In this document: positions 1 through 64,000 of the stretch, piece after piece
Layout of the letters: each line of letters opens with the position of its first letter
Position numbering within the stretch: the first letter of the stretch is position 1
From: an uncultured Pseudomonadales bacterium
GTDB lineage: Bacteria; Pseudomonadota; Gammaproteobacteria; Pseudomonadales; Cellvibrionaceae
NCBI GenBank assembly: GCA_947487765.1
Contig: CANKXO010000007.1
Span: 22,180-86,179, forward strand
Length of the DNA: 64,000 nt
Direction: 5' to 3'
Notes under the pieces: generated by a model
Database searches by the model: none
Seen by the model: the letters and a program-made list of their open reading frames with translations, nothing else
What the model was told of the DNA's origin: nothing
Program-made: the position numbers and the translations under genes

Positions 1-1
1 T

Positions 2-253
2 GCAACTGGAATCGAAGAATCTAAGAAAATAGGTGACCTTACTGAAGGTCAAATGGATGAGTTACGTGCTGAAGTTGGCAAAGTTACCGTTGAGGGTGAC
101 TTACGTCGTGAAGTATCCATGAACATTAAGCGTTTAATGGATTTAGGTTGCTTTCGTGGTATCCGTCATCGTCGTAATCTACCACTACGTGGTCAACGGA
201 CTAAAACTAATGCCCGTACCCGTAAAGGTCCTCGTAAACCCATCAAGAAATAA
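2..253 (+). CDS. rpsM: 30S ribosomal protein S13, C-terminal part (5' end lies outside the window)
   Basis: The frame is open from the window edge. The tail ...[54 protein letters not shown] is the canonical S13 C-terminus. It is followed by rpsK-rpsD-rpoA-rplQ. Confidence 0.95.
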
Positions 254-301
254 TCTCTCTTGAATTTCTACTTTCACAGTAAAAAAGGTTAGGTATTTGC
301 T

Positions 302-694
302 ATGGCTAAGCCAGGTAAACAAACAACAAAGAAAAAAGTTAAAAAGACGGTGGTCGATGGCGTTGCCCATGTCCATGCATCTTTCAACAACACAATTGTA
401 ACAATCACTGATCGCCAAGGTAATGCTCTTTCTTGGGCAACTGCAGGTGGCTCTGGCTTCCGTGGTTCTCGTAAAAGCACACCATTTGCTGCACAGGTTG
501 CTGCTGAGCGCGCTGGTCAAGCTGCGCTAGATTATGGTTTGAAAAACTTAGACGTTGAGGTTAAAGGTCCAGGACCTGGCCGTGAATCAGCTGTTCGTGC
601 ACTGAACAATGTCGGTTACACTATTACTAATATCACTGATGTGACGCCCATTCCTCATAATGGCTGCCGTCCACCTAAAAGACGCAGGGTATAG
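302..694 (+). CDS. rpsK: 30S ribosomal protein S11
   Basis: 130 aa. Contains ...[43 protein letters not shown]..., typical of S11. Sits at the conserved alpha-operon position. Confidence 0.97.
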
Positions 695-704
695 GGGAAT
701 ATAA

Positions 705-1322
705 ATGGCTCGTTATCTTGGACCTACTTGTAAATTAGCTCGCCGTGAAGGTACAGATCTGTATCTGAAAAGCGGTGTTCGTCCTTTGGACTCAAAATGT
801 AAAATTGAAACAGCGCCTGGTATGCATGGTGTTCGTCGTGGTCGCTTATCTGACTATGGTGTTCAGTTACGTGAAAAGCAAAAAGTACGTCGTATGTACG
901 GTGTTCTTGAAAAGCAATTCCGTGGCTACTATAAAGAAGCTGCTCGTCGTAAAGGCGCAACAGGTGAAAACTTGTTACAACTTCTAGAATCTCGTCTTGA
1001 TAATGTTGTTTATCGCATGGGCTTCGGCGCTACACGTGCTGAATCTCGTCAATTGGTATCTCATAAAGCAATATTGATTAATGGTAGCACCGTTAATATT
1101 CCTTCTTATCAGGTACAAGTTAACGATGTTATCTCTATTCGTGAGAAAGCTAAAAATCAATTGCGTATTAAAAGTGCATTAGATTTGTCCGCTCAGCGCG
1201 AAGTAGAATGGGTAGAAGTTAATAATGGCAAGCTTGAAGGTACATTTAAACGTGTTCCTGATCGCGCTGATTTGCCAGCCGAAATTAACGAAAACTTAAT
1301 TGTTGAACTTTACTCAAAATAA
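705..1322 (+). CDS. rpsD: 30S ribosomal protein S4
   Basis: 205 aa. The [19 protein letters not shown]... N-terminus and an S4 RNA-binding domain are present. Operon context fits. Confidence 0.97.
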
Positions 1323-1403
1323 TTAGCTATATTTTTATATTCGCTATTATTTATGTAAGTTTTTATAAAAGTTAAAACTAAACTATTACCGGAAAAAGTA
1401 GGT

Positions 1404-2402
1404 ATGTCTATGCAAGCTGTGAACGAATTTTTGACACCACGTCATATTGATGTAACTGAAAATTCACCCACGCACGCCAAGGTTGTGTTGGAGCCTTTAG
1501 AACGAGGCTTCGGGCATACCTTAGGTAATGCATTACGCCGTATTTTATTGTCCTCAATGCCTGGTTGCGCCATTATCGAAGTAGAGATCGATGGTGTAGA
1601 GCATGAGTACAGTGCGATAGAAGGTGTACAAGAAGATGTTATTGAGATATTGCTAAACTTAAAAGGTGTAGCAGTAGTCATGAATGACGAAGAGAAGGTT
1701 CAAGCAACTGTTTCTCTAAGCAAAAGTGGCCCTGGTGTTGTGACGGCTGGCGATATTATTGTTGATCATGGTGTTGAAATTAAAAACCCTGATCATGTTA
1801 TCGCTACTATCACAGGCAAGGTTGATCTTAACATGCATATTACCATTGCTCGTGGGCGTGGTTATCAGCCAGCTGATGCACGAGTGAGTGATGAAGAAGA
1901 AACTCGTACAATTGGTCGTTTGCAGTTAGATGCATCATTTAGTCCAGTTAAACGATTAGCTTATTCTGTTGAGAGTGCACGTGTTGAGCAACGTACGGAC
2001 TTGGATAAATTGGTACTTGATCTAGAAACTGACGGTACAATTGATCCTGAAGAAGCTATTCGTCGTTCTGCTACTATCCTGCAGCAGCAGCTTGCAGTGT
2101 TTGTTGATCTTGAGCATGAGAAGTCATCTGAGCCAGAAACGAAAGAAGTCGAAATCGATCCAATTCTTTTGCGACCTGTTGATGACTTAGAGCTAACAGT
2201 TCGTTCGGCGAATTGCTTGAAAGCAGAAAATATTTATTACATTGGTGATCTAGTTCAGCGCACAGAAGTTGAATTGTTGAAAACACCAAACTTAGGTAAA
2301 AAATCTCTTACAGAGATTAAAGATGTTCTAGCCTCTCGTGGATTATCACTAGGCTTGCGTCTAGAAAATTGGCCACCAGCCAGTTTACGTAACGAAGATT
2401 AA
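1404..2402 (+). CDS. rpoA: DNA-directed RNA polymerase alpha subunit
   Basis: 332 aa. Contains ...[27 protein letters not shown]... and the C-terminal domain ...[23 protein letters not shown]... The true start could be the second ATG at 1410. Confidence 0.96.
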
Positions 2403-2486
2403 TATTGTTAAAATTGAATGTGCTAACGATTAGTTAGCCTTTATAAATTATTGCTGTGAAGCAGGAAATACGGAAGGGTTAAAGTC

Positions 2487-2882
2487 ATGCGTCATCGTCA
2501 AAGCGGACGTCAGCTGAATCGTAACAGTTCTCATCGTAAAGCTATGTTTAAAAACATGAGTATATCTCTTGTTGAACATGAATTGATTAAGACAACTGTA
2601 CCTAAAGCTAAAGAATTACGTCGTCATATTGAGCCATTAATTACTTTGGCTAAAAAAGATAATGTAGCTAACCGTCGTTTAGCGTTTAGTCGCTTAAACT
2701 CTAAAGAAGCTGTTGGTAAACTATTTAGTGACTTAGGGCCTCGTTACGAGTCACGCCCAGGTGGTTACGTACGTATTTTGAAGTGTGGTTACCGCACGGG
2801 TGATAAAGCACCAATGGCTTATGTTGAGTTGGTGGATCGTCAAACTGATGTTGCTGAAGATGAAGTGGCAACTGAAGAGTAA
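2487..2882 (+). CDS. rplQ: 50S ribosomal protein L17
   Basis: 131 aa starting [24 protein letters not shown]... It is the last gene of the alpha operon. Confidence 0.96.
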
Positions 2883-2898
2883 AAATTATCAAGTATCA

Positions 2899-2927
2899 AA
2901 AAGCCAGCATTAGCTGGCTTTTTTTTG
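2899..2927 (+). terminator. Rho-independent terminator after rplQ (possibly bidirectional)
   Basis: Stem AAGCCAGC (2901-2908), loop ATTA, stem GCTGGCTT (2913-2920), followed by a T-run. An A-run lies on the other side, and the convergent gene ends at 2929. Confidence 0.8.
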
Positions 2928-2928
2928 C

Positions 2929-4791
2929 CTACAATTTATAGGATCTTTGTGAATTGTAGTTCTTGTTGTAGTTTATAAAATTATCCGCCGGTAGAGGTTT
3001 ACTGAAATAGAACCCTTGTATTATTTTGCAGCCTAAGTCTTCTAATAAATTTAATTTTTCTTGGCTATCTACACCCTCTGCGATCAAGTTAACTCCGATT
3101 TTATTGCATAGCTCAATCATGGCTTCTGCAATGGCCGCGTCTTTTGGTGAATCAATAATATCTTTCACAAATATTCTGTCGAGTTTTAAACAATCGATGG
3201 GAAATGCTTTCAAATACCCTAGTGATGAATAGCCGCTACCAAAGTCATCGATGGCTAACCGAAATCCATCTTCTTTAAGGTTTTTTAAGGCCTCTAAATT
3301 TTTAGGTGTTATATCGATAAAAGCATCTTCTGTTAATTCAAATTCTATTTGGTGTTTCTGAAGAGAGAAATTGCTACAAATTTCAGAAATGGTTTCATAA
3401 GCTTTTTGCTGACGAATAAATTTGGGCGGGATGTTGATAGAAACATGCATGTCTTCATTAACGATTCCTTGCTTCAGCCATTGTTCCCAAAGCCCTAGTG
3501 CGTTAGCGATGATCCACTCTGTTGCGGGTATGATTAAGCCTGTATCGTCGAGTGCAGGGATAAAACCATTTGGCGGTATGATACCGTAATCGGGGTGGCT
3601 CCAGCGTACTAACGCTTCAGCTCCATATAGTTTACCTGTTTGGATATCTATTTGTGGTTGAAAATAGAGTTCTAATTGGTCTTCTTCGATTGCTACTCGT
3701 AAATTCTTTTCTAAATTATTTCGAATCTGAGCGGTTACTTGTAACTCGCGGGTAAAGAAGCCAACTTGGTTACCTCCTTTTTTCTTCGCAGCGTACATGA
3801 CAATATCAGAGTTTTTCAGAATGCTTTCGGCATTAACATCTTTTTCATCGTTGGAGCTGGATACTCCGATGCTGCATGTAGTGAAAATAGGCCTGTTATC
3901 GATAATAAATGGTTCGGCAAGCGTATTGATAATTTTATTTGCAATGGCATTGACAGTACTTAAATCTTTGACGTTTTCGTAGAGAATAGTGAACTCATCG
4001 CCGCCCAATCTTGCAACAGTGTCAGTATCTCTCACACAATTTTTTAGCCTATTAGCAACCTGTATTAAAAGAGCATCACCAACAGCATGCCCCATGGTGT
4101 CATTAATTGTTTTGAAGTTATCAAGGTCAAGCAGCATGACAACAACGTGATTCTCTATGACTTGGCGTTTGGTATTTTCGAGAGCATGTTTTAATCGATC
4201 CATAAAAATGGGACGATTAGATAGCTTAGTCAGTGCATCATGATGTGCTAATAGCTGTAATTCCTTTTCTGTTTTTTTACGCTCAATAGCATAACGAATG
4301 GTGCGATCTATAATTTTTAGACTGAATTCGTCTTTATGAATATAGTCTTGTGCACCATAGTGAATGACTTCATTGATAATGGTTTCATCATGACTTCCAG
4401 TAAGGACAATAATCGGTGTGTCGCGGTTGCAACGGCGGACTTTTTCTAAGGTGTCAATGCCTGTGCTATCAGGAAGTGAAAGGTCTAAGAAGATAATGTC
4501 ATAACTATGATCTTTTAGCTTTTCAATTGCTGTAGATAGAGTACTGCTATTTTCAATTTTATAGTTTGTACGGCTTTTTCTGTGGAGTTGCTCGGTAACA
4601 AGGTGGATGTCTGCCTCGCTATCTTCAATATGTAAAATTGAGATGTGCTGGGCTGGGTCTGGTCCTTTGACCATATTTATATCGCGTGTTTCTGCCGTCA
4701 TAACTGCTCTTGATAGCTTTTTACGTATAGGTAATGCTAGAAGTATCCCTGACGAGATAGATACAGTTAAGTATAGATGAGGTTTCGACAA
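2929..4791 (-). CDS. Response-regulator receiver + GGDEF + EAL protein (c-di-GMP turnover)
   Basis: A REC-like region (...ILHIEDSEADIHL...DIIFLDLSLPDSTG...), an intact GGDEF motif (ARLGGDEFTILY) and an EAL motif (GAEALVRW) are present. The real start may be an internal Met (MTAETRD or MVKGPD). Confidence 0.85.
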   Translation of the reverse strand: MSKPHLYLTVSISSGILLALPIRKKLSRAVMTAETRDINMVKGPDPAQHISILHIEDSEADIHLVTEQLHRKSRTNYKIENSSTLSTAIEKLKDHSYDIIFLDLSLPDSTGIDTLEKVRRCNRDTPIIVLTGSHDETIINEVIHYGAQDYIHKDEFSLKIIDRTIRYAIERKKTEKELQLLAHHDALTKLSNRPIFMDRLKHALENTKRQVIENHVVVMLLDLDNFKTINDTMGHAVGDALLIQVANRLKNCVRDTDTVARLGGDEFTILYENVKDLSTVNAIANKIINTLAEPFIIDNRPIFTTCSIGVSSSNDEKDVNAESILKNSDIVMYAAKKKGGNQVGFFTRELQVTAQIRNNLEKNLRVAIEEDQLELYFQPQIDIQTGKLYGAEALVRWSHPDYGIIPPNGFIPALDDTGLIIPATEWIIANALGLWEQWLKQGIVNEDMHVSINIPPKFIRQQKAYETISEICSNFSLQKHQIEFELTEDAFIDITPKNLEALKNLKEDGFRLAIDDFGSGYSSLGYLKAFPIDCLKLDRIFVKDIIDSPKDAAIAEAMIELCNKIGVNLIAEGVDSQEKLNLLEDLGCKIIQGFYFSKPLPADNFINYNKNYNSQRSYKL

Positions 4792-4846
4792 TTTCAGGGA
4801 AATTGCCGAGATTGTAGAAAGGAGCTTTTATAGACCTAAATGTTAT

Positions 4847-7666
4847 TTATAGTAACTTTTTTAAAAACGCTCCAGTATGAGACAGTTTAACTTCACAAAT
4901 GGCTTCTGGAGTACCTTCGGCGATGATTTGGCCGCCACCACTGCCACCTTCGGGGCCTAGGTCAATAATCCAATCAGCTGTTTTAACAACGTCTAAATTG
5001 TGCTCGATGACGACAATAGTATTGCCGTGGTCGCGCAATCGATGCAGAACAGTTAAGAGTTGTTGGATATCATGGAAGTGGAGCCCTGTTGTGGGTTCGT
5101 CCAATATATAGAGCGTCTGGCCAGTATCTCTTTTAGAGAGTTCTTTTGATAACTTAACACGTTGAGCTTCACCACCCGAAAGGGTCGTTGCAGACTGCCC
5201 TAAACGAATATAAGAGAGGCCAACATCAATCAAGGTTTGCAGTTTGCGTGCAATCGCGGGTATGGCATCAAAAAACTCACGAGCATCCTCAATCGTCATA
5301 TCTAAGACTTGATGGATATTTTTCCCTTTGTAAAGAATCTCTAATGTCTCGCGGTTATAGCGTTTACCATGACAAACATCGCAAGCCACATAGACATCCG
5401 GTAGAAAATGCATTTCTACTTTAACAACACCGTCGCCTTGGCAGGCTTCGCAGCGTCCGCCTTTAACATTGAAGCTAAACCTCCCCGGCTTATAACCACG
5501 AGAGCGTGCTTCCTGTGTGCCAGAAAATAGCTCCCTGATGGGAGTAAAGATACCTGTATAGGTCGCTGGGTTTGATCGTGGCGTTCGGCCAATTGGGCTT
5601 TGGTCAATATCGACACACTTGTCAGCATGTTCCAGCCCTGTTATCTCTTTATAAGGAGCTGGCTTTAGAGTAGTTGCGCCATTCAATTCTGTTGCGACAA
5701 TGGGGTAAAGAGTCCCGTTAATCAATGTTGATTTTCCTGAGCCTGAAACACCGGTGATACACGTCATTAAGCCAAAAGGAATCGTCAGCGTTACATCTTG
5801 TAGATTATTGCCTGTGGCTCCACTTAAGACGAGCTGCTTTTCTGGATCCGCTTGGTGGCGCTTTTCAGGAACAATAATTTTCTTCTTTCCTGATAAATAC
5901 TGGCCAGTAAGCGAATGCTTACTTTTTGTAATATCCTTCAATTTACCTTGGGCGATAATCTCGCCACCGTGAACGCCCGCTCCCGGACCGATATCGATCA
6001 CGTGGTCTGCTTCACGAATAGCATCTTCATCATGTTCTACAACGATTACGGTATTGCCTAGGTCGCGTAAATGAATCAGTGTTTTCAATAGCCGCTCGTT
6101 ATCGCGCTGATGTAAGCCAATGGATGGTTCATCGAGAATATACATAACCCCAACTAAGCCCGCACCAATTTGGCTAGCTAAACGAATACGTTGTGCCTCG
6201 CCACCAGATAACGTCTCTGCACTGCGGTTCAATGTTAAATAGTTCAGGCCAACATCGTTAAGAAATCGAAACCGATCGCCAATTTCTTTCAATATTTTGT
6301 CAGCAATTTCGCCTTTGGCGCCCGTTAGTGTTAATTGCTGAAAATAATCATAGGCTTCGCCAATAGGGTAGGTGCAGATGTCGGGTAGTATTTTATTATC
6401 GATAAATACATTGCGTGCTTCTTCTCGTAATCGAGTCCCATTACAGCTGGGGCAATGTTGAGTTGACAATAGTTTGGCTAGATCTTCTCGTACTGTCTGG
6501 GATTCGGTATCCCTGTAGCGTCTCTCTAAGTTAGGAATTACACCTTCGAATGTATGTTTGCGCTTATAAGTATCGCCACGGTCATTAACATACGTAAAAT
6601 TGATTTCAGTGTCTCCAGAACCGAAGAGAATCACGTCTCTTTGTGCTTTTTTTAATTTTTCCCATGGAGTATCGGTATTAAATTTAAAATGTTTGGCTAG
6701 AGATTCCAGCATATGGAAATAATAGATATTACGTTTATCCCAGCCTCTTATAGCTCCTTCGGAGAGTGACGACTCAGGGAATTGGACAATTTTGCTTTCG
6801 TCGAAGTATTGTTTGACGCCGAGACCATCACAGGCAGGGCACGCACCTGCTGGATTGTTGAACGAGAATAATCTGGGCTCTAGTTCTGTAAGTGAATAGT
6901 CACAAACTGGGCAGGCATGTTTTGTCGAGAATATCTGATCTTCTCGCTCACCATCCATATAGCTAATTGCGATCAGGCCGCTCGATAACGTAACGCCTGT
7001 TTCAATGGATTCGGCCAGCCTGAGTTGTAAGTCATCGCGGACTTTAAATCGATCAACAACCGCATCGATTGTGTGCTTTTTCTTTTTGTCGAGTTCGGGT
7101 ACTTCATCTAAATCAACAACAAGACCATCAACTCTGACTCGAACAAAACCATCACGTCGTAACTGTTCAAAGACATGAACATGCTCACCTTTACGGTCAC
7201 GGACTATCGGTGCTAAGAGCATTAGTTTCGTGCCTTCAGGTAAGGCCAAAATAGAATCAACAATTTCACTTACAGTTTGTGCGGCAAGTGGAACGCCATG
7301 AGTAGGGCAGCGGGCTTCGCCAACGCGAGCGAAGAGCAAGCGCAAATAGTCGTATATTTCTGTAATAGTTCCTACGGTTGATCGGGGGTTGTGAGAGGTT
7401 GATTTCTGTTCGATTGAAATTGCCGGGCTTAGTCCTTCAATATGATCGACATCGGGTTTTTCCATCATCGACAGAAATTGTCGTGCGTAAGTAGAAAGTG
7501 ATTCGACGTAGCGTCGTTGCCCTTCAGCATAAAGTGTATCAAATGCTAACGATGATTTTCCTGAGCCGGATAGTCCAGTGATAACAATAAATTTATCGCG
7601 AGGAATGTTGAGATCAATGTTTTTTAAATTATGGGTGCGTGCACCCCGAACAGTAATAGTATCCAC
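4847..7666 (-). CDS. uvrA: Excinuclease ABC subunit A
   Basis: 939 aa starting [58 protein letters not shown]... It has two ABC modules and zinc-finger cysteines. Confidence 0.97.
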
Positions 7667-7945
7667 AAAAACGACTCAGTGACGGAATAAACAGCGAAGT
7701 ATAATTCATTAGGGTGAATGGGGGCAGGTTGTTTCCCTCAAAAAACTACTTTTAGATTCAGTATGAACAATATATTTCAGTATTGATTATTTCTCAGTCA
7801 TTTGAATGTATAAAGCAAAGTGATCCATTATTTTGAAACAACATTAAGCAGGTTCGCTATCCTATTATTTTTCGAGGGCTGATATTCCTTAACAGCGATG
7901 CACTCGCTTGATAGAATGCCGTGTTACTCATTATTTTAGGTCGTC

Positions 7946-9145
7946 ATGTCCGCAGTAAAAACCTCAGAATCTCGTGCCGTCTTCTCTCTTGCTTCTCTTT
8001 ATATAGTCCGGATGCTGGGCTTATTTATGGTTTTGCCTGTATTGACGTTATCAGGTGGGGAATATGCAGGAAGCAATGTGTTTTTATTGGGCGTCGCTTT
8101 AGGGGTTTATGGCTTGACGCAAGCTTGTTTGCAAATCCCCTATGGCATCCTCTCAGATCGATATGGCCGTAAACCCTTAGTTGTTATTGGGTTAATCGTG
8201 TTTGCACTTGGCTCAGTAGTAGCGGCATCAGCAGAGACCATTGAAGGATTAATTATCGGGCGTGCTCTGCAAGGTGCTGGTGCGATTGCAGGCGTCATTA
8301 TGGCAATGGTGGGTGACCTCACAACCGATACCAGTCGAACCAAAGCAATGGCGACCATTGGCGCTTCAATTGGTGTTGCCTTTGCTTTATCTCTCGTGAT
8401 TGGGCCGGTGATTACGGGCTTAGGCGGGATTCGTTGGGTATTCTGGATAACACTGATTTTGTCATTTATTGGTATTGTTATTTTGGTGTGGGGAGTGCCA
8501 GCAGTGCCAGAAGGCAAATCTCGCCGACTCCTTTCTATTACAGATTTGAAAGAGGTTGCCAGTGATTTCAACTTATTCCGGCTCAATGTTGGTATCTTTA
8601 TATTGCATGCTGTACTGATGGCTTTGTTTGTGGCTATTCCTTTATTGCTTGAGTTAGTAGGTATTGCTCAACGTCAGCATGCTTGGGTTTATTTAGGTGT
8701 AATGGGCATCGCTTTTGTATTGATGGTCCCTCTGATTATTATTGGCGAACGCCAGCAAAAACTGAAATCCATCTTTTTAGGTATGTTAGTTGTAGCCGCA
8801 GTGGCATTGATAGGGTTATTCCTTGTTGCCAGTCATATGATGCTAGTACTACTGTGCATCTTATTATTCTTTATCAGCTTTAATTATTTAGAAGCAACAT
8901 TACCGTCTCTGATGAGTAAAATCGTTCCGGAGCATGCCCGAGGCGCAGGTTCTGGTTTATTTTCAACCTGTCAATTTTTGGGTGCTGCGACAGGCGGCAT
9001 TCTGGGTGGCTGGCTATTTACCCACTTTGGCCTTTCGGGCCTGATGGTGGTTTGTGCGAGTGCATTTGTGGTTTGGTGGTTGTTAGCCCTTAAGATGATT
9101 GTGCCAAAACGAACCGCTATATCTGCCGAAAATGTGGTAGCATAA
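7946..9145 (+). CDS. MFS transporter
   Basis: 399 aa with about 12 hydrophobic segments. An MFS loop motif is present (GILSDRYGRKP). Confidence 0.8.
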   Translation: MSAVKTSESRAVFSLASLYIVRMLGLFMVLPVLTLSGGEYAGSNVFLLGVALGVYGLTQACLQIPYGILSDRYGRKPLVVIGLIVFALGSVVAASAETIEGLIIGRALQGAGAIAGVIMAMVGDLTTDTSRTKAMATIGASIGVAFALSLVIGPVITGLGGIRWVFWITLILSFIGIVILVWGVPAVPEGKSRRLLSITDLKEVASDFNLFRLNVGIFILHAVLMALFVAIPLLLELVGIAQRQHAWVYLGVMGIAFVLMVPLIIIGERQQKLKSIFLGMLVVAAVALIGLFLVASHMMLVLLCILLFFISFNYLEATLPSLMSKIVPEHARGAGSGLFSTCQFLGAATGGILGGWLFTHFGLSGLMVVCASAFVVWWLLALKMIVPKRTAISAENVVA

Positions 9146-9181
9146 CGCCCTTGTAACATTAAAAAAATAGAGGAAAATCTA

Positions 9182-9712
9182 ATGGCTCGCGGAATCAATA
9201 AAGTCATTCTTGTCGGTAATTTAGGACAAGATCCAGAGGTACGTTATATGCCTTCTGGCGGTGCTGTCACTAACGTCAGCATTGCTACCTCCGAGAGCTG
9301 GAAAGATAAGCAAACCGGTCAGCCGGTTGATCGTACTGAATGGCATCGCGTTGTATTTTTCAACCGCTTGGCTGAGATTGCAGGCGAGTACCTTAAAAAA
9401 GGCTCTCAGATCTATATTGAAGGCAAGCTGCAGACTCGTAAATGGCAAGATCAATCGGGTTCAGATCGCTACACGACAGAAATTGTTGCGAATGAATTGC
9501 AAATGCTCGGTGGTCGTCAAGGTAGCGATATGAGCGGCGGTATGGGTGGTGATCCCGGTTACGGTGCAGACCAAAGCTATGGTGGTGCCCCAATGGGCGG
9601 TGCTCCAGCGCAAAAACCACAAGCAGCGCCTCGGCCTCAGGCTCCTCAACAAGCTCCAGCACCTGCTGCACCTCAAGGAATGGATAGCTTCGATGATGAT
9701 ATACCGTTCTAG
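9182..9712 (+). CDS. ssb: Single-stranded DNA-binding protein
   Basis: Starts [40 protein letters not shown]... It has a Gly/Pro/Gln-rich linker and the acidic tail DDDIPF. Confidence 0.97.
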
Positions 9713-9752
9713 GATTTTCCTAGTGCTAGTATTGTAAAATTTTTATTCTTAA

Positions 9753-9778
9753 GGCCCTGTTTTTACAGGGCTTTTTTG
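9753..9778 (+). terminator. Rho-independent terminator after ssb
   Basis: GCCCTG (9754-9759) pairs with CAGGGC (9766-9771), followed by TTTTTT. Confidence 0.75.
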
Positions 9779-9817
9779 TATTTTTTAGGGTTGCTTGTTT
9801 AGCCTCACAGAAAATGT

Positions 9818-11203
9818 TTACCAATGCCCCCCTAAGGCTAAATAAAGGTCTGTTCGTTGATCTAGTATTAAGCGTTTTATTGTCGTTAAGTTAGATTTAG
9901 CGCCAATTAATCGTTGCTGGATGGCAAGTACATCTAGCAGATTAATTTCACCCTCTTTATAACGTAAGCTGGAAATGCGATAAGCTTCTCGAGCCTGTTG
10001 TTCAACAATGACCAGTTCTTCTTTACGTTTGTCCAATACGACACCTTGATCAAGGGACGTTTCCACTTCGTTGAAAGCGTTGAGAGCCATTTGCCCATAA
10101 GTAAATAGGGTTTGTTTCTGCTCTGCCGTTGCAGCGTCTATTTGGGCTTGTTTGGCACCGCCATCAAAAATAGAGGCGAGCAGGTTTGCACCTAGACGCC
10201 AAGTCGTATTGGCGGGGTCTAGAACGCTTGATAGTGAATTAGACGCTCCCCCTAAATTGCCGGTTAAGCTCAGAGACGGCAATCGAGCAGCTTTGGCAAC
10301 TTCCCGTTTATTAAAGGCAGCGGCAACACGGCGTTCAGCAGCAACTAAATCGGGTCGTCGTTCCAATAGTTCAGAGGGAATACCTGCGGGTGGCGCCAGT
10401 GGTGTTTTGGGTAATGATGCTCGTACTTGTAACTCCGCATTGGGGTAACGACCGAGTAGCACTTCTAAGGCCCTGGTAGCACTTCGCTGTGCGCCTTCTA
10501 GGGTAATTAACTGTTCGCGAGCACTGGCTATATCCGAGCGAGTCAATGCAAGGTCTTGAGCAGAGACAATCCCATTTTTGTACTGCACATCGACGATACG
10601 CAAGGTTTCTTCCAGTATCTCTAAACGCTCCATCGCTACGGCAATCTGACTATTGGCATCAATCAATGCAAAATAAGCTTTGGCCGTTGTGGCAGCCAAT
10701 GAGTGTTGGGTATAGCGAAAATCTGCTTGTGCAGCTCGTGCACTATTTGCGGCGGCTTGTTCGTTACTGCGAATACGTCCCCACAAATCTACCTCCCAGC
10801 TGACTTGTAAACCAATGCTTCGACTGTCGATGGGGGCAGTCGAAGCATCACGGCTTCCGGTTCGACTCCCTTCTGTTGATAATCCCGCATTCGGTAATAA
10901 TGCAGCACCTGCTTGCTTTGCTAGCGCTTGTGCACTTTCTACACCTGCGGAAGCGGCCAGTAAATTACGATTATTCGCTTGTGCTTCGCTCACCAGTGCT
11001 GTTAATACATCATCATTGAATGACTCTAACCAATTAACTGTAATGTCATTGCGATTTGCTTGGCTACTCCATTCTGAAGCAGTGAACGTCGTTTGTCCCG
11101 CAAGCTTTTCTTTAACTGCTTGTTCCGTTTGCTTTGTTGAAGCCGTACCACAACTGAGTAAGGTCACCGCAATCATAGGTATTAATACTATTTTAATCGC
11201 CAT
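9818..11203 (-). CDS. RND efflux outer-membrane lipoprotein (NodT/OprM family)
   Basis: 461 aa. It has a signal peptide with a lipobox (LLSCG) and a duplicated OEP-type alpha-helical repeat. It sits immediately downstream of the RND permease. Confidence 0.88.
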   Translation of the reverse strand: MAIKIVLIPMIAVTLLSCGTASTKQTEQAVKEKLAGQTTFTASEWSSQANRNDITVNWLESFNDDVLTALVSEAQANNRNLLAASAGVESAQALAKQAGAALLPNAGLSTEGSRTGSRDASTAPIDSRSIGLQVSWEVDLWGRIRSNEQAAANSARAAQADFRYTQHSLAATTAKAYFALIDANSQIAVAMERLEILEETLRIVDVQYKNGIVSAQDLALTRSDIASAREQLITLEGAQRSATRALEVLLGRYPNAELQVRASLPKTPLAPPAGIPSELLERRPDLVAAERRVAAAFNKREVAKAARLPSLSLTGNLGGASNSLSSVLDPANTTWRLGANLLASIFDGGAKQAQIDAATAEQKQTLFTYGQMALNAFNEVETSLDQGVVLDKRKEELVIVEQQAREAYRISSLRYKEGEINLLDVLAIQQRLIGAKSNLTTIKRLILDQRTDLYLALGGHW

Positions 11204-14200
11204 CTATATTTCCTCAGCTCTGATATTAAAGAAAATACTATAGAGTACGGGCACAACAATCAGTGTTAATACCGTGGCAAACAATAGACCAAAAATTAAC
11301 ACAATCGACATGGACTTAAAAAAGGCATCCAAGTAGAGGGGAAGGACACCAAGTACGGTCGTTAGTGTACCCATCATCACAGGGCGAACACGACTCGCAG
11401 CAGAATCAATAATCGCTGCATAGCGCGCTTTCCCCCGATTGATTTCAAAATCAATTTGATCCACTAATACAATGGCATTTTTAATGAGCAAGCCAGATAA
11501 CGACAATACGCCCAATATGGCCATAAATTCCATTGGCAACCCCATAACCAGTAAACCAATAACAACGCCAATGATTGCTAACGGTACAACCAGCCAAATA
11601 ATAAGCGGTTGTCTAACTTTACCAAATAAAACAAACACCACTAACACCATAGCGAGTAAGCCCAGTGGCAAAGTAGAGGCTAAATTGTCATTAGACTCTT
11701 TAGAGTCTCCATATTCGCCATCCCATTCCAAAGTGTACCCATCAGGAAGCGAGATCGACTCAATAGCAGGCCGTAAGCGTTGATGTAAGCTGGAAGCCAG
11801 TTCACCAGGGAAAGGGTCAGATTGCGCTTTAATGGTCCAGAGTCGATCTTCTCGACGTAGTACACCATCACGCCACACAGTATTAAAGCCATCGACGACT
11901 TGTAGGATGGGTACAAATTTCCCTGTTGCTGAACTTAATACTTGAATGCTACGAATATCATCAATGCCCACGCGTTCATCTGCCGGCGCACGCGAAATGA
12001 TCGGGATTAGCTCATCACCTTCACGGTACACCCCAACTGAGCGTCCGGAAAAATTGGTTTGTAAGGCAGCCGCTAAATCTTCTCGTGAGATACCAGCCCT
12101 TCGACCTTTTACCTCTGAATATAAAGGCTCAATGATACTGACTTGTTGACGCCAATCATCTTTAACGGATAAGGCTTTACCATCTTCAATCATAATGGCT
12201 TTGGCTTGATTGGCTAATTGTCGCAGTATCACCGGATCAGGCCCCTTAAATGTGGCTTCAATTTTTGAACCGCCACCAGGGCCTAATTGAAAGCGCCATA
12301 CTTTCGCTTGTGCATTCGCGTAGTTGCTGTCGAGATACGATTGAATTTTTGGAATCAGAGCATCAATCTTTTTGTAGTCATCGACTTTAATCAGTAACTG
12401 TCCGTAGGCTTCGTTACCAGACTCAGGAGAATAAACCAACATAAAGCGAATGCCACCGGCGCCGATACTGGTTTGTATATCTGCTACCCCATCTAATTGA
12501 CTAACAAACTGTTCAACCTTCTCAATATCGTTTTGGGTGGTTGCAATATTAGCTCCTTCCGGTAGCCAATAGTCGATAACGACTTGCGGTGTTGTCGATG
12601 CGGGGAAAAAACCTTCTTTAACAAACTGAAAGCCCCACGCAGATACGAAAAATACACCAATAACGGTTGCAACCGTTAACCAGCGTACCGCAATCGCTTT
12701 TTTAACACACTGCTTATAGAGTCGAATAAAATGACTTTCGGTTTTAGTTTTATTAGATGTGCTATCCACCTCTTTAAATAGCCAGTAACAAAATAACGGC
12801 GTCAAGGTGATCGCAAACAGCCAACTATATAACAATGAAATAAGAATCACCCAAAAGAGGTGCCCCGTAAACTCTGCTGTTGAACCTGGCGCAAAACCAA
12901 TCGGTGCAAAGGCGATAATGCCCACTAGGGTACCGCCCAATAAAGGCCACTTGGTTTGTGTCACAATATCTTTGGCAATGTTTAATTTTTTTCGACCCTG
13001 TTGAACACCGATTAAAATCCCTTCTGTGACCACAATGGCATTATCCACCATCATGCCCAGTGCGATTATTAACGCGCCGAGAGAAATGCGGTGCATAGGA
13101 ATATCAGTAATACTCATGGTTGCCAGCGTTGCTGCAATAGTGAGTAATAAAATTGCCCCAATAACAACGGCAGATTTAAGCCCCATGAAAATTAATAAAG
13201 TTGCGATTACAATAATTAGAGCAACCACAACATTGACGACAAAGTCTTGTACGGCAACATCAACGATATTGCCTTGGTGATAATATTCTTGTAACTCAAT
13301 GCCTAAGGGGCGACGGCTTTCAGATGCTTGTATTTTTTTATCAACAGCTTCACTAATGGCAACAATATTACCGCCTGATTGCCCTGCTATGCCGATTCCA
13401 ATCGCCGTTTTACCATTATACCGATGGAGTAAACGGGGTGGCGTTTGGTAACCACGCCAGACATAAGCGATATCCTTTAAATAAATCAATTGTGATGAAG
13501 TGTTTTGATTACTTGTAGAAACAACAACATTTTTAATGGCTTCGACAGAATCAATACCGCCAGAAGGATCAATAGTAATACGTTGTTCATCAATAACCAC
13601 ATTACCTGCAGCTGCAATGGTATTTTGCTGCTGCAACATTTGGTAAACACTGTTGAGTGACACACCTAAACTTTTTGCATCTTCTCGTGATATTTCTACA
13701 AAGATAGCTTCTTGTTGAGCACCGCTAAGAACAACCTTGGCAACACCATCGACTTGTAATAATTCGTCTTGTAAGGATTTGGCATAACGCTTTAATTCAG
13801 CCGGGGTATAACCTTCACCTGTAATAAAATAATACAGACCATACACATCGCCAAAATCATCATTCACGATTGGCGTTTGTACTCCAGGTGGCAACGATGA
13901 TTCGGCATCTTTAATTTTATTGCGTAGCTTTGTCCAAATTAGTTGTAAATCCGCTTTGGATGGTGAAAATTCATATTTAATATCGACGGTAATTTCGGAA
14001 ACGCCAGCACGGGATTTTGACGTAATAACATCGACTTCTTGCAACTGTTTAATGGATCGTTCTAAAGGCGATGTGACTTCTTCAGCAACTTGCTTGGGGC
14101 TTGCGCCGGGATACTGGGTAATGACCAAAGCACTACGTATGGTAAATTCCGGGTCTTCAAAGCGTGGCATACTTTGGTAAGCCGTCCATCCACCCATTAA

Positions 14201-14263
14201 CATAAGTAGAATAGCGATGACACTGATCACGGTATTTTTAATTGTAAATTCTGCAATATTCAT
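11204..14263 (-). CDS. RND efflux permease (AcrB/HAE family)
   Basis: 1019 aa starting MNIAEFTIKNTVISVIAILLML... It shows the 12-TM architecture with two large periplasmic loops. Its stop abuts the start of the OMF gene. Confidence 0.92.
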   Translation of the reverse strand: MNIAEFTIKNTVISVIAILLMLMGGWTAYQSMPRFEDPEFTIRSALVITQYPGASPKQVAEEVTSPLERSIKQLQEVDVITSKSRAGVSEITVDIKYEFSPSKADLQLIWTKLRNKIKDAESSLPPGVQTPIVNDDFGDVYGLYYFITGEGYTPAELKRYAKSLQDELLQVDGVAKVVLSGAQQEAIFVEISREDAKSLGVSLNSVYQMLQQQNTIAAAGNVVIDEQRITIDPSGGIDSVEAIKNVVVSTSNQNTSSQLIYLKDIAYVWRGYQTPPRLLHRYNGKTAIGIGIAGQSGGNIVAISEAVDKKIQASESRRPLGIELQEYYHQGNIVDVAVQDFVVNVVVALIIVIATLLIFMGLKSAVVIGAILLLTIAATLATMSITDIPMHRISLGALIIALGMMVDNAIVVTEGILIGVQQGRKKLNIAKDIVTQTKWPLLGGTLVGIIAFAPIGFAPGSTAEFTGHLFWVILISLLYSWLFAITLTPLFCYWLFKEVDSTSNKTKTESHFIRLYKQCVKKAIAVRWLTVATVIGVFFVSAWGFQFVKEGFFPASTTPQVVIDYWLPEGANIATTQNDIEKVEQFVSQLDGVADIQTSIGAGGIRFMLVYSPESGNEAYGQLLIKVDDYKKIDALIPKIQSYLDSNYANAQAKVWRFQLGPGGGSKIEATFKGPDPVILRQLANQAKAIMIEDGKALSVKDDWRQQVSIIEPLYSEVKGRRAGISREDLAAALQTNFSGRSVGVYREGDELIPIISRAPADERVGIDDIRSIQVLSSATGKFVPILQVVDGFNTVWRDGVLRREDRLWTIKAQSDPFPGELASSLHQRLRPAIESISLPDGYTLEWDGEYGDSKESNDNLASTLPLGLLAMVLVVFVLFGKVRQPLIIWLVVPLAIIGVVIGLLVMGLPMEFMAILGVLSLSGLLIKNAIVLVDQIDFEINRGKARYAAIIDSAASRVRPVMMGTLTTVLGVLPLYLDAFFKSMSIVLIFGLLFATVLTLIVVPVLYSIFFNIRAEEI

Positions 14264-14317
14264 AATGCGCCTTGTGGAATATAGTCATATCGTAGCGAGT
14301 TAAATACGGTGGGACAT

Positions 14318-15379
14318 TCACTCCCAAGGTCGGATTGTCATACCTTCGGCAAGGTAAGCTGCTCCAGCACCAGCGATGACATCACCGGGCGACAAACCAT
14401 TTTTGACAACGAGCGTATTACCAATTCCTGACTCTAGTTCCACGGCTCGTTTGGATACGGTCATTGATTGTTGGTTAACAAGCCAAACGAATTGCTGATC
14501 GCCATCGGATAAAATCGCCGCCAAAGGTAGCGCTACACTCGCGGTCTCAACCGTGCCCGATGATTCAAGAATCATAGTGGCATTCATGCCGGGAAGAATG
14601 AGTAAGTCTTCTGGTGCAGCAAATGAAAAGGTTACTTTATAGGTTTGAGAAAGTGCATCTGCGAGTAGTGTTGCTTCTTTGAACGTCGCTTCTACTCTAG
14701 TATCCGGTGCTGCATCTAACACAACAGAGGCTTGTTTATTCTGGCGCTGCTCCACCGTGGCAATAACACTGGCGGGCAAATCGATAGACGCTTCCAATGT
14801 CGTTAAATCGATAACCGACGCAACCACTGTACCCGGTTGTACGGTTTGTAATTTTTTAACGGGAAGTTCAGCAATAGCCCCATCGAAAGGTGCACGTAAG
14901 ACAGTGTCTTCTAACGCTTTTTTAGCCGAATCCAAACTGGATTTGGCAACATCTCGCTGAGCTTTACGTTGGTCCAGTACATTTTTGGCAATGGCGTTTT
15001 CTTTGGCGAGTCGGAGTGCTCGTTGGTATTCCGTATCTGCATTCTTAAACTGTGCCTGAGCTGAATCCAAATTGTTACGGAAATCTCGTTGACGCAATTT
15101 TGCAATAATTGCACCCTTTTTAATATCCTGAGACTCGGTCACAGGAACATCTTCAATCAAGCCACCGACTTCAAACGTGAGGTTGGACGATTGAGCGGCA
15201 TCAATCACAGCGGGGTAACGATTAGATAGTCGTGAACTCGCTTCTGCCACGGTAATGAGCTTAACTGGGCGAACCACAGTTTCTGTTGTTTGATCAGCGG
15301 TTTCATTCCCGCCACAAGCTGTTAATAATGCTGCGAGCGATAGAATGGGGACATAACGGGTAAAGACTTCGATAGGCAT
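14318..15379 (-). CDS. RND efflux periplasmic adaptor (membrane fusion protein)
   Basis: 353 aa. A lipobox (LTACGG) and a coiled-coil hairpin region are present. It is the first gene of the MFP-RND-OMF operon. Confidence 0.88.
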   Translation of the reverse strand: MPIEVFTRYVPILSLAALLTACGGNETADQTTETVVRPVKLITVAEASSRLSNRYPAVIDAAQSSNLTFEVGGLIEDVPVTESQDIKKGAIIAKLRQRDFRNNLDSAQAQFKNADTEYQRALRLAKENAIAKNVLDQRKAQRDVAKSSLDSAKKALEDTVLRAPFDGAIAELPVKKLQTVQPGTVVASVIDLTTLEASIDLPASVIATVEQRQNKQASVVLDAAPDTRVEATFKEATLLADALSQTYKVTFSFAAPEDLLILPGMNATMILESSGTVETASVALPLAAILSDGDQQFVWLVNQQSMTVSKRAVELESGIGNTLVVKNGLSPGDVIAGAGAAYLAEGMTIRPWE

Positions 15380-15521
15380 AAGAAAAGACCTTTGTTACCA
15401 TTGTTCGAATTAAGTGTGCCGAAATTGAAAAGTTGTAATAGAACGACGGAGAGTATTTAATCAAACTATTGTTCCAAATAACTAGTACCAATTATGCTTT
15501 TAATGTCAGTCAATTGCCACC

Positions 15522-15959
15522 ATGATTAATCAACTACTGCTAGGCTCTACCATTATTGTGATCACTGTGATTGTACAGGTGGTCTTTTTTAATATCGCCA
15601 TTGACCGATTAACACGTATTGGCCGATGGTTAAGCGATTCTGCCTCTTTTTTAAAAACCTCATTTATCATGGTGATTGTCGTATTATGGACATTATTGGG
15701 TATTACTGTGAGCACGTGGATATGGGCGGTTCTTTTTAAGGTAATCGGTGCACTAGCGACATTAGATGAGGCGATTTATTTTGCCACAGTCACATTTACC
15801 ACGTTAGGTTACGGTGATATTACACTGACGACAGAATGGCGTTTGCTTTCAAGTCTTGCAGCGGTTAATGGTTTAATTATCTTTGGTTTAAATACCGCAT
15901 TTTTAGTCCAGTTTGTGGAGAAAACCAGAGGCCTACATATGAAAAAAGACAAGCACTAA
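15522..15959 (+). CDS. Small two-TM potassium channel family protein
   Basis: 145 aa. A K+ selectivity filter TTLGYGD lies between hydrophobic helices. Confidence 0.8.
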   Translation: MINQLLLGSTIIVITVIVQVVFFNIAIDRLTRIGRWLSDSASFLKTSFIMVIVVLWTLLGITVSTWIWAVLFKVIGALATLDEAIYFATVTFTTLGYGDITLTTEWRLLSSLAAVNGLIIFGLNTAFLVQFVEKTRGLHMKKDKH

Positions 15960-15974
15960 CTAGAGAAAAACAGA

Positions 15975-17180
15975 ATGAACAGCTATGTAGTGGATGACTT
16001 TTTAACGTATACACTCGGCATATTAGTGTTCTTTATTGGGGTGCACGTTAATCGACGAGTTGCCTTTCTACGTAACTACAATATTCCTGAACCTGTCACA
16101 GGTGGCCTGCTCGCAACGACGTTTACGTTTCTTATTTTCTTAACTACCAATACAGAAATTCAATTTCAACTCGATACCCGCGATACATTATTGGTCTATT
16201 TTTTTACAGCTATTGGTATTAATGCGCGTTTATCCGACTTGATCAGTGGCGGTAAGCCCCTACTGATTATGCTGGTACTAACGCTCTCGTATATATTTCT
16301 GCAAAATATCGTTGGCATTGCTGGTGCGACATTGGTTGATAGCCCTTCTGCGGTCGGTGTGTTAGCAGGGTCAGCATCATTGATTGGCGGTCACGGTACG
16401 ACGATTGCTTGGGCACCCGACATTGCGGGATTGGGTGTCGATAATGCTTTAGAAATTGGTATTGCCTGTGCGACCCTAGGGTTGATTATTGCTAGCTTAA
16501 TCGGCGGGCCTATTGCGAAGTTTTTACTGTCAAAACATAAGCTGAGTGGGCAAACAGGTGAGCAACCGATGGTGGGCATTGCTTATAAAGAGGCAGATAC
16601 TGACCAAGGCTCCATTAATCACATGAACCTAATGGCCGTTGTTTTAAGTTTGCATATAGCTATTATTATTGGCTATGTGCTTAATGAACAAATTACCGCG
16701 TTAGGATTTAAACTACCGCTGTTTGTTACTTGCTTGCTGACGGGTATTGTTCTATCCAATAGCATCCCTTACGTGCTTCCCCAGCTACATTGGCCTGCTC
16801 GAACACGAGCATTAGCATTAGTCTCTGATTTTTCGTTAGGTTTATTCTTGGCAATGTCCCTCATGAGTATGCAATTATGGACTATCGCTGGTCTTGCCGG
16901 TCCATTGTTAGTTATTCTGTTATTGCAAACCATTGCAGCAGTACTCTTTATTATTTTTATTCTTTTCCCGCTAATGGGAAAAAATTATCAAGCAGCGGTT
17001 CTGAGTGCTGGATTTGGCGGTTTTGCATTAGGTGCAACACCCACTGCGATTGCCAATATGACTGCTGTTACTAAATCACATGGACCAGCGCCTACGGCTT
17101 TTCTTATACTGCCCTTAGTCGCTGCTTTTTTTGTGGATATTGCCAATGCTTTTGTGATTCGATTTGCTCTTCAGTTGTGA
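15975..17180 (+). CDS. gltS: Sodium/glutamate symporter
   Basis: 401 aa polytopic membrane protein. Length and sequence character are GltS-like (...GIACATLGLIIASLIGGPIAKFL...). Confidence 0.8.
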   Translation: MNSYVVDDFLTYTLGILVFFIGVHVNRRVAFLRNYNIPEPVTGGLLATTFTFLIFLTTNTEIQFQLDTRDTLLVYFFTAIGINARLSDLISGGKPLLIMLVLTLSYIFLQNIVGIAGATLVDSPSAVGVLAGSASLIGGHGTTIAWAPDIAGLGVDNALEIGIACATLGLIIASLIGGPIAKFLLSKHKLSGQTGEQPMVGIAYKEADTDQGSINHMNLMAVVLSLHIAIIIGYVLNEQITALGFKLPLFVTCLLTGIVLSNSIPYVLPQLHWPARTRALALVSDFSLGLFLAMSLMSMQLWTIAGLAGPLLVILLLQTIAAVLFIIFILFPLMGKNYQAAVLSAGFGGFALGATPTAIANMTAVTKSHGPAPTAFLILPLVAAFFVDIANAFVIRFALQL

Positions 17181-17361
17181 ATAGAAAATCAGCGTTGAAT
17201 GATTAAATTTTTATGTGTTGGATAGTAATTATTAAAAGGCTTCAAGCATTGCCAAAAGTATGTTTGTTAATGCGGGTGCAAGGCCAAGAGAGCAAGAACT
17301 TATTTTTGACTATCTTAGTAAGAATGCGAAAGATGCTGTGAAGTAAATCAAGGTTTTTATT

Positions 17362-18609
17362 ATGAAATTAGTTTTTTATATTTTTTTCACGGTGCTATGT
17401 GTTTCTGGTTGCACATCCTACAGTAGTATTTCGCAAATCACAGCGATGCCAGAGCCGATAATTTATCAGCAGCAAGTGCTGCGTGATCGTCTTTATACTG
17501 ATGGAATAAGTGAAAATAATACCATCTTTTATGCTACTGATAGAGAATCATCAAGTGATCAAGATGACGGACTGTTTTATACAAATCAAAGAGGCAGCTT
17601 TATACGGGTAGGCTTAGGGAATATTTCCCCCTCTACCTTTAATGATAAAAATAAAATTAAAGTATCAGACGTTAATGAATATGGATACTTATCAACAGCT
17701 TTACCTTATGGAAAACTTAGCTCACCGGAAGAGGCAAATGAACCTGGTCTGAAAATCGCAAATCAACAATTTTCTGAAGCGGTTGATGAAAAATTAGCAG
17801 CATCAAGGCAAAAAGATATTTTTATCTATGTTCATGGATATAAGACAGTTTTTGAAAACCCATTATTAGTATCCTCAGAGTTTTGGCAATACATGAATAA
17901 CGACGGAGTATTTATTGCCTATGCTTGGCCTGCAACCCCTAAACGACTTGCTTACTTTAAAGATGTTGAAACTGCACAACTCTCTGGCCACAACTTACGC
18001 TTGTTTATTGAATACTTAGCAAAAAATACAGAGGCTGAACGTATACACATTATTGGCTATAGCGCAGGCACTCGTGTTGTGATCACTGCCACACAACAGC
18101 TTGCTTTAAAATATTATGATCAGCCTCAGCAAAAGATTAAACAAGAATTACGTATCGGAAATATTATACTTGCTGCTAGTGATTATGATCCTAGAGTCTT
18201 TGCGGCTGCTATTGGTCACGAACTGCTTAATATTCCAGAAATGATGACAGTGTATATGTCAGCATCGGATGACGCTCTGGGCTTATCACGTTTTTTATTC
18301 GGCGAAGGGCGCCTCGGCCAATTCATTGATAAATCAGCTAGTATGGCAGATCACACAAAATCTTTTTTTAATAAAAATAAAAAGCTGTATTTTATCAATG
18401 CCAGTACCGCTAAAAAAGCGGCCATTGGAAATGGTCATGGATATTACTTCAGCAGTCCTTGGGTCAGTAGCGATTTGTTACTTATTCTGAGATACGGTTT
18501 AAAGCCTGGTCTTCGTGGCTTAATTAAGCCCGAAGGGAAGCTGCATTGGATATTTACCGACAATCATCCAAATACGTTGCAAGATAAGCTTTCATGGCTT
18601 GCTGAGTGA
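17362..18609 (+). CDS. Lipoprotein, alpha/beta-hydrolase fold (DUF900-like esterase)
   Basis: A lipobox (VSGCTS) and a nucleophile-elbow-like motif GYSAGTRV are present. 415 aa. Confidence 0.65.
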   Translation: MKLVFYIFFTVLCVSGCTSYSSISQITAMPEPIIYQQQVLRDRLYTDGISENNTIFYATDRESSSDQDDGLFYTNQRGSFIRVGLGNISPSTFNDKNKIKVSDVNEYGYLSTALPYGKLSSPEEANEPGLKIANQQFSEAVDEKLAASRQKDIFIYVHGYKTVFENPLLVSSEFWQYMNNDGVFIAYAWPATPKRLAYFKDVETAQLSGHNLRLFIEYLAKNTEAERIHIIGYSAGTRVVITATQQLALKYYDQPQQKIKQELRIGNIILAASDYDPRVFAAAIGHELLNIPEMMTVYMSASDDALGLSRFLFGEGRLGQFIDKSASMADHTKSFFNKNKKLYFINASTAKKAAIGNGHGYYFSSPWVSSDLLLILRYGLKPGLRGLIKPEGKLHWIFTDNHPNTLQDKLSWLAE

Positions 18610-18944
18610 GATGGTAAAGCGAATATACTGATCTGACGTAGCCTCTATTGAAATATGAGGTGAAAATGATCGTAATTAAGGTGGTCATTTCCAGTGGGGA
18701 TAATCGGGTGTGGATAAAAATGCAACGTTGCTTTTTTGTTAACACTTAACGTTCCCAAGGCTCCAAATTAAAATTTACATTAACCTCGTTCTCCTCTGCA
18801 AAAATCTCACAATGTGCCTGCTTAATTCTTCTTGGTAGTTCTGTTGCCTTAATTCGAACAATAAATGCTATATTTGTTATTTTTTAAAACACAAAAACAA
18901 GTGAGAATAGCAAAAACAGTAAACATGGTGATTCCGGAGAAAGT

Positions 18945-19826
18945 ATGACCCAGAAAACAATAGGTATAGTTGGTCTAGGTAGTATGGGCAGTGGTATGGC
19001 TCAGACCTTATTGCGTGAAGGCTTTGAGGTTGTGGGTACAGACGTGAATAAGGCTCAACAACAAGTAGCTCGGGACCTCGGCGTTGAGGTTGTCCCTGAT
19101 ATTCAAACATTGTGTGGTAAAACCAATACCCTTTTATTATCGCTACCTATGGCAAAGCATGTACAGACGGTGATCAAGGGCAGTGGTGGCATTATTGAGC
19201 ATGCACAAATAGATACTTTAATCATTGATACCTCGACCTCTGAGCCAGAGGTAACCCGTATGTTAGCGGCTGAGCTTACTGAACAAGGCCATCACTTATT
19301 AGATGCTCCTGTCAGTGGGGGCCCGTCTGGTGCGGCAGCAGGCACAATGGTTATGGTCGTTGGTGGGGAAAAGCATGTACTGAACCGTGCCCAACCATAC
19401 CTTAATGCCTTGAGTGCAAAAGTGGTTCATTTGGGTCCGTCAGGTAATGGTCATGTGGCAAAGCTGATTAATAACTTATTGTGTGCGGCGCACTTAGTCA
19501 CGACAGCAGAAGCCGTTGCTTTGGGCAAAAAAGCAGGTTTAGATCCTGAGATGCTTATCGCAGGGTTAAACGCAGGGTCGGGGCGTAGTGCTGTCAGTGA
19601 AGTAAATTTCCCTCGCTGGGTTTTAAATGAAGCGTTTGATTCTGGTTTTACAATGCAATTAATGCGTAAAGATATTCGTTTGGCAAAAAACCTGATGAGC
19701 GAAATGGGGTTAGAGCTACCGATGTCAGAGCAAGTGGCTGCTATCTGGGCGCAGAGTGAGGAAAACTTGCCTGACCAAGATGACTTTAATTGTATCGTAA
19801 AAAATGCTGGCTTAGAGGAAAAGTAA
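18945..19826 (+). CDS. NAD(P)-dependent oxidoreductase, 3-hydroxyisobutyrate dehydrogenase family
   Basis: An N-terminal Rossmann motif IGIVGLGSMGSGMA is present. 293 aa, with a beta-hydroxyacid dehydrogenase layout. Confidence 0.85.
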   Translation: MTQKTIGIVGLGSMGSGMAQTLLREGFEVVGTDVNKAQQQVARDLGVEVVPDIQTLCGKTNTLLLSLPMAKHVQTVIKGSGGIIEHAQIDTLIIDTSTSEPEVTRMLAAELTEQGHHLLDAPVSGGPSGAAAGTMVMVVGGEKHVLNRAQPYLNALSAKVVHLGPSGNGHVAKLINNLLCAAHLVTTAEAVALGKKAGLDPEMLIAGLNAGSGRSAVSEVNFPRWVLNEAFDSGFTMQLMRKDIRLAKNLMSEMGLELPMSEQVAAIWAQSEENLPDQDDFNCIVKNAGLEEK

Positions 19827-19827
19827 C

Positions 19828-21366
19828 ATGACGTTTACCGTTGAAAATAATGGCGAGAAGCAAGTTGAGCAATTGCTGAATGGTTTACTAGGTGACAGTC
19901 AATTTGGTAGTTGGATTGCAGGAAAAATAGTGGTTGGTGAAGGGGAAGAAATAAAACTAACAAACCCTGCAACTGGCCACACATTTATGACGTATTGTGA
20001 TGCAGGCAGCTCAGTTGTTGATAGTGCTGCCGAAGCAGCCGTTATTGCACAGAAGCAGTGGTGGGGAATGACAGCTACTGCCCGTGGACAGCTAATGTGG
20101 AAATGCGGTTTTTTAATTCGAGAAAATTTAGAACCTCTTGCCCGATTAGAATCTGTTTCGGCTGGTAAGCCTGTTAGAGACTGTCGCATTGAAGTGACAA
20201 AAGTGGCAGAGATGTTTGAATACTATGCGGGCTGGTGCGATAAAATAATAGGGCAGGTCATTCCTGTGCCGACAAGCCACCTCAATTATACGAGGCATGA
20301 ACCTTACGGTGTTGTGACACAAATTACGCCATGGAATGCGCCCATATTTACAGCTGGTTGGCAGATTGCTCCCGCTATTTGTGCGGGCAATGCAGTGTTA
20401 CTAAAACCGTCTGAATTAACACCGTTAAGTTCTACCGTGTTAGCTAAATTAATTGAAGAGGCAGGTATCCCTAAAAGCTTGGTCAATATTGTTAATGGGC
20501 TAGGGCATACAACGGGCGCATCAGCGATTGCCCATTCAGCAACTAAAAAAGTGGTCTTTGTCGGGTCACCAAAAACCGGAGGTCTTATTGCTGCAGCTGC
20601 TGCTCAACGTGTGATTCCCTGTGTTTTGGAGTTGGGCGGTAAGTCAGCCAATATTGTCTTTGATGATGCGGATTTAGACCGAGCTGTTGTGGGTGCGCAA
20701 GCAGCTGTATTTGCAGCGGCAGGTCAGAGCTGTGTATCTGGGTCGCGTTTACTGGTTCATCGCAACGTGTATGAACAAGTTGTAGAGCGAGTGGCGTCAG
20801 CAGCCAATAAAATTCCAGTAGGTATGCCATGGTTAGAGGATACAATGGTTGGGCCTATTAATAATCTACCACAATTTACTCATGTGAATAATTTAGTGTC
20901 TGGGGGTGTTGCTGAAGGTGCAGTCATTGCCTGTGGAGGATCCCGTGCAGATATTAAAGGCGGTGAGCAGGGATATTTCTTCCGCCCGACGGTACTGGCT
21001 GAGGTTAACAATAGGATGCAAGTGGCTCAGGAAGAAATCTTTGGTCCCGTCGTTTCTGTGATTCCATTTGAGGATGAAGAAGAAGCTGTTGCCATTGCTA
21101 ACGATAGCCGTTTTGGTTTGGCTGGTGCCGTATGGACGGCAGATGTGGGGCGAGCTCACCGCATGGCCGCGCAAATTAACGCAGGTACTTTCTGGATCAA
21201 TAGCTATAAAGCGATTAACGTTATGTCACCCTTTGGCGGCTTCGGCGAAAGTGGTTACGGTCGCTCTAGTGGTTATGATGGTTTGCTGGAGTATACGCAG
21301 GTAAAAAGTGTTTGGGTCGAAACCGCAAAAGATGCCGCTATTCAGTTTGGTTATTCAGTCGAGTGA
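19828..21366 (+). CDS. Aldehyde dehydrogenase family protein
   Basis: The ALDH motifs ELGGKSANIV and catalytic-Cys region GQSCVSGSR are present. Translationally coupled: its ATG lies 2 nt after the upstream stop. Confidence 0.9.
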   Translation: MTFTVENNGEKQVEQLLNGLLGDSQFGSWIAGKIVVGEGEEIKLTNPATGHTFMTYCDAGSSVVDSAAEAAVIAQKQWWGMTATARGQLMWKCGFLIRENLEPLARLESVSAGKPVRDCRIEVTKVAEMFEYYAGWCDKIIGQVIPVPTSHLNYTRHEPYGVVTQITPWNAPIFTAGWQIAPAICAGNAVLLKPSELTPLSSTVLAKLIEEAGIPKSLVNIVNGLGHTTGASAIAHSATKKVVFVGSPKTGGLIAAAAAQRVIPCVLELGGKSANIVFDDADLDRAVVGAQAAVFAAAGQSCVSGSRLLVHRNVYEQVVERVASAANKIPVGMPWLEDTMVGPINNLPQFTHVNNLVSGGVAEGAVIACGGSRADIKGGEQGYFFRPTVLAEVNNRMQVAQEEIFGPVVSVIPFEDEEEAVAIANDSRFGLAGAVWTADVGRAHRMAAQINAGTFWINSYKAINVMSPFGGFGESGYGRSSGYDGLLEYTQVKSVWVETAKDAAIQFGYSVE

Positions 21367-21419
21367 TTAATTTTTTGATGATATAAAAATGAAATATTTT
21401 GTAATAAAGGTTACATTAC

Positions 21420-22223
21420 ATGGCTGATTATGAACGTGAAATAGATATTGAAAACGTATGGGAAATAATTTTACAAGAAGCTGAGGCGGTTGCTAATGCA
21501 TTCCCTTTGGTTGCTGACTTTTACCAGCGTAGTATCCTTCAGCATAATAGTTATGATGCGGCGCTGGCATATGTGTTGGCAGAAAAATTAAGTGACCCTA
21601 TTTCGCAATCTAATTTGTCTCAAACAAATTCTTCCAAAACTAATGCCTCAACAATCAAAGATTGGCAAGATTTTTTGTTAGCCATTATGTCTGAAGCTCC
21701 TGCTATTGGAAAAGCAGCAGTGAAAGACTTAGTTTGTCAGCTAAAAAGTAATGCATCTATTAAGGACCACTATACGCCATTGCTTTATTTTGGTGGTTAT
21801 CAAGCATTGCAAAGTTATCGTTTTTCGCATTACTGCTGGAACAATAATCAACACGCTATTGCAAATTATATACAGGCGAGAGTTGTTACTTTGCATGGTG
21901 TCGATATTCATCCGGGAGCAAAAATTGGCGAAGGTATTTTTATCGACCATGCTGTCGGTATTGTCATTGGAGAAACGGCAGTTGTTGAAAATGATGTGAC
22001 GCTATTTCAAAGTGTTACTTTAGGTGGCACAGGAAAAGGCGTTGGTGACAGGCACCCCAAAGTGCGCAAGGGCGCTTTTATTGGTTCTGGCGCAGTTATA
22101 TTTGGCAATATTGAAATTGGTAAAAACGCAAAAGTTGCCGGCGGCGCTGTCGTTGTTAAACCTGTCGCTGCAAATACAACGGTTGTTGGGCCTGCTGCGA
22201 AGGTAGTGGTCCCCCCCTCATAA
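21420..22223 (+). CDS. Serine O-acetyltransferase-like hexapeptide transferase
   Basis: A CysE-type C-terminal half is present (DIHPGAKIGEGIFIDHAVGIVIGETAVVENDVTLFQSVTLGGTG). The N-terminal SATase helical domain carries an S/N/T-rich insertion. Confidence 0.8.
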   Translation: MADYEREIDIENVWEIILQEAEAVANAFPLVADFYQRSILQHNSYDAALAYVLAEKLSDPISQSNLSQTNSSKTNASTIKDWQDFLLAIMSEAPAIGKAAVKDLVCQLKSNASIKDHYTPLLYFGGYQALQSYRFSHYCWNNNQHAIANYIQARVVTLHGVDIHPGAKIGEGIFIDHAVGIVIGETAVVENDVTLFQSVTLGGTGKGVGDRHPKVRKGAFIGSGAVIFGNIEIGKNAKVAGGAVVVKPVAANTTVVGPAAKVVVPPS

Positions 22224-22261
22224 ATAAATGAAAAGTTCATTGGGAGAGGTTATTAATAAAA

Positions 22262-23152
22262 ATGAAAAAAAATCATCTTGGTATTGATCATCCGCTTGTG
22301 GCTGTACGAGATATGGATAAAGCGAGTGAAGACTTCGCTCGCATAGGTTTTTTTATTAATCCACGCCATCATCATCCATGGGGTACTGATAATCACTTGT
22401 TGATGTTTCCTGAAAATTTTATTGAATTAATCAGTATTTATGATGACAGTAAGTTAGATTTAAAAAATGAGAAAGGCTTCGCGTTTGGACGCTTTATCAG
22501 TGATTCTATTGAGCGGCGAGAAGGCATTTCTCTCGTGGCGTTACACAGTGAAGATGCCCGTCAAGATCACCAGCTTATGAATGAGCGAGGCGTTGAAAAC
22601 CAAGGCATTGTCGATTTTCGTCGTGTGGCACATCGGCCTGATGGGACTGAAGAAGAAGCCGTTGTGTCTTTAGTCATGTTAGTGAACTCTAGTTGCCCGC
22701 CAGTCTCGAACTTTTTCTGCCATCAACATAAGCCGCATCTTGTTTGGGTTAAAGAATGGATGAATCACCCTAACGGTGCTAATGGTATTGCTGCTGTGAG
22801 TTATATTGCAGACAATCCAGCTGATTTTTTACCAAGGTTTGCAGGTATCTATGGTGAGGAAGCTGTCACTCTCGATAGCGATATATTGATAGCAAAAACT
22901 GACCGAGGTGTATTCGAAGTGTTAAGCCCTGATCGGGCTAATGATCGTTTCGCTGGTGTTGGTATTCCTGTAAGTGGAGCACAGCGTCCCAGTGGGGTCG
23001 CGATTAGAGTCAGTACACATTCAATGGCACAAGCTAAATCTCATTTAGATAAAAATCAGGTTATCTATATCGAGACTGATGATGGTGGCTTGCGTATTCC
23101 TGCTCATTACGCAGGCAATACAATTTTTGAAATTTACCCTGAGTCACTGTAG
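22262..23152 (+). CDS. VOC (glyoxalase-like) family protein
   Basis: 296 aa. The N-terminus LGIDHPLVAVRDMDKA... is typical of glyoxalase-like domain proteins. Function unknown. Confidence 0.6.
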   Translation: MKKNHLGIDHPLVAVRDMDKASEDFARIGFFINPRHHHPWGTDNHLLMFPENFIELISIYDDSKLDLKNEKGFAFGRFISDSIERREGISLVALHSEDARQDHQLMNERGVENQGIVDFRRVAHRPDGTEEEAVVSLVMLVNSSCPPVSNFFCHQHKPHLVWVKEWMNHPNGANGIAAVSYIADNPADFLPRFAGIYGEEAVTLDSDILIAKTDRGVFEVLSPDRANDRFAGVGIPVSGAQRPSGVAIRVSTHSMAQAKSHLDKNQVIYIETDDGGLRIPAHYAGNTIFEIYPESL

Positions 23153-23160
23153 GAGCGACT

Positions 23161-24333
23161 ATGTTGCCAATTTCCCAGGAAGATACGTTACACCAATTAA
23201 TGCGCGAGTGGCGACGTGATCTTCATGCTCACCCTGAAACCGCTTTTGAAGAGCATCGAACCTCTGCCAAAGTCATTGAATTGCTCAAGAGTTTTGGGCT
23301 GAATGTGAGTACAGGTTTGGCCACGACAGGTGTTGTGGCAACGCTTGAAGGCAAGCAGAAAAGTAATAAAGCTATTGGCTTAAGGGCAGATATGGATGCA
23401 CTTAATTTGCAGGAGTTAAATACCTTTTCACATTGTTCGAAACATAAAGGCAAGATGCACGGTTGCGGTCACGATGGCCATACAGCCATGTTATTAGGAG
23501 CTGCTAAATATCTTTCAGAGAATAGAGATTTTGCAGGTACTGTCGTTTTTATTTTCCAGCCTGCTGAAGAAGGGGGGGCTGGCGCTAAGGTCATGTGTGA
23601 ACAGGGGCTGTTTGAACAATTTCCTGTCGATGCTGTTTATGGCATGCATAATTGGCCAGGACTTGATGCCGGCTGTTTTGCTGTTAATTCAGGGCCAGTG
23701 ATGGCAGCTACCGACATATTTGATATTACAATTACGGGTAAAGGCTGTCATGCGGGTATGCCAAACATGGGGGTGGACCCTGTGGTAGTGGCAGCACAAT
23801 TAATCAGTGCTTTGCAAAGTATCATTAGTCGTACCCTCGACCCCCTTGAATCCGGTGTCGTCAGTGTGACTCAAATGCGCGGCGGCAACGCTTATAATGT
23901 TGTACCTGATAGCGTGACGTTATCAGGCACTTGCAGAACATTTTCTGACGATGTGCAAAAACTGATTGAAGAAAAAATACGAAGGCAAGTTCAAAGTCTA
24001 TGTCATGCCTTTGATGCAGAAGGCGTATTAGATTATCGACGTGTTTATCCTTCTACGGTTAATGATAAAACGCATGCGGGCATATGTGCTGATGTGGCAG
24101 ACTCGTTAGTTGGTAGTGATTATGTCAAGCGCGATTTACCTCCTAGTATGGGTGCGGAAGATTTTTCATTTATGTTACAGCAACGGCCAGGCGCATATCT
24201 CTGGCTTGGTAACGGCTCTAGGGATGACGGTAAAGGTTTGCATAATCCTTATTATGATTTTAATGACGAAGTGCTTTCTTTAGGTGCAAACTTTTGGATT
24301 AAGCTTGTGCAATCACAATTAATGTCAGGCTAG
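23161..24333 (+). CDS. M20 family amidohydrolase (hippurate hydrolase / N-acyl-amino-acid amidohydrolase type)
   Basis: A metal-site region MHGCGHDGHTAMLLGAA and ...FIFQPAEEGGAGA... are present. 390 aa. Confidence 0.88.
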   Translation: MLPISQEDTLHQLMREWRRDLHAHPETAFEEHRTSAKVIELLKSFGLNVSTGLATTGVVATLEGKQKSNKAIGLRADMDALNLQELNTFSHCSKHKGKMHGCGHDGHTAMLLGAAKYLSENRDFAGTVVFIFQPAEEGGAGAKVMCEQGLFEQFPVDAVYGMHNWPGLDAGCFAVNSGPVMAATDIFDITITGKGCHAGMPNMGVDPVVVAAQLISALQSIISRTLDPLESGVVSVTQMRGGNAYNVVPDSVTLSGTCRTFSDDVQKLIEEKIRRQVQSLCHAFDAEGVLDYRRVYPSTVNDKTHAGICADVADSLVGSDYVKRDLPPSMGAEDFSFMLQQRPGAYLWLGNGSRDDGKGLHNPYYDFNDEVLSLGANFWIKLVQSQLMSG

Positions 24334-24356
24334 TGATAGCTTAGGCGCTAAAAAAT

Positions 24357-25265
24357 ATGAAAGAAATTAATGAGAAGCGAGTCGCTTATCTTTACGAAGC
24401 CGTGACAATGGGGACTATTCGTGCCGCAGCAGATAAGCTAAATGTTGCGCCTTCAGCTGTCAGTCGTCAAATAACATTATTGGAAGAAGAGCTCGCCAGT
24501 ACCTTGATTGAGCGTCACCGTAAGGGTGTCACAGCAACGGAGGCGGGTGAAGTCATTTTACGTTTTTATCGCGAAGCACTTTCCAGCGAAGAAACCTGCA
24601 TTTCTAAACTACAAGCATTACAAGGCCTGCAAAGCGGTCACATTAAATTAGCGATAGGCGAAGGCTTTGTGGGTGATTTAATGTCGGGCCCTCTACCTGA
24701 ATTTTCTCGACGGTATCCCTCGCTAACCTTATCGATTAGTATGGCGGGATCGAATGAAGTGATCCGCAAAGTAGAAGAGGATGAAGCTCATATCGGTTTA
24801 TTGTTTCATCCTGCATCACATCCGAATATTCGTTCTCAAGTTATCAGCTCTCAACCCATTTGTGCGATTGTCTCTCCAGAGCATGTATTGGCAAATAGGG
24901 CTAGTGCAATTACATTGGAAGAGCTGCTGGAATATCCCGTTGCATTACTCGAATCTCAATATGGTGTACGGCAATTACTAGGCATGGCCGAATTTAAGGA
25001 ACGTATTCGTTTCCGACCAATAGTAACTTCAGATTCAATTGCTGTTTTAAAATTTTTTGTGCGTTCTAATATGGGATTCGCCTTTCTTCCTGAATTTGTG
25101 GTGGCAAAAGAAATTGAAGATCAACAGTTAGTTGCAATTAAAATAGATCAAGAAATATTGGCTGGTGGCGAGGCGCATATGATTACTCGTTTAGGTCGTC
25201 AGCTTTCGGAAGGGCCACATTGTTTATTAGAGCATTTGAGAGCTTGGATGAAGGCATTTAGTTGA
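24357..25265 (+). CDS. LysR family transcriptional regulator
   Basis: An N-terminal wHTH (...GTIRAAADKLNVAPSAVSRQITLLEEEL...) is followed by a LysR substrate-binding domain. 302 aa. Confidence 0.9.
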   Translation: MKEINEKRVAYLYEAVTMGTIRAAADKLNVAPSAVSRQITLLEEELASTLIERHRKGVTATEAGEVILRFYREALSSEETCISKLQALQGLQSGHIKLAIGEGFVGDLMSGPLPEFSRRYPSLTLSISMAGSNEVIRKVEEDEAHIGLLFHPASHPNIRSQVISSQPICAIVSPEHVLANRASAITLEELLEYPVALLESQYGVRQLLGMAEFKERIRFRPIVTSDSIAVLKFFVRSNMGFAFLPEFVVAKEIEDQQLVAIKIDQEILAGGEAHMITRLGRQLSEGPHCLLEHLRAWMKAFS

Positions 25266-25518
25266 GGCTTTCAAAAATATATCGCTATATTTTGTATAAA
25301 TAATAAAAATAAGCTTGAAATTTATCGTTACAAGCCTAGAATGCACATCAAATTAATTAATGCAGAGACTTTATCTTTGAAGCATTTACTCATATTTACA
25401 AATTACAGCATCGCTTCTGGGGCCGATAGTGCCCAAGAGATACGCTGTGCGTCAATATAACCTGTCTAAGTAAATATAGCTGGCAGGTTTAGCCTTCCAG
25501 TTTTAAAAAGTTATTAAA

Positions 25519-25553
25519 AACCCGGAAGGCATAACTGCTTTTCGGGTTTTTTT
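25519..25553 (+). terminator. Terminator-like hairpin + T7 run (copy 1 of a repeated module)
   Basis: AACCCG (25519-25524) pairs with CGGGTT (25543-25548), followed by a run of 7 T. The string CGGGTTTTTTTATGCCC recurs at 26150-26166. Confidence 0.55.
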
Positions 25554-26128
25554 ATGCCCGAGTTTTAAAAGTAAATGATGAGAGTAATTAGAACTTTGCT
25601 CTTATAAAGTTGTTGGTAGTTGCAATTTTGACAAATGCATAAAAATAGGAGAGTTATTATTGAAAGTTAATCAGAGGCTTAGATCGTTTATTTATAGATG
25701 AATAGTGTCATTCCACGAGTAGGGAAAATTTATTTTACAGATAAGTTTTCCTCGCTAAATTATTGTCGAATTTTTGTGAATATAGCCGCAATGGCATCGC
25801 TCGCCTATTGATTGCTAATACAATATAACTTATTGATATATAGATATTATTTCAAAAAATACTATGCCTTGTTTTAATTTTTATTACGGGCTATTGTTTA
25901 AAAAGATTTACGAAACAACACATCCAAGTGTTAACAAAAAAGAGATTTAACCATGAACCGATTACTCGGAATAAATAACCATCATACAGCTTCAGAGTGG
26001 CCATTAAAGAGTCAGCTGCTGCCGTTTAGTAATTGTTATCGTCAAAATCAAGGCGATATGAGTTTAGAGATGTAATTTGCACTTTCCTTACCGGAAGGCT
26101 GCAAGGCCAACCGGATACGTTTTTTTGA

Positions 26129-26160
26129 AACCCGATTGGCTTTGCTTATCGGGTTTTTTT
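26129..26160 (+). terminator. Terminator-like hairpin + T7 run (copy 2)
   Basis: AACCCGAT (26129-26136) pairs with ATCGGGTT (26148-26155), followed by a run of 7 T. Confidence 0.55.
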
Positions 26161-26193
26161 ATGCCCTTCATGGATGAAGGGTACATCGAAAAT

Positions 26194-26243
26194 GCAGGTC
26201 GGCTTTTGCTCCTGCAAAACCGACATTCACGCCATCCATGGCG
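26194..26243 (+). repeat. Conserved ~50-nt two-hairpin module, copy A (loops GCTCCTGC and ATCCAT)
   Basis: GCAGGTCGGCTTTTGCTCCTGCAAAACCGACATTCACGCCATCCATGGCG aligns with 27383-27429. Shared blocks are GCAGGT, GCTCCTGCAAAACC, CATTC and CCATCCATGG. The stems differ but stay paired. Confidence 0.7.
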
Positions 26244-26498
26244 CTTGAGCAATTTTTTGAGTGCCCAAAGATGGAAGATGAACCCATAACGCTCGAGAAC
26301 CTTTCGAGTATTAAAGGATTAATTTTACATGGCAGTATTTTAGGAAGTTACTCCACAAGGATGTTTTTTAATAGTGCAATGCCCACTTACACGGCATTAG
26401 TTTTTTAACAATTTGGTCGCTTTTTCCGGCATATAAGAAAGGTAAATACATTCTCGGTAATCTCGATGAGTCGTATTTTTTACTTATATGCCAAGTAT

Positions 26499-26653
26499 GC
26501 CCCTATCGTCTAGTTGGATAGGACGCTGGGTTTTCAATTCAGTAACGTCGGTTCGCCGCAAGCGGACCGGTCCAAAGTTATAAACTTTGGCCGTTCAAGA
26601 AACGCAAAGCATGCTTTGCTTAACATGTTTCTTTCACCCATCTAGGGGCACCA
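26499..26653 (+). tRNA. tRNA-Glu(UUC)-like gene interrupted by an ~85-nt structured insert in or after the T arm
   Basis: The 5' part is canonical: GCCCCTA-TC-GTCT-AGTTGGATA-GGAC-G-CTGGG-TTTTCAA-TTCAG-TAAC-GTCGG-TTCG. The 3' end TAGGGGC-A-CCA pairs perfectly with the 5' acceptor strand. The intervening sequence forms hairpins CCGC/GCGG, CCAAAGTT/AACTTTGG, and AAGAAAC..GCAAAGC/GCTTTGC..GTTTCTT. Confidence 0.6.
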
Positions 26654-26663
26654 ATAATTTGTT

Positions 26664-26740
26664 ACGTCGATAGCTTAACTGGCAAAAGCTCTGGCCTCCA
26701 AAACCAGGCGATGTAGGTTCGAACCCTACTCGGCGTGCCA
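26664..26740 (+). tRNA. tRNA-Trp (anticodon CCA)
   Basis: Hand-folded cloverleaf. Acceptor ACGTCGA/TCGGCGT, D stem GCTT/AAGC, anticodon loop CTCCAAA, T arm GTAGG-TTCGAAC-CCTAC, then G-CCA encoded. Confidence 0.85.
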
Positions 26741-26749
26741 AACATAAAT

Positions 26750-26909
26750 GCAGTGATAGCCCCAATAGATCGGCAGATTTTTGTTTCATTGAAGATCAGG
26801 AGAGTGCTGGTTCGACAGCTTTGTAGGAGCAAAAGTTGGACGCTTGTATAGGCGGTCGAGAAGCGATTATGCACAAGGATGTGTATAACAATTCCGGCTC
26901 ACTGCACCA
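26750..26909 (+). tRNA. tRNA-like gene, anticodon undetermined, with a ~72-nt four-hairpin insert in the T loop
   Basis: The acceptor GCAGTGA/TCACTGC is perfect, followed by A-CCA. T stem GCTGG (26806-26810)/CCGGC (26894-26898), with TTCGA then the insert from 26816. The anticodon arm is a 7-bp stem (GATTTTT/GAAGATC) with an 8-nt loop GTTTCATT. Confidence 0.55.
26819..26888 (+). repeat. Four-hairpin insert module, copy 1 (inside the T loop of the 26750 gene)
   Basis: P1 CTTT-GTAGGAGC-AAAG; P2 CGCTT-GTAT-AGGCG; P3 GTCG-AGAAG-CGAT; P4 TATGCACA-AGGA-TGTGTATA. Order and spacing match 29484-29551, with compensatory stem changes. Confidence 0.75.
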
Positions 26910-26916
26910 GTTTTAT

Positions 26917-26993
26917 TTCGGTGTGAAGCAGAGTGGTAATGCGCCTGACTGTTAATCAGGAGTTCGTTGGTTCGACCCTAGCCGCCGGAGCCA
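26917..26993 (+). tRNA. tRNA-Asn (anticodon GUU)
   Basis: Acceptor TTCGGTG/CGCCGGA (with G-U pairs), anticodon arm CCTGA-CTGTTAA-TCAGG, T arm GTTGG-TTCGACC-CTAGC, then G-CCA. Confidence 0.8.
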
Positions 26994-27001
26994 ATTTTAT
27001 T

Positions 27002-27083
27002 GAGGGTGTTGAGCAGGTGGTGAGCTCAGCGGACTGTAAATTCGCCGGAAACTATGTAGGTTCGATTCCTTCCACCCTCACCA
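27002..27083 (+). tRNA. tRNA-Tyr (anticodon GUA)
   Basis: Acceptor GAGGGTG/CACCCTC, D stem GAGC/GCTC, anticodon arm GCGGA-CTGTAAA-TTCGC, a 10-nt variable region, T loop TTCGATT, then A-CCA. Confidence 0.85.
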
Positions 27084-27090
27084 AATTTCC

Positions 27091-27168
27091 GGGCCAATAG
27101 CATAATCGGTAAATGCCCCGGCCTCATAAGCCGGAGAAGGAGCGGTTCGAATCCGCCTTGGCCTACCA
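27091..27168 (+). tRNA. tRNA with CAU anticodon (elongator Met or lysidine-dependent Ile2)
   Basis: Acceptor GGGCCAA/TTGGCCT, D stem GCAT/ATGC, anticodon arm CCGGC-CTCATAA-GCCGG, T loop TTCGAAT, then A-CCA. Confidence 0.8.
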
Positions 27169-27186
27169 ATTAAATGATTAGTTAAT

Positions 27187-27261
27187 AGCGGTGTTGAGCA
27201 ATGGCTGCTTTCGGGTTTCATATGCCCGAGCTTGTTGGTTCGATTCCAACCACCGCAACCA
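27187..27261 (+). tRNA. tRNA with CAU anticodon, initiator-like features
   Basis: Positions 1-72 are unpaired (A.A) above the 6-bp stem GCGGTG/CACCGC. The 3' end CACCGCAACCA resembles the fMet end CCCCGCAACCA. The anticodon stem CGGGT/GCCCG carries three consecutive G-C pairs, and the loop is TTCATAT. Confidence 0.75.
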
Positions 27262-27265
27262 AATT

Positions 27266-27356
27266 GGAAGTGTGGCCGAGTGGTAAGGCAGCGGATTGCT
27301 AATCCGTACAGTGATAAATCGTTGCTGCATGAGTTCGAATCTCATCACTTCCTCCA
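27266..27356 (+). tRNA. tRNA-Ser (anticodon GCU), type II
   Basis: Acceptor GGAAGTG/CACTTCC, anticodon arm GCGGA-TTGCTAA-TCCGT, a long variable arm, T arm ATGAG-TTCGAAT-CTCAT, then T-CCA. Confidence 0.85.
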
Positions 27357-27382
27357 AAATACTCCGGTGATGCAATTGGAAG

Positions 27383-27483
27383 GCAGGTTAAGGCTCCTGC
27401 AAAACCTGCATTCCCACCATCCATGGTGGTCACATAGCCCACTTAAAATCGGTTTGTTGCGAGTTCGACTCTCGCCGTCTGCA
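27383..27483 (+). tRNA. tRNA-like gene (anticodon loop CTTAAAA = UAA, Leu-type) carrying the two-hairpin module in its 5' (D-arm) region
   Basis: The T arm GCGAG-TTCGACT-CTCGC is canonical. The 3' acceptor strand CGTCTGC-A pairs with GCAGGT at 27383. The anticodon arm is GCCCA-CTTAAAA-TCGGT (4 of 5 bp), and there is no encoded CCA (TCA instead). An alternative outer pairing is TGATGCA (27368-27374)/TGCATCA (27480-27486). Confidence 0.4.
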
Positions 27484-27492
27484 TCAGTTTTT

Positions 27493-27565
27493 CGTGAGGT
27501 AATTCAATTAGCAGAATGCGATTTTCATAAAATCGGCGATAGTGGTGCAAGTCCACTCTTCACGA
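27493..27565 (+). tRNA. tRNA with CAU anticodon, non-consensus T loop
   Basis: Acceptor CGTGAGG/CTTCACG, D stem ATTC/GAAT, anticodon arm CGATT-TTCATAA-AATCG. The T arm AGTGG-TGCAAGT-CCACT has G instead of T at position 55. The 3' end is A-CCG, so CCA is incomplete. Confidence 0.7.
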
Positions 27566-27574
27566 CCGGTTAAT

Positions 27575-27648
27575 AGCAGCGTGGTGTAACGGTAACACAC
27601 CGGACTTTGACTTCGGTATTTCAGGTTCGAATCCTGGCGCTGTTGCCA
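27575..27648 (+). tRNA. tRNA-Gln (anticodon UUG)
   Basis: Acceptor AGCAGCG/CGCTGTT, D stem GTGT/ACAC, anticodon arm CCGGA-CTTTGAC-TTCGG, T arm TCAGG-TTCGAAT-CCTGG, then G-CCA. Confidence 0.85.
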
Positions 27649-27688
27649 AATAGTATGTTGAGTAGGGTTCTAAAAATATTTAATTTTT

Positions 27689-27763
27689 GTGCGAGTGGCA
27701 GAATGATGATGCGCGGAACTGCAACTTCCGTTTACGCCGGTTTGATTCCGGCCTCGCACTCCA
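27689..27763 (+). tRNA. tRNA-Cys (anticodon GCA)
   Basis: Acceptor GTGCGAG/CTCGCAC, anticodon arm CGGAA-CTGCAAC-TTCCG. The T arm GCCGG-TTTGATT-CCGGC has T rather than C at position 56. Ends T-CCA. Confidence 0.8.
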
Positions 27764-27769
27764 AATTTT

Positions 27770-27914
27770 CTGGATATAGCACAGCCTAGTAGCGTGTTGG
27801 GTTTAACTAAAATACATCCAAGTATTTTGCCCTTCGGGTTCTTCGAAGTTCAAAACGTTCCAGACGTTTTGTGGAGCTCAAAGTTTGTGGGTTCAAACCC
27901 TGCTATCCAGACCA
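27770..27914 (+). tRNA. tRNA-like gene, anticodon undetermined, with ~70 extra nt between the anticodon region and the T arm
   Basis: The acceptor CTGGATA/TATCCAG is perfect, followed by A-CCA. D stem GCAC/GTGT and T arm GTGGG-TTCAAAC-CCTGC are present. The interior holds hairpins AAAACGT-TCCAG-ACGTTTT and TTTG-TGGAGCT-CAAA, the latter resembling the GYAGGAGC hairpin. Confidence 0.5.
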
Positions 27915-27926
27915 ATTAATTTAAAC

Positions 27927-28000
27927 GCGGTGTTGACCGAATGGTTAGGTACCTGCCTTCCAAGCAGAGGAAATGGGTTCGATTCCCATACACCGCTCCA
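27927..28000 (+). tRNA. tRNA-Gly (anticodon UCC)
   Basis: Acceptor GCGGTGT/ACACCGC, anticodon stem CTGC/GCAG with loop CTTCCAA, T arm ATGGG-TTCGATT-CCCAT, then T-CCA. Confidence 0.85.
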
Positions 28001-28008
28001 AAATTTAA

Positions 28009-28082
28009 TGAAGGTTGGCTTAGTGGCTGAGCACCGGACTTTTAATCCGGCTAGATGGGTTCGATCCCCATACCTTCAACCA
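28009..28082 (+). tRNA. tRNA-Lys (anticodon UUU)
   Basis: Acceptor TGAAGGT/ACCTTCA, D stem GCTT/GAGC, anticodon arm CCGGA-CTTTTAA-TCCGG, T arm ATGGG-TTCGATC-CCCAT, then A-CCA. Confidence 0.88.
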
Positions 28083-28115
28083 ATTACAATAAAACAACTA
28101 AAAGGAGATCGTATT

Positions 28116-29312
28116 ATGGCGATTAAAAAAGTATTGGCGCCGCATAAAGATCAGCGGTTGCCTGTAAAAATTTGGACGGATGATATTGATTACAGCACGC
28201 AGGCTCAGTTGAGTCGTGTAGCGAACTTACCATTCGTTTATAAGCATGTAGCAGCGATGCCTGATGTACATCTCGGAAAAGGCGCCACTGTTGGTTCAGT
28301 GATTGCAACCGATAAAGCTATTATCCCTGCAGCTGTGGGTGTGGATATTGGATGTGGAATGAATGCAGTGAGATTATCTATTAAAGCAAAAGATTTGCCT
28401 GATAGCCTAAAATTGATTCGAAACGGAATTGAATCAGTTGTACCTTTAGGTCCCGGAGGTCAACATCGTGACCCCAAAATTGCTGGTGGTCATGATATAT
28501 CAATGCGTCTATGTACTATTTTTGAAAAACACCCGAAGTTAAGTAAGCGCGTTAAAGTGAATGGGTTTGCGAAACAATTAGGAACGCTGGGCTCAGGAAA
28601 TCATTTCATTGAATTATGTTTAGATGAAAATGATGACGTGTGGATTATGTTGCATTCAGGGAGTCGTGGAGTTGGCAATAAAATCGGTATGTACTTTATC
28701 GAAATTGCTAAACGAGAAATGGAAAAATGGATGATTCACTTACCTGATAAAGACTTGGCTTATCTATCTGAAGGGTCAGAATATTATGATGACTATATTG
28801 AAGCAGTTTCTTGGGGGCAAGATTATGCGGCATTGAATCGCACGCATATGATGAATGCAGTAATGCTAGAACTACGTAAGTATTTACCTGCGTTTACAAT
28901 CACACAAGAGGCTATCAATTGCCACCATAATTATGTTGAAAAGGAAAATCATTACGGCAAAAACGTATGGGTAACGCGTAAAGGCGCAATCCGTGCGAGA
29001 AAGGATGATCTTGGTATTATTCCCGGGTCCATGGGTGATAAAAGTTTTATTGTTCGTGGTAAAGGTGAATCTGAATCATTTTGTTCTTGTTCCCATGGTG
29101 CGGGTCGACGATTGAGTCGTACTGCAGCTGCAAAAACTTTTTCCGTTGCTGATCTCGTATCAGCTACTGAAGGAATAGAATGTCGTAAAGACAGGGGTGT
29201 CATTGATGAAATTCCAATGGCATATAAGCCTATCGATAGCGTGATGGATAACCAAACTGATCTAGTGGATATAGTTCATACACTTCGACAAGTCGTCAAT
29301 GTAAAAGGCTAG
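28116..29312 (+). CDS. rtcB: RNA-splicing ligase RtcB (copy 1)
   Basis: The start was moved to the ATG at 28116, which has the RBS AAGGAG 8 nt upstream. The track ORF start at 27885 runs through three tRNA genes. RtcB motifs are present: GVDIGCGMN, GSGNHFIE, HSGSRGVGN, CHHNY, PGSMGDKS, SCSHGAGR. Confidence 0.93.
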   Translation: MAIKKVLAPHKDQRLPVKIWTDDIDYSTQAQLSRVANLPFVYKHVAAMPDVHLGKGATVGSVIATDKAIIPAAVGVDIGCGMNAVRLSIKAKDLPDSLKLIRNGIESVVPLGPGGQHRDPKIAGGHDISMRLCTIFEKHPKLSKRVKVNGFAKQLGTLGSGNHFIELCLDENDDVWIMLHSGSRGVGNKIGMYFIEIAKREMEKWMIHLPDKDLAYLSEGSEYYDDYIEAVSWGQDYAALNRTHMMNAVMLELRKYLPAFTITQEAINCHHNYVEKENHYGKNVWVTRKGAIRARKDDLGIIPGSMGDKSFIVRGKGESESFCSCSHGAGRRLSRTAAAKTFSVADLVSATEGIECRKDRGVIDEIPMAYKPIDSVMDNQTDLVDIVHTLRQVVNVKG

Positions 29313-29358
29313 AAAGGACTTAGCCTTTTCTTTCACCTCTTTCCTCATTTTTAATTTA

Positions 29359-29432
29359 GCCCAATTGGCATAGTGGTCGTGCAGCTGCTTTGTAAGCAGC
29401 AGAGACAGGTTCAATTCCTGTATTGGGCTCCA
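29359..29432 (+). tRNA. tRNA-Thr (anticodon UGU)
   Basis: Acceptor GCCCAAT/ATTGGGC, D stem GCAT/GTGC, anticodon arm GCTGC-TTTGTAA-GCAGC, T arm ACAGG-TTCAATT-CCTGT, then T-CCA. Confidence 0.85.
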
Positions 29433-29441
29433 GTTTACATC

Positions 29442-29593
29442 GCCTGATTAGTTCAATTGGACTTAGAGCATCCGCCTACGACAATTTTGCAGGAGCAAAA
29501 ATTGGGCGTCTATAGAGGCGATCGTGAAACGATAATGTGCAGGACGCATATTACAAACGGGAAGATGCGGGTTCGAATCCTATTCAGGTGCCA
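29442..29593 (+). tRNA. tRNA-Arg(ACG)-like gene with the four-hairpin insert in the anticodon loop
   Basis: The 5' half is canonical: GCCTGAT-TA-GTTC-AATTGGACTTA-GAGC-A-TCCGC-CTACGA. The insert follows from about 29482. The 3' part GCGGG-TTCGAAT-CCTAT-TCAGGTG-CCA has a weak T stem, and no clean 3' anticodon-stem strand was found. Confidence 0.45.
29484..29551 (+). repeat. Four-hairpin insert module, copy 2 (inside the anticodon loop of the 29442 gene)
   Basis: P1 ATTTT-GCAGGAGC-AAAAT; P2 CGTCT-ATAG-AGGCG; P3 ATCG-TGAAA-CGAT; P4 ATGTGC-AGGAC-GCATAT. Collinear with 26819-26888. Confidence 0.75.
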
Positions 29594-29601
29594 AATTTAT
29601 T

Positions 29602-29678
29602 ACTCTCGTAGCTTAATTGGATAGAGCGTCTGTCTTCGAAACAGAACGGTGTTGGTTTGATTCCAACCGAGAGTGCCA
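29602..29678 (+). tRNA. tRNA-Arg (anticodon UCG)
   Basis: Acceptor ACTCTCG/CGAGAGT, D stem GCTT/GAGC, anticodon arm TCTGT-CTTCGAA-ACAGA, T arm GTTGG-TTTGATT-CCAAC (T at position 56), then G-CCA. Confidence 0.82.
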
Positions 29679-29917
29679 ATAATTATTATTAATAAACCCG
29701 AGAATCTTTAGGTGTGGCCGTGGCAGATTGATAAATTTACCGGGAGTAAATTTAGACGCGGGAGAGAAGCGACGGCGCCCGTAGGGGTTGTAACATGGAT
29801 GTTACAAACCAATGTGCGCTTAACTTTGGCTTAAGTGCCCTTGGTTTTTGGAAAGGGGAGTTCAGGTCGCATCGGTCACCCCTAAAGGTTTTTACTAATA
29901 GAAAAGGAGGTCAAGCA

Positions 29918-30211
29918 ATGAGACTTGCTATAACGCGATCAGGTTTTTATAACGCTGATCTTTATTGCGCTGATACTCGTACAGCTAAAAGAGTGTTGCG
30001 TGAAAAAAATATTTCCATATTGGCTATCGACTATTATCTAGTTGGCCAGGGAAATGGTTGCGATATTATTGATTGGGCTAAAAGAAATGCAGTTTTGCCT
30101 AATTTTATCGTTGTTATTGAACGTAATCGCAACAAACGAGCCTTATTATCGAATACATTACGAAATATAGGTTATCGCTCTGGTGATGATACTACCTTTA
30201 TAAGGCATTAA
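29918..30211 (+). CDS. Small receiver-fold-like protein, possibly a degenerate 'cyclic-phosphate processing receiver' (cREC)-type domain
   Basis: The start was moved to the ATG at 29918, which has a strong RBS AAGGAGG. The upstream part of track ORF 29795.. overlaps a structured RNA region. The 97-aa protein contains ...ILAIDYYLVGQGNGCDIIDWAK...PNFIVVIERNRNKRA... This resembles from memory the hhhDhDLG...G.dhh.Wh...hhhHS.N layout of small REC-like proteins that accompany RtcB, but the catalytic-type residues are replaced. Confidence 0.45.
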   Translation: MRLAITRSGFYNADLYCADTRTAKRVLREKNISILAIDYYLVGQGNGCDIIDWAKRNAVLPNFIVVIERNRNKRALLSNTLRNIGYRSGDDTTFIRH

Positions 30212-30250
30212 ATTTAGTTAAAGCGACCACTATGATTAATTGAGAATAGG

Positions 30251-30814
30251 ATGATGAATATTCAAATTTTGCAGCTATCGAAGTCAGGTCACCCAATGTC
30301 TTGGGTGAACCGTGAAGAAGCCGCAACACTGTATGCAAAAAATAGGGTGTTATGGGAGCTGGGTGACGAAGTTATTCCAATTGTCGGCGGTATTAATCGC
30401 TTGGGCATTCAAAGTCGCTTCGATATGGCACCAATTATTGCTTGTGATGGTGATGTGAAACAACCTCGTTTACGACCATCGTTAAGTAATCGTATGCTGT
30501 TTCGCCGAGACGATTACCGATGCTTGTATTGTGGTGTTCAGTTTAATCACGACGGATTAACGCGGGACCATATTGTGCCGCGTATTCAAGGTGGTTTAGA
30601 TCGTTGGGAAAATGTGGTTGCTGCTTGTAAACGCTGTAATCACAGTAAGGGTGGTCGAACGCCAGAGCAGGCAGGGATCAAGCTATTGGCCATTCCATTT
30701 GTGCCGAATCCGTTTGAGTTTCTGTTTTTGGCAAATCGACATATTCTGGCTGACCAGATGGATTATCTTGCGACAAGCTTTTCGTCAAAGCGAGACTGGA
30801 AAAAAGTGGCTTAA
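30251..30814 (+). CDS. HNH endonuclease
   Basis: The HNH core is present: CLYCGVQFNHDGLTRDHIVPRIQGGLDRWENVVAACKRCNHSKGG. 187 aa. Two hairpins follow (30806-30826 and 30837-30862). Confidence 0.85.
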   Translation: MMNIQILQLSKSGHPMSWVNREEAATLYAKNRVLWELGDEVIPIVGGINRLGIQSRFDMAPIIACDGDVKQPRLRPSLSNRMLFRRDDYRCLYCGVQFNHDGLTRDHIVPRIQGGLDRWENVVAACKRCNHSKGGRTPEQAGIKLLAIPFVPNPFEFLFLANRHILADQMDYLATSFSSKRDWKKVA

Positions 30815-30991
30815 CTATTAAGCCACCCACATATTTGGAATACAGGTATTAACCTGTATTCCATACCGATGTTTATACGTATGTTGGCGAAACAGCGGCT
30901 CTGGTTCTGAATGCCAGGCTGGCACAGTCATGTTTTATGTCCTGTGTACCGATTCACTAACACGTTAAACAGTATGCTCTGAAAAAGCATA

Positions 30992-31064
30992 GTTTTTGTA
31001 GCTCATAGGGTAGAGCAATCGACTCATAATCGATGGGTAGCAGGTTCGATTCCTGCCTCAAACA
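30992..31064 (+). tRNA. tRNA with CAU anticodon (fourth CAU gene), weak acceptor stem, no encoded CCA
   Basis: D stem GCTC/GAGC, anticodon arm ATCGA-CTCATAA-TCGAT (perfect), T arm GCAGG-TTCGATT-CCTGC. The acceptor GTTTTTG/CTCAAAC pairs at only 5 of 7 positions. The 3' end is A-CAG. Confidence 0.65.
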
Positions 31065-31424
31065 CAGTCAGTTTTAATAAACTGAAGGAAAAGCCGAGAG
31101 GCTGAGGTTCGAATCCTCATTTGGTCTACTAAACCAAATATAAAACAAGAGGCTCATAGCAACGTAATGCTGTTATAGATTATGTTGCGTTGACATTAAT
31201 ACCGTTAATGATGGGTTAAGGTATTGCGTAGTAAATAATAAGTTTACCTCACTATCAACAGCTAAGGATGGTGTCCTAGGGATGGGGATAATCAAGAGTG
31301 ATTAGGTTAGTGTGGAGCAACCGCTGTATTTGTCTACCCATTACATTTAAGTTATTTACCGTACTCATGGCAAATGGGCCTCGCCATTATAGTCATTGGA
31401 AGAAATAAATAAGGGAGAATAATA

Positions 31425-32576
31425 ATGATTCTTTGGAAAACAATCGATATTGCGGAACATGAACGTGTATTACTTTATGTCCGTGATCAATTTAAACAAG
31501 TGCTAGGCCCAGGTCGGCATCGTGTCTCGACCTTGAAGGGAAAAGTTCGCCAGGAAACCTATGATATTACCGAAGTAGTATTCAGGCATCCTAAAGAAAA
31601 ATTTTTGCTGTCACACTACCCAGAAAAACTGGCAATGCACCTTGAGCAGTTTGACTTAAAAGATACTGAAGTGGGCTTGTTATATCGAAATGGCCATTTA
31701 ATGAATGTGTTGGCACCTGGTAGTTTATTTACAGTTTGGAAAGGTGTTGAGGATATTCGTGTTGACGTTATCGATATTAATAACCACTATCAGATAGAAG
31801 AGTCTTTAATTGGCTTATTGGGGCGAGGCATTAAAATTGGTCAAAGCCGAGAAGTCGTTAATGCGATTGCTTATGCAGAGGTAGTTGATGAGCATGTAGG
31901 TTTATTGCTGGTTAACGGTAAGCTAGAAAAGATCTTGCAACCGGGTAGTTACGGCTTCTGGAAATATAACCGTTCAATTGCGGTTAAAATGCTTGATCTT
32001 CGTTTACAAGCAATGGAGGTTAGTGGCCAAGAGATTCTGACCAAAGATCGCGTGAGTTTGCGTATTAACTTAACTGGTAGTTATAAAATTAAAGATCCTC
32101 AAATTGTTGCCTCTAAGGTGAATGATTACGCAGGTTTTATCTATCGTGAGTTGCAATTAAGTTTGCGAGAAATTGTAGGCACACAATCATTAGATGGATT
32201 GTTAGAAGATAAAGATGCTTTAAATTCTGTAATTACTCAGAGTACACGAGAAAAATTAGCGGAATACGGTATTCAGTTAATGAGTGTCGGGGTTAAAGAT
32301 ATTATTTTACCTGGTGAAATGAAGCAGATTCTGAATCGAGTAGTAGAGGCGCAAAAAGAGGCTGAAGCTAATTTGATTAAGCGTCGTGAGGAAACTCAGG
32401 CAATGCGTTCATTACATAATGCTGCCAAGATGATGGAAAACAACCCTGTGTTGTTACGTTTAAAGGAATTAGAAGCATTAGAAAGAGTGACTGGGAAAAT
32501 CGATAAGATTTCTGTCTATGGTGGCCTTGATAGTGTTCTTAATGACTTGGTAAAACTGGCGCCGGTCAAAACCTAA
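31425..32576 (+). CDS. SPFH/Band-7 (slipin-like) domain protein
   Basis: 383 aa. The C-terminal half is SPFH-like (...VSLRINLTGSYKIKDPQIVA...GIQLMSVGVKDIILPGEMKQILNRVVEAQKEAEANLIKRREE...). No clear N-terminal TM helix was seen. Confidence 0.8.
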   Translation: MILWKTIDIAEHERVLLYVRDQFKQVLGPGRHRVSTLKGKVRQETYDITEVVFRHPKEKFLLSHYPEKLAMHLEQFDLKDTEVGLLYRNGHLMNVLAPGSLFTVWKGVEDIRVDVIDINNHYQIEESLIGLLGRGIKIGQSREVVNAIAYAEVVDEHVGLLLVNGKLEKILQPGSYGFWKYNRSIAVKMLDLRLQAMEVSGQEILTKDRVSLRINLTGSYKIKDPQIVASKVNDYAGFIYRELQLSLREIVGTQSLDGLLEDKDALNSVITQSTREKLAEYGIQLMSVGVKDIILPGEMKQILNRVVEAQKEAEANLIKRREETQAMRSLHNAAKMMENNPVLLRLKELEALERVTGKIDKISVYGGLDSVLNDLVKLAPVKT

Positions 32577-32609
32577 AGAAAGCTGCTAGGTTATTTAGCA
32601 GCTTTCTTT
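32575..32609. terminator. Bidirectional terminator hairpin between the convergent SPFH and RT genes
   Basis: The 14-bp stem AAAGAAAGCTGCTA (32575-32588)/TAGCAGCTTTCTTT (32596-32609) is perfect, with loop GGTTATT. Confidence 0.7.
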
Positions 32610-32749
32610 GATGAGAAGTTTACCTTTTAAATGACTGTTTCATGCAATGATGAAACAATAGCAATATCGAACATCATTTGTTATTAATGAGTTAATTTTT
32701 TTATAATTGAATGCTAGGGTTGAAGTTCATAAGATGTTTTTATTGAGCG

Positions 32750-34531
32750 CTAGCGAAAAGATACAATCAAAAATATAAGTACAGCAATTGCCGCAAAAAT
32801 CATTACGCGAGCGAAGGGTTGCATAGAATCTGTATTAGATGCATCCGATAGCCATGGTGATTGAGATTCTTTCTGTTGTTGTGACTTAGTTTCTTCCTTT
32901 TTTGTTTGTTTTTTTGCGGTCGCTATTTGTTTAAGCTCTTCTGTAGTATTCTCTTTAACAGGTGGTGCTGGTGGCTCAGCTTGCCACCAGTTTTCGCGTG
33001 GTGCTTCACCGGCAGCGGCCTTTAAGCGTAAAAGTTTATTATTTAATTTGCCAATGCGACTTGGATTAACTTGATAACTGTATTTTTGTTTTAGTTGTAC
33101 TATTTGCTTTTGTAAAGGAATGCCCTTGCTAGGGTTAACCATTGCGACAAAGTTGGCGTAACCTTCTATGGAGCACAATAAATTGCTACTGCTATTGTGA
33201 GAACGATGAGCCCAGTGCTTACCCTCTAGCCCGCTTTTGTCAATTTGATGTAGTAAGGCTCTGAAGCGCTTTAAGGTCTTGCGATCAACGCTAAGGTTAT
33301 TATTCACTACCACGCCGGTCACTTCTTGTTTTTTATGCTTGCGCATAATGCGTGTTTTTTCGGGGTGAACAATAAAACCTTCATCCTTAATAATACTATG
33401 ACAACGCCACAATAGTTTTTTTACAATGCTGTCGTCAATATTCTGTGGATTAATATCATCGCCCTTGTTGGAGCTTGCCGAAAAAGTAACATCGTCAGCA
33501 TATCGCGTATAAGTAAAGCCTAATTTTTTAGCCATCCCTTGTAAGCGAGCATCCAATTTTCTACAGATGATATTGCTAATATTAGGGCTAGTTGGCGCTC
33601 CTTGCGGTAAAAAGCGCTCTCCGTTACTAACAAACCAAGACTGACTATCTAGTTCAACCTCCTGTGTATTCGCTTCGGTGCAAAGTAAGGCTAGTACTGT
33701 TGCAATGTGTTCACTGTAACCTAGAGCTTTAAACATCCCCTTAACTCTTGGATAGCTAATTGTTGGAAAGAAGTTTTTAAGGTCGAGGTTAATAACAATA
33801 TCTTTGCCTACATGAGGCGCAGCATTGGTTACGATAGAGCGCGTGCGTACAAAGCCATGAGCGGCATCATGTAATGCCAGCGGCTCTAAAATATTGGATA
33901 AAACCCAATACTGGGCAAGTTTCAACCGTGGCATAGGGGCAGATATTAGGCGAGTTCCACCGGTTTTCTTGGTCATTTGGAAGCGTTGATAATGACTAAT
34001 CGTGCAGACATCTTTTTGGTAGACTAAAAAACGTAGCTCATTAACGGTAATGCCCATGGCTCTGGCCAACATTTGGCTGTCGTGCAGTAGTGGTAACTGT
34101 TGGGCTTGGAGTTTGTCTTCATCGCTGTTAACTTTTGATAGCCCTATCGATAAACCTTCCCCTACGAAGGTAATAAATTTCTTTTGGATGTCGTACCAAT
34201 TCTTTGCTCGTTGGTATCGTGTTTCATTGCGTTCTTTACGCTTTTCTTCTCTACGAATAAGTGCTTCTTTTTTACGCTGTTTGTGTAACTCCTTTAGTGC
34301 TTGCTCTGGGTCTTGATACAATTGCTGTTGCTTTCCTAATTCACGCAGTTGCTTTTGTAACTGCCCGCGCTTTTCAATAAAGGTTTCTGTTAGTGTTGGC
34401 TGTTCACTATTTTTTGGCCAAAACCCAAGACGTTTCATCTCTGCTAAAATATAAACTTCTTTACCACCTGTTTCGCGTACGCGCTGGTAGAGTTCTTGGC
34501 GGCTTAATTTTTTAGTGCTTTCGTCAGACAT
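32750..34531 (-). CDS. Reverse transcriptase, retron/Abi-DRT-like, with N-terminal extension and C-terminal TM anchor
   Basis: RT motifs are present: NAAPH (NAxxH), INLDLKNFFPTI, LPQGAPTSP, YTRYADDVTFS, and QEVTGVVVNN (VTG). There is a ~190-aa charged N-terminal extension, a K/E/Q-rich tail, and a terminal hydrophobic helix MIFAAIAVLIFLIVSF. The RBS GGGAGA lies upstream. Confidence 0.9.
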   Translation of the reverse strand: MSDESTKKLSRQELYQRVRETGGKEVYILAEMKRLGFWPKNSEQPTLTETFIEKRGQLQKQLRELGKQQQLYQDPEQALKELHKQRKKEALIRREEKRKERNETRYQRAKNWYDIQKKFITFVGEGLSIGLSKVNSDEDKLQAQQLPLLHDSQMLARAMGITVNELRFLVYQKDVCTISHYQRFQMTKKTGGTRLISAPMPRLKLAQYWVLSNILEPLALHDAAHGFVRTRSIVTNAAPHVGKDIVINLDLKNFFPTISYPRVKGMFKALGYSEHIATVLALLCTEANTQEVELDSQSWFVSNGERFLPQGAPTSPNISNIICRKLDARLQGMAKKLGFTYTRYADDVTFSASSNKGDDINPQNIDDSIVKKLLWRCHSIIKDEGFIVHPEKTRIMRKHKKQEVTGVVVNNNLSVDRKTLKRFRALLHQIDKSGLEGKHWAHRSHNSSSNLLCSIEGYANFVAMVNPSKGIPLQKQIVQLKQKYSYQVNPSRIGKLNNKLLRLKAAAGEAPRENWWQAEPPAPPVKENTTEELKQIATAKKQTKKEETKSQQQKESQSPWLSDASNTDSMQPFARVMIFAAIAVLIFLIVSFR

Positions 34532-34689
34532 CTGCCTGTCTCCCTAATATAAATAAGGATAAATGTTGAGTGTTAAAAAAATGGATAATGATAGTTGTTA
34601 CAAGAACAAATAAAGAAGAGAAGTGCGCAAGATAAAAGGGTGCCAGCGTGCTCAATGTTTCCTTCGTAGAGCTCTTAGTACTGGATTGA

Positions 34690-34785
34690 TCAACTCGACG
34701 CGGCACGCCCCTACTATCGCTCATTGACTTCATGGAAGTCATACCGCAATAGCGATAGTAGGGGCTGTGCCGCCCTATGAAGATC
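34690..34785 (-). ncRNA. Highly structured non-coding element immediately upstream of the RT (candidate RT template or msr-msd-like RNA)
   Basis: A 22-bp interrupted inverted repeat joins GCGGCACGCCCCTACTATCGCT (34700-34721) to AGCGATAGTAGGGGCTGTGCCGC (34751-34773). It encloses a second hairpin TGACTTC-ATG-GAAGTCA (34725-34741). It lies in the 400-nt gap between the SWIM gene and the RT. Strand and ends are not determined. Confidence 0.45.
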
Positions 34786-34931
34786 AGGCCAGTGACGCGT
34801 GTGTAGTCTATAAACCAGAACGGCGATGCACCGCTCAAATTGCAAGGTAGATAAGTCACGCTGACACCTGTGCTAGTATAGCAGTGTTGTTAGGTTTTAA
34901 AAGAGCGCTATTAAAATTCTTCATGATCTCT

Positions 34932-36572
34932 TTAACCGTTTGCTAAGGAATATTGTTTTCTGATCGCTAATATATGTTCGCATGGCCCCATGCGCAGTAA
35001 ATTCGTTCGATAAAAATAACAGTCGCAGCTAGCCTCTTTTAAACGTTGATCGCCGTCAATTTTAATCTCAGTGTTCAAATGGTGTCCGTCATCAATGACT
35101 GTTCCTTGAATTTGAGCACCTCTTTCATTTTCTAGCTTATGATGAATTGTCACCAAGTTGGCGGCCACAAATCGAGCAGACTTTTCATCGCGCTCATTAG
35201 CAAAACGCAATGAGTCCATCGGTAAAGGTTGTTGGCTAAGTTCACGGATACGATAAACACTTCCGGCTAAATCATAAAGCACTTGCCCCTGTTGGCTATA
35301 GGCAGCCAATGCAGATTTCACTACTGACTCATCTAAATGCAGTCGTCGTGCCAGTGAGTCACTGGATTCTTGCCATGTCTCTGATAGTGCTTGGTAAACA
35401 CGTTTAAGTGTTACTTCGTCAACATCACCTCTAGGCGCTAATAGATCAAAGTTACCCATTCGTGACCAATCATTTGCTGACCAGCCCGACAAACCTAAGG
35501 TAAATGTCATATCGCCTAAATCGGCAACGTAAAAACTAGGTAAGCCATTACCTAATAGATGTACCGTAAATTTTTTGGCGATAGGGATTAAACGCTCCAA
35601 TATATGCAGGCGACGGCGCCCCCATATACGAATTGATCTAGCGTCATTTCCTGTATAAATGCTTCTGGCTAATATTAATTCTGTGCCCCATGGCTCTAAG
35701 ATAATTTTAATAGGCTCATCTGATGCCAGTTCAAATCGTATTGCCCGAGGGCCTACGCGCTCTCTTTTACGCCGCAACATATAACAAATATTGTGAATAT
35801 CCATTGGGTGCAATGTTAATGTGGTCATGGGTAAGGTCATAGCTGAGCTTACCTGTAAAAAACCACGCACCCAGCTTTCAGGAAGATCAATTTTCTTTTC
35901 GTCAAATTGTTCCTCATGGCTGGTTTGCATACTGAAACCATCGGGGTCAATTGCCAATGCTGTTTGGCGATACTCTCTTATTTTTTGAAATTCGTTGTAT
36001 AAACCTTCCGAGTAATCAATATTTGTGGTGCCGTAAGAAGTATCGGTTATATTATCAAATACGTCATAGCTACAGCTAAGTTTTCCGTAACTTGATTCAT
36101 CTTCAGAAAAACATTCAAAAAAAACTTCGTCGGGATGGACGGTAATTACTGGGTCAAGTACATACCAAGCATCCATATCGGTTTTATAAAGATGTTTGAA
36201 ATATTTGTTCTGAGCTGTATAAAAAGGCCCCATTAATGCTTGGCTTTGCTTGCTAAGTTCAGATAGTTCTTTGCGCACAAGCTCAATTTCGCCTTCCACC
36301 TGTGACTTGCGACCAATAAATTCTGCCAATAGCCGCTCTTCTTCTTCAGCTAGCCAGCGCTCGTATTCGCTGCGATCTTTTGGCTGAAAGCGCATATCAG
36401 AAATCACAACATTGTGTAGTGCCGATATCGCCTCACGAAAAGCTATTTTCTGCTTAAGCTGTCCTACAAAATAAGTAGGTAGGCGCAAACTGTCAGGCAC
36501 AAAAGATACATCTGTACTCGCTGCATTGCTCGCAACATGGCTCTGCCCATGATATCGATAACGAAATTCCAT
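34932..36572 (-). CDS. SWIM zinc-finger domain protein
   Basis: 546 aa. A C-terminal SWIM CxC...CxH signature is present (ASCDCYFYRTNLLRMGPCEHILAIR). It lies directly downstream of the WGR protein on the same strand. Confidence 0.8.
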   Translation of the reverse strand: MEFRYRYHGQSHVASNAASTDVSFVPDSLRLPTYFVGQLKQKIAFREAISALHNVVISDMRFQPKDRSEYERWLAEEEERLLAEFIGRKSQVEGEIELVRKELSELSKQSQALMGPFYTAQNKYFKHLYKTDMDAWYVLDPVITVHPDEVFFECFSEDESSYGKLSCSYDVFDNITDTSYGTTNIDYSEGLYNEFQKIREYRQTALAIDPDGFSMQTSHEEQFDEKKIDLPESWVRGFLQVSSAMTLPMTTLTLHPMDIHNICYMLRRKRERVGPRAIRFELASDEPIKIILEPWGTELILARSIYTGNDARSIRIWGRRRLHILERLIPIAKKFTVHLLGNGLPSFYVADLGDMTFTLGLSGWSANDWSRMGNFDLLAPRGDVDEVTLKRVYQALSETWQESSDSLARRLHLDESVVKSALAAYSQQGQVLYDLAGSVYRIRELSQQPLPMDSLRFANERDEKSARFVAANLVTIHHKLENERGAQIQGTVIDDGHHLNTEIKIDGDQRLKEASCDCYFYRTNLLRMGPCEHILAIRKQYSLANG

Positions 36573-36643
36573 ATTTTTGCCTGAGAAATTTTTCTGAAAA
36601 TTATGAATCTAATGCGTTTTTGTATAATTTTTATATAGCGTTT

Positions 36644-39600
36644 TTAAACACCCAGCGATGCAGGTTGTTTAATGGGTACCTTTTTGGCTGTTAAGGGTGA
36701 TGCTATATCTGGATACAATGATTGTAATTTAAGCATAGCTTTTATCAAAGCGGCTTTATCTTTATGTACCATAGTTAACGAAATTCGTTCCAATAAAGGC
36801 ATTACCATAGTGGCAACACTTATATCTTTTTCTGCTTCTCTTAATAAAAACAGTAGAATCCTATCTTTACAAACGCGACCCTTATTAATTTGTGATAACG
36901 CTGTTGTAAAATAAGCTTGTAATGAAAGTATATGGCTAGGAATACCCGCCGCGTATTCTTCTAAAAAACTGCTGACAAAAAGCTGTACATTATTTGACGG
37001 ATGCTGGCTTAACTTAAGCAAGTATTCTGGGCCATACTCAGCTTTAAAAAAAGATTGTAGTATTTCGCGTCCAAAGCTTTGTACGTCATCTCTGATGCTG
37101 TCGCAAATAAAAATAACAATTTCAGGGCTCCAATCTTCTTGGCTGTATTGTTGTCGAAAAAAATCAAAGCCAAAGGTTCTTGCATCGTCCCAGTTGCTAT
37201 TTAGAATTCGAAGAGCATCACGACTGTATTGTTTAATTTCATCTACATTTTTCTCGTAAGCCTGAAATGCAAACTGCCTGACAGATACATCGCTATGCTG
37301 GCCTAATATTGCCCATTGTTTGACTGAAAATATATCTGCATTACGTTCAGTTAAGGTTATGGCGCCCACTCGTTGAGCACAGATAGATTGTGCCTGTAAT
37401 AAGCGCCATAGCATATCATTGTCTAGTTTCGTTAAATGTGATTGTGCCAATGAAGTAAAAAAGGCAATTAATTCTTCATGTTGCCCAGGCTGCTCTTCAG
37501 ACTTAAATGTCAGCGCTAATAATGTATTTTCAATCTGCTCGGATCCCTGTTGAGAGTTGGTCATTAGGCGGGAAAAAATAGAAAGTAGGGAGGCGCGCTC
37601 TTGAGTATCGCCCTTGCAATACAAGCCGACTAATAAGTCTAATTGTTTGATTAAGTCTTTATCGGCTTGTTTGCCTAGTAATGCAGCACCTATCCCTCTA
37701 ACTTCGGCTGAGGATGAATCATGAATTGCCTGTAATAAGCTGTCGGGAATATCTCCATAAGATATTTTGTGTCCAAGCAATAATTTTGCACCTAATATTT
37801 TTCTGGGTACTTTCTCGTCATGAATTAAACGTTGCAAACTAGTAAGAGGGAAGTGTTTAATTGCATCATTTAGGTTCTCAAGTGCAAAATCGGCCAAATA
37901 CTCTGCATGCTTTTCGCTTAAGTTGCTGTTCTCTAAAAAGATAGAATCAACTATAGCTTGCAATAGTTTCTCAGCATTTCTACCAGAAATCTTTTGCTGG
38001 CAAACAGCCGTTTTAATGTCACTTTGTACATCACTATGAAGAATCAATAGTAGTGATGTTAATAGTGAAATATCATCATTAATTTTGAACCTTAGTAAAG
38101 ATTGCTTACCTAATACTCTAGCCTCAGTCAGCGAGCTACTTAGTAGAGCGATTAATAATTCACTACTTAAATCGTCTTGTTTAATGCGTTCGCGAACAAT
38201 TGCTAGTGCAAATTCACAAGTACTCGCATAGTTGCTGTTCAGTAAAAGAGCTAAATCTACAGGGCTGATTTTCTGGCAAAAACTCGGTTGATTTTCTAAT
38301 ATCCGACGAGCGAAAGGATGAACCAGCTCGCATCGACTTGTTTTTAATAAGCGTAGTGCATGGCTAGGCTTTTGATCCCAAAGTTCAGCAAAGCATTCGG
38401 TACGAGATCCATTTATCAAGGAAGTACCGTCGGTATTCGACTCATCACTTTTTATCCAGACGCGGCCACTAGGTGCAAGTTGATACCCTGGATGATGTTC
38501 GAAGAGGATATGATTTAAGCTTAAGAAGCTGGCAAAAGGGCCATATTCATTGCTGGATATCAACTGGCGTTGCCAATTGTCGCCACTATTATCCCAGCGA
38601 TAAACCTCTGATGTTCGAGGCTTGCTACCATGCTCATCATTAATCGCAAGCAATGATTCTGTTGCCATATCAACATAACGGAGATCACCGGCCTGTCCTA
38701 TACGCCTGAGTACTCGCCAGCTACGACGGCGAAAGTAATCTCGTGTACGATGCGAGAAGGTCAATTTTGCATTGGCCTTTTTCAGTTCTTTAGATGGTTT
38801 AATACTGCCTTCACCGGGAAGCCATGCCCAATCCCAATCATTACGAAAAAATGCGGGTGCTGTTTCTATACGCTGCGCTAATAAGCCAAATACAGACCCG
38901 TCAAGACGTAGCTCGGATGCTTTATAAATTGATCTAATGCCCCGAAAATATCCTGGGGTTAGGGGAATAATAGCCAGTTGACTTAATAATGCTTGATGCA
39001 ATATGGGGTAAGCTAGCGATAGCTGATAACAAAGTACCAATAGCTGATTAGTATTGTTAACGTTGTCACTAGCCCCATGACTGAGCAACGCGCCAAGTTG
39101 CTGATGAGCAGTGCTACTATTTCCTTCCATAACAGCAGATTTAAACTGTGCAGGAAAGTGCTGCCAATGGCTGCCTAACAAGGCTTTGCGCGATGTTTGG
39201 TCGCTGATTAATAGTTGCGATTCAAAGGCTATATGACAAACTTGTGCTTGTTTGTGTTGCCTCAAGGTTTCTAAAACCGCCTTGTGTTGCGTGGCAACCA
39301 TCCGCCCCAAGGCCCAAGCAATAGAGTAATCCTCTAACCAATGGCCTTTCTTAATATAGGGCACAATTGCATTGGCAATAGGTTCACAATCTCGGTGCCC
39401 TAATTCCCCGAGTCGCCATATCATGCGGCTGCGAGATTTAGTCTCTTTTTCATTGGGTAAATGATTGAGTATCTGTTCAATTAGTTTAAAAGGAAAGTCA
39501 TCGGAGGCAAGATTGCTAGAAGGGACGCCTGCAAGTGTAGGCGAGGTAGTAGTAGGGGACTGTTTTGCTTGTTCTCTATCCCAATAGCCTTTATTGACTT

Positions 39601-39820
39601 TGGATACAACAACACTATCAAATAGCTTCTCTGCTTTGCTAAGCTCAACAGCTTCAGGGGTTTTAGTGCCTTCTCTTAATTGATTGCCGCGACGCCCGTA
39701 TCGAAAATTAACGAGATAACGTTCATCTTTTCGGCTTGCTAACTCACATAAATCAACTTCATAAACTTTGTCGGAATTGCCTTCCTGATACACCAATCGA
39801 GATTGCTTGATTAGTCGCAT
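36644..39820 (-). CDS. WGR-domain protein with long helical (HEAT/ARM-like) repeat region
   Basis: 1058 aa. An N-terminal WGR domain is present (LVYQEGNSDKVYEVDL...YLVNFRYGRRGNQLREGTK...AEKLFDSVVVSKVNKGYW). The remainder is leucine-rich and alpha-helical in character. Confidence 0.8.
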   Translation of the reverse strand: MRLIKQSRLVYQEGNSDKVYEVDLCELASRKDERYLVNFRYGRRGNQLREGTKTPEAVELSKAEKLFDSVVVSKVNKGYWDREQAKQSPTTTSPTLAGVPSSNLASDDFPFKLIEQILNHLPNEKETKSRSRMIWRLGELGHRDCEPIANAIVPYIKKGHWLEDYSIAWALGRMVATQHKAVLETLRQHKQAQVCHIAFESQLLISDQTSRKALLGSHWQHFPAQFKSAVMEGNSSTAHQQLGALLSHGASDNVNNTNQLLVLCYQLSLAYPILHQALLSQLAIIPLTPGYFRGIRSIYKASELRLDGSVFGLLAQRIETAPAFFRNDWDWAWLPGEGSIKPSKELKKANAKLTFSHRTRDYFRRRSWRVLRRIGQAGDLRYVDMATESLLAINDEHGSKPRTSEVYRWDNSGDNWQRQLISSNEYGPFASFLSLNHILFEHHPGYQLAPSGRVWIKSDESNTDGTSLINGSRTECFAELWDQKPSHALRLLKTSRCELVHPFARRILENQPSFCQKISPVDLALLLNSNYASTCEFALAIVRERIKQDDLSSELLIALLSSSLTEARVLGKQSLLRFKINDDISLLTSLLLILHSDVQSDIKTAVCQQKISGRNAEKLLQAIVDSIFLENSNLSEKHAEYLADFALENLNDAIKHFPLTSLQRLIHDEKVPRKILGAKLLLGHKISYGDIPDSLLQAIHDSSSAEVRGIGAALLGKQADKDLIKQLDLLVGLYCKGDTQERASLLSIFSRLMTNSQQGSEQIENTLLALTFKSEEQPGQHEELIAFFTSLAQSHLTKLDNDMLWRLLQAQSICAQRVGAITLTERNADIFSVKQWAILGQHSDVSVRQFAFQAYEKNVDEIKQYSRDALRILNSNWDDARTFGFDFFRQQYSQEDWSPEIVIFICDSIRDDVQSFGREILQSFFKAEYGPEYLLKLSQHPSNNVQLFVSSFLEEYAAGIPSHILSLQAYFTTALSQINKGRVCKDRILLFLLREAEKDISVATMVMPLLERISLTMVHKDKAALIKAMLKLQSLYPDIASPLTAKKVPIKQPASLGV

Positions 39821-40200
39821 AGCTTCCTTAAACTCTTTTATTTTTTGATAAACTTATTTTTTTGAGTATAGCATTATCCTAATAATGGACAAGACTACAT
39901 GGCTATATTATATCTAGAGTTTACACTCGCTCTATCGTAAAGACTATGCTTCTATATACTTCATTCACGTTTTATTAGATAGCAATTATAACCTTTACCC
40001 CTTTCCCTGACGTGATTGTAAAGTGTTAATTTCATATTTGGGTTTACGGCGGTGCTATAATTTTGGTTGCTGTGTCAGGAAGTGTCGCGTTATTTTCAAT
40101 TCTAAAGGTTATCTTGATGAATGTGTTACCTAGCCCGATGACAAATATGTAATTACTATATTTTAAACAATTTTTAAATGCTTAACTGGTAGTAAAGTAT

Positions 40201-41460
40201 ATGCAATTAAATAATAAAAAAGTTTACTTAGTTGGCGGAGCTGTCCGTGACGAACTATTGAATCGCCCAGTTTCAGATCGAGACTGGGTGGTGATTGGTG
40301 TGACTCCAGAAATGTTGATTAAGCAAGGCTATCGGCAAATCGGTAGTGACTTTCCTTGCTTTTTGCATCCTGAAACCAAAGATGAATATGCACTGGCACG
40401 TACGGAGAAAAAATCAGGAAGCGGCCATACAGGGTTTGTGTGTGATTTTAGTCCTGAGGTAACTCTCGAAGAAGATTTATCTCGGCGCGACCTCACCATC
40501 AATGCCATTGCTAAAACAGTAGAGGGTGAATATGTTGATCCTTATGGAGGCAGAGAAGATTTAGAGAATCGAATATTGCGCCATGTATCAGATGCATTTG
40601 CTGAAGACCCATTGCGTGTGTTACGCGTTGCTCGTTTTGCCGCTCGCTACGCAGAGTTAGGTTTTACGGTACACCCAAGTACATTAGCCTTAATGGCTCA
40701 GTTAGTCAGTTCTGGTGAACTATCAGAATTAACACCAGAGCGAGTCTGGAAAGAAATGTCTCGTGCATTAACAGAGCCTCGTCCTAGTGAGTTCTTTCGT
40801 GTGCTTCGTGCCTGTGGTGCTTTGTCGGTACTATTACCCGAAGTAGATTGCTTATTCGGTGTTCCTCAGCCACCCCAACATCATCCTGAAATTGATACCG
40901 GCGATCATGTAATGATGGTGGTTGATATCGCTAAAGAGCGCTTTGATTCTATTAATATCACTTGGGCTGCCTTAATGCATGATTTAGGAAAAGGGCTGAC
41001 GCCTGAAGAGGAGTGGCCCAAGCATATCCGTCATGAAATTAAAGGTGTGCCATTAGTTGAGGCTGTTTGCGAGCGTTATAAAGTTCCGCGTGATTTTAAA
41101 ACATTAGCAATGTTAGTTTCTGAGCACCATTTGCGTTGCCATAAATTATTAGAGATGAGACCAAAATCCATTATGCGCTTATTAGAAGCGCTGGATGCTT
41201 TTAGGCGGCCAGAGAGGGTTAAATATTTTGCGCAAGCCTGCGAAGCCGACGCCAGAGGTCGCTTAGGTTTAGAAGATAGAGATTACCCACAATCGTCACT
41301 ATTAATAAAATGCGGTGAAGTGGGGAAGGATATAGATATTAAGCCTTTACTGGATGAAGGCTACCAAGGCTTGAAGCTGGCGGAACAGATTCGCCGTTTA
41401 CGACTAGGGGCGATTAAGAGGTTTATGGCAAATTATCGAAAAGAAATATTAGGGAAATAA
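40201..41460 (+). CDS. cca: Multifunctional CCA-adding tRNA nucleotidyltransferase with HD domain
   Basis: Starts VYLVGGAVRDELLNRPVSDRDWVV. The class-II NTase head is followed by an HD region (HHPEIDTGDHVMMV...HDLGK). 419 aa, like gammaproteobacterial Cca. Confidence 0.92.
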   Translation: MQLNNKKVYLVGGAVRDELLNRPVSDRDWVVIGVTPEMLIKQGYRQIGSDFPCFLHPETKDEYALARTEKKSGSGHTGFVCDFSPEVTLEEDLSRRDLTINAIAKTVEGEYVDPYGGREDLENRILRHVSDAFAEDPLRVLRVARFAARYAELGFTVHPSTLALMAQLVSSGELSELTPERVWKEMSRALTEPRPSEFFRVLRACGALSVLLPEVDCLFGVPQPPQHHPEIDTGDHVMMVVDIAKERFDSINITWAALMHDLGKGLTPEEEWPKHIRHEIKGVPLVEAVCERYKVPRDFKTLAMLVSEHHLRCHKLLEMRPKSIMRLLEALDAFRRPERVKYFAQACEADARGRLGLEDRDYPQSSLLIKCGEVGKDIDIKPLLDEGYQGLKLAEQIRRLRLGAIKRFMANYRKEILGK

Positions 41461-41464
41461 TAAG

Positions 41465-42367
41465 ATGAGCAGTAAAACTCAGCATTTAATTAAACAAGGT
41501 TTACTCAAGTCTCCGCCTAAGTTTTTGGAAACCGGGGTACAGTATGAAGTGGTTATGGGCTCTATTGCCTATGGTGTTGCTGAAGATCACTCTGATATGG
41601 ATATTTATGGTTTTGCCATTCCACCACGAGACTGGGTATTTCCTCACTTAAGAGGAGAAATTTCAGGTTTTGATGAATCTGGCCCTCAATTTGAGCAAGT
41701 GCAGCAACATCATATGTTGGATAAGTCTGCACGTGGAGGTAAAGGCAAGGAGTATGATTTGGTCATCTATTCGATTATTAAATACTTTCGCTTACTGATG
41801 GATAATAACCCTAATATTATTGATTCTTTATTTGTGCCGCGCAATTGTGTGCTTTATAGCACTGCTGTTGGTGAGATGGTCCGCGAAAACCGTCATCTAT
41901 TCTTGCATAAAGGTTGTTGGGCAAAGTTCAAAGGTTATGCTTATTCACAAGTACATAAAATGCGAACAAAGGTTCCAGAAGGTGGCCGTCAAGCGATCAT
42001 TGATGAATATGGTTATGATGTAAAATTTGCCTATCATGTTGTTCGGTTACTGAATGAAGTCGAGCAAATATTAATTGAAAAAGACCTTGATTTGGCACGA
42101 AATAAAGAGCAATTAAAATCGATACGCCGTGGCGAATGGACACAGCAAGCCATTGAAGAATATTTTACTAATAAAGAAAAACAACTTGAGCAAACTTATC
42201 TGGACAGTGCCTTGCCTGCGTTACCGGATAAAGCAGCTATTAAAAAGTTATTGTTGGAATGCTTGGAGCATCATTACGGCTCATTATCTGAATGTATTGT
42301 TCAGGAAGATGAGGCTTTGATCGCTATTCGAGAAATTGAAACGATAGTGCAACGCTTGAAAAAGTAA
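41465..42367 (+). CDS. Pol-beta-superfamily nucleotidyltransferase (RNA-repair-associated 'RlaP'-like family, from memory)
   Basis: The NTase signature GSIAYGVAEDHSDMDIYGF (GS...DxD) is present. 300 aa. It starts 4 nt after the cca stop. Confidence 0.65.
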   Translation: MSSKTQHLIKQGLLKSPPKFLETGVQYEVVMGSIAYGVAEDHSDMDIYGFAIPPRDWVFPHLRGEISGFDESGPQFEQVQQHHMLDKSARGGKGKEYDLVIYSIIKYFRLLMDNNPNIIDSLFVPRNCVLYSTAVGEMVRENRHLFLHKGCWAKFKGYAYSQVHKMRTKVPEGGRQAIIDEYGYDVKFAYHVVRLLNEVEQILIEKDLDLARNKEQLKSIRRGEWTQQAIEEYFTNKEKQLEQTYLDSALPALPDKAAIKKLLLECLEHHYGSLSECIVQEDEALIAIREIETIVQRLKK

Positions 42368-42864
42368 GCCTTTATTTTTTAATTGAACCACTTTGTATTT
42401 GTTAACCTATAAAAATACTCATTAATATAGTTGTAGTTAATTTTTGTAAGGAAATGTTATAAAAATTATGAATAAAGATATTGATATATAATTTTAATAT
42501 GACTATAGTGCGCGCAGTTTTTACAAATCACCTTTAATCAATACTCTACAGGAGGCTCAAGTATGTTGTATCTAAATAATCAAATCGCATTGTTGGGTTT
42601 GTCTGTATCTTGTTCTTATAGCTAACATTTTTGTTAACGCTATAGCTATCTTTCAGATAAATCCTCTTAGCTAAACGTCTTAACTGTACGTTATAGGTAG
42701 TTTTGCGTAATTTTTTAAGCTAATTCTTGTTGGTCAAATTCTATCGACCATACATTTGCATTTTTTTATGCGGTTAGCGATTAATCTGTATCGCCTTTTG
42801 TTTCAACTCGAAAATATTTTTTGAGGGGGCAATGTCGTGCCTAAAAACATGAGTAGAAATTTTA

Positions 42865-44091
42865 ATGGACACTTATATTAAAAAAATTAATACGCTGGTT
42901 GATCGGCAGGCGAGAGTTGTTATCTTTGATGATAATTGGCTTGAAGATTCTGCTGTTGAGCAGTTGAAAAGAACAATGGAATTAGACGGCATGTTGAGAG
43001 GTATCGGTATGCTTGACCTGCACCCAGGTAAGGGGCAACCAATTGGTGCAGCGTTTGTAACGTGTAATGCCATCTATCCTCACCTTGTCGGGAGTGATAT
43101 CGGTTGTGGTATGGGATTATGGGATTTAGATATTCCAGTCCGAAAAGTTAAATTGGATAAATGGGAGAAGCAATTAGTTGGCCTTGATGAATTTTGGGAT
43201 GGATATCCAAATGATCGGTTACAGAAAAAAGATATTGATACAACTGATACTTTTTTATTATCTGAAAACGGTAAGTTAGGAACCATCGGTGGTGGTAATC
43301 ATTTTGCAGAGCTACAGAAAATTGACAGTATTATTGATTCTGTTGCGTTTAAGCAGTCAGGTCTCAATCATCAGTCTGTTAAATTACTAGTGCATAGTGG
43401 TTCGAGAGGTCTGGGCCAAAAAATTCTCAGGCGCTATGTTGATGATTTTGGCTCAAGCGCTATTTCGACAAATGAACAACCTGAACTTGGTCAACATTAT
43501 ATTCAGCAACATAACTACGCTATCAGATGGGCTGAAGTGAATCGTGATGTCATTGCAGACCGGTTCTGTGAACAGCTCAAAGCGCAGCGGAGATTGGTAT
43601 TGGATGTTGCTCACAACAGGGTTGACCCATTGGCTGAGGAATACGCTGAAGCGATGGGGTTATTAACAAAGAGGCTGCCAGGAAATGGCAACAAAAAATA
43701 CTGGATACACCGTAAAGGCGCAAGCCCAACTAATGAAGGGTTGGTCATGATACCGGGGTCTCGTGGTAGCTTGAGCTACCTTGTTAAGCCTCGTTTGTCG
43801 AATATTCATAGTCTTTCTCAAGGTGGTTTTTCATTGGCCCATGGTGCAGGACGTAAATGGAAGCGAAGTGATGTTCGAGGACGATTAGAAAGCCGCTATA
43901 AAGTAAAAGATTTGGAAAAAACAGCCTTGGGTAGTCGAGTTATTTGTAAGCAACGCGACTTACTGTATGAGGAAGCACCTCAGGCTTACAAAAATATAAG
44001 TCATGTAATAAGTGATTTGGTTGGCGCTGGTCTTGTCGATATTGTTGCAACATTTAAACCGTTACTGACTTATAAGACACGGAGGGTATAA
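42865..44091 (+). CDS. rtcB: RNA ligase RtcB, PrfH-associated paralog (copy 2)
   Basis: RtcB motifs are present: GSDIGCGMG, GGGNHFAEL, HSGSRGLG, AHNRV, PGSRGSLSY, LAHGAGRKW. prfH begins 2 nt after its stop. Confidence 0.9.
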   Translation: MDTYIKKINTLVDRQARVVIFDDNWLEDSAVEQLKRTMELDGMLRGIGMLDLHPGKGQPIGAAFVTCNAIYPHLVGSDIGCGMGLWDLDIPVRKVKLDKWEKQLVGLDEFWDGYPNDRLQKKDIDTTDTFLLSENGKLGTIGGGNHFAELQKIDSIIDSVAFKQSGLNHQSVKLLVHSGSRGLGQKILRRYVDDFGSSAISTNEQPELGQHYIQQHNYAIRWAEVNRDVIADRFCEQLKAQRRLVLDVAHNRVDPLAEEYAEAMGLLTKRLPGNGNKKYWIHRKGASPTNEGLVMIPGSRGSLSYLVKPRLSNIHSLSQGGFSLAHGAGRKWKRSDVRGRLESRYKVKDLEKTALGSRVICKQRDLLYEEAPQAYKNISHVISDLVGAGLVDIVATFKPLLTYKTRRV

Positions 44092-44093
44092 AT

Positions 44094-44789
44094 ATGAAAA
44101 TAGTGAAAGGAGAAAATGAAAAAAATATTGCATGGTTGCAAGTAACCTCTGGTCAAGGGCCGAAAGAATGCGCTTGGGTTGTCGCACGATTAGAGCCGAT
44201 CATTTTGCAAGAGGCTAAAAAGGCTGATCTGTCTGCTGAGCGCATTGAAGCTTTGGCTTTTGATAAATTGCTACGGAAGCAAAATCTTATCGAGACTGAT
44301 GCTTATTTATCGATATTAATCCGCTTGCAAGGGAGGGGAGTCGACGAGTTTGTTCAATCTTGGCAGGGAACGATTAAATGGCAAGGCGAAAGCCCCTATC
44401 GTCCCAAGCATAAGCGATTTAACTGGTTTGTCGGTGTTGCAACACTTGCTATACCAGAGAAGCAAAACGTTGAGTTAAGTAGTTTATCTAAAGATATTGA
44501 TTTTGAATCAATGCGAACAAAGGGGCCAGGTGGGCAACATGTAAATAAAACGAATAGCGCGATTCGTGCGACGCATCGACCAACAGGTTTGCAAGTACGG
44601 GTTGAAACGGACCGTTCTCAGCATAGGAACAAGCAAATAGCATTGGAGCGTTTGCAAATGTTGCTAGCTCAAAGAGGTAGTAATGAGAAAAAATCAATAG
44701 AGCATGCACGCTGGCTGCAACACTATGATGTGAAAAGGGGCAGTCCTACACGCATATTTTATGGGAAAGGATTTACCGAAAACCATTGA
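44094..44789 (+). CDS. prfH: Peptide chain release factor H
   Basis: The GGQ motif region RTKGPGGQHVNKTNSAIRATHRPTG and the N-terminal LQVTSGQGPKECAWVV are typical of PrfH. It is tightly coupled to rtcB. Confidence 0.88.
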   Translation: MKIVKGENEKNIAWLQVTSGQGPKECAWVVARLEPIILQEAKKADLSAERIEALAFDKLLRKQNLIETDAYLSILIRLQGRGVDEFVQSWQGTIKWQGESPYRPKHKRFNWFVGVATLAIPEKQNVELSSLSKDIDFESMRTKGPGGQHVNKTNSAIRATHRPTGLQVRVETDRSQHRNKQIALERLQMLLAQRGSNEKKSIEHARWLQHYDVKRGSPTRIFYGKGFTENH

Positions 44790-44917
44790 TCTATTAAAAA
44801 ACTGGAGTAATGAAATGAATAATCAACAAACCCCGTTGGGCATTTATCGAAATAAGAAGCGAATTTTTACGCCTTCCAAATGGCAGGTTGCTGTAATGAA
44901 CGAAAGAGAATACGAAG

Positions 44918-45874
44918 ATGAAACAGGAAGAGTTAAGCGAGGTGTTGGATTGCCTAGGGAATGAAAGAACACTTTTTTACTACTTTAAAGATCGCTATTG
45001 CTTAGATTTAATTGGCTGGTATATGGATAAAACAAAAAGTCGGTCATTGTTGATTAGGGATTTAAATAAAAGCGGCTTGAAAAATATTCTTCAGAAACCA
45101 GTCATGAGAGAGATTATTAAAAATTGCGGCCATGGTTTTTTGACAAAAGAAATCATAAAAGCCTTCTGGTTCCATGACTTTTTAACGTTCACTTTAACAT
45201 TGGATCATTGGGGAGAAGGGGATAGAGGTTATGACCAAACCTCCAGAAACCAAAAGAATTTAGTGTTGCAGCTGAATTTTGACAATAAACATACGAGTGA
45301 ATATCAGCGTTTATTAAAGCCTGACGACCACTATGGGCCTTTTGAGTGCTGGTGTCACCCTGTTAGGCAGGATGCTAAAAAGACGATGTCGTGGGTAAGA
45401 ATGGATTTCGACTTTACAACCAATGAAGCGCTAATCGAAGAGGTTCAAAATGATTGGTTGCGACAGGCAAATGGAGGATTAACTCGTGTTAAAAAAAGTT
45501 TATCGAGAAAATCAACGCTTAAGCCAGGTGATATTGTTAGCGGCATTCATTGTGAATATAAAGACTTGGAATATTATGTTGAAGAAGTACTGAAGCCTTA
45601 TCGAAAGCTATGGGCAGAAGCTTCTATGCTGGCAGCCATACAATTTATACGTAATGAGTTAGGTATTAATACGATTTACTATCATAGCTTCAGTACAGGT
45701 AATAAGTTGAAGAAGGTTTATGGTTTGCCACCTAGATCAATGTATACACAATTGCCTAAAAAATTTGGTTTTGAATTGACTGAAGAAGCACCTGAGTTTT
45801 TAGCAAGAGATAAACATGCTAAGCGTTACATTAAGGCCATTGAAAACCCGCGATGGTATCGTATGGCGTTATAA
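44918..45874 (+). CDS. Hypothetical protein, 318 aa, downstream of rtcB-prfH
   Basis: A long ORF on the same strand as rtcB-prfH. No family was recognised. The segment ...WVRMDFDFTTNEALIEEVQNDW... could be a D...ExQ/K nuclease-like motif, but this is speculative. Confidence 0.6.
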   Translation: MKQEELSEVLDCLGNERTLFYYFKDRYCLDLIGWYMDKTKSRSLLIRDLNKSGLKNILQKPVMREIIKNCGHGFLTKEIIKAFWFHDFLTFTLTLDHWGEGDRGYDQTSRNQKNLVLQLNFDNKHTSEYQRLLKPDDHYGPFECWCHPVRQDAKKTMSWVRMDFDFTTNEALIEEVQNDWLRQANGGLTRVKKSLSRKSTLKPGDIVSGIHCEYKDLEYYVEEVLKPYRKLWAEASMLAAIQFIRNELGINTIYYHSFSTGNKLKKVYGLPPRSMYTQLPKKFGFELTEEAPEFLARDKHAKRYIKAIENPRWYRMAL

Positions 45875-45920
45875 GTGCATTAAACAACCTAATTAAGGAG
45901 AAATGCTATGAATACTTACA

Positions 45921-46116
45921 ATGAAAATCAAAAGAGCTTTCGAGGTCACTAGCAAACGACGTAAAGGTTACCCTTCAGAAACACAGGTTATGAAGGGAGA
46001 CCGCGTGGTTCACGGAGACAAAGAGCTCATCGAAAAGCTGGGCAGGAATGACCCTTGCCCTTGTGGCTCCAGGAGGTTATTTTAAAAAGTGCTGTCTTAA
46101 ATCAGGTTGCTTTTGA
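45921..46116 (+). pseudogene. Small SEC-C-motif metal-binding protein, apparently frameshifted in a T-run
   Basis: The ORF 45921-46085 ends ...[14 protein letters not shown]. The +1 frame continues KKCCLKSGCF* (to 46116). Removing one T from TTTT (46080-46083) restores the canonical SEC-C pattern CPCGSxxxFKKCC. Confidence 0.5.
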
Positions 46117-46251
46117 CGGTGCCAATCGTGATTACTACTACCGTTAGCGAATACTCTCCGCCTCCATTTTCGTGGAAGTGGAGAGTGAATAAAAGTTTGA
46201 GATGAGAGTAACAAGGTATACTTTGTCAACATGTTCCTAATTGATAAAATG

Positions 46252-47946
46252 CTAGACCGCTATAGAACTATCCAGTATTTCTTGTGGCAGTGTAAACCAG
46301 CGCAGTTTTTCAGCTGCATCTGATAGCTCTAAACAGTATGTGTTTTCAGTGCGATTTTTTTTAGATATTTCTTTTTCAGCAGCAACAATATATTGTTCAA
46401 GTAATGCTGTATCTTGCGATGGTAATTGTGTTTCCTCTTGATCTTTTAGCGATAAAAAATTAATAAATTTCAAATGGCCATTTAATTCCATGGCTGAGTT
46501 TTGATAGCGCCATACACCATTGACGAAGTTATAATAAGGTAAAAGTTGCCATCCATGCTCTGCTACTAATTCTATTGCCCGTACGATGTATTCAAACGTT
46601 GGTTCATCAATAAAGTAATTGAAATTAACTCGTACCCAGCCTGGGCGTAAAATTATTTCTCCTTTTAGTAACTGTTTTTCCAGTGCGCGACTATATTCCA
46701 TCGTCATTCCTAGTAGTGTGTGCCCGTAAGGGCCAGCACAGGAGCAACCTCCTCTTGCTTGAATGCCAAAAAAATCATTCAGTAACGCGACGACAAAACC
46801 ATAGTGAAGGTCTTTCCTTTGATGCTTTATGCGAAGAGAGGCGATGGATAAACGAGGTAACTCAGGGTTGCCGAGAATTTCTATGTTGTCGCAACTTGAC
46901 CAGCGAGCTATAGCTCTTTCAATAAAATCCTTCTCACGATGCTCAATATTTCCTGTGCCAACCTGTTGTTGTAATTTGAAAACAAGCCCTGCTCGAATGG
47001 ACTCAACAATTGCTGGAGTGCCACCTTCTTCACGTCGTTCAGAGTCATTAATATATTGATGATCTTCTGGTGTGACATACATTACTGTGCCGCCTCCTGG
47101 CATAGCGGGTACGCGGTTTTTTAGCAGCTGTTTTTTTACCGCCAATATACCAGGTGTGCCCGGACCTCCTATAAATTTATGAGGGGAGATAAATACAGCA
47201 TCTTTGCTGGTCTCTTTTGATGTTGACATAGTAATGTTTACATAAGGCGCTGCTGCTGCATAATCCCAAAAAGCAAATGCGCCATAGCGATGCAGTAATT
47301 GAGAAACACTATTCGTATCTGTTTTAATGCCTGTCACGTTTGAGGCAGCTGAAAAACTGCCTATTTTAAAAGGTCTATCTTGATAGCGTTGTAACTGTGC
47401 TTCCAGTGCATTGATATCCAAAGTACCCTCTTTATCAAGAGGGATGCTCACCAGTGTTGCGATAGTTTCTCTCCAAGGTAATTCATTGGAATGGTGCTCA
47501 TAAGGTCCAATAAATATTACGGGGCGACCCTCTAAAGGGATATGTTGCTCGAGTTGATAGCGGTCGTTTAAGTCGGCCGGCAGGCGTAAGTTGAGGATAT
47601 CGATAAGCTTGTTAATCGCGGCTGTGGCACCGGAGCCACAGAAAATAATATCGTAATCCTCATAGGCATTAATGGCTTTGCGAATTTCCTGTCTAGCCTC
47701 TTCTCGATATGTAGACGTTTGAGCACCGGTATAAGAGGTCTCCGTATGAGTGTTGGCATAATAAGGCAGTACGTTTTTCTGAATAAAATCTTCTATCATT
47801 TTCAGGGAACGACCCGAAGCAGTGTAGTCAGCATAGACTAAGGGTTTGTTTCCAAAAGGGGTTTTAATTAGTTGATTATTGCCAATAACATCTTCTCGAA
47901 TAGATTGGACGAGTTGTTCATTACACATAAGCTTGCACCACTTCAA
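46252..47946 (-). CDS. Class-V-fold PLP-dependent aminotransferase / cysteine-desulfurase-like protein
   Basis: 564 aa. The N-terminal region (...YADYTASGRSLKMIEDFIQKNVLPYYANTHTE...) and the ...ISPHKFIGGPGTPG... lysine region are typical of this family. Confidence 0.8.
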   Translation of the reverse strand: MKWCKLMCNEQLVQSIREDVIGNNQLIKTPFGNKPLVYADYTASGRSLKMIEDFIQKNVLPYYANTHTETSYTGAQTSTYREEARQEIRKAINAYEDYDIIFCGSGATAAINKLIDILNLRLPADLNDRYQLEQHIPLEGRPVIFIGPYEHHSNELPWRETIATLVSIPLDKEGTLDINALEAQLQRYQDRPFKIGSFSAASNVTGIKTDTNSVSQLLHRYGAFAFWDYAAAAPYVNITMSTSKETSKDAVFISPHKFIGGPGTPGILAVKKQLLKNRVPAMPGGGTVMYVTPEDHQYINDSERREEGGTPAIVESIRAGLVFKLQQQVGTGNIEHREKDFIERAIARWSSCDNIEILGNPELPRLSIASLRIKHQRKDLHYGFVVALLNDFFGIQARGGCSCAGPYGHTLLGMTMEYSRALEKQLLKGEIILRPGWVRVNFNYFIDEPTFEYIVRAIELVAEHGWQLLPYYNFVNGVWRYQNSAMELNGHLKFINFLSLKDQEETQLPSQDTALLEQYIVAAEKEISKKNRTENTYCLELSDAAEKLRWFTLPQEILDSSIAV

Positions 47947-48105
47947 TACGGTTACTAATGTGGAATAGTGTAGGTTAAGGCGTGGAAAACAATGTGCCTA
48001 TTTTTATGATTTTTGGTTTTATGTTGGCATTTTGTTCCTTAATTTGTTTAAATTTTGAGAAATTATTTCTATTTTGGTGTTTTTAACTATTTTTTTGTTT
48101 TTTAG

Positions 48106-48588
48106 GTGGGTGCTATGTCTACACGTTGGGGAAAATATGATCGACAAATTCTAGAGCTTCTACAGCGGGATGCATCGCTATCAGTGGGTGAGGTGGCTGA
48201 GCGAATTGGTGTATCAAAATCTGCCTGTTGGCGACGAATACAAAAGTTAGAGCAAGAGAATGTCATTAGAGAAAAAGTGGCATTGCTAGATCAAGAACAA
48301 CTTAACTTACCCCTTACCGTTTATATTGTTGTGCGGACAAACCAGCACAATGATCAATGGTCACAGCAATTCCAAGAGGTTATAGATTCTCTCCCTGAAA
48401 TCCTTGAAGCATACCGTATGAGTGGTGATCTCGATTACCTGATTAAGGCGGTGGTGACTGATATGCCTGGATATGACAGGCTCTATAAAAAAATTATTAA
48501 AGCCAATTTGTTTGATGTAAGTTCTAGCTTTGTGATGGAAACGATGAAAAGTACTACACAACTTCCTTTAAATTATCTTAAAACTTAA
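48106..48588 (+). CDS. Lrp/AsnC family transcriptional regulator
   Basis: An HTH (DRQILELLQRDASLSVGEVAERIGVSKSACWRRIQKLE) is followed by an AsnC-type ligand domain. It is divergent from the aminotransferase gene. Confidence 0.9.
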   Translation: MGAMSTRWGKYDRQILELLQRDASLSVGEVAERIGVSKSACWRRIQKLEQENVIREKVALLDQEQLNLPLTVYIVVRTNQHNDQWSQQFQEVIDSLPEILEAYRMSGDLDYLIKAVVTDMPGYDRLYKKIIKANLFDVSSSFVMETMKSTTQLPLNYLKT

Positions 48589-48754
48589 ATAAAAAAATAT
48601 ACCCTCTCTCAATATCACCTTTCTAATATCCTGCTTTTTACACGATTGTTATTGACATCTTTTTTTTGTTGTGAAACTATTTAAACATTAAATAGTTTAA
48701 TGAAAAAATAATTACAAAAAATTCTCGATACACTTTACTGATAGTGGGTGACCT

Positions 48755-49540
48755 ATGAGCCTTCAGGCTGAAGTTTCTCCTGTATCACGATTTAATGATG
48801 CTGGCCGTGCCCCGCTTTTATTAGTATGTGAGCATGCATCAAACTTTATTCCGGCGGAATTGGATAACTTACAACTTTCTGATGAAGTGCTGCATAGCCA
48901 TGTAGCGCTTGATCTTGGCGCATTCGATCTTGCGAAAAAAATAAGTGATTTATTAGATGCTCCATTAATCACAAGCGCTATATCCCGGTTAGTGTATGAC
49001 TGTAATCGTTCGTATGGTCTGGCTGATACGATTCCAGAGCGTAGCGAAGCGTTTCAGATCCCAGGCAATCGACACTTGAATAGCACTGACTCTAGAGATA
49101 GATACAATAAATATTATGTGCCATTTGAGGAAGCAATTTCTAGTCGCTTATTGGTATTTTCTAAGCCACCTATATTACTGACTATTCATAGTTTTACTCC
49201 AGTATATTTAGGTGAAGAAAGAGCAGTGGATATAGGGATTATTGACGACGAGGATGAGCGCTTTAGCTTTGAAATGATTAATGTGGCTCGAAAGCAGCCC
49301 CATTTTTGTATAGAGCATAATCAACCCTACGGTAATGGAGATAACACAACCTACACGTTGTCATTGCACGGTGTTAAAAATGGTTTTTTGAATGCCATGA
49401 TTGAAGTAAAAAATAATTTACTAGAAACAATGGATCAACGTAAAGAAATGGCTTTGTTGCTTGCAAAAATAATATCCGAGACTGCCGAAAAATTCGATTA
49501 CGTTATACCAATAAAGGTCGATGATGCTAGCGATCATTAG
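48755..49540 (+). CDS. N-formylglutamate amidohydrolase family protein
   Basis: The FGase-type N-terminus ...PLLLVCEHASNFIP... is present. 261 aa. Confidence 0.75.
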   Translation: MSLQAEVSPVSRFNDAGRAPLLLVCEHASNFIPAELDNLQLSDEVLHSHVALDLGAFDLAKKISDLLDAPLITSAISRLVYDCNRSYGLADTIPERSEAFQIPGNRHLNSTDSRDRYNKYYVPFEEAISSRLLVFSKPPILLTIHSFTPVYLGEERAVDIGIIDDEDERFSFEMINVARKQPHFCIEHNQPYGNGDNTTYTLSLHGVKNGFLNAMIEVKNNLLETMDQRKEMALLLAKIISETAEKFDYVIPIKVDDASDH

Positions 49541-50030
49541 AAAGTATGTTTTATTTGTCGAAGCGATTAACTATCGTGTTGGTCGCATTGTTATGTACGG
49601 TATTTTTGTCATGGTTGGTGTTCTTTTGTGGTCATCAATATCGAAAACATTTTTCCTACCTTCACTTTGGACATTGGAAACCGCTCAGTTTCTAATGGTT
49701 GGGTACTATATGTTAGGTGGTGCCTATTCTCTTCAGCTGGGCTCAAATGTTCGAATGGATCTCTTTTATTCAAATTGGTCTGTAAAGAAAAAAGCATGGT
49801 TTGATGCAATTACTATCTTATTCCTTATTTATTTTCTCGGAGTTTTACTGTGGGGAGCGATTGATAGTACTCAATATGCAATTCAATATGGAGAGCGAAG
49901 TTATTCCAGTTGGCGCCCTTATATGTGGCCGATAAAAGTGACTATGTGCACTGGTATCATTTTAATGCTACTGCAATCAACCTGTGAACTGATTAAAGAT
50001 ATTGCAACCATTCGTGGAGTGGAACTTTAA
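49521..50030 (+). CDS. TRAP transporter small permease (DctQ-like)
   Basis: About 165 aa with 4 hydrophobic helices. It sits directly upstream of, and overlaps, the DctM-like gene. Confidence 0.85.
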   Translation: MMLAIIRKYVLFVEAINYRVGRIVMYGIFVMVGVLLWSSISKTFFLPSLWTLETAQFLMVGYYMLGGAYSLQLGSNVRMDLFYSNWSVKKKAWFDAITILFLIYFLGVLLWGAIDSTQYAIQYGERSYSSWRPYMWPIKVTMCTGIILMLLQSTCELIKDIATIRGVEL

Positions 50031-51352
50031 TGCCGTATGAAATGATTGCACTACTGATGTTTTCTTCAATGATGTTGATGTTGCTGACAGGACAAAGAGT
50101 ATTTGGTGCTATCGGTGCCGTTGCTGCAATAGCGGGTGTGACTCTCTGGGGAACTGGTGGGTCAGATATCCCATTCGCATCCGCTATGAAATTAATGAAG
50201 TGGTATCCATTGCTGACTTTGCCGATGTTTATTTTTATGGGGTACATTTTATCGGAGTCAAAAATTGCAGATGACCTCTATAAAATGTTCCATGTTTGGA
50301 TGGGAAATGTTCGCGGCGGTTTAGCAATTGGCACCATTGGTTTGATGGTGCTTGTATCTGCTATGAATGGTTTGTCTGTTGCGGGAATGGCCATTGGAGC
50401 CACTATTGCGCTGCCAGAATTACTTCGCAGAAATTACGACAAGCGTATGGTAACGGGGGTGATTCAGGCGGGCTCTTCTCTCGGTATTTTAGTGCCGCCT
50501 TCAGTTGTCTTAGTGCTGTATGCCATGATTGCTAGACAACCTGTAGGGCAGTTATGGTTGGCAGGTATTGTGCCTGGTCTAATGATGGCAGGATTATTCA
50601 TTGCGTATATTGCGATTCGATGTCACTTGCAGCCTGAGTTAGGCCCAACGCTGTCAAAAGAAGAGCGCGACGTCCCTCTGTCAGAAAAAATTCGCTTACT
50701 CGGCGCAGGCTTTTTGCCGATATTGATCTTCGCTGCGATGATGGTGCCCTTTGTTAATGGTTGGACAAGTTTAGTTGAGAGCTCTGCTATTGGAGCGATG
50801 ACCGCTTTTTTGGTGGCGGTAATAAAAGGGCGCATGACACGCCTTGTTTTTGAAACATCCGTGCGCCAGACGTTAGCGATTTCTTGCATGTTTATGTGGA
50901 TTATTCTGGCCGCACTAGGTTTTGGTGCAGTGTTTGATGGTTTAGGTGCAGTTAAAGCAATCGAAGAATTGTTTACCGGTCAACTTGGCCTAGATCCTTG
51001 GACGATTTTAATTCTAATGCAATTGTCGTTTATTTTAATGGGTACTTTTTTAGATGATACGGCAATGTTGGTGATTGTTGCTCCATTGTATGTACCATTG
51101 GTTGACTCGTTAGGCTTTGATCTGATTTGGTATGGTGTGCTCTATACCATTACGACACAAATTGCTTATATGACCCCACCTTTTGGTTACAACTTATTTT
51201 TGATGCGGGCTATGGCGCCCCCTGAAATAAATATGAAAGATATTTACAGCTCAGTTTTTCCCTTTGTTATAGCCATGATCTTCGCGCTAATGTTGGTAAT
51301 GATATTTCCGCAGATCGCTCTATGGCTACCCGAATCTATTTACGCACGTTAA
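50030..51352 (+). CDS. TRAP transporter large permease (DctM-like)
   Basis: 440-aa polytopic membrane protein in the DctQ-DctM-DctP arrangement. Confidence 0.9.
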   Translation: MPYEMIALLMFSSMMLMLLTGQRVFGAIGAVAAIAGVTLWGTGGSDIPFASAMKLMKWYPLLTLPMFIFMGYILSESKIADDLYKMFHVWMGNVRGGLAIGTIGLMVLVSAMNGLSVAGMAIGATIALPELLRRNYDKRMVTGVIQAGSSLGILVPPSVVLVLYAMIARQPVGQLWLAGIVPGLMMAGLFIAYIAIRCHLQPELGPTLSKEERDVPLSEKIRLLGAGFLPILIFAAMMVPFVNGWTSLVESSAIGAMTAFLVAVIKGRMTRLVFETSVRQTLAISCMFMWIILAALGFGAVFDGLGAVKAIEELFTGQLGLDPWTILILMQLSFILMGTFLDDTAMLVIVAPLYVPLVDSLGFDLIWYGVLYTITTQIAYMTPPFGYNLFLMRAMAPPEINMKDIYSSVFPFVIAMIFALMLVMIFPQIALWLPESIYAR

Positions 51353-51414
51353 TTAAAATTGGCGGTGAGTAGAGTAGTAGTAGCGATTTATGAATAAACC
51401 AAGCGGAGTAATTT

Positions 51415-52476
51415 ATGACTATCAATGAAAAGAGTACGAGAAGAAAGTTTTTAAAAACAGCGGGCGCTGGTCTTGCGGGTGCTGCAATAATGGGGGCGCC
51501 AGCGGTACATGCAGCAAAAAAATCAACGATTAAATGGAGAATGCAAACTTACGCAGGAGCATCTTTAGCCGCGCATGTAATTAAACCTGCTATTGAGTCT
51601 TTTAACAAAGTTGCTGGTGGAGAGATGCAAATTGAATTGTATTACGGTGATCAATTAGTGCCTACTGGTGAGTTGTTCCGCGCCATGCAAAAAAGCACCA
51701 TTGATGCAGTTCAATCAGATGATGATTCTATGGCATCGCCAACAGAAGTGACTGTATTTGGTGGGTATTTTCCTTTTGGTAGTCGTTATTCTCTTGATGT
51801 CCCTGTTTTATTTAATCAATATGGTTTGAATGAAATTTGGGATGCGGAGTATTCTAAAGTAGGCATTAAACATATTTCTGCCGGTGCGTGGGACCCTTGC
51901 CATTTTGCAACCAAAGATCCTATTCGCAGCCTTGCTGATATGAAAGGCAAGCGAGTGTTTACCTTTCCAACTGCTGGCCGTTTTCTTAAACAATTTGGTG
52001 TGGTGCCCGTAACATTGCCTTGGGAAGATATTGAAGTAGCCGTGCAAACGGGCGAGCTGGACGGTGTTGCCTGGTCAGGCATTACTGAAGACTATACTGT
52101 TGGTTGGGCAGATGTGACTAATTACTTTTTGACAAATAATATATCGGGGGCATGGGCTGGCTCTTTCTTTGCAAATATGGATCGTTGGAATTCGTTGCCT
52201 GATAGAATGCAAGAGTTATTGAAAATAACGATGGATAGCTCGCATTATTACCGTCAATGGTGGTATTGGGGTGGAGAAGCATCCTTACGTGTCAACGGAA
52301 CAAAAATGGAGTTGACAACGATACCTGATGAAGAGTGGGCAACTGTTGAAAATGCAGCGGTTAAATTCTGGGATGAAATTGCTAAAGAATCCAAAACAAA
52401 AGAAAAAATTGTTAATATCTTTAAAAAATATAACGAAGATATGAATAAGGCTGGGCGGCCATATCGGTACAGTTAA
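51415..52476 (+). CDS. TRAP transporter substrate-binding protein (DctP-type) with twin-arginine signal
   Basis: A Tat-like signal STRRKFLKTAGAGLAGAAIMGAPAVHA is present. 353 aa. Adjacent to DctQM. Confidence 0.85.
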   Translation: MTINEKSTRRKFLKTAGAGLAGAAIMGAPAVHAAKKSTIKWRMQTYAGASLAAHVIKPAIESFNKVAGGEMQIELYYGDQLVPTGELFRAMQKSTIDAVQSDDDSMASPTEVTVFGGYFPFGSRYSLDVPVLFNQYGLNEIWDAEYSKVGIKHISAGAWDPCHFATKDPIRSLADMKGKRVFTFPTAGRFLKQFGVVPVTLPWEDIEVAVQTGELDGVAWSGITEDYTVGWADVTNYFLTNNISGAWAGSFFANMDRWNSLPDRMQELLKITMDSSHYYRQWWYWGGEASLRVNGTKMELTTIPDEEWATVENAAVKFWDEIAKESKTKEKIVNIFKKYNEDMNKAGRPYRYS

Positions 52477-52568
52477 TTACCTTTTAATCCGTAAAAAGGC
52501 GCATTTTGCGCCTGCTTTTGGGCACTATTGGCTATGTTGCATGGTAGAAATAAATAACAGAGAAAATA

Positions 52569-53939
52569 ATGATGACTGGTTTACTTTCGTTTGAAGAATT
52601 AAAACAACAGGTTAAACAAGGCGCTATCGATACTGTTATTGTCGCTTGCCCAGATATGCAAGGAAGGCTTATGGGTAAGCGTATGCAAGCGGAGTTTTTT
52701 GTTGAGACTGCATGGGAAGAAACGCATTGCTGTAATTATTTGCTCGCAACGGATTTAGAAATGAATACAGTAGATGGATATGTTTCCACAAGCTGGTCTG
52801 CTGGTTATGGCGATTATGTGATGCGCCCAGATATGGGGACGTTACGTAGGCTGCCATGGCTAGAGGGAACGGCAATGGTTCTGTGTGATTTTCTGGATCA
52901 TCATGACCATTCTTTTATTCCTCATTCCCCGAGAGCTATCTTAAAGCGCCAAGTTGAGCGGCTTGAAAAGTTAGGCTTTCGATCTGCTGTGGCGACTGAA
53001 TTGGAGTTTTTTGTTTTTGACGAAACCTATAGCCAAATGCGACATGGCAATTATCAAAAAATGACAACGATCAGCCCTTATAATGAGGACTACCACATCT
53101 TTCAGACAACCAGAGAAGAAGGATTAATGCGGCAGATTCGTAATGGGCTGCAGGGAGCGGGTATTCAAGTAGAAAATACTAAAGGCGAAGCGGCTGCCGG
53201 GCAGGCTGAAGTTAATGTGCGTTATAGCGATGCGATTAATATGGCCGACTCACACAGTATTATAAAAAATGCGGTGAAGGAAATCGCCTTCTTAAATGAT
53301 AAATCAGTAACTTTTCTAGCCAAGTGGAGCCATAACACGGCAGGTTCGTCGAGCCATATTCACCAATCTTTAGTATCTCTAAAGGGGGATTCCGTTTTTC
53401 AAGATAGCAATGGTCAGTATGGTATGTCCGATACTATGAAGCATTATTTAGCGGGGTTATTAAAATATGCTGATGACAATACATATTTTCTAGCACCTTA
53501 TGTTAATTCCTATAAGCGATTTTCAGAGAGTACATTTGCGCCAACAAAAGCAATCTGGTCGCTCGATAATCGAACGGCAGGATTTCGTATTGTAGGGGAA
53601 GGTACATCCGCTGTGCGTATTGAGTGTCGTATTGGGGGTAGTGACCTTAACCCTTATCTGGCAATTGCTGCACAACTGGCAGCTGGTATTGCGGGTATAG
53701 AACAAAAGCTCGAATTAGAAGATGAATTTGTCGGTGATGCTTATCAATCTGAACAGGCTCGCAGTATTCCTATTAATTTAGTAGCGGCAACCAAGGCATT
53801 AAAATCGTCATCGATGTTACGTGATGCGTTTGGCTCTGAAGTAATTGATCATTATGTTAATGCTGCAGAGTGGGAGCAAAAAAGCTTTGAGCAAGTGGTT
53901 ACTGACTATGAAGTGAAGCATGGGTTTGATCAGGCATAA
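52569..53939 (+). CDS. Glutamine synthetase family protein (gamma-glutamyl-amine synthetase-like, PuuA type)
   Basis: 456 aa. The GS catalytic-domain character is present (...EVNVRYSDAINMAD..., ...NSYKRF..., ...RIECRIGGSDLNPYL...). The context of ALDH, ADH and an amidohydrolase fits. Confidence 0.8.
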   Translation: MMTGLLSFEELKQQVKQGAIDTVIVACPDMQGRLMGKRMQAEFFVETAWEETHCCNYLLATDLEMNTVDGYVSTSWSAGYGDYVMRPDMGTLRRLPWLEGTAMVLCDFLDHHDHSFIPHSPRAILKRQVERLEKLGFRSAVATELEFFVFDETYSQMRHGNYQKMTTISPYNEDYHIFQTTREEGLMRQIRNGLQGAGIQVENTKGEAAAGQAEVNVRYSDAINMADSHSIIKNAVKEIAFLNDKSVTFLAKWSHNTAGSSSHIHQSLVSLKGDSVFQDSNGQYGMSDTMKHYLAGLLKYADDNTYFLAPYVNSYKRFSESTFAPTKAIWSLDNRTAGFRIVGEGTSAVRIECRIGGSDLNPYLAIAAQLAAGIAGIEQKLELEDEFVGDAYQSEQARSIPINLVAATKALKSSSMLRDAFGSEVIDHYVNAAEWEQKSFEQVVTDYEVKHGFDQA

Positions 53940-54022
53940 GCTTGAGAGGCCGTTTAGCTGCCAAATTAATTGTTATGATGAAATATGTGAATAAAAGAGA
54001 AATAAAGGCATGAAAGAGAGTA

Positions 54023-54907
54023 ATGAAAGATAAATCAATTTCTGATAACGATAGTGTTTTCAATGCACTCAAACAAGTTTCTGATTCCTTAACTCGTTCA
54101 GAACGAAAAGTAGCGAATGCTATTTTAGAAAACTACCCAATATCAGGTTTGGGATCCATTACCCAGATCGCAGATAAGTCTGGAGTGTCTTCGCCAACGA
54201 TTGTGCGATTGGTAAAAAAAATTGGTTTCAATGGTTTTTCAGAATTTCAGAATTCACTACGAAATGAATTAGAAGCTAAAGGTACAGGGCCTATAGCAAA
54301 GCACGATGTGTGGGCGCAAAAAGCACCAGAAAGTCATATTTTAAATCGCTTTACCGAAGTGGTTATTGACAATATTCATAAATCATTAAGGCAAATAGAA
54401 ACAGAAAGTTTTGATGCCAGTTGTAAGCTGTTATCTGATACGAATCATTCTTTATATATTATTGGTGGTCGAATTACCCGTTCTTTAGCGGATTATCTCT
54501 ATCTGCATATGCAGGTTATTCGTAAAGGGGTAACTCATATCAGGCCGATTTCTAATTCCTGGCCACATTATATGCTCGATATTGATGAGGGCGATGTGGT
54601 TGTTATTTTTGATATTCGCCGTTATGAGAATAGTACCTTGAGGCTTGCTGAAATTGCTCATGAAAGAGGCGCAAATATTATTCTTTTTACTGATCAATGG
54701 CGCTCGCCGGTAGAAAAATATTGTCACTATTGTTTTAGTGCAAAAACGGAAGTGCCATCAGCGTGGGACTCAACGGTAGAAATAATGTTGTTGATAGAAA
54801 TATTTGTTGCCGCTGTTCAAGAACTTATCTGGCCAGAGACACGTAGACGGATGGAAGATCTTGAAGATCTATTTGATCGTACACGTTTTTTTCAAAAGTT
54901 CAGTTAG
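54023..54907 (+). CDS. MurR/RpiR family transcriptional regulator
   Basis: An N-terminal HTH_6 (LTRSERKVANAILENYP...SITQIADKSGVSSPTIVRLVKKIGFNGFSEF) is followed by a SIS domain. Confidence 0.88.
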   Translation: MKDKSISDNDSVFNALKQVSDSLTRSERKVANAILENYPISGLGSITQIADKSGVSSPTIVRLVKKIGFNGFSEFQNSLRNELEAKGTGPIAKHDVWAQKAPESHILNRFTEVVIDNIHKSLRQIETESFDASCKLLSDTNHSLYIIGGRITRSLADYLYLHMQVIRKGVTHIRPISNSWPHYMLDIDEGDVVVIFDIRRYENSTLRLAEIAHERGANIILFTDQWRSPVEKYCHYCFSAKTEVPSAWDSTVEIMLLIEIFVAAVQELIWPETRRRMEDLEDLFDRTRFFQKFS

Positions 54908-54922
54908 TTTTAGTGAGTTGTT

Positions 54923-56332
54923 TTGCATTATGGAAAATTATTAATTATGACAATTATTCAATGTATATCACCGGTCGATAATAGTCTCTATGTAGAACGT
55001 CAAACAGCTAGCGCTGAAGAGATTGAAAAAGTTCTAGATGCTGCTGTTCTGGCGCAAAAAAAATGGAAAAATATGCCCATTAAGGAGCGTCAAGCTCTAT
55101 GCAATAAAGCTGTCGATGCTTTTGTGAGTATGAAAGAGGATATTTCTGAAGAATTAACATGGCAAATGGGGCGGCCTATCTCTCAAGCAGCAGGTGAAGT
55201 CAGCGGCTTTGAAGAGCGGGCTCGTTATATGATTGATATCGCAGAGGATTCGCTTGCTGATATCAGACCTTCCGAAAAAGAAGGCTTCAATCGTTATATT
55301 AAGCGCGAGGCATTGGGCGTTGCTTTTATCATTGCGCCTTGGAATTTCCCTTATTTAACATCGGTAAATGCCATTATACCTGCATTGTTAGCGGGTAATA
55401 CTGTGATACTTAAACATTCGGCACAAACTCCATTATGTGCAGAACGGTTAGAGCAAGCCTTTGTGACCGCAGGGTTTCCCCTAGGTGTTTTTCAATATTT
55501 ACATTTAAGCCATGTTGATACTGAAGCTGTTATTCAGTCTCCTAAAATAAATTTTGTTGCGTTTACCGGATCGGTTCCTGGGGGGAAAATGGTTGAACGC
55601 GCAGCAGTTGGTCGTTTTATTGGTGTTGGTCTTGAATTAGGCGGGAAAGACCCTGCTTATGTAAGAAAGGATGCTGATCTGCAATATGCGATAGAAACAA
55701 TTACGGATGGAGCAATATTTAATACGGGGCAATCTTGCTGTGGTATCGAACGTGTTTACGTTGATCAATCAATTTATCAGGTATTTGTTGATGGCGTCGT
55801 TTCTCTGGTTAAGCAGTACAAATTTGGCAGGCCGGAAAATCCATCGACTAACCTTGGACCGATGGTCAAAGCGAGTTCAGCTGAATTTGTACGTAGTCAA
55901 ATAGATGAAGCAATTGTAGCCGGTGCAAAATCGTTGGTTGATGCAAACAGTTTTGATGCGGATCAGCTTGGTTTGCAATATCTTGCTCCTCACGTGTTGA
56001 TTGATGTTGATCACTCTATGCGTATTATGAATGAAGAGACCTTTGGCCCAGTGATTGCCATTATGTCTGTTAGTAGTGATGATGAAGCTATTCGTTTAAT
56101 GAATGATAGTGAGTTTGGTCTAACTGCTGCCGTGTTTACACAAGATGAGCAAGCGGCTATTGAGATTGGTAATCAAATTGAAACAGGTACGTTGTTTATG
56201 AATCGTTGTGATTACCTTGACCCTGCTTTGGCATGGACCGGCGTTAAAAATTCGGGGCGCGGTTGTACACTATCGTCAGTTGGCTTTGAAAGTATGACAA
56301 GACCTAAGTCATATCACTTGAAGAGAGTATGA
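54923..56332 (+). CDS. Aldehyde dehydrogenase family protein
   Basis: The motifs ELGGKDPAYV and GQSCCGIERVYV are present. The true start is probably the internal Met at 54947 (MTIIQC...). Confidence 0.88.
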   Translation: MHYGKLLIMTIIQCISPVDNSLYVERQTASAEEIEKVLDAAVLAQKKWKNMPIKERQALCNKAVDAFVSMKEDISEELTWQMGRPISQAAGEVSGFEERARYMIDIAEDSLADIRPSEKEGFNRYIKREALGVAFIIAPWNFPYLTSVNAIIPALLAGNTVILKHSAQTPLCAERLEQAFVTAGFPLGVFQYLHLSHVDTEAVIQSPKINFVAFTGSVPGGKMVERAAVGRFIGVGLELGGKDPAYVRKDADLQYAIETITDGAIFNTGQSCCGIERVYVDQSIYQVFVDGVVSLVKQYKFGRPENPSTNLGPMVKASSAEFVRSQIDEAIVAGAKSLVDANSFDADQLGLQYLAPHVLIDVDHSMRIMNEETFGPVIAIMSVSSDDEAIRLMNDSEFGLTAAVFTQDEQAAIEIGNQIETGTLFMNRCDYLDPALAWTGVKNSGRGCTLSSVGFESMTRPKSYHLKRV

Positions 56333-56335
56333 AAA

Positions 56336-57487
56336 ATGAATGCAAATTGGAATTACCCAACGAACGTTCGTGCCGGCGCTGGCAGAATTAATGAATTAGT
56401 CAATATTTGTCAGGAGCTAAACATACAAGCCCCTCTGTTTGTGACAGACCCTGGCCTGGCTATAATGCCAATGGTGATGAATATTATTCGTGACTGCGAA
56501 GAAGCTAATTTAGCGATTGGAATGTTCAGTGATATTAAACCAAACCCAACGGGGCAAAATATTAATGATGGCATTGCTGCTTATCGTGCAGGAAAGCATG
56601 ATGGTGTTATTGCATTTGGGGGTGGTAGCGGAATAGATGCGGGTAAAGCGATTGCGGTTGTTGTTAATCAAACGTGTTCAGTTTGGGATTTAGAGGATAT
56701 TGGTGATAATTGGTTGAATGCAGACCCGGATAGAATCCCACCGATTATTGGTATTCCAACCACAGCAGGAACCGGTTCAGAAGTTGGGCGAGCATCGCTT
56801 ATCATTAATGAAGATGAGCGCAAAAAAGCAATTATTTTTCATCCCAAAATGTTGCCCACTTGCGTTATTTTAGATCCAGAGTTAACCATTGGTTTGCCTC
56901 CTGTTTTGACAGCGGCAACAGGAATGGATGCTCTCTCTCATAATTTAGAAGCCTACTGCTCGCCAAGTTATCACCCGATGGCTAAAGGCATTGCGATTGA
57001 AGGTATTCGTCTGGTGAAAGACTATTTGCCCACCGCTGTTGCAGATGGTGTAAATATTGATGCACGGACACAAATGATTGTTGCGTCATCAATGGGTGCG
57101 ACTGCTTTTCAGAGAGGGTTGGGTGGAATGCATGCGCTTGCTCATCCCTTAGGTGCTATATACGATGCTCACCATGGCATGTTGAATGCTATTTTGATGC
57201 CTTATGTATTAAAAGCAAATTATAAAGCAATTGATTCAGACATTGCTAAACTAGCACAGTATCTTGATCTTGATGCAACTTTTGATGCCTTTCTTGAATG
57301 GATTTTATCGATAAGGCAAGAGATAAAAATTCCCCATGCGCTGTCTGCAATTATTCCTGAGGACTCTCGCCTTGCTGAAATTGGTGAAATGGCTGTGCTC
57401 GATCCTTCCGCTGGCACCAACCCGATTGCGCACGATGTCGCTACGTATACCCGCATTGCTCAAAATGCTTATAATGGAAGCTTGTAG
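56336..57487 (+). CDS. Iron-containing alcohol dehydrogenase
   Basis: The GGGSGIDAGKA motif and His-rich metal site (...HALAHPLGAIYDAHHG...) are present. 383 aa. Confidence 0.9.
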   Translation: MNANWNYPTNVRAGAGRINELVNICQELNIQAPLFVTDPGLAIMPMVMNIIRDCEEANLAIGMFSDIKPNPTGQNINDGIAAYRAGKHDGVIAFGGGSGIDAGKAIAVVVNQTCSVWDLEDIGDNWLNADPDRIPPIIGIPTTAGTGSEVGRASLIINEDERKKAIIFHPKMLPTCVILDPELTIGLPPVLTAATGMDALSHNLEAYCSPSYHPMAKGIAIEGIRLVKDYLPTAVADGVNIDARTQMIVASSMGATAFQRGLGGMHALAHPLGAIYDAHHGMLNAILMPYVLKANYKAIDSDIAKLAQYLDLDATFDAFLEWILSIRQEIKIPHALSAIIPEDSRLAEIGEMAVLDPSAGTNPIAHDVATYTRIAQNAYNGSL

Positions 57488-57509
57488 AATAATTTAACGG
57501 CTCCAGCTA

Positions 57510-57998
57510 ATGACTCCAGTATTTGTGTACGGAACCTTGAAACAAGGGTTCCCTAATTTTCATGTTAATAAAGGCACGCGGGTTGCCGGTATTTTCTATA
57601 CTAAAAATTGTTACCTGTTTTATTTGGTTGGTGAGCGTCATACACCGTGGTTAATCTTTGATGAAAATAAAGGTTATCAGGTGAGGGGGCAGCTATATAT
57701 GGTTGATGATGAGACGTTGGCTGGTATGGATATCTTGGAAGGGATTGGTCAACCTGATGGTTATCAAAAGATACAGATTCCTATCATCCCTGAAAAAAAC
57801 AGTTCAAAAGAAAAAATTTCACAAAAAAGCGTTTTGAACAACGGTGTTGTAGCTGAGACAAAGAGCGAAATTTTTGCAACGGTGTATGTGAAATCAATAG
57901 AGCAATTAAAAAATGCGGATATTCAGCTAGGGCCACTTAAAGAATATGAAGTTAAGCATACATTGCTCTATAAGCCTCGTAGTACCTTAGTTGGATGA
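57510..57998 (+). CDS. Gamma-glutamylcyclotransferase (AIG2/GGACT-like) family protein
   Basis: The N-terminus VFVYGTLKQGFPN and ...YMVDDETLAGMDILEG... are typical of the GGCT fold. Confidence 0.75.
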   Translation: MTPVFVYGTLKQGFPNFHVNKGTRVAGIFYTKNCYLFYLVGERHTPWLIFDENKGYQVRGQLYMVDDETLAGMDILEGIGQPDGYQKIQIPIIPEKNSSKEKISQKSVLNNGVVAETKSEIFATVYVKSIEQLKNADIQLGPLKEYEVKHTLLYKPRSTLVG

Positions 57999-58883
57999 GT
58001 TGTCTAAGGCGTTAAAAATTTCTAAAACGGCAGGGTGCTTCAATCGCCTTTCTGGTGAAATAGCGTAATAATTATCTTTTATTGTTTCGGTATTTCCGAT
58101 GGCGATAACATTGTATTGGCTAACAATGTTTTTTTCGATAATCGTTGGGCCTATAAAGATCCCATAACCTGCTTGTGCAAAGGATTTGAGCATGGCACTG
58201 TCATCAAACTCGGCAACAATCTGCGGTATAATATTGTGCTGCTCAAACCATGCCAGCAAACTTTGCCGAATAACAGAACGTTTCCCTTGTAGTAAAAAGG
58301 GTTGACCTGATAAGCTTTCGGGGAAATTTTTTTTACATGATTTAGCTAATGACGGCGGAGCAAAAAAGGTAAATCCACTCTCTGTGAGGTTGTGATTATA
58401 GGCTTTAACTTGGCTGCTCGGAGGAAGTGGTTGATCTGAGATAATCATATCTAGTTTGTCGATGGCAAGGTCGGCTAACAAACTCTCTTGTTCGCCTTCG
58501 TGGCAAATTAACTTAATTGGGCCTGCCATCGCCAGAACAGGTTGTAATAATTGGCAGGTTAAAATTTTAGGAATAACATCAGTGATGCCAACATGAAATT
58601 TTTGCCATGTCGAGTGTTGCTGTGTTTTGAGTACATTTTTTAGTTCATCTCCTAGTTGAAATATCTCGTCCGCATATTCGTAAATTAATCGCCCCATTTC
58701 TGATAAGTACAATCGCTTACCTTTTCGCTCAAATAACTCTGAACCTATTTGTGTTTCAAAACTACTGATTTGGCCGCTAATGGTTTGTGGTGTCAAATGC
58801 AGTCGATCGCTTGCCTTGCTAATACTGCCATCTTTGGCGACAGCATAAAAATAATATAAGTGGTTGTAATTAAGCTTTGACAT
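57987..58883 (-). CDS. LysR family transcriptional regulator, NhaR-like
   Basis: The N-terminus LNYNHLYYFYAVAKDGSISKASDRLHLTPQTISGQISSFE closely resembles the NhaR N-terminus. Confidence 0.8.
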   Translation of the reverse strand: MSKLNYNHLYYFYAVAKDGSISKASDRLHLTPQTISGQISSFETQIGSELFERKGKRLYLSEMGRLIYEYADEIFQLGDELKNVLKTQQHSTWQKFHVGITDVIPKILTCQLLQPVLAMAGPIKLICHEGEQESLLADLAIDKLDMIISDQPLPPSSQVKAYNHNLTESGFTFFAPPSLAKSCKKNFPESLSGQPFLLQGKRSVIRQSLLAWFEQHNIIPQIVAEFDDSAMLKSFAQAGYGIFIGPTIIEKNIVSQYNVIAIGNTETIKDNYYAISPERRLKHPAVLEIFNALDNSSN

Positions 58884-59049
58884 AGCATTTTCTCAGTTAT
58901 TCGATTTTTTCGATGTATAAGGCAATATTATTCGAATTTACTTGATTTATGCAAATGGTATATAAAGGTGATCGTAAATAAAAGTGAGCTCCAACCAATA
59001 GTCGTTTCATCACATTCTAAGCATGAACTTAACTAGAGAGGTCAATATT

Positions 59050-59544
59050 ATGCAGATAGCTATTTATTCAAACGATTTTGCCATTACAGAGGGTATTAGA
59101 GAGCATATTAACCGTAAATTACGTTTTGCTCTGGCGCGAGTGAGGTCTCATATTAAATCAGTCTCTATAAGGCTGGGCGATATTAATGGCCCTAAAGGCG
59201 GAAGAGATAAGCGCTGCCTCCTAACGGTATCTATCAGTAATACTCAGGAATTAGTGATTTATGATGTTCAAGTCGATATGTACCACGCCATCGATAATGC
59301 GCTAAGTCGATTAAGCCGCGTCGCGGTGAGAAAAATCGATCGTCTACAAAAACGAAAAAGGCAAGCAATGAAAATGATTCGATCAAGAGAACCTCAAGAA
59401 GATGATATGCAGCTCAATCATAACGATATTGAACCCTATTACTATGACCGGCTACAGGGGGAAGAAGGCTTGCTGCAGCATGACAGCTATGGGCAGGCTC
59501 TAGAGGAAATGGATCAAGTCACTGATAAAAAAACGCAACAATAA
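59050..59544 (+). CDS. HPF/RaiA-family ribosome-associated protein with acidic C-terminal extension
   Basis: The start was chosen at MQIAIYSNDFAITEGIREHINRKL (RBS AGAGAGG). An S30AE-type fold signature is followed by a Q/E/D-rich tail. Confidence 0.7.
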   Translation: MQIAIYSNDFAITEGIREHINRKLRFALARVRSHIKSVSIRLGDINGPKGGRDKRCLLTVSISNTQELVIYDVQVDMYHAIDNALSRLSRVAVRKIDRLQKRKRQAMKMIRSREPQEDDMQLNHNDIEPYYYDRLQGEEGLLQHDSYGQALEEMDQVTDKKTQQ

Positions 59545-59580
59545 ACGAAAGTTTATATAAATACTGTAGAGAGGTTTACT

Positions 59581-60267
59581 ATGTTGAATTCTAATTCTCA
59601 TCAAGAGACTCAGATAAAAAGTGCTGTTTATGATGTTTCTTATGAGCCCGCATCGAAAGTGTTGCGTAATACCTACGCTTTGTTATCGATGACATTGTTG
59701 TTTAGTGCTGTTGTGGCAGGCATCACGGCTTCACTTAACTTACCGCATCCAGGCTTGATTATTACTTTAGTTGGGTATTTCGGATTGCTGTTTTTAACCA
59801 CTAAATTCCGCAATAGCGCAAAAGGCATACTCTGTATTTTTGCTCTAACAGGTTTTATGGGGTACACCATCGGCCCTATTGTTAATGCTTATCTCAGTAT
59901 GAGTCATGGTCCACAGTTAGTGATGATGGCAATGGCATCAACTGGGCTCATCTTCTTGTCTCTCTCAGCCTATGCTCTCATGAGTAAAAAAGATTTCAGT
60001 TTTATGGGGTCTTTTTTAATGGTCGGTATTTTAGTTGCTTTCCTTTTGGGGCTGGGCGCATTGCTTTTTGATGTATCTGGGTTGTCTCTAGCTGTTTCGG
60101 CAATGTTTGTGTTATTGATGAGTGGGCTTATCCTGTACCAGACTAGCCAAATTATTCATGGTGGCGAGACGAATTACATCATGGCGACGACCACATTATT
60201 TGTCTCTATCTTTAATCTGTTTACCAGTCTTCTGCACTTGCTTGGTTTTATGGGGAGTAGCGAATAG
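59581..60267 (+). CDS. Bax inhibitor-1/YccA family membrane protein
   Basis: 228 aa with 7 hydrophobic segments. The ...NTYALLSMTLLFSA... start is typical of the family. Confidence 0.85.
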   Translation: MLNSNSHQETQIKSAVYDVSYEPASKVLRNTYALLSMTLLFSAVVAGITASLNLPHPGLIITLVGYFGLLFLTTKFRNSAKGILCIFALTGFMGYTIGPIVNAYLSMSHGPQLVMMAMASTGLIFLSLSAYALMSKKDFSFMGSFLMVGILVAFLLGLGALLFDVSGLSLAVSAMFVLLMSGLILYQTSQIIHGGETNYIMATTTLFVSIFNLFTSLLHLLGFMGSSE

Positions 60268-60369
60268 AAAGCATTAAATGATACCCTTTTGCCCATGTCA
60301 GATCCCTCTCGTCCTGACATGGGCTTTTTTACGCCTGAAAATTCATTATAGAAGTAGATAAAAGCAAAT

Positions 60370-61305
60370 ATGGATCCCATTATATTATTCTTCTTGTTCG
60401 GCATTCTTGCCGGAGTTGCCCGCTCTCCGCTACGTCTACCAAGCCAAGTGTACGACTTTATCACTCTAGTTTTATTAATATCTATTGGGTTAAAAGGCGG
60501 TGTAGAGCTTTCTAAGTTATCCTTTTCAGCTCTTCTTCCACAAATAACAACTGTCTTGTTAATGGGGTTTATCTTACCTCTAGTCGCTTTTCCCATCTTA
60601 TTTTCAATGGGGCGATTTAAGCGGGCAGATGCTGCATCAATTGCGGCGCATTATGGCTCTGTCAGTGTCGGTACTTTCGCCGTGGCGGTTGCGTATATGA
60701 GTTCCCAAGCAATACCTTTTGAGGAACATGTTGCATTATTTGTCGTCTTGCTTGAAATCCCCGCCATTCTTGTTGGTATTGTGTTAGCAAAAGGCTTAAA
60801 TAGTGAGACACATTGGGGAAAGATTGCCCACGAAGTTTTTTTGGGCAAAGGTGTTATTCTATTAGTTGGCGGGCTTATCATTGGTTGGATTGCCGGTCCT
60901 CAAGGTGTTGCTTCGATAGAACCTCTATTCTTTGATTTATTTAAAGGAATTCTGGCGCTATTTTTATTGGAGATGGGGCTGATAACTTCTAGCCATCTTA
61001 GTAGCTTAAAAAAGCATGGAGTATTTTTGGTGTGTTTTGGAATAATCATGCCAGTGGCTTCTTCAGTTGTTGGTGCCTTAGCTGGTGTGTTCCTCAATCT
61101 GTCGATAGGTGGCACGGCAATTCTAGCGACACTTGCCGCAAGTGCGTCTTATATCGCCGTGCCTGCGGCTATGCGCATTTCTGTTCCTGAAGCGAATCCT
61201 ACGCTGTCGTTAACCGCATCTTTAGGTATTACTTTTCCGTTTAATATCGTATTTGGCATACCGCTCTATTATTATTTGAGTGGATATCTTCATACTATCA
61301 TTTGA
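60370..61305 (+). CDS. Sodium-dependent bicarbonate transporter family permease (SbtA-like)
   Basis: 311-aa polytopic membrane protein starting MDPIILFFLFGILAGVARSPLRLP... It is followed by a small PII-like gene, as in SbtA/SbtB pairs. Confidence 0.7.
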   Translation: MDPIILFFLFGILAGVARSPLRLPSQVYDFITLVLLISIGLKGGVELSKLSFSALLPQITTVLLMGFILPLVAFPILFSMGRFKRADAASIAAHYGSVSVGTFAVAVAYMSSQAIPFEEHVALFVVLLEIPAILVGIVLAKGLNSETHWGKIAHEVFLGKGVILLVGGLIIGWIAGPQGVASIEPLFFDLFKGILALFLLEMGLITSSHLSSLKKHGVFLVCFGIIMPVASSVVGALAGVFLNLSIGGTAILATLAASASYIAVPAAMRISVPEANPTLSLTASLGITFPFNIVFGIPLYYYLSGYLHTII

Positions 61306-61342
61306 TCGCCATCGATAGCTTAATTTAGGAGGCAACTGTTCA

Positions 61343-61660
61343 ATGAATACGCTTAATCCACAATCATCCGATCATCAGTTACTCACGATTATTACGGAGG
61401 CTGTATTAGAAAGTACGCTTGTTGAAGAAATAGAGAAGCTGGGTGCGAATGGCTATACCATTATGGATGTGCGAGGCAAAGGCCATAAAGGCGTGCGCAA
61501 TGCTGGATGGGATGCCAATGCCAATATTCGTATTGAAGTCATTTGCGGTAGTGACGTTGCTGAGTCCATTTCTGTTTATTTAAAAGAAAAGTACTATAAC
61601 GATTATGCGATGGTCATTTTCACTGTTGATGTGAACGTTATGCGGCCCGAAAAATTCTAA
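61343..61660 (+). CDS. PII-like signalling protein (SbtB-like)
   Basis: 105 aa. The ferredoxin-like PII pattern ...LLTIITEAVLESTLVEEIEKLGANGYTIMDVRGKGHKG... is present. Confidence 0.7.
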   Translation: MNTLNPQSSDHQLLTIITEAVLESTLVEEIEKLGANGYTIMDVRGKGHKGVRNAGWDANANIRIEVICGSDVAESISVYLKEKYYNDYAMVIFTVDVNVMRPEKF

Positions 61661-61717
61661 GGTATACTTTTCTCCTCTATATCTTCATCTTAAATCACAT
61701 ACACCTAAACGGATCTA

Positions 61718-62563
61718 ATGAAAAAAACAATACTAGTCACCGGTTGTTCCAGCGGCATAGGCAAATGTGTCGCCTATGGTTTACGTGATAAAGGGTATGT
61801 TGTCTATCCTACCGCGAGAAGGGCAGACGATGTACAGCAACTAATTGACGATGGTTTTGACGCAATTCAACTGGATTATGCCGATAGCGAGAGTGTCCAA
61901 AGTGCTTTTGCATCATTAATGCAAAAAACAAACAACGAGCTATATGCTGTGTTTCATAACGGCGCTTATGGGCAGCCAGGTGCAGTAGAAGATCTCACAA
62001 GAGAAACCTTAGAAAAACAATTCTCTACCAATGTGTTTGGTTGGCATCAGCTAAATAATTTACTCTTGCCCATTATGAGAAAACAAAGCTATGGGCGAAT
62101 ACTGATAAACAGTTCTGTGCTGGGTATTATTGCGTTTCCTATGCGTGGTGCATACAACGCCTCTAAATTTGCCTTGGAGGGTTTGTTTGACACATTGCGT
62201 TTGGAGTTGAAAAACACGGGTATTTTTATTTCCTTAATTGAACCAGGTCCCATAACCAGTGATTTTAGAAAAAATGCTAAAAAGGCATTTGAAAACAATG
62301 TGTATACTAATAAGGCTGTAATGGAAAAAAGCGCTCATAAAAATCATTATCAGCAAGTGTTAGAGCGACTCAATAAAGAAGGTCATGTTGACCCTTTTAC
62401 CTTACCGCCCGAAGCTGTACTCAAAAGAGTCGAACATGCTCTTACTAGTTCGAGGCCAAGTATTCGGTATCCTGTGACTTTCCCTACTTATTTTTTAGGT
62501 TTTTTAAAAAGAATCTTGCCTCATCGTTGTTTGGATTGGGTACTGTTAAAAGCCTCTAAGTAA
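61718..62563 (+). CDS. Short-chain dehydrogenase/reductase (SDR)
   Basis: The cofactor motif TGCSSGIGK and catalytic motif YNASKFAL are present. Confidence 0.9.
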   Translation: MKKTILVTGCSSGIGKCVAYGLRDKGYVVYPTARRADDVQQLIDDGFDAIQLDYADSESVQSAFASLMQKTNNELYAVFHNGAYGQPGAVEDLTRETLEKQFSTNVFGWHQLNNLLLPIMRKQSYGRILINSSVLGIIAFPMRGAYNASKFALEGLFDTLRLELKNTGIFISLIEPGPITSDFRKNAKKAFENNVYTNKAVMEKSAHKNHYQQVLERLNKEGHVDPFTLPPEAVLKRVEHALTSSRPSIRYPVTFPTYFLGFLKRILPHRCLDWVLLKASK

Positions 62564-62963
62564 AATACCTAATAAAAAGCATAAGCGAATATAACGGATA
62601 GTTAATAAAACGGCTGTTGTGTTGTGCTCTATTGGTTTATCGCCTGTAAATGTTTGCCTATAACTATTTTTATAGGTGAATCCTTCTAGAAATTCCAAAT
62701 TGCTATTCCCTTGGTTATATCAAAGAACGTGCTCGTTGAGATGCTGTTTGGGGAGGTATAGACTACTCGCATATCAGATTGAATACGCGAAAGTGCCCAA
62801 CAAATTTTCTTTGTGTGTCAGGTTGCCAGAAAAATAATAGTACCTGACAGCACTCAATAACTTTGTTTGTATTCGTTGTTTGGTTAATGTCTATTCTATT
62901 AATAGTTTATAAAACATATTTATAACAATAGTAACGCTACATAAAATATTTAAGGAGTGAACG

Positions 62964-63965
62964 ATGAAATCACTAAAATTAATAGCTCTTGCATCTGCAA
63001 TAGCGCTTGTCGCATGCGGTAAGTCTCCAGAACCAAAAGCTGAACAAGCAGCAGCACCACAAGAATCCCAAGCGCGATTTGTCACAATTGGTACGGGTGG
63101 TGTCACAGGGGTTTACTATCCAACAGGTGGTGCCATTTGTCGCTTAGTTAATCAAAAACGCAGTGAACATGGTATTCGGTGTTCTGTAGAGAGTACGGGT
63201 GGTTCGGTTTATAACATTAATACGATTCGCGGTGGCGAGTTAGATATGGGTGTGGCCCAATCTGATTGGCAGTATCACGCTTATAATGGAACCAGCAAAT
63301 TTAAAGATGCAGGTGCGTTTAAAGACTTGCGCGCAGTCTTTTCTGTTCATGCTGAGCCATTCACCGTTGTTGCTAGAGCGGATGCAGGTGTGAAAACATT
63401 CGATGACCTAAAAGGTAAGCGTGTTAATGTTGGCAACCCTGGTTCTGGACAACGCGGAACAACTGAAGTGCTATTGGATGCACTAGGCTGGACATTAGAT
63501 GATTTTTCTCTGGCATCAGAATTGAAAGCCGCTGAGCAATCGAAAGCCTTATGTGATAACAAAATTGACGCCATGGTATATGTAGTAGGGCACCCAAGTG
63601 GCTCTATCAAAGAAGCAACCACATCATGTGATAGTGTACTTGTTGAAGTCTCGGGTTCTGCTGTTGACGGTTTAGTGAATGACAATAGCTTCTACCGTAA
63701 AGCAACCGTTCCTGGTGGCATGTATTCTGGTAATGCAAATGATGTAGCAACCTTTGGTGTTGGTGCAACCTTTGTGTCTTCTGCTGCTGTTCCAGACGAT
63801 GTTATCTATGAAGTAGTTAAAGCAGTCTTCGAAAACTTTGAAGCATTTACAAAGTTTCACCCTGCGTTTGCTAACTTGAAAAAACCAGAAATGATTAAAG
63901 ACAGTCTTTCTGCTCCATTACACCCTGGCGCTGCTAAATATTATAAAGAAGCCGGTTTAATGTAA
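62964..63965 (+). CDS. TAXI-family TRAP transporter solute receptor (lipoprotein)
   Basis: A lipobox LVACGK is present, and [25 protein letters not shown] is characteristic of TAXI receptors. Confidence 0.85.
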
Positions 63966-63979
63966 TCGTTGTTCAAAAC

Positions 63980-63999
63980 AAGCCAGCATTTGCTGGCTT
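63980..63999 (+). terminator. Probable terminator hairpin (T-run would lie beyond the window)
   Basis: AAGCCAGC-ATTT-GCTGGCTT lies 15 nt after the stop. It is nearly identical to the hairpin after rplQ. Confidence 0.5.
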
Positions 64000-64000
64000 G

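Follow-up and report, generated by a model that had tools for sequence, protein, structure and literature searches.

The RNA-repair and spare-tRNA locus at 26.5–46.1 kb of the window (the whole 64,000-nucleotide stretch analysed, part of a marine gammaproteobacterial chromosome) is probably a chromosomal supercluster that deals with RNA damage and translational stress, built through accretion of known modules. Besides 14 canonical tRNA genes and five elements that resemble tRNAs, it encodes two RtcB ligases, PrfH, Cca and RlaP. An HNH nuclease, an SPFH/Band-7 protein, a protein only weakly like cREC and a module with a reverse transcriptase are also present. Judged from its sequence, the locus is a patchwork: each of its modules is already on record, and the whole is a striking combination of known parts and not a new kind of system. 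The analysis established the gene identities and module boundaries, and it showed that the linkage recurs in other genomes and that the retron is an insertion. Two features look new: upstream of rtcB2-prfH-X, a conserved predicted promoter with a leader ORF of 20 codons, and, in tRNA-like genes, structured insertions of ~80 nt.

Borders and gene content

Flank annotation bore out the bordering genes proposed in the first-pass annotation, a LysR regulator on the left and a class-V aminotransferase on the right, and the wider window is ordinary chromosome (rpsD–rpoA, uvrA, efflux and metabolism genes). The theme recognized at that stage, RNA-end repair with tRNA supply and ribosome rescue, was upheld by curated HMMs, and profile matches were obtained for each of the two RtcB proteins, PrfH, Cca with an HD domain, the pol-beta nucleotidyltransferase (which is RlaP), HNH and SPFH. 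The non-coding leader that precedes the array is 76–82% identical to that of the related locus L081 and carries two near-identical terminator-like hairpins (25536–25559 and 26143–26166), as well as a partial copy of tRNA-like element C (26208–26241).

The tRNA array and its embedded genes

The left part of the locus comprises the following features.

25266–26498, + strand: non-coding leader from the LysR gene to the array, without an ORF above 70 aa
26499–28082, + strand: tRNA array part 1 (ARAGORN, Rfam)
26499–26653, + strand: tRNA-like element A, 7-bp acceptor stem and NCCA, with insertion
26750–26909, + strand: tRNA-like element B, 7-bp acceptor stem and NCCA, with insertion
27366–27486, + strand: tRNA-like element C, with insertion; acceptor-like terminal stem without CCA
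27770–27914, + strand: tRNA-like element D, 7-bp acceptor stem and NCCA, with insertion
28116–29312, + strand: RtcB1 RNA ligase, 398 aa (PF01139, E 7.5e-128)
29359–29678, + strand: tRNA array part 2, Thr(UGU), element E and Arg(UCG) (ARAGORN, Rfam)
29442–29593, + strand: tRNA-like element E, 7-bp acceptor stem and NCCA, with a four-hairpin insert
29918–30211, + strand: cREC-like protein, 97 aa (cREC_REC match sub-threshold, 20.6 bits vs cut-off 27)
30251–30814, + strand: HNH endonuclease, 187 aa, at the 3' end of the array (HNH_5 and HNH profiles)

The 14 tRNA genes identified with ARAGORN share the + strand; 11 lie in 26664–28082 and the others at 29359, 29602 and 30992, and Rfam gave the same count (scores of 42–66 bits). 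Together with the five tRNA-like elements these make 19, in agreement with the earlier estimate of at least 19 tRNA or tRNA-like genes, and a half-tRNA (31093–31138) is additional to them. Part 1 begins with Glu(UUC), Trp, element B, Asn, Tyr, CAU, CAU and Ser(GCU), and continues with element C, CAU, Gln, Cys, element D, Gly(UCC) and Lys(UUU). The array tRNAs are divergent, as seen from the Rfam scores and from the lack of any blastn match to part 1 in 5,426 E. coli genomes.

RtcB1 is 95% identical to its L081 counterpart, and in L190–L195 a 398-aa RtcB directly precedes a 97-aa protein with no tRNAs present. The true gene for the receiver-like protein of the first-pass annotation is probably 29918–30211; its cREC_REC match is below threshold, as it is in the matching members of its family (seven of eight). 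A cyclic-phosphate-processing receiver domain is a possible identity. Full-length homologues of the HNH protein lie at the 3' end of 19–26-gene tRNA arrays in metagenome loci L134, L143 and L145, which share sub-orders with the window (e.g. Arg(UCG)...His-HNH, Asn-Tyr and a Leu triplet), and others adjoin RtcB in L108 and L111; most have neither tRNAs nor RtcB nearby.

Interrupted or degenerate array members could reflect decay instead of function, and the array as a whole might be a selfish or decaying element that is spread by the HNH homing endonuclease, is of no benefit to the host and lies beside repair genes incidentally. Such an origin would fit the HNH genes that flank L-arrays in several metagenome loci, the five non-canonical members, the incomplete set (about 11 amino-acid specificities) and the fast turnover between the window and L081, with deletions or fusions between adjacent tRNAs and a 79-nt interruption in the T-loop of tRNA-Glu(UUC), which is intact in L081. 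We nevertheless consider it unlikely. The rtcB1 and cREC-like genes sit among the tRNAs and share their strand, the rtcB1 Shine–Dalgarno sequence beginning ~20 nt, and the ATG 33 nt, past tRNA-Lys; tRNAs accompany RtcB, HNH and SPFH in three other lineages; and the Anabaena L-array raises survival under translational stress (PMC8421152). Moreover, elements B and E are conserved above their surroundings: their inserts are homologous with five compensatory pairs, and element E is 96% conserved relative to L081, with acceptor pairing kept.

The Band-7, Cca–RlaP and RtcB2–PrfH modules

The remaining repair genes are arranged as follows.

30992–31138, + strand: tRNA-like RNA upstream of the SPFH gene (tRNA at 30992 plus half-tRNA), no CCA encoded
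31425–32576, + strand: SPFH/Band-7 protein, 383 aa (PF01145, E 9e-31)
40201–42367, + strand: cca and rlaP, 4 bp apart
40201–41460, + strand: Cca with HD domain, multifunctional CCA-adding/repair enzyme (NF008137, 621 bits, cut-off 451)
41465–42367, + strand: RlaP (PF10127)
42481–42864, + strand: rtcB2 operon leader, conserved in six loci
42865–44789, + strand: rtcB2–prfH ribosome rescue/repair pair (curated HMMs above cut-off)
42865–44091, + strand: RtcB2 (NF007153, 487 bits, cut-off 407; TIGR03073)
44094–44789, + strand: PrfH (TIGR03072, 207.6 bits, cut-off 166.65; GGQ motif present)
44918–45874, + strand: protein X, 318 aa, uncharacterised third gene of the rtcB2–prfH operon, predicted GNAT-like fold
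45921–46085, + strand: 54-aa basic protein with C-terminal SEC-C motif (PF02810)

A tRNA-like RNA directly 5' of the SPFH gene is kept in the window, L081, L082 and L083, with a varying anticodon (CAT, CAT, broken and AAT, respectively). SPFH homologues lie within the repair clusters of L081, L082, L083 and L088, and P. aeruginosa PaFlo8 is located in an rtc locus (PMC13086221). The tight cca–rlaP pair is also found in L081 and L082, and RlaP lies inside RtcR-RtcB-RtcA operons in L084. Cca scores as an E. coli-type equivalog and may simply be the housekeeping copy.

Upstream of rtcB2, whose stop codon is 2 nt from the prfH start, the leader contains a predicted promoter (TTGATA-17-TATAGT followed by a GCGC discriminator, 42481–42515), an AGGAGG with a 20-codon ORF (42563–42625) and a terminator-like hairpin (42777–42794). 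It is kept in six independent loci (the window, L081, L082, L083, L186 and L188). The SEC-C protein shows 98% amino-acid identity to those of L081 and L082, with the DNA 76–88% identical.

Recurrence in relatives and origin of the locus

Four modules were recognized: the tRNA L-array with linked HNH and RtcB, RtcB with Band-7 and a Band-7-associated tRNA, Cca–RlaP, and RtcB2–PrfH with X. L081 has the window's order minus the retron. In L082, RtcR-RtcB-RtcA stands where the window has its tRNA array, which is absent, followed by a tRNA-like RNA, SPFH, Cca–RlaP and RtcB2–PrfH–X. The modules are linked again in L083 (Microbulbifer; RtcR-RtcB-RtcA, three tRNAs, HNH, tRNA, SPFH, RlaP, RtcB2–PrfH–X), L088 (eight tRNAs, SPFH, tRNA, HNH-RtcB-X) and L186 (Gammaproteobacteria bacterium 45_16_T64; HNH, HD, RlaP, RtcB2–PrfH–X). 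Judged on about six independent loci, these families thus probably co-occur beyond chance. The modules are separable units and not an obligate complex, since they are also found apart: RlaP stands by itself in L086, as does X in L087, RtcB1 has the 97-aa protein as its sole partner in L190, and the majority of HNH homologues lack tRNAs and RtcB nearby.

Delivery of all genes together on one horizontally acquired island (a mobile element or prophage remnant), as the term 'island' would suggest, is quite unlikely. Several observations would suit it: the modules occur sporadically among genera, horizontal transfer of L-arrays is reported (PMC8421152), RlaP is 82% identical to that of Microbulbifer vs 65–70% across genera for the flanking aminotransferase, the window and L081 have different right borders, and in Simiduia the RtcB2–PrfH–X set adjoins tmRNA and defence genes. 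The absence of an obvious flanking direct repeat stood insofar as nothing strong was detected, but one weak 22-nt pair (18/22 matches) lies close to both ends. Against acquisition, no integrase, transposase or conjugation gene was present among island ORFs of at least 50 aa or the 29 flanking-window ORFs scanned (some larger flanking ORFs lay outside the scan), in accord with the earlier reading. The expected compositional deviation was not borne out, as tetranucleotide distance (p = 0.085) and GC3 resemble those of the flanks, and no collinear match was found in phage, plasmid or IMG/VR collections. Comparison of the flanks gave a split result: L081 shares the LysR side and L082 the aminotransferase side, yet the same backbone occupies the site in both. 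Content differs cassette by cassette, with swaps at module junctions, instead of being all-or-nothing.

The type XIII retron

The reverse-transcriptase module with its structured RNA (fold z = −6.8) was confirmed as a type XIII retron, its three proteins matching their profiles end to end.

32577–40200, − strand: type XIII retron cassette (PADLOC RT_XIII, SWIM_XIII, WGR_XIII)
32750–34531, − strand: retron RT (RT_XIII, E 9e-188)
34532–34931, − strand: candidate retron ncRNA, strongly structured (z = −6.77), upstream of the RT
34932–36572, − strand: retron SWIM protein (SWIM_XIII, E 1e-232)
36644–39820, − strand: retron WGR/HEAT protein (WGR_XIII, E 0)

Window positions 32564–40228 (7.7 kb) are missing from L081, whose SPFH gene lies 97 bp from cca. 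Because it is absent from this relative, whose RlaP is 95% identical, the retron is an independent insertion between two modules, an unrelated defence cassette, and not the system component it had been taken for. Nothing is unusual in the window copy, a passenger outside the repair set.

It is very improbable that the locus is an anti-phage defence island with the retron as its core and RNA-repair genes that shield the cell against the abortive-infection RNases it makes. Several tRNases are known among defence effectors, defence systems cluster in genomes, and a complete retron does lie in the middle of the locus; however, L081, L082, L083, L088 and L186 lack it while their repair modules are still linked, and PADLOC found no second system among the island proteins. 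Equally improbable is a chance juxtaposition of housekeeping genes (a tRNA operon and the E. coli-type cca) with a few accessory genes on an ordinary chromosome, because the modules are found together again in further genera, Microbulbifer among them, and in unrelated genomic contexts, the tRNAs are divergent and include a rare Arg(UCG) common to other L-arrays, and the array is missing from this locus in L082.

Proposed mechanism

The biochemical roles, co-regulation and sensing mechanism that we infer for the supercluster are as follows. Ribotoxins, or endogenous RNases under translational stress, would cut tRNAs or 16S rRNA to leave 2',3'-cyclic-phosphate and 5'-OH ends. RtcB1 would reseal tRNA breaks, perhaps assisted in end processing by the cREC-like protein; RlaP would put back nibbled-away nucleotides; and Cca would rebuild 3'-CCA ends, its HD domain healing ends. 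The Band-7 protein and its tRNA-like RNA may act as a cofactor or scaffold in ligation, and the array, probably co-transcribed with the rtcB1, cREC-like and HNH genes, as a stock of divergent tRNAs held in reserve or used as decoys. PrfH would free peptides from ribosomes stalled at a cut decoding centre and RtcB2 religate the 16S rRNA, with X and the SEC-C peptide as putative accessories. The operon's own predicted promoter and its putatively translated 20-codon leader suggest that rtcB2-prfH-X may be induced by ribosome stalling.

The idea of an integrated countermeasure against ribotoxins survives in part. Anti-ribotoxin roles have been predicted or shown for RtcB, RlaP and RtcB2–PrfH (PMC9304027, PMC9223846, PMC12776372, PMC6514570), including protection against colicin E3 by RtcB2–PrfH (PMC9223846, PMC9304027) and nucleotide addition to nicked tRNA by RlaP (PMC12776372); a single acquired island and the membership of the retron are not supported.

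Comparison with known systems

The claim that this combination had not been described as one system needs qualification: sub-combinations are published, although our literature search found the complete set described nowhere. Translational stress induces L-arrays, whose association with HNH and RtcB is also documented (PMC8421152). The window array is likewise dense, co-oriented, non-periodic and made of divergent tRNAs, has linked HNH and RtcB genes in surroundings rich in RNA-processing and translation genes, and is missing from a close relative (L082). It differs in its gammaproteobacterial, not cyanobacterial, host, in being shorter and incomplete (14 intact genes), in the rtcB1 and cREC-like genes inside it, and in the added Cca–RlaP and RtcB2–PrfH–X. 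In Anabaena, the same functional set (tRNA array, rtcB, HNH, slipin (SPFH) and GNAT genes) forms one translational-stress regulon under TrcR (PMC10272220); in the window the partners are contiguous instead of dispersed, and no TrcR homologue was identified.

RtcB–Band-7–b7a-tRNA systems and RtcR-RtcB-RtcA(-RlaP) operons are treated in bioRxiv 10.1101/312249, PMC7790460, PMC12776372 and PMC13086221. [quoted passage not shown] As in the latter, RlaP belongs to the cluster, and L082 and L083 carry RtcR-RtcB-RtcA at the array position; the window, by contrast, lacks RtcR and RtcA, no sigma-54 site stands out in it, and its RtcB1 is only 55–58% identical to RtcR-linked RtcBs, is paired with the 97-aa protein and is embedded in a tRNA array.

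With the RtcB2–PrfH pair of E. coli ATCC 25922 (PMC9304027, PMC9223846, PMC13166195) the window shares an adjacent TIGR03073-type RtcB and a GGQ-bearing PrfH (TIGR03072), with no DNA-level similarity to E. coli in this region. Both are sporadic in distribution and have accessory genes attached, whose accretion around RtcB–PrfH is published (PMC6514570); the window adds the conserved X (GNAT-like in structure prediction), the SEC-C-motif protein and the conserved leader ORF, none of which we found mentioned in the RtcB2–PrfH papers searched. The tRNA clusters of phages such as T4 and jumbo phages, which include genes for RNA repair (PMC7824862), differ in that the window locus is chromosomal, has no phage structural or replication genes and has no collinear match in phage collections. 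They nevertheless combine tRNAs with RtcB or Rnl ligases, RlaP, a CCA-adding enzyme, cREC and HNH, and RtcB1 matches jumbo-phage rtcB at about 67% DNA identity.

Organization of the tRNA Array

ARAGORN predicted 14 tRNA genes between 26664 and 31065, all on the + strand, with which Rfam agreed at 42–66 bits. Reading of the gaps between these canonical genes revealed five further tRNA-like elements, so that the "at least 19" tRNA or tRNA-like genes of the first-pass annotation are accounted for as 14 intact and five non-canonical genes, with a half-tRNA (31093–31138) besides.

tRNA-like elements of the array
26499–26653, + strand, element A: 7-bp acceptor stem and NCCA, large insertion
26750–26909, + strand, element B: 7-bp acceptor stem and NCCA, large insertion
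27366–27486, + strand, element C: acceptor-like stem at the end, without CCA
27770–27914, + strand, element D: 7-bp acceptor stem and NCCA, large insertion
29442–29593, + strand, element E: 7-bp acceptor stem and NCCA, large insertion

L-arrays are recognized as co-oriented, closely spaced and non-periodic tRNA genes, denser than gene accretion gives (Santamaria-Gomez et al. 2021); they spread horizontally and are linked to an HNH endonuclease, RtcB and RNA or translation genes (PMC8421152). In the window, the 14 tRNAs and five tRNA-like elements are packed in one orientation (+) into 26.5–31.1 kb with no tandem periodicity, an HNH gene is found at 30251–30814, and the gene for the first ligase, RtcB1, lies inside the array. 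Distribution was sporadic, with turnover consistent with horizontal transfer: the array is present in the window and in the related locus L081 and is missing from a second relative, L082. Unrelated metagenome contigs also hold related arrays whose HNH belongs to this family; these arrays of 19–26 tRNA genes carry full-length HNH homologues at their 3′ end and have the sub-orders Asn-Tyr, Leu triplet and Arg(UCG)...His-HNH in common with the window-type array. The array tRNAs are divergent, showing no detectable similarity to those of E. coli, and, leaving aside the tRNA at 30992–31065, CCA is encoded by 12 of the 13 others. L-array tRNAs are expected to be supernumerary, duplicating a housekeeping set; for the present array the divergence of its tRNAs and the lack of an array in L082 are indirect evidence of this.

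The rtcB1 start codon lies 33 nt past tRNA-Lys and has its own Shine–Dalgarno sequence directly behind that tRNA, and no convincing terminator was found within 26.6–30.8 kb; a single tRNA–mRNA transcript of the array with rtcB1 is therefore plausible. A search for sigma-54 promoters returned 64 matches against 59.5 expected, with nothing convincing 5′ of the array or of rtcB1. The array is preceded by a non-coding leader of 1.2 kb that is conserved in L081; the leader contains two near-identical terminator-like hairpins (23/24 nt; 25536–25559 and 26143–26166) and a 34-nt partial copy of element C (26208–26241 versus 27393–27426, 88% identical).

Elements B and E share a four-hairpin insert of ~85 nt (26814–26900 and 29479–29562), which shows five compensatory base pairs and is 92–96% conserved in L081. 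The hairpin TTG(C/T)AGGAGCAAAA occurs three times against 0.08 expected. tRNA-Glu(UUC) contains a 79-nt, three-hairpin insertion exactly in the T-loop (window 26556–26636), its L081 orthologue being intact. An identity of the tRNA-like inserts with known ribozymes or introns was rejected: no Rfam family was detected at E values up to 1, and a group I intron would be longer than these inserts. A Y-RNA (YrlA) identity for 27434–27545 was likewise rejected, the match scoring 24 bits where the gathering score is 69.

A Band-7-associated tRNA Gene

The gene called tRNA-Met(CAU) by ARAGORN at 30992–31065 is kept 5′ of the SPFH (Band-7) gene in four loci, in which its anticodon reads CAT, CAT, broken and AAT. 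It encodes no CCA, has a 3-70 mismatch and is followed by the conserved half-tRNA, consisting of a T-arm plus stem (30992–31138 region). [quoted passage not shown] As judged from its sequence and position, 30992–31065 fits the description of Burroughs and Aravind (2016) as that citing preprint gives its definition: it is a tRNA-like gene directly associated with a Band-7 gene, and rtcB lies near the latter. An SPFH gene is also found within the rtc locus of P. aeruginosa (PMC13086221).

RNA-repair Proteins

Curated HMMs bore out the identities proposed for RtcB1, Cca with an HD domain, RlaP (PF10127, 69.6 bits against a cut-off of 23), HNH and SPFH, and placed the second ligase, RtcB2, in the release-factor-linked clade (TIGR03073, 423 bits; NF007153, 487 bits; both above cut-off). 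PrfH was confirmed by TIGR03072 (207.6 bits against a cut-off of 166.65), and its translation contains the GGQ motif as GPGGQ. The rtcB2 and prfH genes are separated by 2 nt and gave no match in E. coli. The defining activity of this module is the rescue and religation of ribosomes cut at 16S A1493, and rescue and repair have been reported for colicin-E3-cut ribosomes (PMC9304027, PMC9223846). RlaP homologues were found within RtcR-RtcB-RtcA operons and adjoining RtcB2-PrfH; the protein is known from rtc operons, and nicked tRNA is its substrate for nucleotide addition (PMC12776372).

The small protein annotated as receiver-like is probably a 97-aa product (29918–30211), with similarity to cREC_REC that stays below threshold. 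Assignment to cREC calls for PF20274 above its gathering score and a receiver fold with conserved aspartates, and fold search for the 97-aa protein gave non-specific matches. In L190–L195, loci with no tRNAs nearby, a 398-aa RtcB and, directly after it, the 97-aa cREC-like protein make up a two-gene unit of their own, which suggests that in the lineage of the window the array captured the RtcB1/97-aa pair or was invaded by it.

X, the 318-aa product of the third gene of the rtcB2-prfH operon, had no match in a PDB sequence profile search, Pfam, NCBIfam or the plasmid collection, and fold comparison alone was informative among the searches tried. Downstream, a 54-aa basic protein (45921–46085) ends in an apparently truncated C-terminal SEC-C motif (CPCGS, then stop). 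At a DNA identity of 76–88%, L081 and L082 still show 98% identity in this peptide, a pattern indicating that it is under strong purifying selection.

A Conserved Leader Upstream of rtcB2

Six independent rtcB2-prfH-X loci share features located ~240–400 nt upstream of rtcB2. In all six, a promoter-like TATAGT followed by GCGC, an AGGAGG Shine–Dalgarno sequence and a small ORF were found.

Leader regions of rtcB2
42481–42864, window
11040–11400, L081
13627–13986, L082
10978–11500, L083 (Microbulbifer)
7542–7922, L186 (Gammaproteobacterium 45_16_T64)
7575–7932, L188 (Simiduia litorea)

Five lineages have an ORF of 20 codons and one an ORF of 25, with a semi-conserved MLGFA core; that of the window (42563–42625) reads MLYLNNQIALLGLSVSCSYS and is followed 3′ by a terminator-like hairpin (42777–42794). 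Some covariation was seen among close relatives. A translated, stalling-sensing attenuator is a possible reading of these features. Not every PrfH operon has such a leader: a PrfH of a different subtype, on a Microbulbifer plasmid, comes with neither X nor a leader ORF. No mention of an rtcB2-operon leader ORF was found in the RtcB2-PrfH literature searched, and the conserved ORF offers a concrete, testable candidate for rtcB2-prfH regulation.

A Type XIII Retron as Passenger

The reverse-transcriptase module with a structured RNA, which the first-pass annotation had listed among elements nearly all acting on RNA ends or translation, is present but is not part of the repair set. Its three minus-strand proteins match PADLOC profiles of the type XIII retron end to end (RT_XIII, E = 9e-188; SWIM_XIII, E = 1e-232; WGR_XIII, E = 0).

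Retron features
32564–40228: type XIII retron, complete (RT, SWIM, WGR/HEAT, candidate ncRNA), flanked by the SPFH gene and cca
34532–34931, upstream of RT: candidate retron (msr-msd) ncRNA, 400 nt, with a long perfect hairpin and fold z = −6.77 versus shuffled sequence

All of 32564–40228 is missing from L081, where the SPFH gene and cca are 97 bp apart (RlaP is 95% identical), and the retron is missing from every other related locus as well. It is thus an independent insertion at a module junction and a passenger in the locus. No target duplication was recognized at the insertion.

Cassette Turnover at a Fixed Chromosomal Site

Homologues of RlaP were the route to the relatives compared here; a genome contig scan with the flanking aminotransferase gave no relative above 70% identity, AsnC being the sole shared neighbour, and exact-sequence comparison of RtcB1 and LysR gave no identical record. 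L081 is collinear with the window over glyoxalase, LysR, array, RtcB1, cREC-like protein, HNH, SPFH, Cca, RlaP, RtcB2, PrfH, X and SEC-C peptide. Its array holds 16 tRNAs, with Glu, three Leu and His as additions relative to the window and Gln and Cys lacking, and its right flank differs from that of the window. The M20 peptidase gene just left of LysR (23161–24333) has no counterpart in L081, where glyoxalase adjoins LysR, so there is gene turnover in the left flank too. L082 (RlaP 90% identical) retains the tRNA-like RNA, SPFH, Cca-RlaP, RtcB2-PrfH-X and the aminotransferase, and carries Macro, RtcR, a zinc-finger protein, RtcB and RtcA at the position of the array and RtcB1. Extra cassettes at its junctions comprise HD with a 224-aa protein; RlaP2, DUF3087 and GGDEF; and CobW with DUF1826. 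Comparison of the relatives shows cassette turnover at a fixed site, with RtcR-RtcB-RtcA standing where the window has its tRNA array and with the retron inserted; no published description of an L-array in place of a sister genome's RtcR-RtcB-RtcA was found.

The expectation that the region would stand apart as an island was not borne out by composition, either in tetranucleotide distance from the rest of the window (p = 0.085) or in GC (GC3 of 0.27–0.39 versus 0.32–0.36 in the flanks). As first noted, there is no integrase or transposase, none being found in the island ORFs or in those flanking ORFs scanned. The reported lack of an obvious flanking direct repeat held except for one imperfect 22-nt pair (25566–25587 and 46190–46211, 18/22 matches), which is probably due to chance. 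Its right copy falls in a ~100-bp stretch shared by neither L081 nor L082. The hallmarks of a mobile genomic island, integrase or transposase, direct repeats and deviating composition, are thus not seen, and the remaining window is ordinary chromosome (rpsD-rpoA, uvrA, RND efflux, metabolism genes). Acquisition of the locus as a recent single unit was rejected in view of its native composition and of a backbone kept in relatives with swapped cassettes. A prophage or plasmid origin was not supported: phage and plasmid DNA searches returned just rtcB at ~67% identity and single tRNAs, IMG/VR gave matches at the level of the HNH motif alone, and no collinear element was found in the phage or plasmid collections. 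With no foreign compositional signal, the locus is a long-standing resident of its lineage and evolves by cassette turnover at a fixed chromosomal site.

Proposed Function and Known Systems

From the gene identities and linkage observed, we infer each of the following steps. Metal-independent RNases would leave 2′,3′-cyclic-phosphate and 5′-OH ends, which RtcB would seal directly, and RlaP could put back an excised nucleotide. In E. coli, where tRNA genes encode CCA, Cca serves repair rather than maturation; by this precedent the E. coli-type Cca may act here in repair, as most array tRNAs encode CCA, and its HD domain could provide phosphodiesterase and phosphatase activities. Band-7 and the b7a-tRNA may form a cofactor for ligation, by analogy with Ro and YrlA, and the array tRNAs a reserve or decoy pool; cuts in the decoding centre would be handled by PrfH and RtcB2.

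That the whole locus works as one co-ordinated circuit, with two sensing arms responding to damage of the translation apparatus, is a speculative and rather unlikely extension of these steps. In the first arm, the array would be transcribed with the rtcB1, cREC-like and HNH genes, and the divergent tRNAs and insertion-bearing tRNA-like RNAs would be decoys or sensors for anticodon nucleases. In the second, ribosome stalling on the conserved leader ORF would switch rtcB2-prfH-X on, the leader being an attenuator that would read ribosome damage directly, and X, a GNAT-fold enzyme as modelled, would act on released peptidyl-tRNA or on the ribosome.

The building blocks are all known. Translational stress induces the Anabaena L-array, which improves survival (PMC8421152), and the TrcR repressor of Anabaena controls the array, rtcB, HNH genes, a slipin (SPFH) and GNAT acetyltransferases (PMC10272220), the same functional list as in the window, where it is contiguous, whereas in cyanobacteria it is scattered. 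Accretion of accessory genes around RtcB2-PrfH has been noted (PMC6514570), and jumbo phages combine tRNAs, RtcB, RlaP, Cca and cREC (PMC7824862). RNA-repair and L-array systems, all of known kinds, together make the locus a composite that carries a retron as passenger and embodies no new principle; of the suggestion that the combination had not been described as one system, what stands is that the complete assembly was not found described. Compared block by block with the literature, the idea of a countermeasure against ribotoxins agrees with published predictions; acquisition of the locus as one unit is not supported, and the retron is no part of it. The first-pass observation is thus confirmed and its interpretation supported in part. 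Most described bacterial RNA-repair modules are neighbours here, next to an array of spare tRNAs, and as a natural assembly the locus is unusually complete. Because the modules are contiguous and the same set forms one translational-stress regulon in cyanobacteria, the locus is a compact natural construct for testing whether L-array tRNAs, RtcB, Band-7/b7a-tRNA, RlaP, Cca and RtcB2-PrfH cooperate against ribotoxins, and for testing the roles of SPFH, HNH, X and the SEC-C peptide.

Module Linkage in Other Genera

Co-occurrence of these families, which the first-pass annotation had proposed to test, was seen in other genera. L083 contains RtcR-RtcB-RtcA, three tRNAs, HNH, a tRNA, SPFH, RlaP and RtcB2-PrfH-X; L088, from an unrelated 5.8-Mb genome, has eight tRNAs, SPFH, a tRNA and HNH-RtcB-X; and L186 has HNH, HD, RlaP and RtcB2-PrfH-X. 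Single modules occur as well: L086 has RlaP on its own, L087 has X, L190–L195 have RtcB1 with the 97-aa protein, and most HNH homologues are likewise unaccompanied. The modules can be separated but tend to cluster. L188 retains a decayed RtcB2 with PrfH and X, near tmRNA and defence genes. In this Simiduia litorea set (L188/L189), rtcB2 is broken up over three ORFs, a probable pseudogene, prfH and X being intact, and the set lies ~7 kb from the tmRNA gene in a defence-island context, adjoining ParDE, a DNA methylase and a DUF2357/PDDEXK gene.

Follow-up and report, generated by a model that had tools for sequence, protein, structure and literature searches.

REP, BIME and REPIN sequences, which are mobilised by RAYT enzymes of the HUH Y1 type (TnpA-REP), are very short (20–50 nt), hairpin-forming, non-coding, multi-copy and non-autonomous repeats that fold on a single strand and lack target duplications, and in BIMEs alternating REPs lie close together in both orientations. 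All of these features are shared by a 49-nt element (hereafter the 49-mer), present twice, as B1 and B2, in a tRNA island within the 64-kb stretch of DNA that was analysed (the window), and REP-like hairpins (GTGGGAGCGG... hosts) often contain a nested 49-mer. The 49-mer nevertheless differs from REPs in having no GTAG/CGTC head tetranucleotide, in being made of two dissimilar hairpins instead of a single palindrome or inverted doublet, in being near-identical across genomes of 31–72% GC where REPs normally form species-specific families, in inserting within RNA genes (group II introns and tRNA D loops among them), and in having no RAYT gene nearby among the 120 matches listed.

IS200/IS605 elements and their miniature derivatives (PATEs) resemble the 49-mer in lacking both terminal inverted repeats and target duplication and in having hairpins at or close to each end, a strand-specific fold that tolerates G.T pairs, and an orientation fixed to a short asymmetric target. 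The 49-mer, however, has as its target just G^A within a hairpin loop, where those elements use a tetra- or pentanucleotide on their left side; the ends of the 49-mer are the feet of the hairpins, its length is far below known PATE sizes, and no linked tnpA or tnpB is seen among the matches listed. IS1397, ISKpn1 and IS110-family elements target REP/BIME or attC hairpin loops and thus share insertion into the loops of existing palindromic repeats, but they are 1.2–1.5 kb long and encode a transposase, whereas 49 nt leave no coding capacity. Archaeal and eukaryal tRNA introns (bulge-helix-bulge, EndA, RtcB) include short insertions at position 37/38 and at non-canonical D- and T-loop positions, as found here with an RtcB ligase gene nearby. 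The island itself resembles the long tRNA arrays, in which CCA-encoding tRNA genes are densely packed along with pseudogenes, rtcB and an HNH gene, and indels are frequent (PMC8421152); small interrupting elements are not described in that paper, and we found no published description of the 49-nt element.

Table 1. Features of the tRNA island (window coordinates; L081 is the closest syntenic relative).
Feature	Position	Strand	Evidence or remarks
Leader hairpin H1, 9-bp stem, UGGA tetraloop (CAUGGAUG)	26162..26183	+	conserved in L081 at 4127, 4232
Leader hairpin H2 (AAAAUGCAGG / AGCAAUUUUUU, AGGA loop), split by B1	26189..26258	+	L081 alignment: intact AAAATGCAGGAGCAATTTTTT
B1, probable 49-nt two-hairpin mobile element	26198..26246	-	covariance-model match 70.7 bits; without counterpart in syntenic L081
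tRNA-Glu(UUC) gene, 79-nt insertion in T loop	26503..26655	+	intact tRNA-Glu in L081 4520-4595
Insertion C in tRNA-Glu(UUC), 79 nt, without GGA loops	26556-26634	+	
tRNA-Phe(GAA)-derived gene, family A in T loop	26750..26909	+	L081 alignment; uninterrupted tRNA-Phe in L084 at 2336
Family A copy 1, 76 nt	26816..26891	+	inserted after TTCGA in T loop of tRNA-Phe
Leu pseudogene	27361..27486	+	alignment to L081 5299-5543
B2, probable 49-nt element	27383..27431	-	covariance-model match 58.2 bits; exact 49-nt difference from L081
Hairpin AAAAUAC-AUCCAA-GUAUUUU	27809..27828	+	inside unassigned tRNA-like gene 27770-27914; conserved in L081, L082
RtcB RNA ligase, embedded in tRNA array	28116..29312	+	Pfam PF01139, 428 bits
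tRNA-Arg(ACG)-derived gene, family A in anticodon loop	29442..29593	+	uninterrupted tRNA-Arg(ACG) in L084 at 4466, L218 at 6249
Family A copy 2, 75 nt	29482..29556	+	P1 is GCAGGAGC of the first-pass annotation
tRNA-His pseudogene, 80-nt insertion D in D loop (29735-29814)	29714..29882	+	intact tRNA-His, L081 7605-7678
Hairpin UUGUAA-CAUGGAUG-UUACAA, 3'-terminal in insertion D	29788..29807	+	
First 8-mer, GYAGGAGC	26823, 29489	+	complement 26208, 27393
Second 8-mer, CATGGATG	26169, 29794	+	complement 26233, 27418

The first-pass annotation had reported two pairs of mutually complementary 8-nt hairpin loops, and all eight motif positions are confirmed, as are the differing, covarying stems. The first motif has four of its seven window matches, and the second four of six, within the 3.6-kb tRNA island; shuffling the 64-kb window gives expected counts of 2.3 and 2.0, and the observed counts are reached in none of 100 shuffles, so the motifs cluster in the island far above chance. 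The loops themselves are shorter than had been described: since the ends of the 8-mers pair (GC..GC and CA..UG), only tetraloops, AGGA/UGGA or UCCU/UCCA, remain unpaired, and the hairpin class is one with NGGA loops or the complement UCCN. The two units of about 50 nt that carry one loop of each kind do exist, with different limits and a length of exactly 49 nt. In both of these UCC units the two 8-mers are separated by 17 nt, and the sense-strand GGA pair at 26169..26215 has the same spacing once the insertion is removed.

Alignment shows that B1 and B2 are exact 49-nt insertions relative to L081, and because this closest syntenic relative has neither, both insertions are recent. B1, whose loops read UCCU/UCCA on the plus and GGA on the minus strand, entered the AGGA loop of leader hairpin H2, and B2 the D loop of tRNA-Leu(UAA), at TTGGAAG^ACAT. 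A covariance model derived from unrelated copies in metagenomes recognises both. In all likelihood, the complementary loop pairs represent two orientations of one small two-hairpin module, of which the UCC copies are a mobile 49-nt element. On the folded strand the module would read [stem-CAUGGAUG-stem], 17 nt between the 8-mers, then [stem-GCAGGAGC-stem]; B1 and B2 would be copies of a discrete, non-autonomous element whose insertion site lies between G and A within an existing hairpin loop and is not duplicated.

The discreteness, mobility, target and wide distribution of the 49-mer are evident in metagenome contigs, where its pattern has at least 120 matches, with at least 113 unique flanks and at least 76 distinct variants. 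The matches listed span loci of 31–72% GC and fall into 45–53 host-context clusters; when each host cluster is represented once, G stands at position -1 in 38 of 45 and A at position +1 in 38 of 45, and the flanks are self-complementary over at least 6 bp at 42% of sites, compared with 14% in controls. Hosts among these matches include REP-like hairpins, a MITE of about 250 nt with terminal inverted repeats, and group II introns, and in five cases the D loop of a tRNA, always at one position and in one orientation. At least eight unrelated host families provide pairs of filled and empty sites with a length difference of exactly 49 nt, and removal of the 49-mer in silico yields canonical tRNA-Met and tRNA-Thr in L084. 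The motif is thus widespread in environmental bacteria and not tied to this island, which counts against designed contacts among the array RNAs, and its near-identity across such a range of GC content hints at a conserved partner.

The strand that folds is the GGA strand. In the metagenomic copies listed, 96.2% of cells pair on this strand, with 98 cells changed on both sides, a result reached in none of 500 shuffles, and the variable stem pairs, read on the UCC strand, include 53 A.C against 14 G.T. From this covariation and these G.U counts, the fold under selection is the GGA strand, which is antisense to the tRNAs; indeed, the 49-mer is antisense in every RNA gene of known direction. When the module is modelled by covariance on the GGA strand, the model matches the UCC units on the minus strand and, on the plus strand of L081, the leader GGA module (31.5 bits, E 7e-5, and 21 bits); in the window, where an insertion splits the module, the plus-strand leader match scores 12.5 bits. 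H1 is the first hairpin of this sense-orientation GGA module (M+) and lies within the model match at 26163-26224. The suggestion that one hairpin motif has been inserted in both orientations was therefore essentially right, and inversion of the module makes the loops complementary automatically; the resemblance of CUCCU to the anti-SD sequence follows from complementing AGGAG.

The competing suggestion, that the array RNAs are built to form kissing-loop contacts with each other or with the 16S rRNA tail, fares poorly. In that scheme the UCC hairpin pair of the array transcript would dock onto SD-like sequences, the ribosome, or GGA hairpin pairs in its own or another transcript, and so control how the tRNA operon is processed or expressed. 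Perfect complementarity of both loops over 8 nt, the 17-nt spacing common to both module types, and a CAUGGAUG hairpin 17 nt upstream of B1 would suit such docking. So would the CATGGATG hairpins that lie no more than 120 nt from the metagenomic 49-mers listed, on the same strand (14 exact versus 0.37 expected; complement 7), an enrichment that nesting among related repeats would explain as well as a functional pairing partner. There is also a weak likeness to the Rfam Bacillaceae-1 RNA (RF01690), which has two adjacent hairpins with UCCU-type (RUCCU) terminal loops, but the window match (26.4 bits) falls below the gathering threshold of 35, as do the metagenomic copies, and the taxonomic range is different. 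Comparison with the syntenic island, as had been proposed, shows that L081 keeps the sense GGA module and lacks the UCC units; B1 breaks its own would-be partner, the GCAGGAGC hairpin, by inserting into its loop; and the host of B2 is a pseudogene. Moreover, the strand under pairing selection is not the one transcribed with the tRNAs, and the partner loops in the vicinity of metagenomic copies differ from one another (AUGGAC, AGGGAU, ACGAAC) while the 49-mer loop is fixed, although that invariance is imposed by the search pattern. Inversion alone yields the complementarity, contact with the 16S tail is not supported, and we regard kissing as very improbable. Loop complementarity would instead be a by-product of orientation, involving no designed RNA-RNA contact.

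The plus-strand GGA hairpins may accordingly be viewed as relatives of the 49-mer in the opposite orientation, comprising the leader module, the 75–76-nt four-hairpin family A, which is inserted after YCGA (tRNA-Phe T loop and tRNA-Arg anticodon loop), and the 80-nt element in the tRNA-His D loop. Copy 1 of family A has hairpins P1 (AGGA loop, GUAGGAGC, a motif already reported in the first-pass annotation), P2, P3 and P4 (AGGA loop, CACAAGGAUGUG), and P1 of copy 2 matches hairpin 2 of the 49-mer covariance model (26.7 bits). The family has eight copies in four genomes and four host tRNAs, with compensatory changes in 15 of 26 pairs and 20 G.U versus 2 A.C on the sense strand.

GGA hairpins of this kind recall putative CsrA/RsmA-type sites (ANGGA in a hairpin loop, two per dimer), for which the SELEX-type consensus is RUACARGGAUGU. 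The leader (26160–26410) and the family A inserts would then allow the array transcript to act as a sponge for CsrA or as its target, and the 49-mer would spread by carrying such sites, which is compatible with mobility. CACAAGGAUGUG, AACAUGGAUGUU and UGCAGGAGCA fit the consensus, the leader has six or seven GGA motifs in about 250 nt and a terminator-like hairpin at its end, and paired GGA hairpins are spaced 17–45 nt apart. The Rfam CsrB and RsmX/Y/Z models, however, give no match even at E<=10, and no GacA box was found upstream; transcripts of those RNA genes in which the 49-mer is antisense carry UCC, not GGA, and its spread over genomes of very different GC content also argues against this role, which we consider unlikely.

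Family A, and perhaps the 49-mer too, could also be read as protein-dependent bacterial tRNA introns, excised from the pre-tRNA, with exons joined by the array-encoded RtcB. The embedding of the RtcB gene is in keeping with this, as are the canonical 37/38 position of family A in tRNA-Arg(ACG), after CUACGA, its sense-strand structure kept by compensatory changes, the canonical 7-nt TTCGATT loop left when it is removed from the T loop, and the tRNA-Met and tRNA-Thr restored by removal of the 49-mer. On inspection of the sequence, however, no bulge-helix-bulge motif can be drawn at either family A junction, and no splicing endonuclease such as EndA was found in the island. Measured against L084, excision from tRNA-Arg(ACG) gives no canonical tRNA but a 4-bp stem and an 8-nt loop, one nucleotide short in three of three genomes. 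The 49-mer folds on the strand antisense to the tRNAs and also occupies non-tRNA hairpins, and several host genes are clearly dead. RtcB and HNH neighbours are generally known for long tRNA arrays (PMC8421152). We give splicing hardly any credence.

For a mobile 49-mer, we infer a trans-acting enzyme that both moves the element and recognises GGA-loop hairpins in single-stranded DNA. The best guess, a tentative one, is an HUH/Y1-type transposase (REP/RAYT- or IS200/IS605-like). Among the 120 matches listed, no transposase or other recurrent protein adjoins the element, the sole recurrent neighbour being the reverse transcriptase of host group II introns. The loci listed show no GC-skew or coding-strand bias (38 versus 41) and therefore lack the lagging-strand signature of IS200/IS605.

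The accessory tRNA array is probably dispensable and undergoing colonisation and degradation by loop-targeting mini-elements, and host tRNAs are degenerating. The Leu pseudogene joins the 5' part of tRNA-Leu(UAA), then B2, to the 3' end of tRNA-Leu(CAA), a fusion via T-arm deletion, and ends in TCA, not CCA. The tRNA-Phe(GAA)-derived gene is damaged in its D/anticodon region in the window, the tRNA-His pseudogene has a second insertion of 15 nt and an anticodon changed from GTG to TTG, and a tRNA-Ala host in L218 has acceptor-stem mismatches. Separately, we note that the hairpin at 27809..27828 presents a further UCC-type loop, on the sense strand.

The window, a gammaproteobacterial chromosome segment of ~41% GC, carries an accessory tRNA island between housekeeping genes upstream (serine acetyltransferase, LysR regulator, M20 peptidase) and the gene of a multifunctional CCA-adding enzyme (cca) downstream. 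ARAGORN predicts 14 tRNAs in the island, all on the plus strand and all with an encoded CCA; the other genes there encode an RtcB ligase, an HNH protein, an SPFH protein and a 97-aa protein of no known family. Islands of this kind, in which a long tRNA array has RtcB and HNH genes as neighbours, have been described before (PMC8421152). The nearest RtcB relatives are 95%, 90%, 89% and 87% identical and come from Cellvibrionaceae-like genomes and metagenomes, with Aurantivibrio and Simiduia among the named sources. The locus with the 95% identical RtcB (L081) has the same flanking genes and serves as the syntenic reference.

Positions of features in the window and in related loci
Feature	Locus	Position	Setting
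Small ORF and terminator repeats	window	25448-25560, 25950-26165	5' of the array
Small ORF and terminator repeats	L001	8890-9085	5' of the array
Small ORF and terminator repeats	L084	1510-1745	5' of the array
49-nt insertion	window	26198-26246	leader hairpin
79-nt insertion	window	26556-26634	T loop of tRNA-Glu(UUC), after GGTTCG
GYAGGAGC hairpin	window	26823	first hairpin of a family A element
49-nt insertion	window	27383-27431	D loop of tRNA-Leu(UAA)
tRNA-like gene	window	27770-27914	
UCC-loop hairpin	window	27809-27828	within the tRNA-like gene
RtcB ligase	window	28116-29312	inside the tRNA island
GYAGGAGC hairpin	window	29489	first hairpin of a family A element
Hairpin in 80-nt insertion	window	29788-29807	D loop of tRNA-His
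97-98-aa protein	window	29918-30211	directly 3' of RtcB
Type XIII retron module	window	32750-39820	minus strand, between SPFH gene and cca
Leader module, tandem duplication	L081	4127-4330	
~250-nt MITE	L147	4130-4500	
ArfA-like gene	L082	4668-4813	tRNA array, adjoining RtcB
ArfA-like gene	L083	5162-5302	tRNA array, adjoining RtcB
ArfA-like gene	L218	3641-3796	tRNA array, adjoining RtcB
ArfA-like gene	L220	4272-4412	tRNA array, adjoining RtcB

The first-pass annotation placed hairpins with two kinds of loop motif at eight positions in the island, all of which are correct. The island holds four of the seven window matches to the first motif (GYAGGAGC) and four of the six to the second; 2.3 and 2.0 matches are expected in shuffled windows, and the observed counts were reached in 0 of 100 shuffles. 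The ends of the 8-mers base-pair rather than forming open loops, the true loops being the tetraloops AGGA/UGGA or UCCU/UCCA, and long-stem hairpins of this NGGA/UCCN kind are concentrated in the island.

All of these hairpins fall within small insertions. The gaps between predicted tRNAs contain tRNA-like genes with large inserts, as resolved by alignment with L081. Two of the insertions are copies of a 49-nt, two-hairpin element (the 49-mer), with UCC loops on the plus strand and GGA loops on the minus strand. One interrupts a leader hairpin whose intact counterpart in L081 reads AAAATGCAGGAGCAATTTTTT, so that the insertion sits in the AGGA loop; the tRNA-Leu(UAA) that hosts the other has also lost its 3' part by a T-arm-to-T-arm deletion and terminates in TCA. 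The tRNA-His gene with the 80-nt insertion (family D) is mutated elsewhere too. The GYAGGAGC hairpins open two family A elements (75–76 nt), one of them placed in the T loop of a gene derived from tRNA-Phe and the other in the anticodon loop of one derived from tRNA-Arg(ACG). The related islands L084 and L218 have uninterrupted counterparts of tRNA-Phe, tRNA-Arg(ACG) and tRNA-His.

Other irregularities are seen in the same array. The 79-nt insertion in tRNA-Glu, with three hairpins that lack GGA loops, is not in L081 and is a further, unrelated mini-insertion. The tRNA-like gene at 27770 has a good acceptor stem, CCA and T arm, is without an assignable anticodon arm, and carries both a UCC-loop hairpin and an extra insertion of ~35 nt that is window-specific relative to L081. 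The leader module of GGA-loop hairpins is present once in the window versus a ~105-nt tandem duplication in L081, with three such hairpins per unit.

The 49-mer behaves as a precise insertion. Filled sites are exactly 49 nt longer than their empty counterparts and show no target duplication, in at least eight host families that are unrelated. When each host cluster is represented once, G is at position -1 in 38 of 45 and A at +1 in 38 of 45, and the left and right flanks tend to base-pair, which places the 49-mer in a host hairpin loop. Targeting by pairing of the element's GCAGGAG loop with the site was rejected, as only G^A survives this sampling; the raw logo GCAGG^AG arises because one host family is over-represented. 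The hosts are REP-like palindromes, a ~250-nt MITE with terminal inverted repeats, group II introns, and tRNA D loops. The MITE (L147; paralogues in L105, L146, L149, L166, L180, L185 and L186) has a long central helix and, as termini, imperfect inverted repeats of 24 bp, and occurs with and without the 49-mer; one copy bears it as a tandem pair, and in some copies another palindromic element (CCCAGCACCTAAAT...ATTTAGGTGCTGGG) is nested as well.

Related islands have the 49-mer in other tRNAs: in L084, tRNA-Met and tRNA-Thr each have an exact 49-nt copy in the D loop, a tRNA-Ala-like gene of L218 has a diverged one there, and a decayed one occupies the D loop of a Phe-like gene of L082 that also bears family A. 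The site (GG-N-N-G^A) and the orientation of the 49-mer are the same in each of the five tRNA hosts; the asymmetry of the G^A target is the simplest explanation for the constant orientation. Searching metagenome contigs with the 49-mer pattern yielded at least 120 loci; among the matches listed there are 113 unique flanks and 76 distinct 49-mers, in 45–53 host-context clusters and at loci of 31 to 72% GC. Copies recur within single metagenomes and contigs (L135, L185, L186, L192, L204; contig fragments), and in the 64-kb window the covariance model finds two only, both inside the island.

The 49-mer has no coding capacity, and at the 120 metagenome loci listed no recurrent protein family occurs within 2.5 kb and no linked transposase was found nearby. 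Neither phage and plasmid records nor viral contigs contain a match to it, and a phage or plasmid origin was discarded on that ground; the family A pattern gives two chance matches in viral contigs, both in protein-coding-looking sequence. No Rfam family covers the 49-mer in the window and 41 loci (gathering threshold and E<=10), where the only matches are to tRNAs, host group II introns and, below threshold, Bacillaceae-1, an identity rejected at 26.4 bits against a gathering threshold of 35. A literature search, including related terms, found no description of the element; CCATCCATGGCGG is without any mention, and GCTCCTGCAAAA appears only in eight unrelated hits, eukaryotic and Pseudomonas papers.

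The selected fold of the 49-mer is that of the GGA-loop strand, as indicated by covariation and wobble tolerance. On this strand 96.2% of cells pair, with both-side changes in 98 cells; that level was matched in 0 of 500 shuffles, and slid registers fall to 36–53% pairing. The variable stem pairs of the UCC strand include 53 A.C mismatches versus only 14 G.T, and hence wobble pairs are tolerated on the GGA strand. The GGA strand is antisense to all eight host RNA genes of known direction (five tRNAs and three group II introns). Intergenic copies show no bias with coding strand or with GC skew, a noisy replication proxy; the skew of the carrying strand is positive in 38 cases and negative in 41 (loci of 4–15 kb), and by this proxy an IS608-like replication-strand bias is not seen.

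A covariance model of the 49-mer built on the GGA strand matches the L081 leader modules on the plus strand at full length, with 31.5 bits (E ~7e-5) and 21 bits, and also matches the P1 hairpin of family A and the window's own leader module, which is split. By these matches, the sense-strand GGA hairpins appear to be relatives of the 49-mer in the opposite orientation. The first-pass annotation had proposed either kissing-loop contacts, among the RNAs of the array or with the 16S rRNA tail, or one motif inserted in both orientations. The latter reading is supported by the model matches; the former lacks support, since L081 is without UCC-loop hairpins and the GGA strand is the selected fold; the complementary loops and equal spacing result from inversion. 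A functional pairing, or a binding protein in common, retains a small probability because of an enrichment of CATGGATG hairpins, which lie on the same strand as the 49-mer and no more than 120 nt away (14 exact versus 0.37 expected; complement 7), although nesting among related GGA-hairpin repeats accounts for this equally well.

Family A is represented by eight copies, from four genomes and in four host tRNAs, and always follows (T/A)C(G/A)A in a loop of 7 nt. The RNAalifold structure has four hairpins with 26 pairs, 15 of which have compensatory changes, and the sense strand has 20 G.U versus 2 A.C. Families A and D and the 49-mer have a common architecture, with a GGA-loop hairpin at or beside each end.

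Removing the 49-mer in silico from the L084 tRNA-Met and tRNA-Thr leaves canonical tRNAs, as does excising family A from T loops, and both elements could on this basis be tRNA introns. This is unlikely: excision of family A leaves tRNA-Arg(ACG) one nucleotide short, with a 4-bp stem and an 8-nt loop, in three of three genomes, several host tRNAs are dead genes, and there is no endonuclease in the island. In bulge-helix-bulge introns the motif (or its relaxed hBH form) spans both splice sites, which is not so for family A or the 49-mer, and sequence inspection of their junctions revealed no 4-bp central helix between exon and intron 3' end. Family A was likewise rejected as a self-cleaving ribozyme or bulge-helix-bulge intron, with no supporting motif.

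The GGA hairpins are putative CsrA sites, in that they match the known CsrA consensus and, as in Csr/Rsm-type CsrA-binding RNAs, several ANGGA motifs lie in hairpin loops. Against this, the CsrB/CsrC/RsmX/Y/Z models give no Rfam match at E<=10 and no GacA box (TGTAAG-N6-CTTACA) is found upstream; an Rsm-type sRNA gene in the leader was rejected for the same reasons.

The 49-mer is a discrete element with a strand-specific fold, inserted at G^A in hairpin loops without target duplication and widely distributed, and the element family is small, loop-targeting and mobile, colonising a dispensable tRNA array. REP/RAYT repeats are extragenic, reach high copy numbers per genome, and flank a cognate RAYT gene. 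The 49-mer resembles these imperfect hairpin palindromes (20–40 nt) in its strongly covarying hairpins of 16 and 27 nt, but the GTAG or CGTC end tag is not in it, the GGA-strand consensus being GACCGCCATGGATGGCGGAAATGCAG..CTGC. Like the miniature elements of IS200/IS605 (PATEs), it has subterminal hairpins, no terminal inverted repeats and no target duplication; PATEs, however, insert 3' of a specific tetra- or pentanucleotide, whereas the 49-mer site is conserved only at G -1 and A +1. PATE orientation is biased with replication, the active strand being on the lagging-strand template. The 49-mer would presumably be moved by a trans-acting enzyme recognising single-stranded hairpins, for which HUH/Y1 enzymes of RAYT or IS200/IS605 type are the nearest precedents. 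As the REP tag, a specific left-flank target and, by the noisy GC-skew proxy, a replication bias were looked for and not found, we do not claim membership of either group.

We raise only tentatively, as a somewhat doubtful proposal, that the 49-mer, family A and the tRNA-His insert form an undescribed ultra-small mobile class whose mechanism is neither RAYT/REP nor IS200/IS605. Such elements would home into nucleic-acid hairpin loops, among them those of group II introns and the D, T and anticodon loops of tRNAs, possibly through a conserved enzyme or an RNA-level cut-and-ligate step recognising NGGA tetraloop hairpins. In that case the near-identity of the 49-mer across bacteria of 31–72% GC would come from its reliance on a universal partner.

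Mini-insertions mask otherwise recognisable tRNA genes, five of which in the window were missed by ARAGORN and Rfam, and give spurious "structured RNA" signals. Accessory long tRNA arrays are safe landing pads where such mini-elements build up and erode tRNA genes. A gene-less 49-nt element that is almost sequence-invariant across very different genomes raises the question of what moves it, and the clean filled/empty pairs are ready-made substrates for mechanism tests.

The type XIII retron defence module (RT_XIII 623 bits, SWIM_XIII 771 bits, WGR_XIII 1030 bits) is missing from L081, where cca directly follows the SPFH (Band_7) gene. It was rejected as a retro-insertion source, having no link to the elements, which are also found without a retron.

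The 97–98-aa protein keeps its place beside RtcB in nearly all related islands (L081–L224); it has no match in Pfam, NCBIfam or PADLOC and could be an RtcB partner. Four related arrays include small ArfA-like genes, with Pfam PF03889 recorded for three. ArfA is an alternative ribosome-rescue factor, so that tRNAs, an RNA ligase and ribosome rescue come together in this island family. In L092, L093 and L094 a tRNA predicted by ARAGORN ~650 nt 3' of RtcB has an anticodon of four bases (atga) and could be frameshift-suppressor-like or degenerate. A near-identical terminator (AAACCCGG..CGGGTTTTTTTATGCCC) follows each of the small ORFs repeated 5' of the array, and the region has a weak sub-threshold match to the His operon leader (29.6 bits); these units may constitute an attenuator-type leader of the tRNA operon.

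Follow-up and report, generated by a model that had tools for sequence, protein, structure and literature searches.

Translational stress induces the supernumerary tRNA arrays known as L-arrays, to which HNH and rtcB genes are linked, and the hypothesis that these arrays act as a tRNA reserve or sponge together with RtcB has already been published (PMC8421152). RNA ligases have also been found linked with cRec domains (PMC7824862). The locus analysed here lies in a window of 64,000 nt, the whole stretch of DNA under study, to whose positions all coordinates refer (L001 and similar labels denote the loci of relatives used for comparison). It matches the published L-array in its supernumerary tRNA genes, its horizontal movement and its linkage to HNH and rtcB. 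An island of this kind, a horizontally acquired spare tRNA set around RtcB, has been described before; the small folded inserts in six of its 20 tRNA genes are of a sort without earlier report in bacterial tRNA genes. Taken together, the plus strand between 25.3 and 32.6 kb is likely to be a horizontally mobile RNA-repair and translation-stress island, with an array that is partly decayed and with one class of insert, type A, acting as a mobile structured RNA module.

Gene content and tRNA repertoire of the island

The island runs in the order leader, tRNA array with rtcB embedded, cREC-like gene, HNH gene, one tRNA gene and SPFH gene. ARAGORN recognised 14 tRNAs from 26664 to 31065, each on the plus strand, and the identical 14 genes were recovered with the Rfam tRNA model (41.6-65.5 bits, gathering score 29):

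26664-26740, +, tRNA-Trp(CCA), Rfam 55.2 bits
26917-26993, +, tRNA-Asn(GTT), 41.6 bits
27002-27083, +, tRNA-Tyr(GTA), 50.5 bits
27091-27168, +, tRNA with CAT anticodon (Met or Ile2), 56.6 bits
27187-27261, +, tRNA with CAT anticodon and A1/A72 mismatch, 42.9 bits
27266-27356, +, tRNA-Ser(GCT), 64.6 bits
27493-27567, +, tRNA with CAT anticodon, without encoded CCA, 48.6 bits
27575-27648, +, tRNA-Gln(TTG), 60.2 bits
27689-27763, +, tRNA-Cys(GCA), 54.7 bits
27927-28000, +, tRNA-Gly(TCC), 60 bits
28009-28082, +, tRNA-Lys(TTT), 61.3 bits
29359-29432, +, tRNA-Thr(TGT), 63.5 bits
29602-29678, +, tRNA-Arg(TCG), 65.5 bits
30992-31065, +, tRNA with CAT anticodon, two acceptor-stem mismatches and no CCA, 61 bits

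The array is therefore real by two of the searches that a preliminary description of this DNA had proposed. That description counted 19 genes, of which 14 are canonical; the other five are not intact tRNAs, and a further His-derived gene had been missed, giving 20 tRNA genes in all (14 canonical and six tRNA-derived, interrupted or rearranged). Its details were accurate: the 4-nt spacer at 27261/27266, the 33-nt gap between the end of tRNA-Lys (28082) and the rtcB ATG (28116), the AAGGAG ribosome-binding site of rtcB and every anticodon read by hand.

Four protein genes accompany the array:

28116-29312, +, rtcB, 3'-phosphate/5'-hydroxyl RNA ligase, 398 aa (Pfam RtcB, 427.8 bits)
29918-30211, +, cREC-like ORF (cyclic-phosphate-processing receiver domain), 97 aa (Pfam cREC_REC, 20.6 bits, below the cut-off of 27)
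30251-30814, +, HNH endonuclease, 187 aa (Pfam HNH_5, 55.4 bits; HNH, 46.2 bits)
31425-32576, +, SPFH/Band-7 protein (Pfam Band_7, 107.7 bits)

RtcB is 95-78% identical to its counterparts in L001-L004, all of which also have an HNH orthologue. The cREC-like ORF is conserved as a neighbour of rtcB, and four of five orthologues match cREC_REC (best E 3e-4). SPFH is a usual neighbour of this RtcB clade, adjoining RtcB in L001, L003, L005-L008, L135 and L140, and the next RtcB clade out (64-69% identity) has operons of RtcR, SPFH, (RlaP) and RtcB. Across the Cellvibrionaceae the rtcB/cREC-like/HNH/SPFH module occupies different chromosomal sites (differing neighbourhoods are seen in L001-L004 and L135-L143) and carries from 0 to about 20 tRNAs; four relatives have ArfA within the array.

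An ordinary housekeeping tRNA operon, which the dense, co-oriented genes with CCA encoded in most would suit, is very improbable: the genes for Phe, Glu and His have lost function despite a single anticodon species for each, and the island sits at different loci and in relatives is absent or down to 0-2 tRNAs. Because of these disrupted copies and the nearly tRNA-less modules, the tRNA set must be supernumerary.

The preliminary description saw in the anticodons an enrichment for ribotoxin targets. A set selected specifically as substitutes or decoys for the tRNAs cut by anticodon nucleases (PrrC, gamma-toxin, colicins E5 and D, VapC), with RtcB resealing the products, would agree with the position of rtcB inside the array, with the presence of Lys(UUU), Gln(UUG), Tyr, Asn and Arg, and with the general sponge-plus-repair idea published for L-arrays. 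However, homologous arrays (L037, L144) cover 14-16 amino acids and therefore include any list of nuclease targets by default. The array lacks Asp, which colicin E5 targets; the genes for Glu(UUC), His and Arg(ACG) are among the interrupted ones, and those for Trp, Ser, Cys, Gly and Thr are undamaged. U34 species are in excess, as noted earlier, but this is expected of a set with one tRNA per codon box and calls for no further explanation. We consider target-driven selection unlikely; of the earlier proposal of a reserve or decoy set acting with the ligase, the supernumerary set and its rtcB linkage are supported, but the choice of toxin targets is not.

Interrupted tRNA genes and the type-A insert

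The genes starting at 26499, 26750, 27361, 27770 and 29442 were missed by both ARAGORN and Rfam, yet are tRNA-derived. They retain acceptor stems, with CCA ends in most, and their orthologues in the close relative L001 include an intact tRNA-Glu and three intact tRNA-Leu. With the His-derived gene, they are:

26499-26653, +, E1, tRNA-Glu(UUC) with a T-loop insert of ~79 nt (26556-26634) and an altered T stem 3' strand
26750-26909, +, E2, tRNA-Phe(GAA)-derived, type-A insert in the T loop (58/59)
27361-27486, +, E3, recombinant Leu remnant, from alignment to the three intact L001 Leu genes
27770-27914, +, E4, tRNA-like, identity uncertain, with a 7-bp acceptor stem, CCA end and T arm
29442-29593, +, E5, tRNA-Arg(ACG), type-A insert after anticodon-loop position 37 (37/38)
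29714-29882, +, E6, orthologue of the L001 tRNA-His(GUG), from alignment to L001 9605-9678

With its insert removed in silico, E1, whose L001 orthologue is intact (6520-6595), is recognised by ARAGORN as tRNA-Glu, and E5, treated likewise, yields tRNA-Arg(acg) among the ARAGORN calls; E5 has a weak T stem and lacks 1 nt of the 3' acceptor strand relative to L001. E6, with a divergent copy of type A in its D loop and a second insert of ~16 nt near 29837-29852, folds into a cloverleaf once both are excised, with the anticodon mutated to TTG (UUG). For E2, excision restores tRNA-Phe in the L001 orthologue (6693-6845) but not in the window copy, whose anticodon stem has a degenerate 5' strand. E3 joins a 5' part from tRNA-Leu(UAA) to a 3' part from tRNA-Leu(CAA), has a 49-nt type-B insert in its D loop (27383-27431), and is left with unmatched acceptor strands and no CCA. 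E4 has a 15-nt anticodon loop and a variable region expanded to ~65 nt, with nhmmer homologues in L002 (7740-7880, 68 bits) and L001 (7692-7801).

Type A is a 76-nt element of four hairpins (P1-P4) with GGA in two of the loops. Its three hosts in the window hold it in the T loop, the anticodon loop and the D loop respectively:

26816-26891, +, type-A copy 1, in E2 (covariance model R1, 89.5 bits)
29482-29556, +, type-A copy 2, in E5 (R1, 90.5 bits)
29732-29811, +, type-A copy 3, divergent, in E6 (R1, 30.9 bits, E about 2e-4)

The R1 search found 11 copies, nine of them at 72-92 bits, all on the sense strand and within tRNA loops. RNAalifold predicted the four hairpins, with changes on both sides in 17 of 26 pairs; the share of paired cells is 96%, falling to 35-47% if the partners are slid, and the covariation score of 0.559 (0.269 in shuffles) was reached in 0 of 500 shuffles. 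Sites are filled in some arrays and empty in others: the His site has an insert in the window but not in L001, the Leu(UAG) site has one in L003 but not in L143, and the Tyr and Lys sites are filled in L002 and L143 respectively, their window equivalents (27002-27083 and 28009-28082) being intact. Type A showed neither terminal inverted repeats nor a clear target-site duplication. Its likeliest reading is a mobile structured RNA module.

Between the window and L001, type A (94.0% identity) is about as conserved as the intact tRNAs (95.5%, with 2 indel columns), whereas the exons of interrupted genes (87.6% over 340 columns, which include E1 and E4, neither hosting type A) drift like the spacers (85.8%). 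The exons differ from the intact tRNAs at p = 3e-6, and type A from the spacers at p = 0.003.

These patterns bear on whether the inserts are true tRNA introns, with an endonuclease cutting both junctions and RtcB joining the exons into working tRNAs. Type A lies at 37/38 and at other structurally tolerant loop positions, always in the sense orientation, its fold is under selection, and cutting out the recent insertions (Tyr in L002, Leu in L003, Lys in L143, Phe and Arg in L001) yields perfect cloverleaves. Type A was found only in arrays that contain rtcB, in five of five with at least five tRNAs and in none of three arrays without rtcB (6, 19 and 20 tRNAs); since only two to three independent lineages carry it, this restriction may simply reflect shared descent. 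However, there is no bulge-helix-bulge, P1 beginning at the first base of the insert and the 3' junction being unpaired; Rfam gave no group I intron or ribozyme match at E<=10; and the sole endonuclease candidate, HNH, belongs to a family that stands alone in hundreds of genomes without tRNAs. The spacer-like divergence of the exons, the loss of the anticodon arm in two of three Phe orthologues and the antisense orientation of the related type-B insert likewise argue against splicing, which we regard as improbable.

That the array is a decaying phage or integrative-element relic without present function, its inserts neutral junk, would account for the six disrupted genes, the U55G change in the tRNA at 27493 (T loop TGCAAGT; TTCAAGT in its L001 counterpart), the acceptor mismatches of the tRNA at 30992, the altered anticodon of E6 and a tRNA number that varies from 0 to 20 among relatives. 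It is nonetheless doubtful, given how closely the intact tRNAs are held relative to the spacers and how compensatory changes maintain the pairing of type A. Moreover, no phage relative was found (no match beyond about 66% DNA identity within rtcB), and leader and module are conserved across genera.

As for what the mobile module might do, its GGA loops probably form a surface for protein binding of the CsrA/Rsm kind, judging from the motifs CAGGAxG and ACAAGGAUGU, which resemble the repeat of CsrB and the SELEX consensus for CsrA. GGA-motif enrichment within the window is modest, and the Rfam Csr/Rsm models gave no match at the locus.

The leader and a working model

Two features precede the first tRNA gene:

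25315-26498, +, conserved leader of ~1.2 kb, from comparison with relatives and a promoter scan
26197-26248, +, type-B insert, an inverted copy of a leader GGA unit within the AGGA loop of a leader hairpin

The leader has a promoter-like site (25315-25342), three hairpin-plus-T-run sites (25520-25556, 26128-26160, 26372-26404), an ORF of 40 codons (25953-26075) and tandem hairpin units with GGA loops (26160-26400). Blocks of it are conserved in L001 and, by eye, in L003, L014, L037, L135, L137 and L140; it matches no Rfam family at E<=10. The type-B insert, which is not present at the equivalent site of L001, shares 88% identity over 34 nt with 27393-27426, in the insert of E3. Its reverse complement aligns to the leader units with scores of 30-32 (10-18 for the forward strand), so the GGA unit to which it is related is found in both orientations, type B being antisense.

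Directly upstream of the array, the scan for promoters and terminators showed no clear promoter, and three terminator-like sites lie upstream. The proposal that array and rtcB form one transcript is plausible: both point the same way, and no terminator-like site separates tRNA-Lys from rtcB. In relatives that lack tRNAs (L137), the equivalent leader directly precedes rtcB, placing the array inside the rtcB 5' region and making co-transcription plausible on this ground too.

The sequences themselves show the gene content, the structure and covariation of the insert, its filled and empty sites and the pattern of conservation; expression, induction by stress, a role in repair, and the function and movement of the insert are inferred. 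The most likely working model builds on the Anabaena L-array and on RtcB biochemistry. The long, attenuator-like leader would hold the operon silent until translation is impaired, whereupon the transcript would provide additional tRNAs plus the RtcB ligase, and the ligase would reseal tRNAs cut to 2',3'-cyclic-phosphate and 5'-OH ends. Type A would settle in tRNA loops as landing sites and be retained by selection on its own fold and GGA loops; its host would mostly no longer be a tRNA, and at best may serve as a processing scaffold.

Comparison with known systems

In T4-like and jumbo phages (PMC7824862), tRNA clusters with RNA-repair genes likewise combine a tRNA set with RtcB or cRec and with HNH or homing endonucleases, whereas the context here is chromosomal, with no phage genes. 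The RtcR-regulated rtcBA operon of E. coli and Salmonella and its RtcR/SPFH/RlaP/RtcB variants use an RtcB ligase of the same family, and SPFH is kept in the window; rtcB here has tRNA and HNH genes in place of an adjoining RtcR, RtcA or sigma-54 activator.

For the inserts, protein-spliced archaeal tRNA introns (PMC4033280, PMC4090602) are similar in being shorter than 100 nt, in lying at 37/38 and in D and T loops, in that a gene may have more than one, in having related copies at different positions of different tRNAs, and in their cognate ligase, RtcB. They include the multiple, non-canonical and paralogous introns of Thermoproteales. The window differs in being bacterial, with no bulge-helix-bulge, no EndA homologue seen and an apparently relaxed exon constraint. 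Csr/Rsm sponge RNAs (CsrB, RsmY/Z) also repeat hairpins with GGA in the loop, as do the tandem leader units, but the units here are embedded in tRNA genes, have no Rfam Csr/Rsm match, and their binding is putative. Like loop-targeting elements (REP-loop-specific IS, MITEs), type A is short, ORF-less, multicopy, polymorphic in presence and located in hairpin loops, with a related unit present in either orientation; unlike them, it has no terminal inverted repeats, clear target duplication or nearby transposase, all copies seen lie within one island, and compensatory changes keep its stems.

L-arrays (PMC8421152) share with the window their dense, co-oriented supernumerary tRNA genes, some of them pseudogenes, a patchy distribution indicating horizontal transfer, a linked HNH gene, frequent rtcB linkage, and a proposed role as tRNA reserve or sponge working with RtcB under translational stress. 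In place of their direct-repeat promoter, the leader of the island has three terminator-like sites. The window further differs in its gammaproteobacterial host, in having rtcB inside the array rather than nearby, in its cREC-like and SPFH partners (ArfA in relatives), and in the structured inserts within its tRNA loops.

Intact and interrupted genes of the array

Fourteen tRNA genes were recognized by ARAGORN between 26664 and 31065, all on the + strand, and the same 14 score 41.6-65.5 bits with the Rfam tRNA covariance model (RF00005, gathering score 29 bits), which places most members of the array above the threshold. The preliminary description had listed 19 genes, of which these 14 pass both searches, while the other five fail both and are tRNA-derived genes carrying inserts; a sixth such gene (29714-29882) had been missed. 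Unmodified, all six fall below the gathering score. The anticodons that had been read by hand are all correct, as are the 4-nt spacer at 27261/27266 and the 33 nt, with an AAGGAG site, between the end of tRNA-Lys (28082) and the rtcB ATG (28116).

Counted together, the 14 intact and six disrupted genes give 20 tRNA genes in 4.57 kb, all on the + strand. A tRNA array unit is defined by 20 or more tRNA genes, with two or more per kb (PMC4758250), co-oriented and closely spaced. The window array attains the 20-gene threshold only with its disrupted genes included; L037 and L144, two related arrays, contain 19-20 intact tRNA genes. Because the single-isoacceptor Phe, Glu and His genes are non-functional here, the tRNA set, judged from the window and its relatives, must be redundant. 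Smaller defects are U55G in the tRNA at 27493 and two acceptor-stem mismatches in that at 30992. Past the last tRNA, a lone T-arm-like hairpin (31103-31119, TGAGGTTCGAATCCTCA), conserved in L001, is probably a vestige of a tRNA gene since lost. A long variable arm is usual in bacterial tRNA-Leu; the tRNA-Leu genes of these arrays (UAA, UAG, CAA) are just 77-78 nt long with a short variable loop (L001 7299-7543; L002 7496-7654; L037 4356-4515; L143 4556-4715).

The interrupted genes were compared site by site with the homologous locus L001 of a close relative, whose RtcB is 95% identical and which has the LysR flank in common.

Interrupted or rearranged tRNA-derived genes
26499-26653, + strand: E1, tRNA-Glu(UUC) with ~79 extra nt in the T loop; intact in L001
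26750-26909, + strand: E2, tRNA-Phe(GAA) with a 76-nt T-loop insert at 58/59
27361-27486, + strand: E3, recombinant of two of the three tRNA-Leu genes of L001, with a 49-nt D-loop insert
27770-27914, + strand: E4, acceptor stem, T arm and CCA kept, 15-nt anticodon loop and long variable region
29442-29593, + strand: E5, tRNA-Arg(ACG) with a 76-nt insert directly 3' of position 37
29714-29882, + strand: E6, orthologue of the L001 tRNA-His(GUG), with a divergent D-loop copy of the 76-nt insert and a second small insert

The E2 insert is common to the window, L001 and a further relative, L002, and the window copy additionally has a destroyed anticodon stem. Homologues of E4 are present in both relatives. 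Besides its two inserts, E6 differs from L001 by a G34-to-U change, giving the anticodon UUG instead of GUG. Removal of one segment in silico yields an ARAGORN-recognised tRNA for Glu in the window, Phe in L001, Tyr in L002, Arg(ACG) in all three, Leu(UAG) in L003 and Lys in L143. That the E1 insert is a copy of a leader terminator was considered and set aside, the similarity being marginal: the score was 24, shuffled sequences averaged 18, and 3 of 200 shuffles scored at least as high. In L037 (4225-4356, 5018-5108), an array without rtcB, Tyr, Ser and Val-like genes are likewise truncated or degenerate; the degenerate genes of rtcB-less arrays originated by deletion and carry no structured inserts.

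The 76-nt insert

Nine copies of the 76-nt insert (type A) were aligned over 76 columns. RNAalifold folds them into four hairpins (P1-P4), with changes on both sides in 17 of the 26 pairs; with the structure fixed, 96.1% of cells are paired, as against 35-47% with the partners slid, and all five covariation measures lie above all 500 shuffles. The stems covary and the P1 and P4 loops retain GGA (nine of nine and eight of nine copies respectively), GG being invariant in the loops. With a covariance model the nine copies score 72-92 bits, a decayed copy in L003 34 bits and the E6 insert 30.9 bits; the model detected no further type A in the 64-kb window and none in L004, L014, L037 or L144.

Insertion sites of type A
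T loop, 58/59: Phe (window, L001, L002), Tyr (L002), Leu-UAG (L003), Lys (L143)
Anticodon loop, 37/38: Arg-ACG (window, L001, L002)
D loop: His (window)

Sister genomes lack the insert at several of these positions, indicating that insertion has been both recent and recurrent. A strict type A pattern had no matches in the metagenome and viral collections. The 46 viral matches to a loose P1 pattern were dismissed as chance or RBS-like, and a scan for further copies with the leader pattern returned one metagenome array (L144), which has neither type A nor rtcB.

Between the window and L001, identity is 95.5% for intact tRNAs, 94.0% for type A inserts, 87.6% for the exons of interrupted genes and 85.8% for spacers (exon versus intact, p = 3e-6; type A versus spacer, p = 0.003). 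The same category-wise divergence between the window and L002 is unreliable because gene content differs. Type A is best read as a mobile structured module directed at exposed tRNA loops; such a module would be kept for its own fold and GGA loops, with the host tRNA losing constraint.

Alternatively, type A and perhaps the other inserts would represent a new class of bacterial tRNA intron that does not self-splice and moves between tRNA genes; an endonuclease would excise it at the T-loop 58/59, anticodon-loop 37/38 and D-loop sites, and the array's RtcB would join the exons. We consider this reading improbable. Type A is sense-oriented, sits at tolerant positions, leaves clean cloverleaves once excised and, known from two or three lineages, is restricted to rtcB-containing arrays, all of which speak for an intron. 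Weighing against it, however, are the drift of the exons, the lack of an endonuclease candidate and the absence of any ribozyme or group I signature, as well as the consensus fold itself, in which P1 begins at insert base 1, the ACAA tail is unpaired and the two exon-insert junctions do not pair with each other, so that no bulge-helix-bulge is formed. In this respect the inserts differ from archaeal-type, EndA-spliced introns. Queries for EndA and csrA had no match in the window, nor had EndA any in the homologous loci, although these negatives carry little weight. Group I and II introns have a catalytic core, a size of roughly at least 200 nt and a match to an Rfam intron model; the inserts are 49-82 nt, and a search of 25200-31500 gave no hit to such a model at E<=10. 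Nor did the Rfam models of small self-cleaving ribozymes (hammerhead, twister, pistol, hatchet, HDV-like) give any at E<=10.

Leader, GGA-loop hairpins and neighbouring genes

The window belongs to the chromosome; its G+C content is ~41%, metabolic genes lie on either side, and the homologues of its RtcB assign it to Cellvibrionaceae or their vicinity. The module in it runs in the order leader, tRNAs, rtcB, tRNAs, cREC-like ORF, HNH gene, tRNA and SPFH gene.

Principal features besides the tRNA genes
25315-26498: leader of ~1.2 kb, conserved, with a promoter-like site (TTGAAA-16-TAGAAT)
28116-29312: rtcB (Pfam PF01139, 427.8 bits over residues 31-398, full length)
30251-30814: HNH gene (Pfam match)

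Three hairpin-plus-T-run sites, a 40-codon ORF just 5' of the second of them (possibly a leader peptide) and pairings around GCCTTCCAG that exclude one another make the leader look like a multi-step attenuator. It matches no Rfam family, and blocks of it recur in L001, L003, L014, L037, L135, L137 and L140; in L137, which has no tRNAs, it abuts rtcB. Runs of GGA-loop hairpins (ATGGAT, AGGA, CAAGGATGT) precede the array, rtcB and the SPFH gene (window 26160-26400 and 31250-31300; L137 4820-4960; L140 7050-7130). A second kind of insert, type B (49 nt in E3), corresponds in reverse complement to a GGA-hairpin unit repeated in the leader, and related units therefore exist in both orientations. 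The hairpin runs are reminiscent of Csr/Rsm-binding leaders, and type A and the leader units resemble Csr/Rsm sponge RNAs in showing several GGA motifs in hairpin loops. By motif resemblance alone, a CsrA-type binding role for the loops is suggested. Searches with the Rfam CsrB, CsrC and RsmX/Y/Z families gave no match at E<=10, and GGA-motif enrichment is modest (9 of the 22 A.GGATG sites in the window lie in 25300-31424, three of them inside rtcB).

The module recurs in L001-L004 and L135-L143, in different neighbourhoods and with 0 to ~20 tRNAs, and rtcB-less arrays homologous in leader and gene order are found in L037 (19 tRNAs), L144 (20) and L014 (six). L002 derives from GCA_947489425.1 and L003 from Aurantivibrio infirmus, which, like Simiduia, is a relative that can be cultured. 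An exact look-up found no protein on record identical to the window RtcB. RtcB relatives at a greater distance are encoded in RtcR / SPFH / (RlaP) / RtcB operons, with RtcR present in L005-L007; an RtcR-rtcBA operon was rejected here, no ORF for RtcR (CARF plus sigma-54 activator) or RtcA lying within 25265-40201. The 97-aa ORF is weakly cREC-like (20.6 bits, E 7e-4, against a cut-off of 27 bits for Pfam PF20274), and four of its five orthologues also match below the cut-off; the cREC domain is reported to be associated with RNA ligases (PMC7824862). Four relatives have a small ArfA-like ORF (alternative ribosome-rescue factor) inside the array (L002 6667-6813; L003 7162-7302; L004 7474-7632; L143 4272-4412); the window and L001 have none. 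HNH proved unsuitable as a marker of the system, belonging to a large stand-alone family (at least 599 genomic loci) with varying neighbours and with tRNA arrays at 2 of 80 sampled loci. Phage or prophage origin was also discarded: phage blastn matches cover rtcB only, at 64-69% identity, no phage genes flank the island and no integrase occurs within 25265-40201. A Y RNA (YrlA)/Rsr module was excluded as well (YrlA 24.3 bits against a gathering score of 69; no TROVE (Ro60) ORF in the island).

Beside the island, PADLOC identifies a type XIII retron defence system on the - strand (32750-39820; RT_XIII 623 bits, SWIM_XIII 771, WGR_XIII 1030, plus a 111-aa ORF at 34524-34859). The syntenic L001 locus, where SPFH is followed directly by cca, lacks this system, which is therefore a recent insertion. 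Directly downstream lies a second RNA-repair cluster (40201-44789), identically arranged in L001, with a CCA-adding enzyme (621 bits), RlaP, a second RtcB (408 aa) and a PrfH-like RF-1 domain protein.

Relation to published tRNA arrays and tRNA interruptions

Long supernumerary tRNA arrays (L-arrays) are horizontally spread, often include pseudogenes and have an associated HNH gene and, frequently, rtcB; translational stress induces that of Anabaena (PMC8421152; PMC4758250). Further criteria for the class are silence during normal growth, induction under translational stress and aminoacylation of the tRNAs. The present array is likewise linked to both rtcB and HNH (as in PMC8421152), and it is supernumerary and horizontally spread, its homologous module occupying different neighbourhoods with 0-20 tRNAs. 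Since the L-array authors had already proposed that such tRNAs serve as a reserve or as toxin-RNase sponges alongside RtcB repair (PMC8421152), the idea in the preliminary description of a reserve or decoy set expressed with a ligase coincides with a published hypothesis. Its claim of an enrichment in ribotoxin targets does not hold: arrays related to this one span 14-16 amino acids, the window array has no Asp gene, and the broken copies are Glu, His and Arg(ACG). The L-array class gains a probable gammaproteobacterial member with rtcB embedded, and the island ties it to SPFH, cREC-like and ArfA genes, associations of gene content that support the view that islands of this type may be a response to translational or RNA damage.

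The inserts carry more weight than the array itself. Bacterial tRNA genes are considered uniform in structure, the only known interruptions being group I/II introns at 37/38 (PMC4033280). The present locus carries a covariation-supported structured element, as conserved as the tRNAs themselves, that has repeatedly landed at one T-loop position of different tRNAs. If type A were simply selfish, it would be a new kind of loop-targeting mobile element; if retained, a natural tRNA-scaffolded RNA module; and if spliced, enzymatic tRNA splicing would exist in Bacteria, as the counterpart of that in archaea and eukaryotes.
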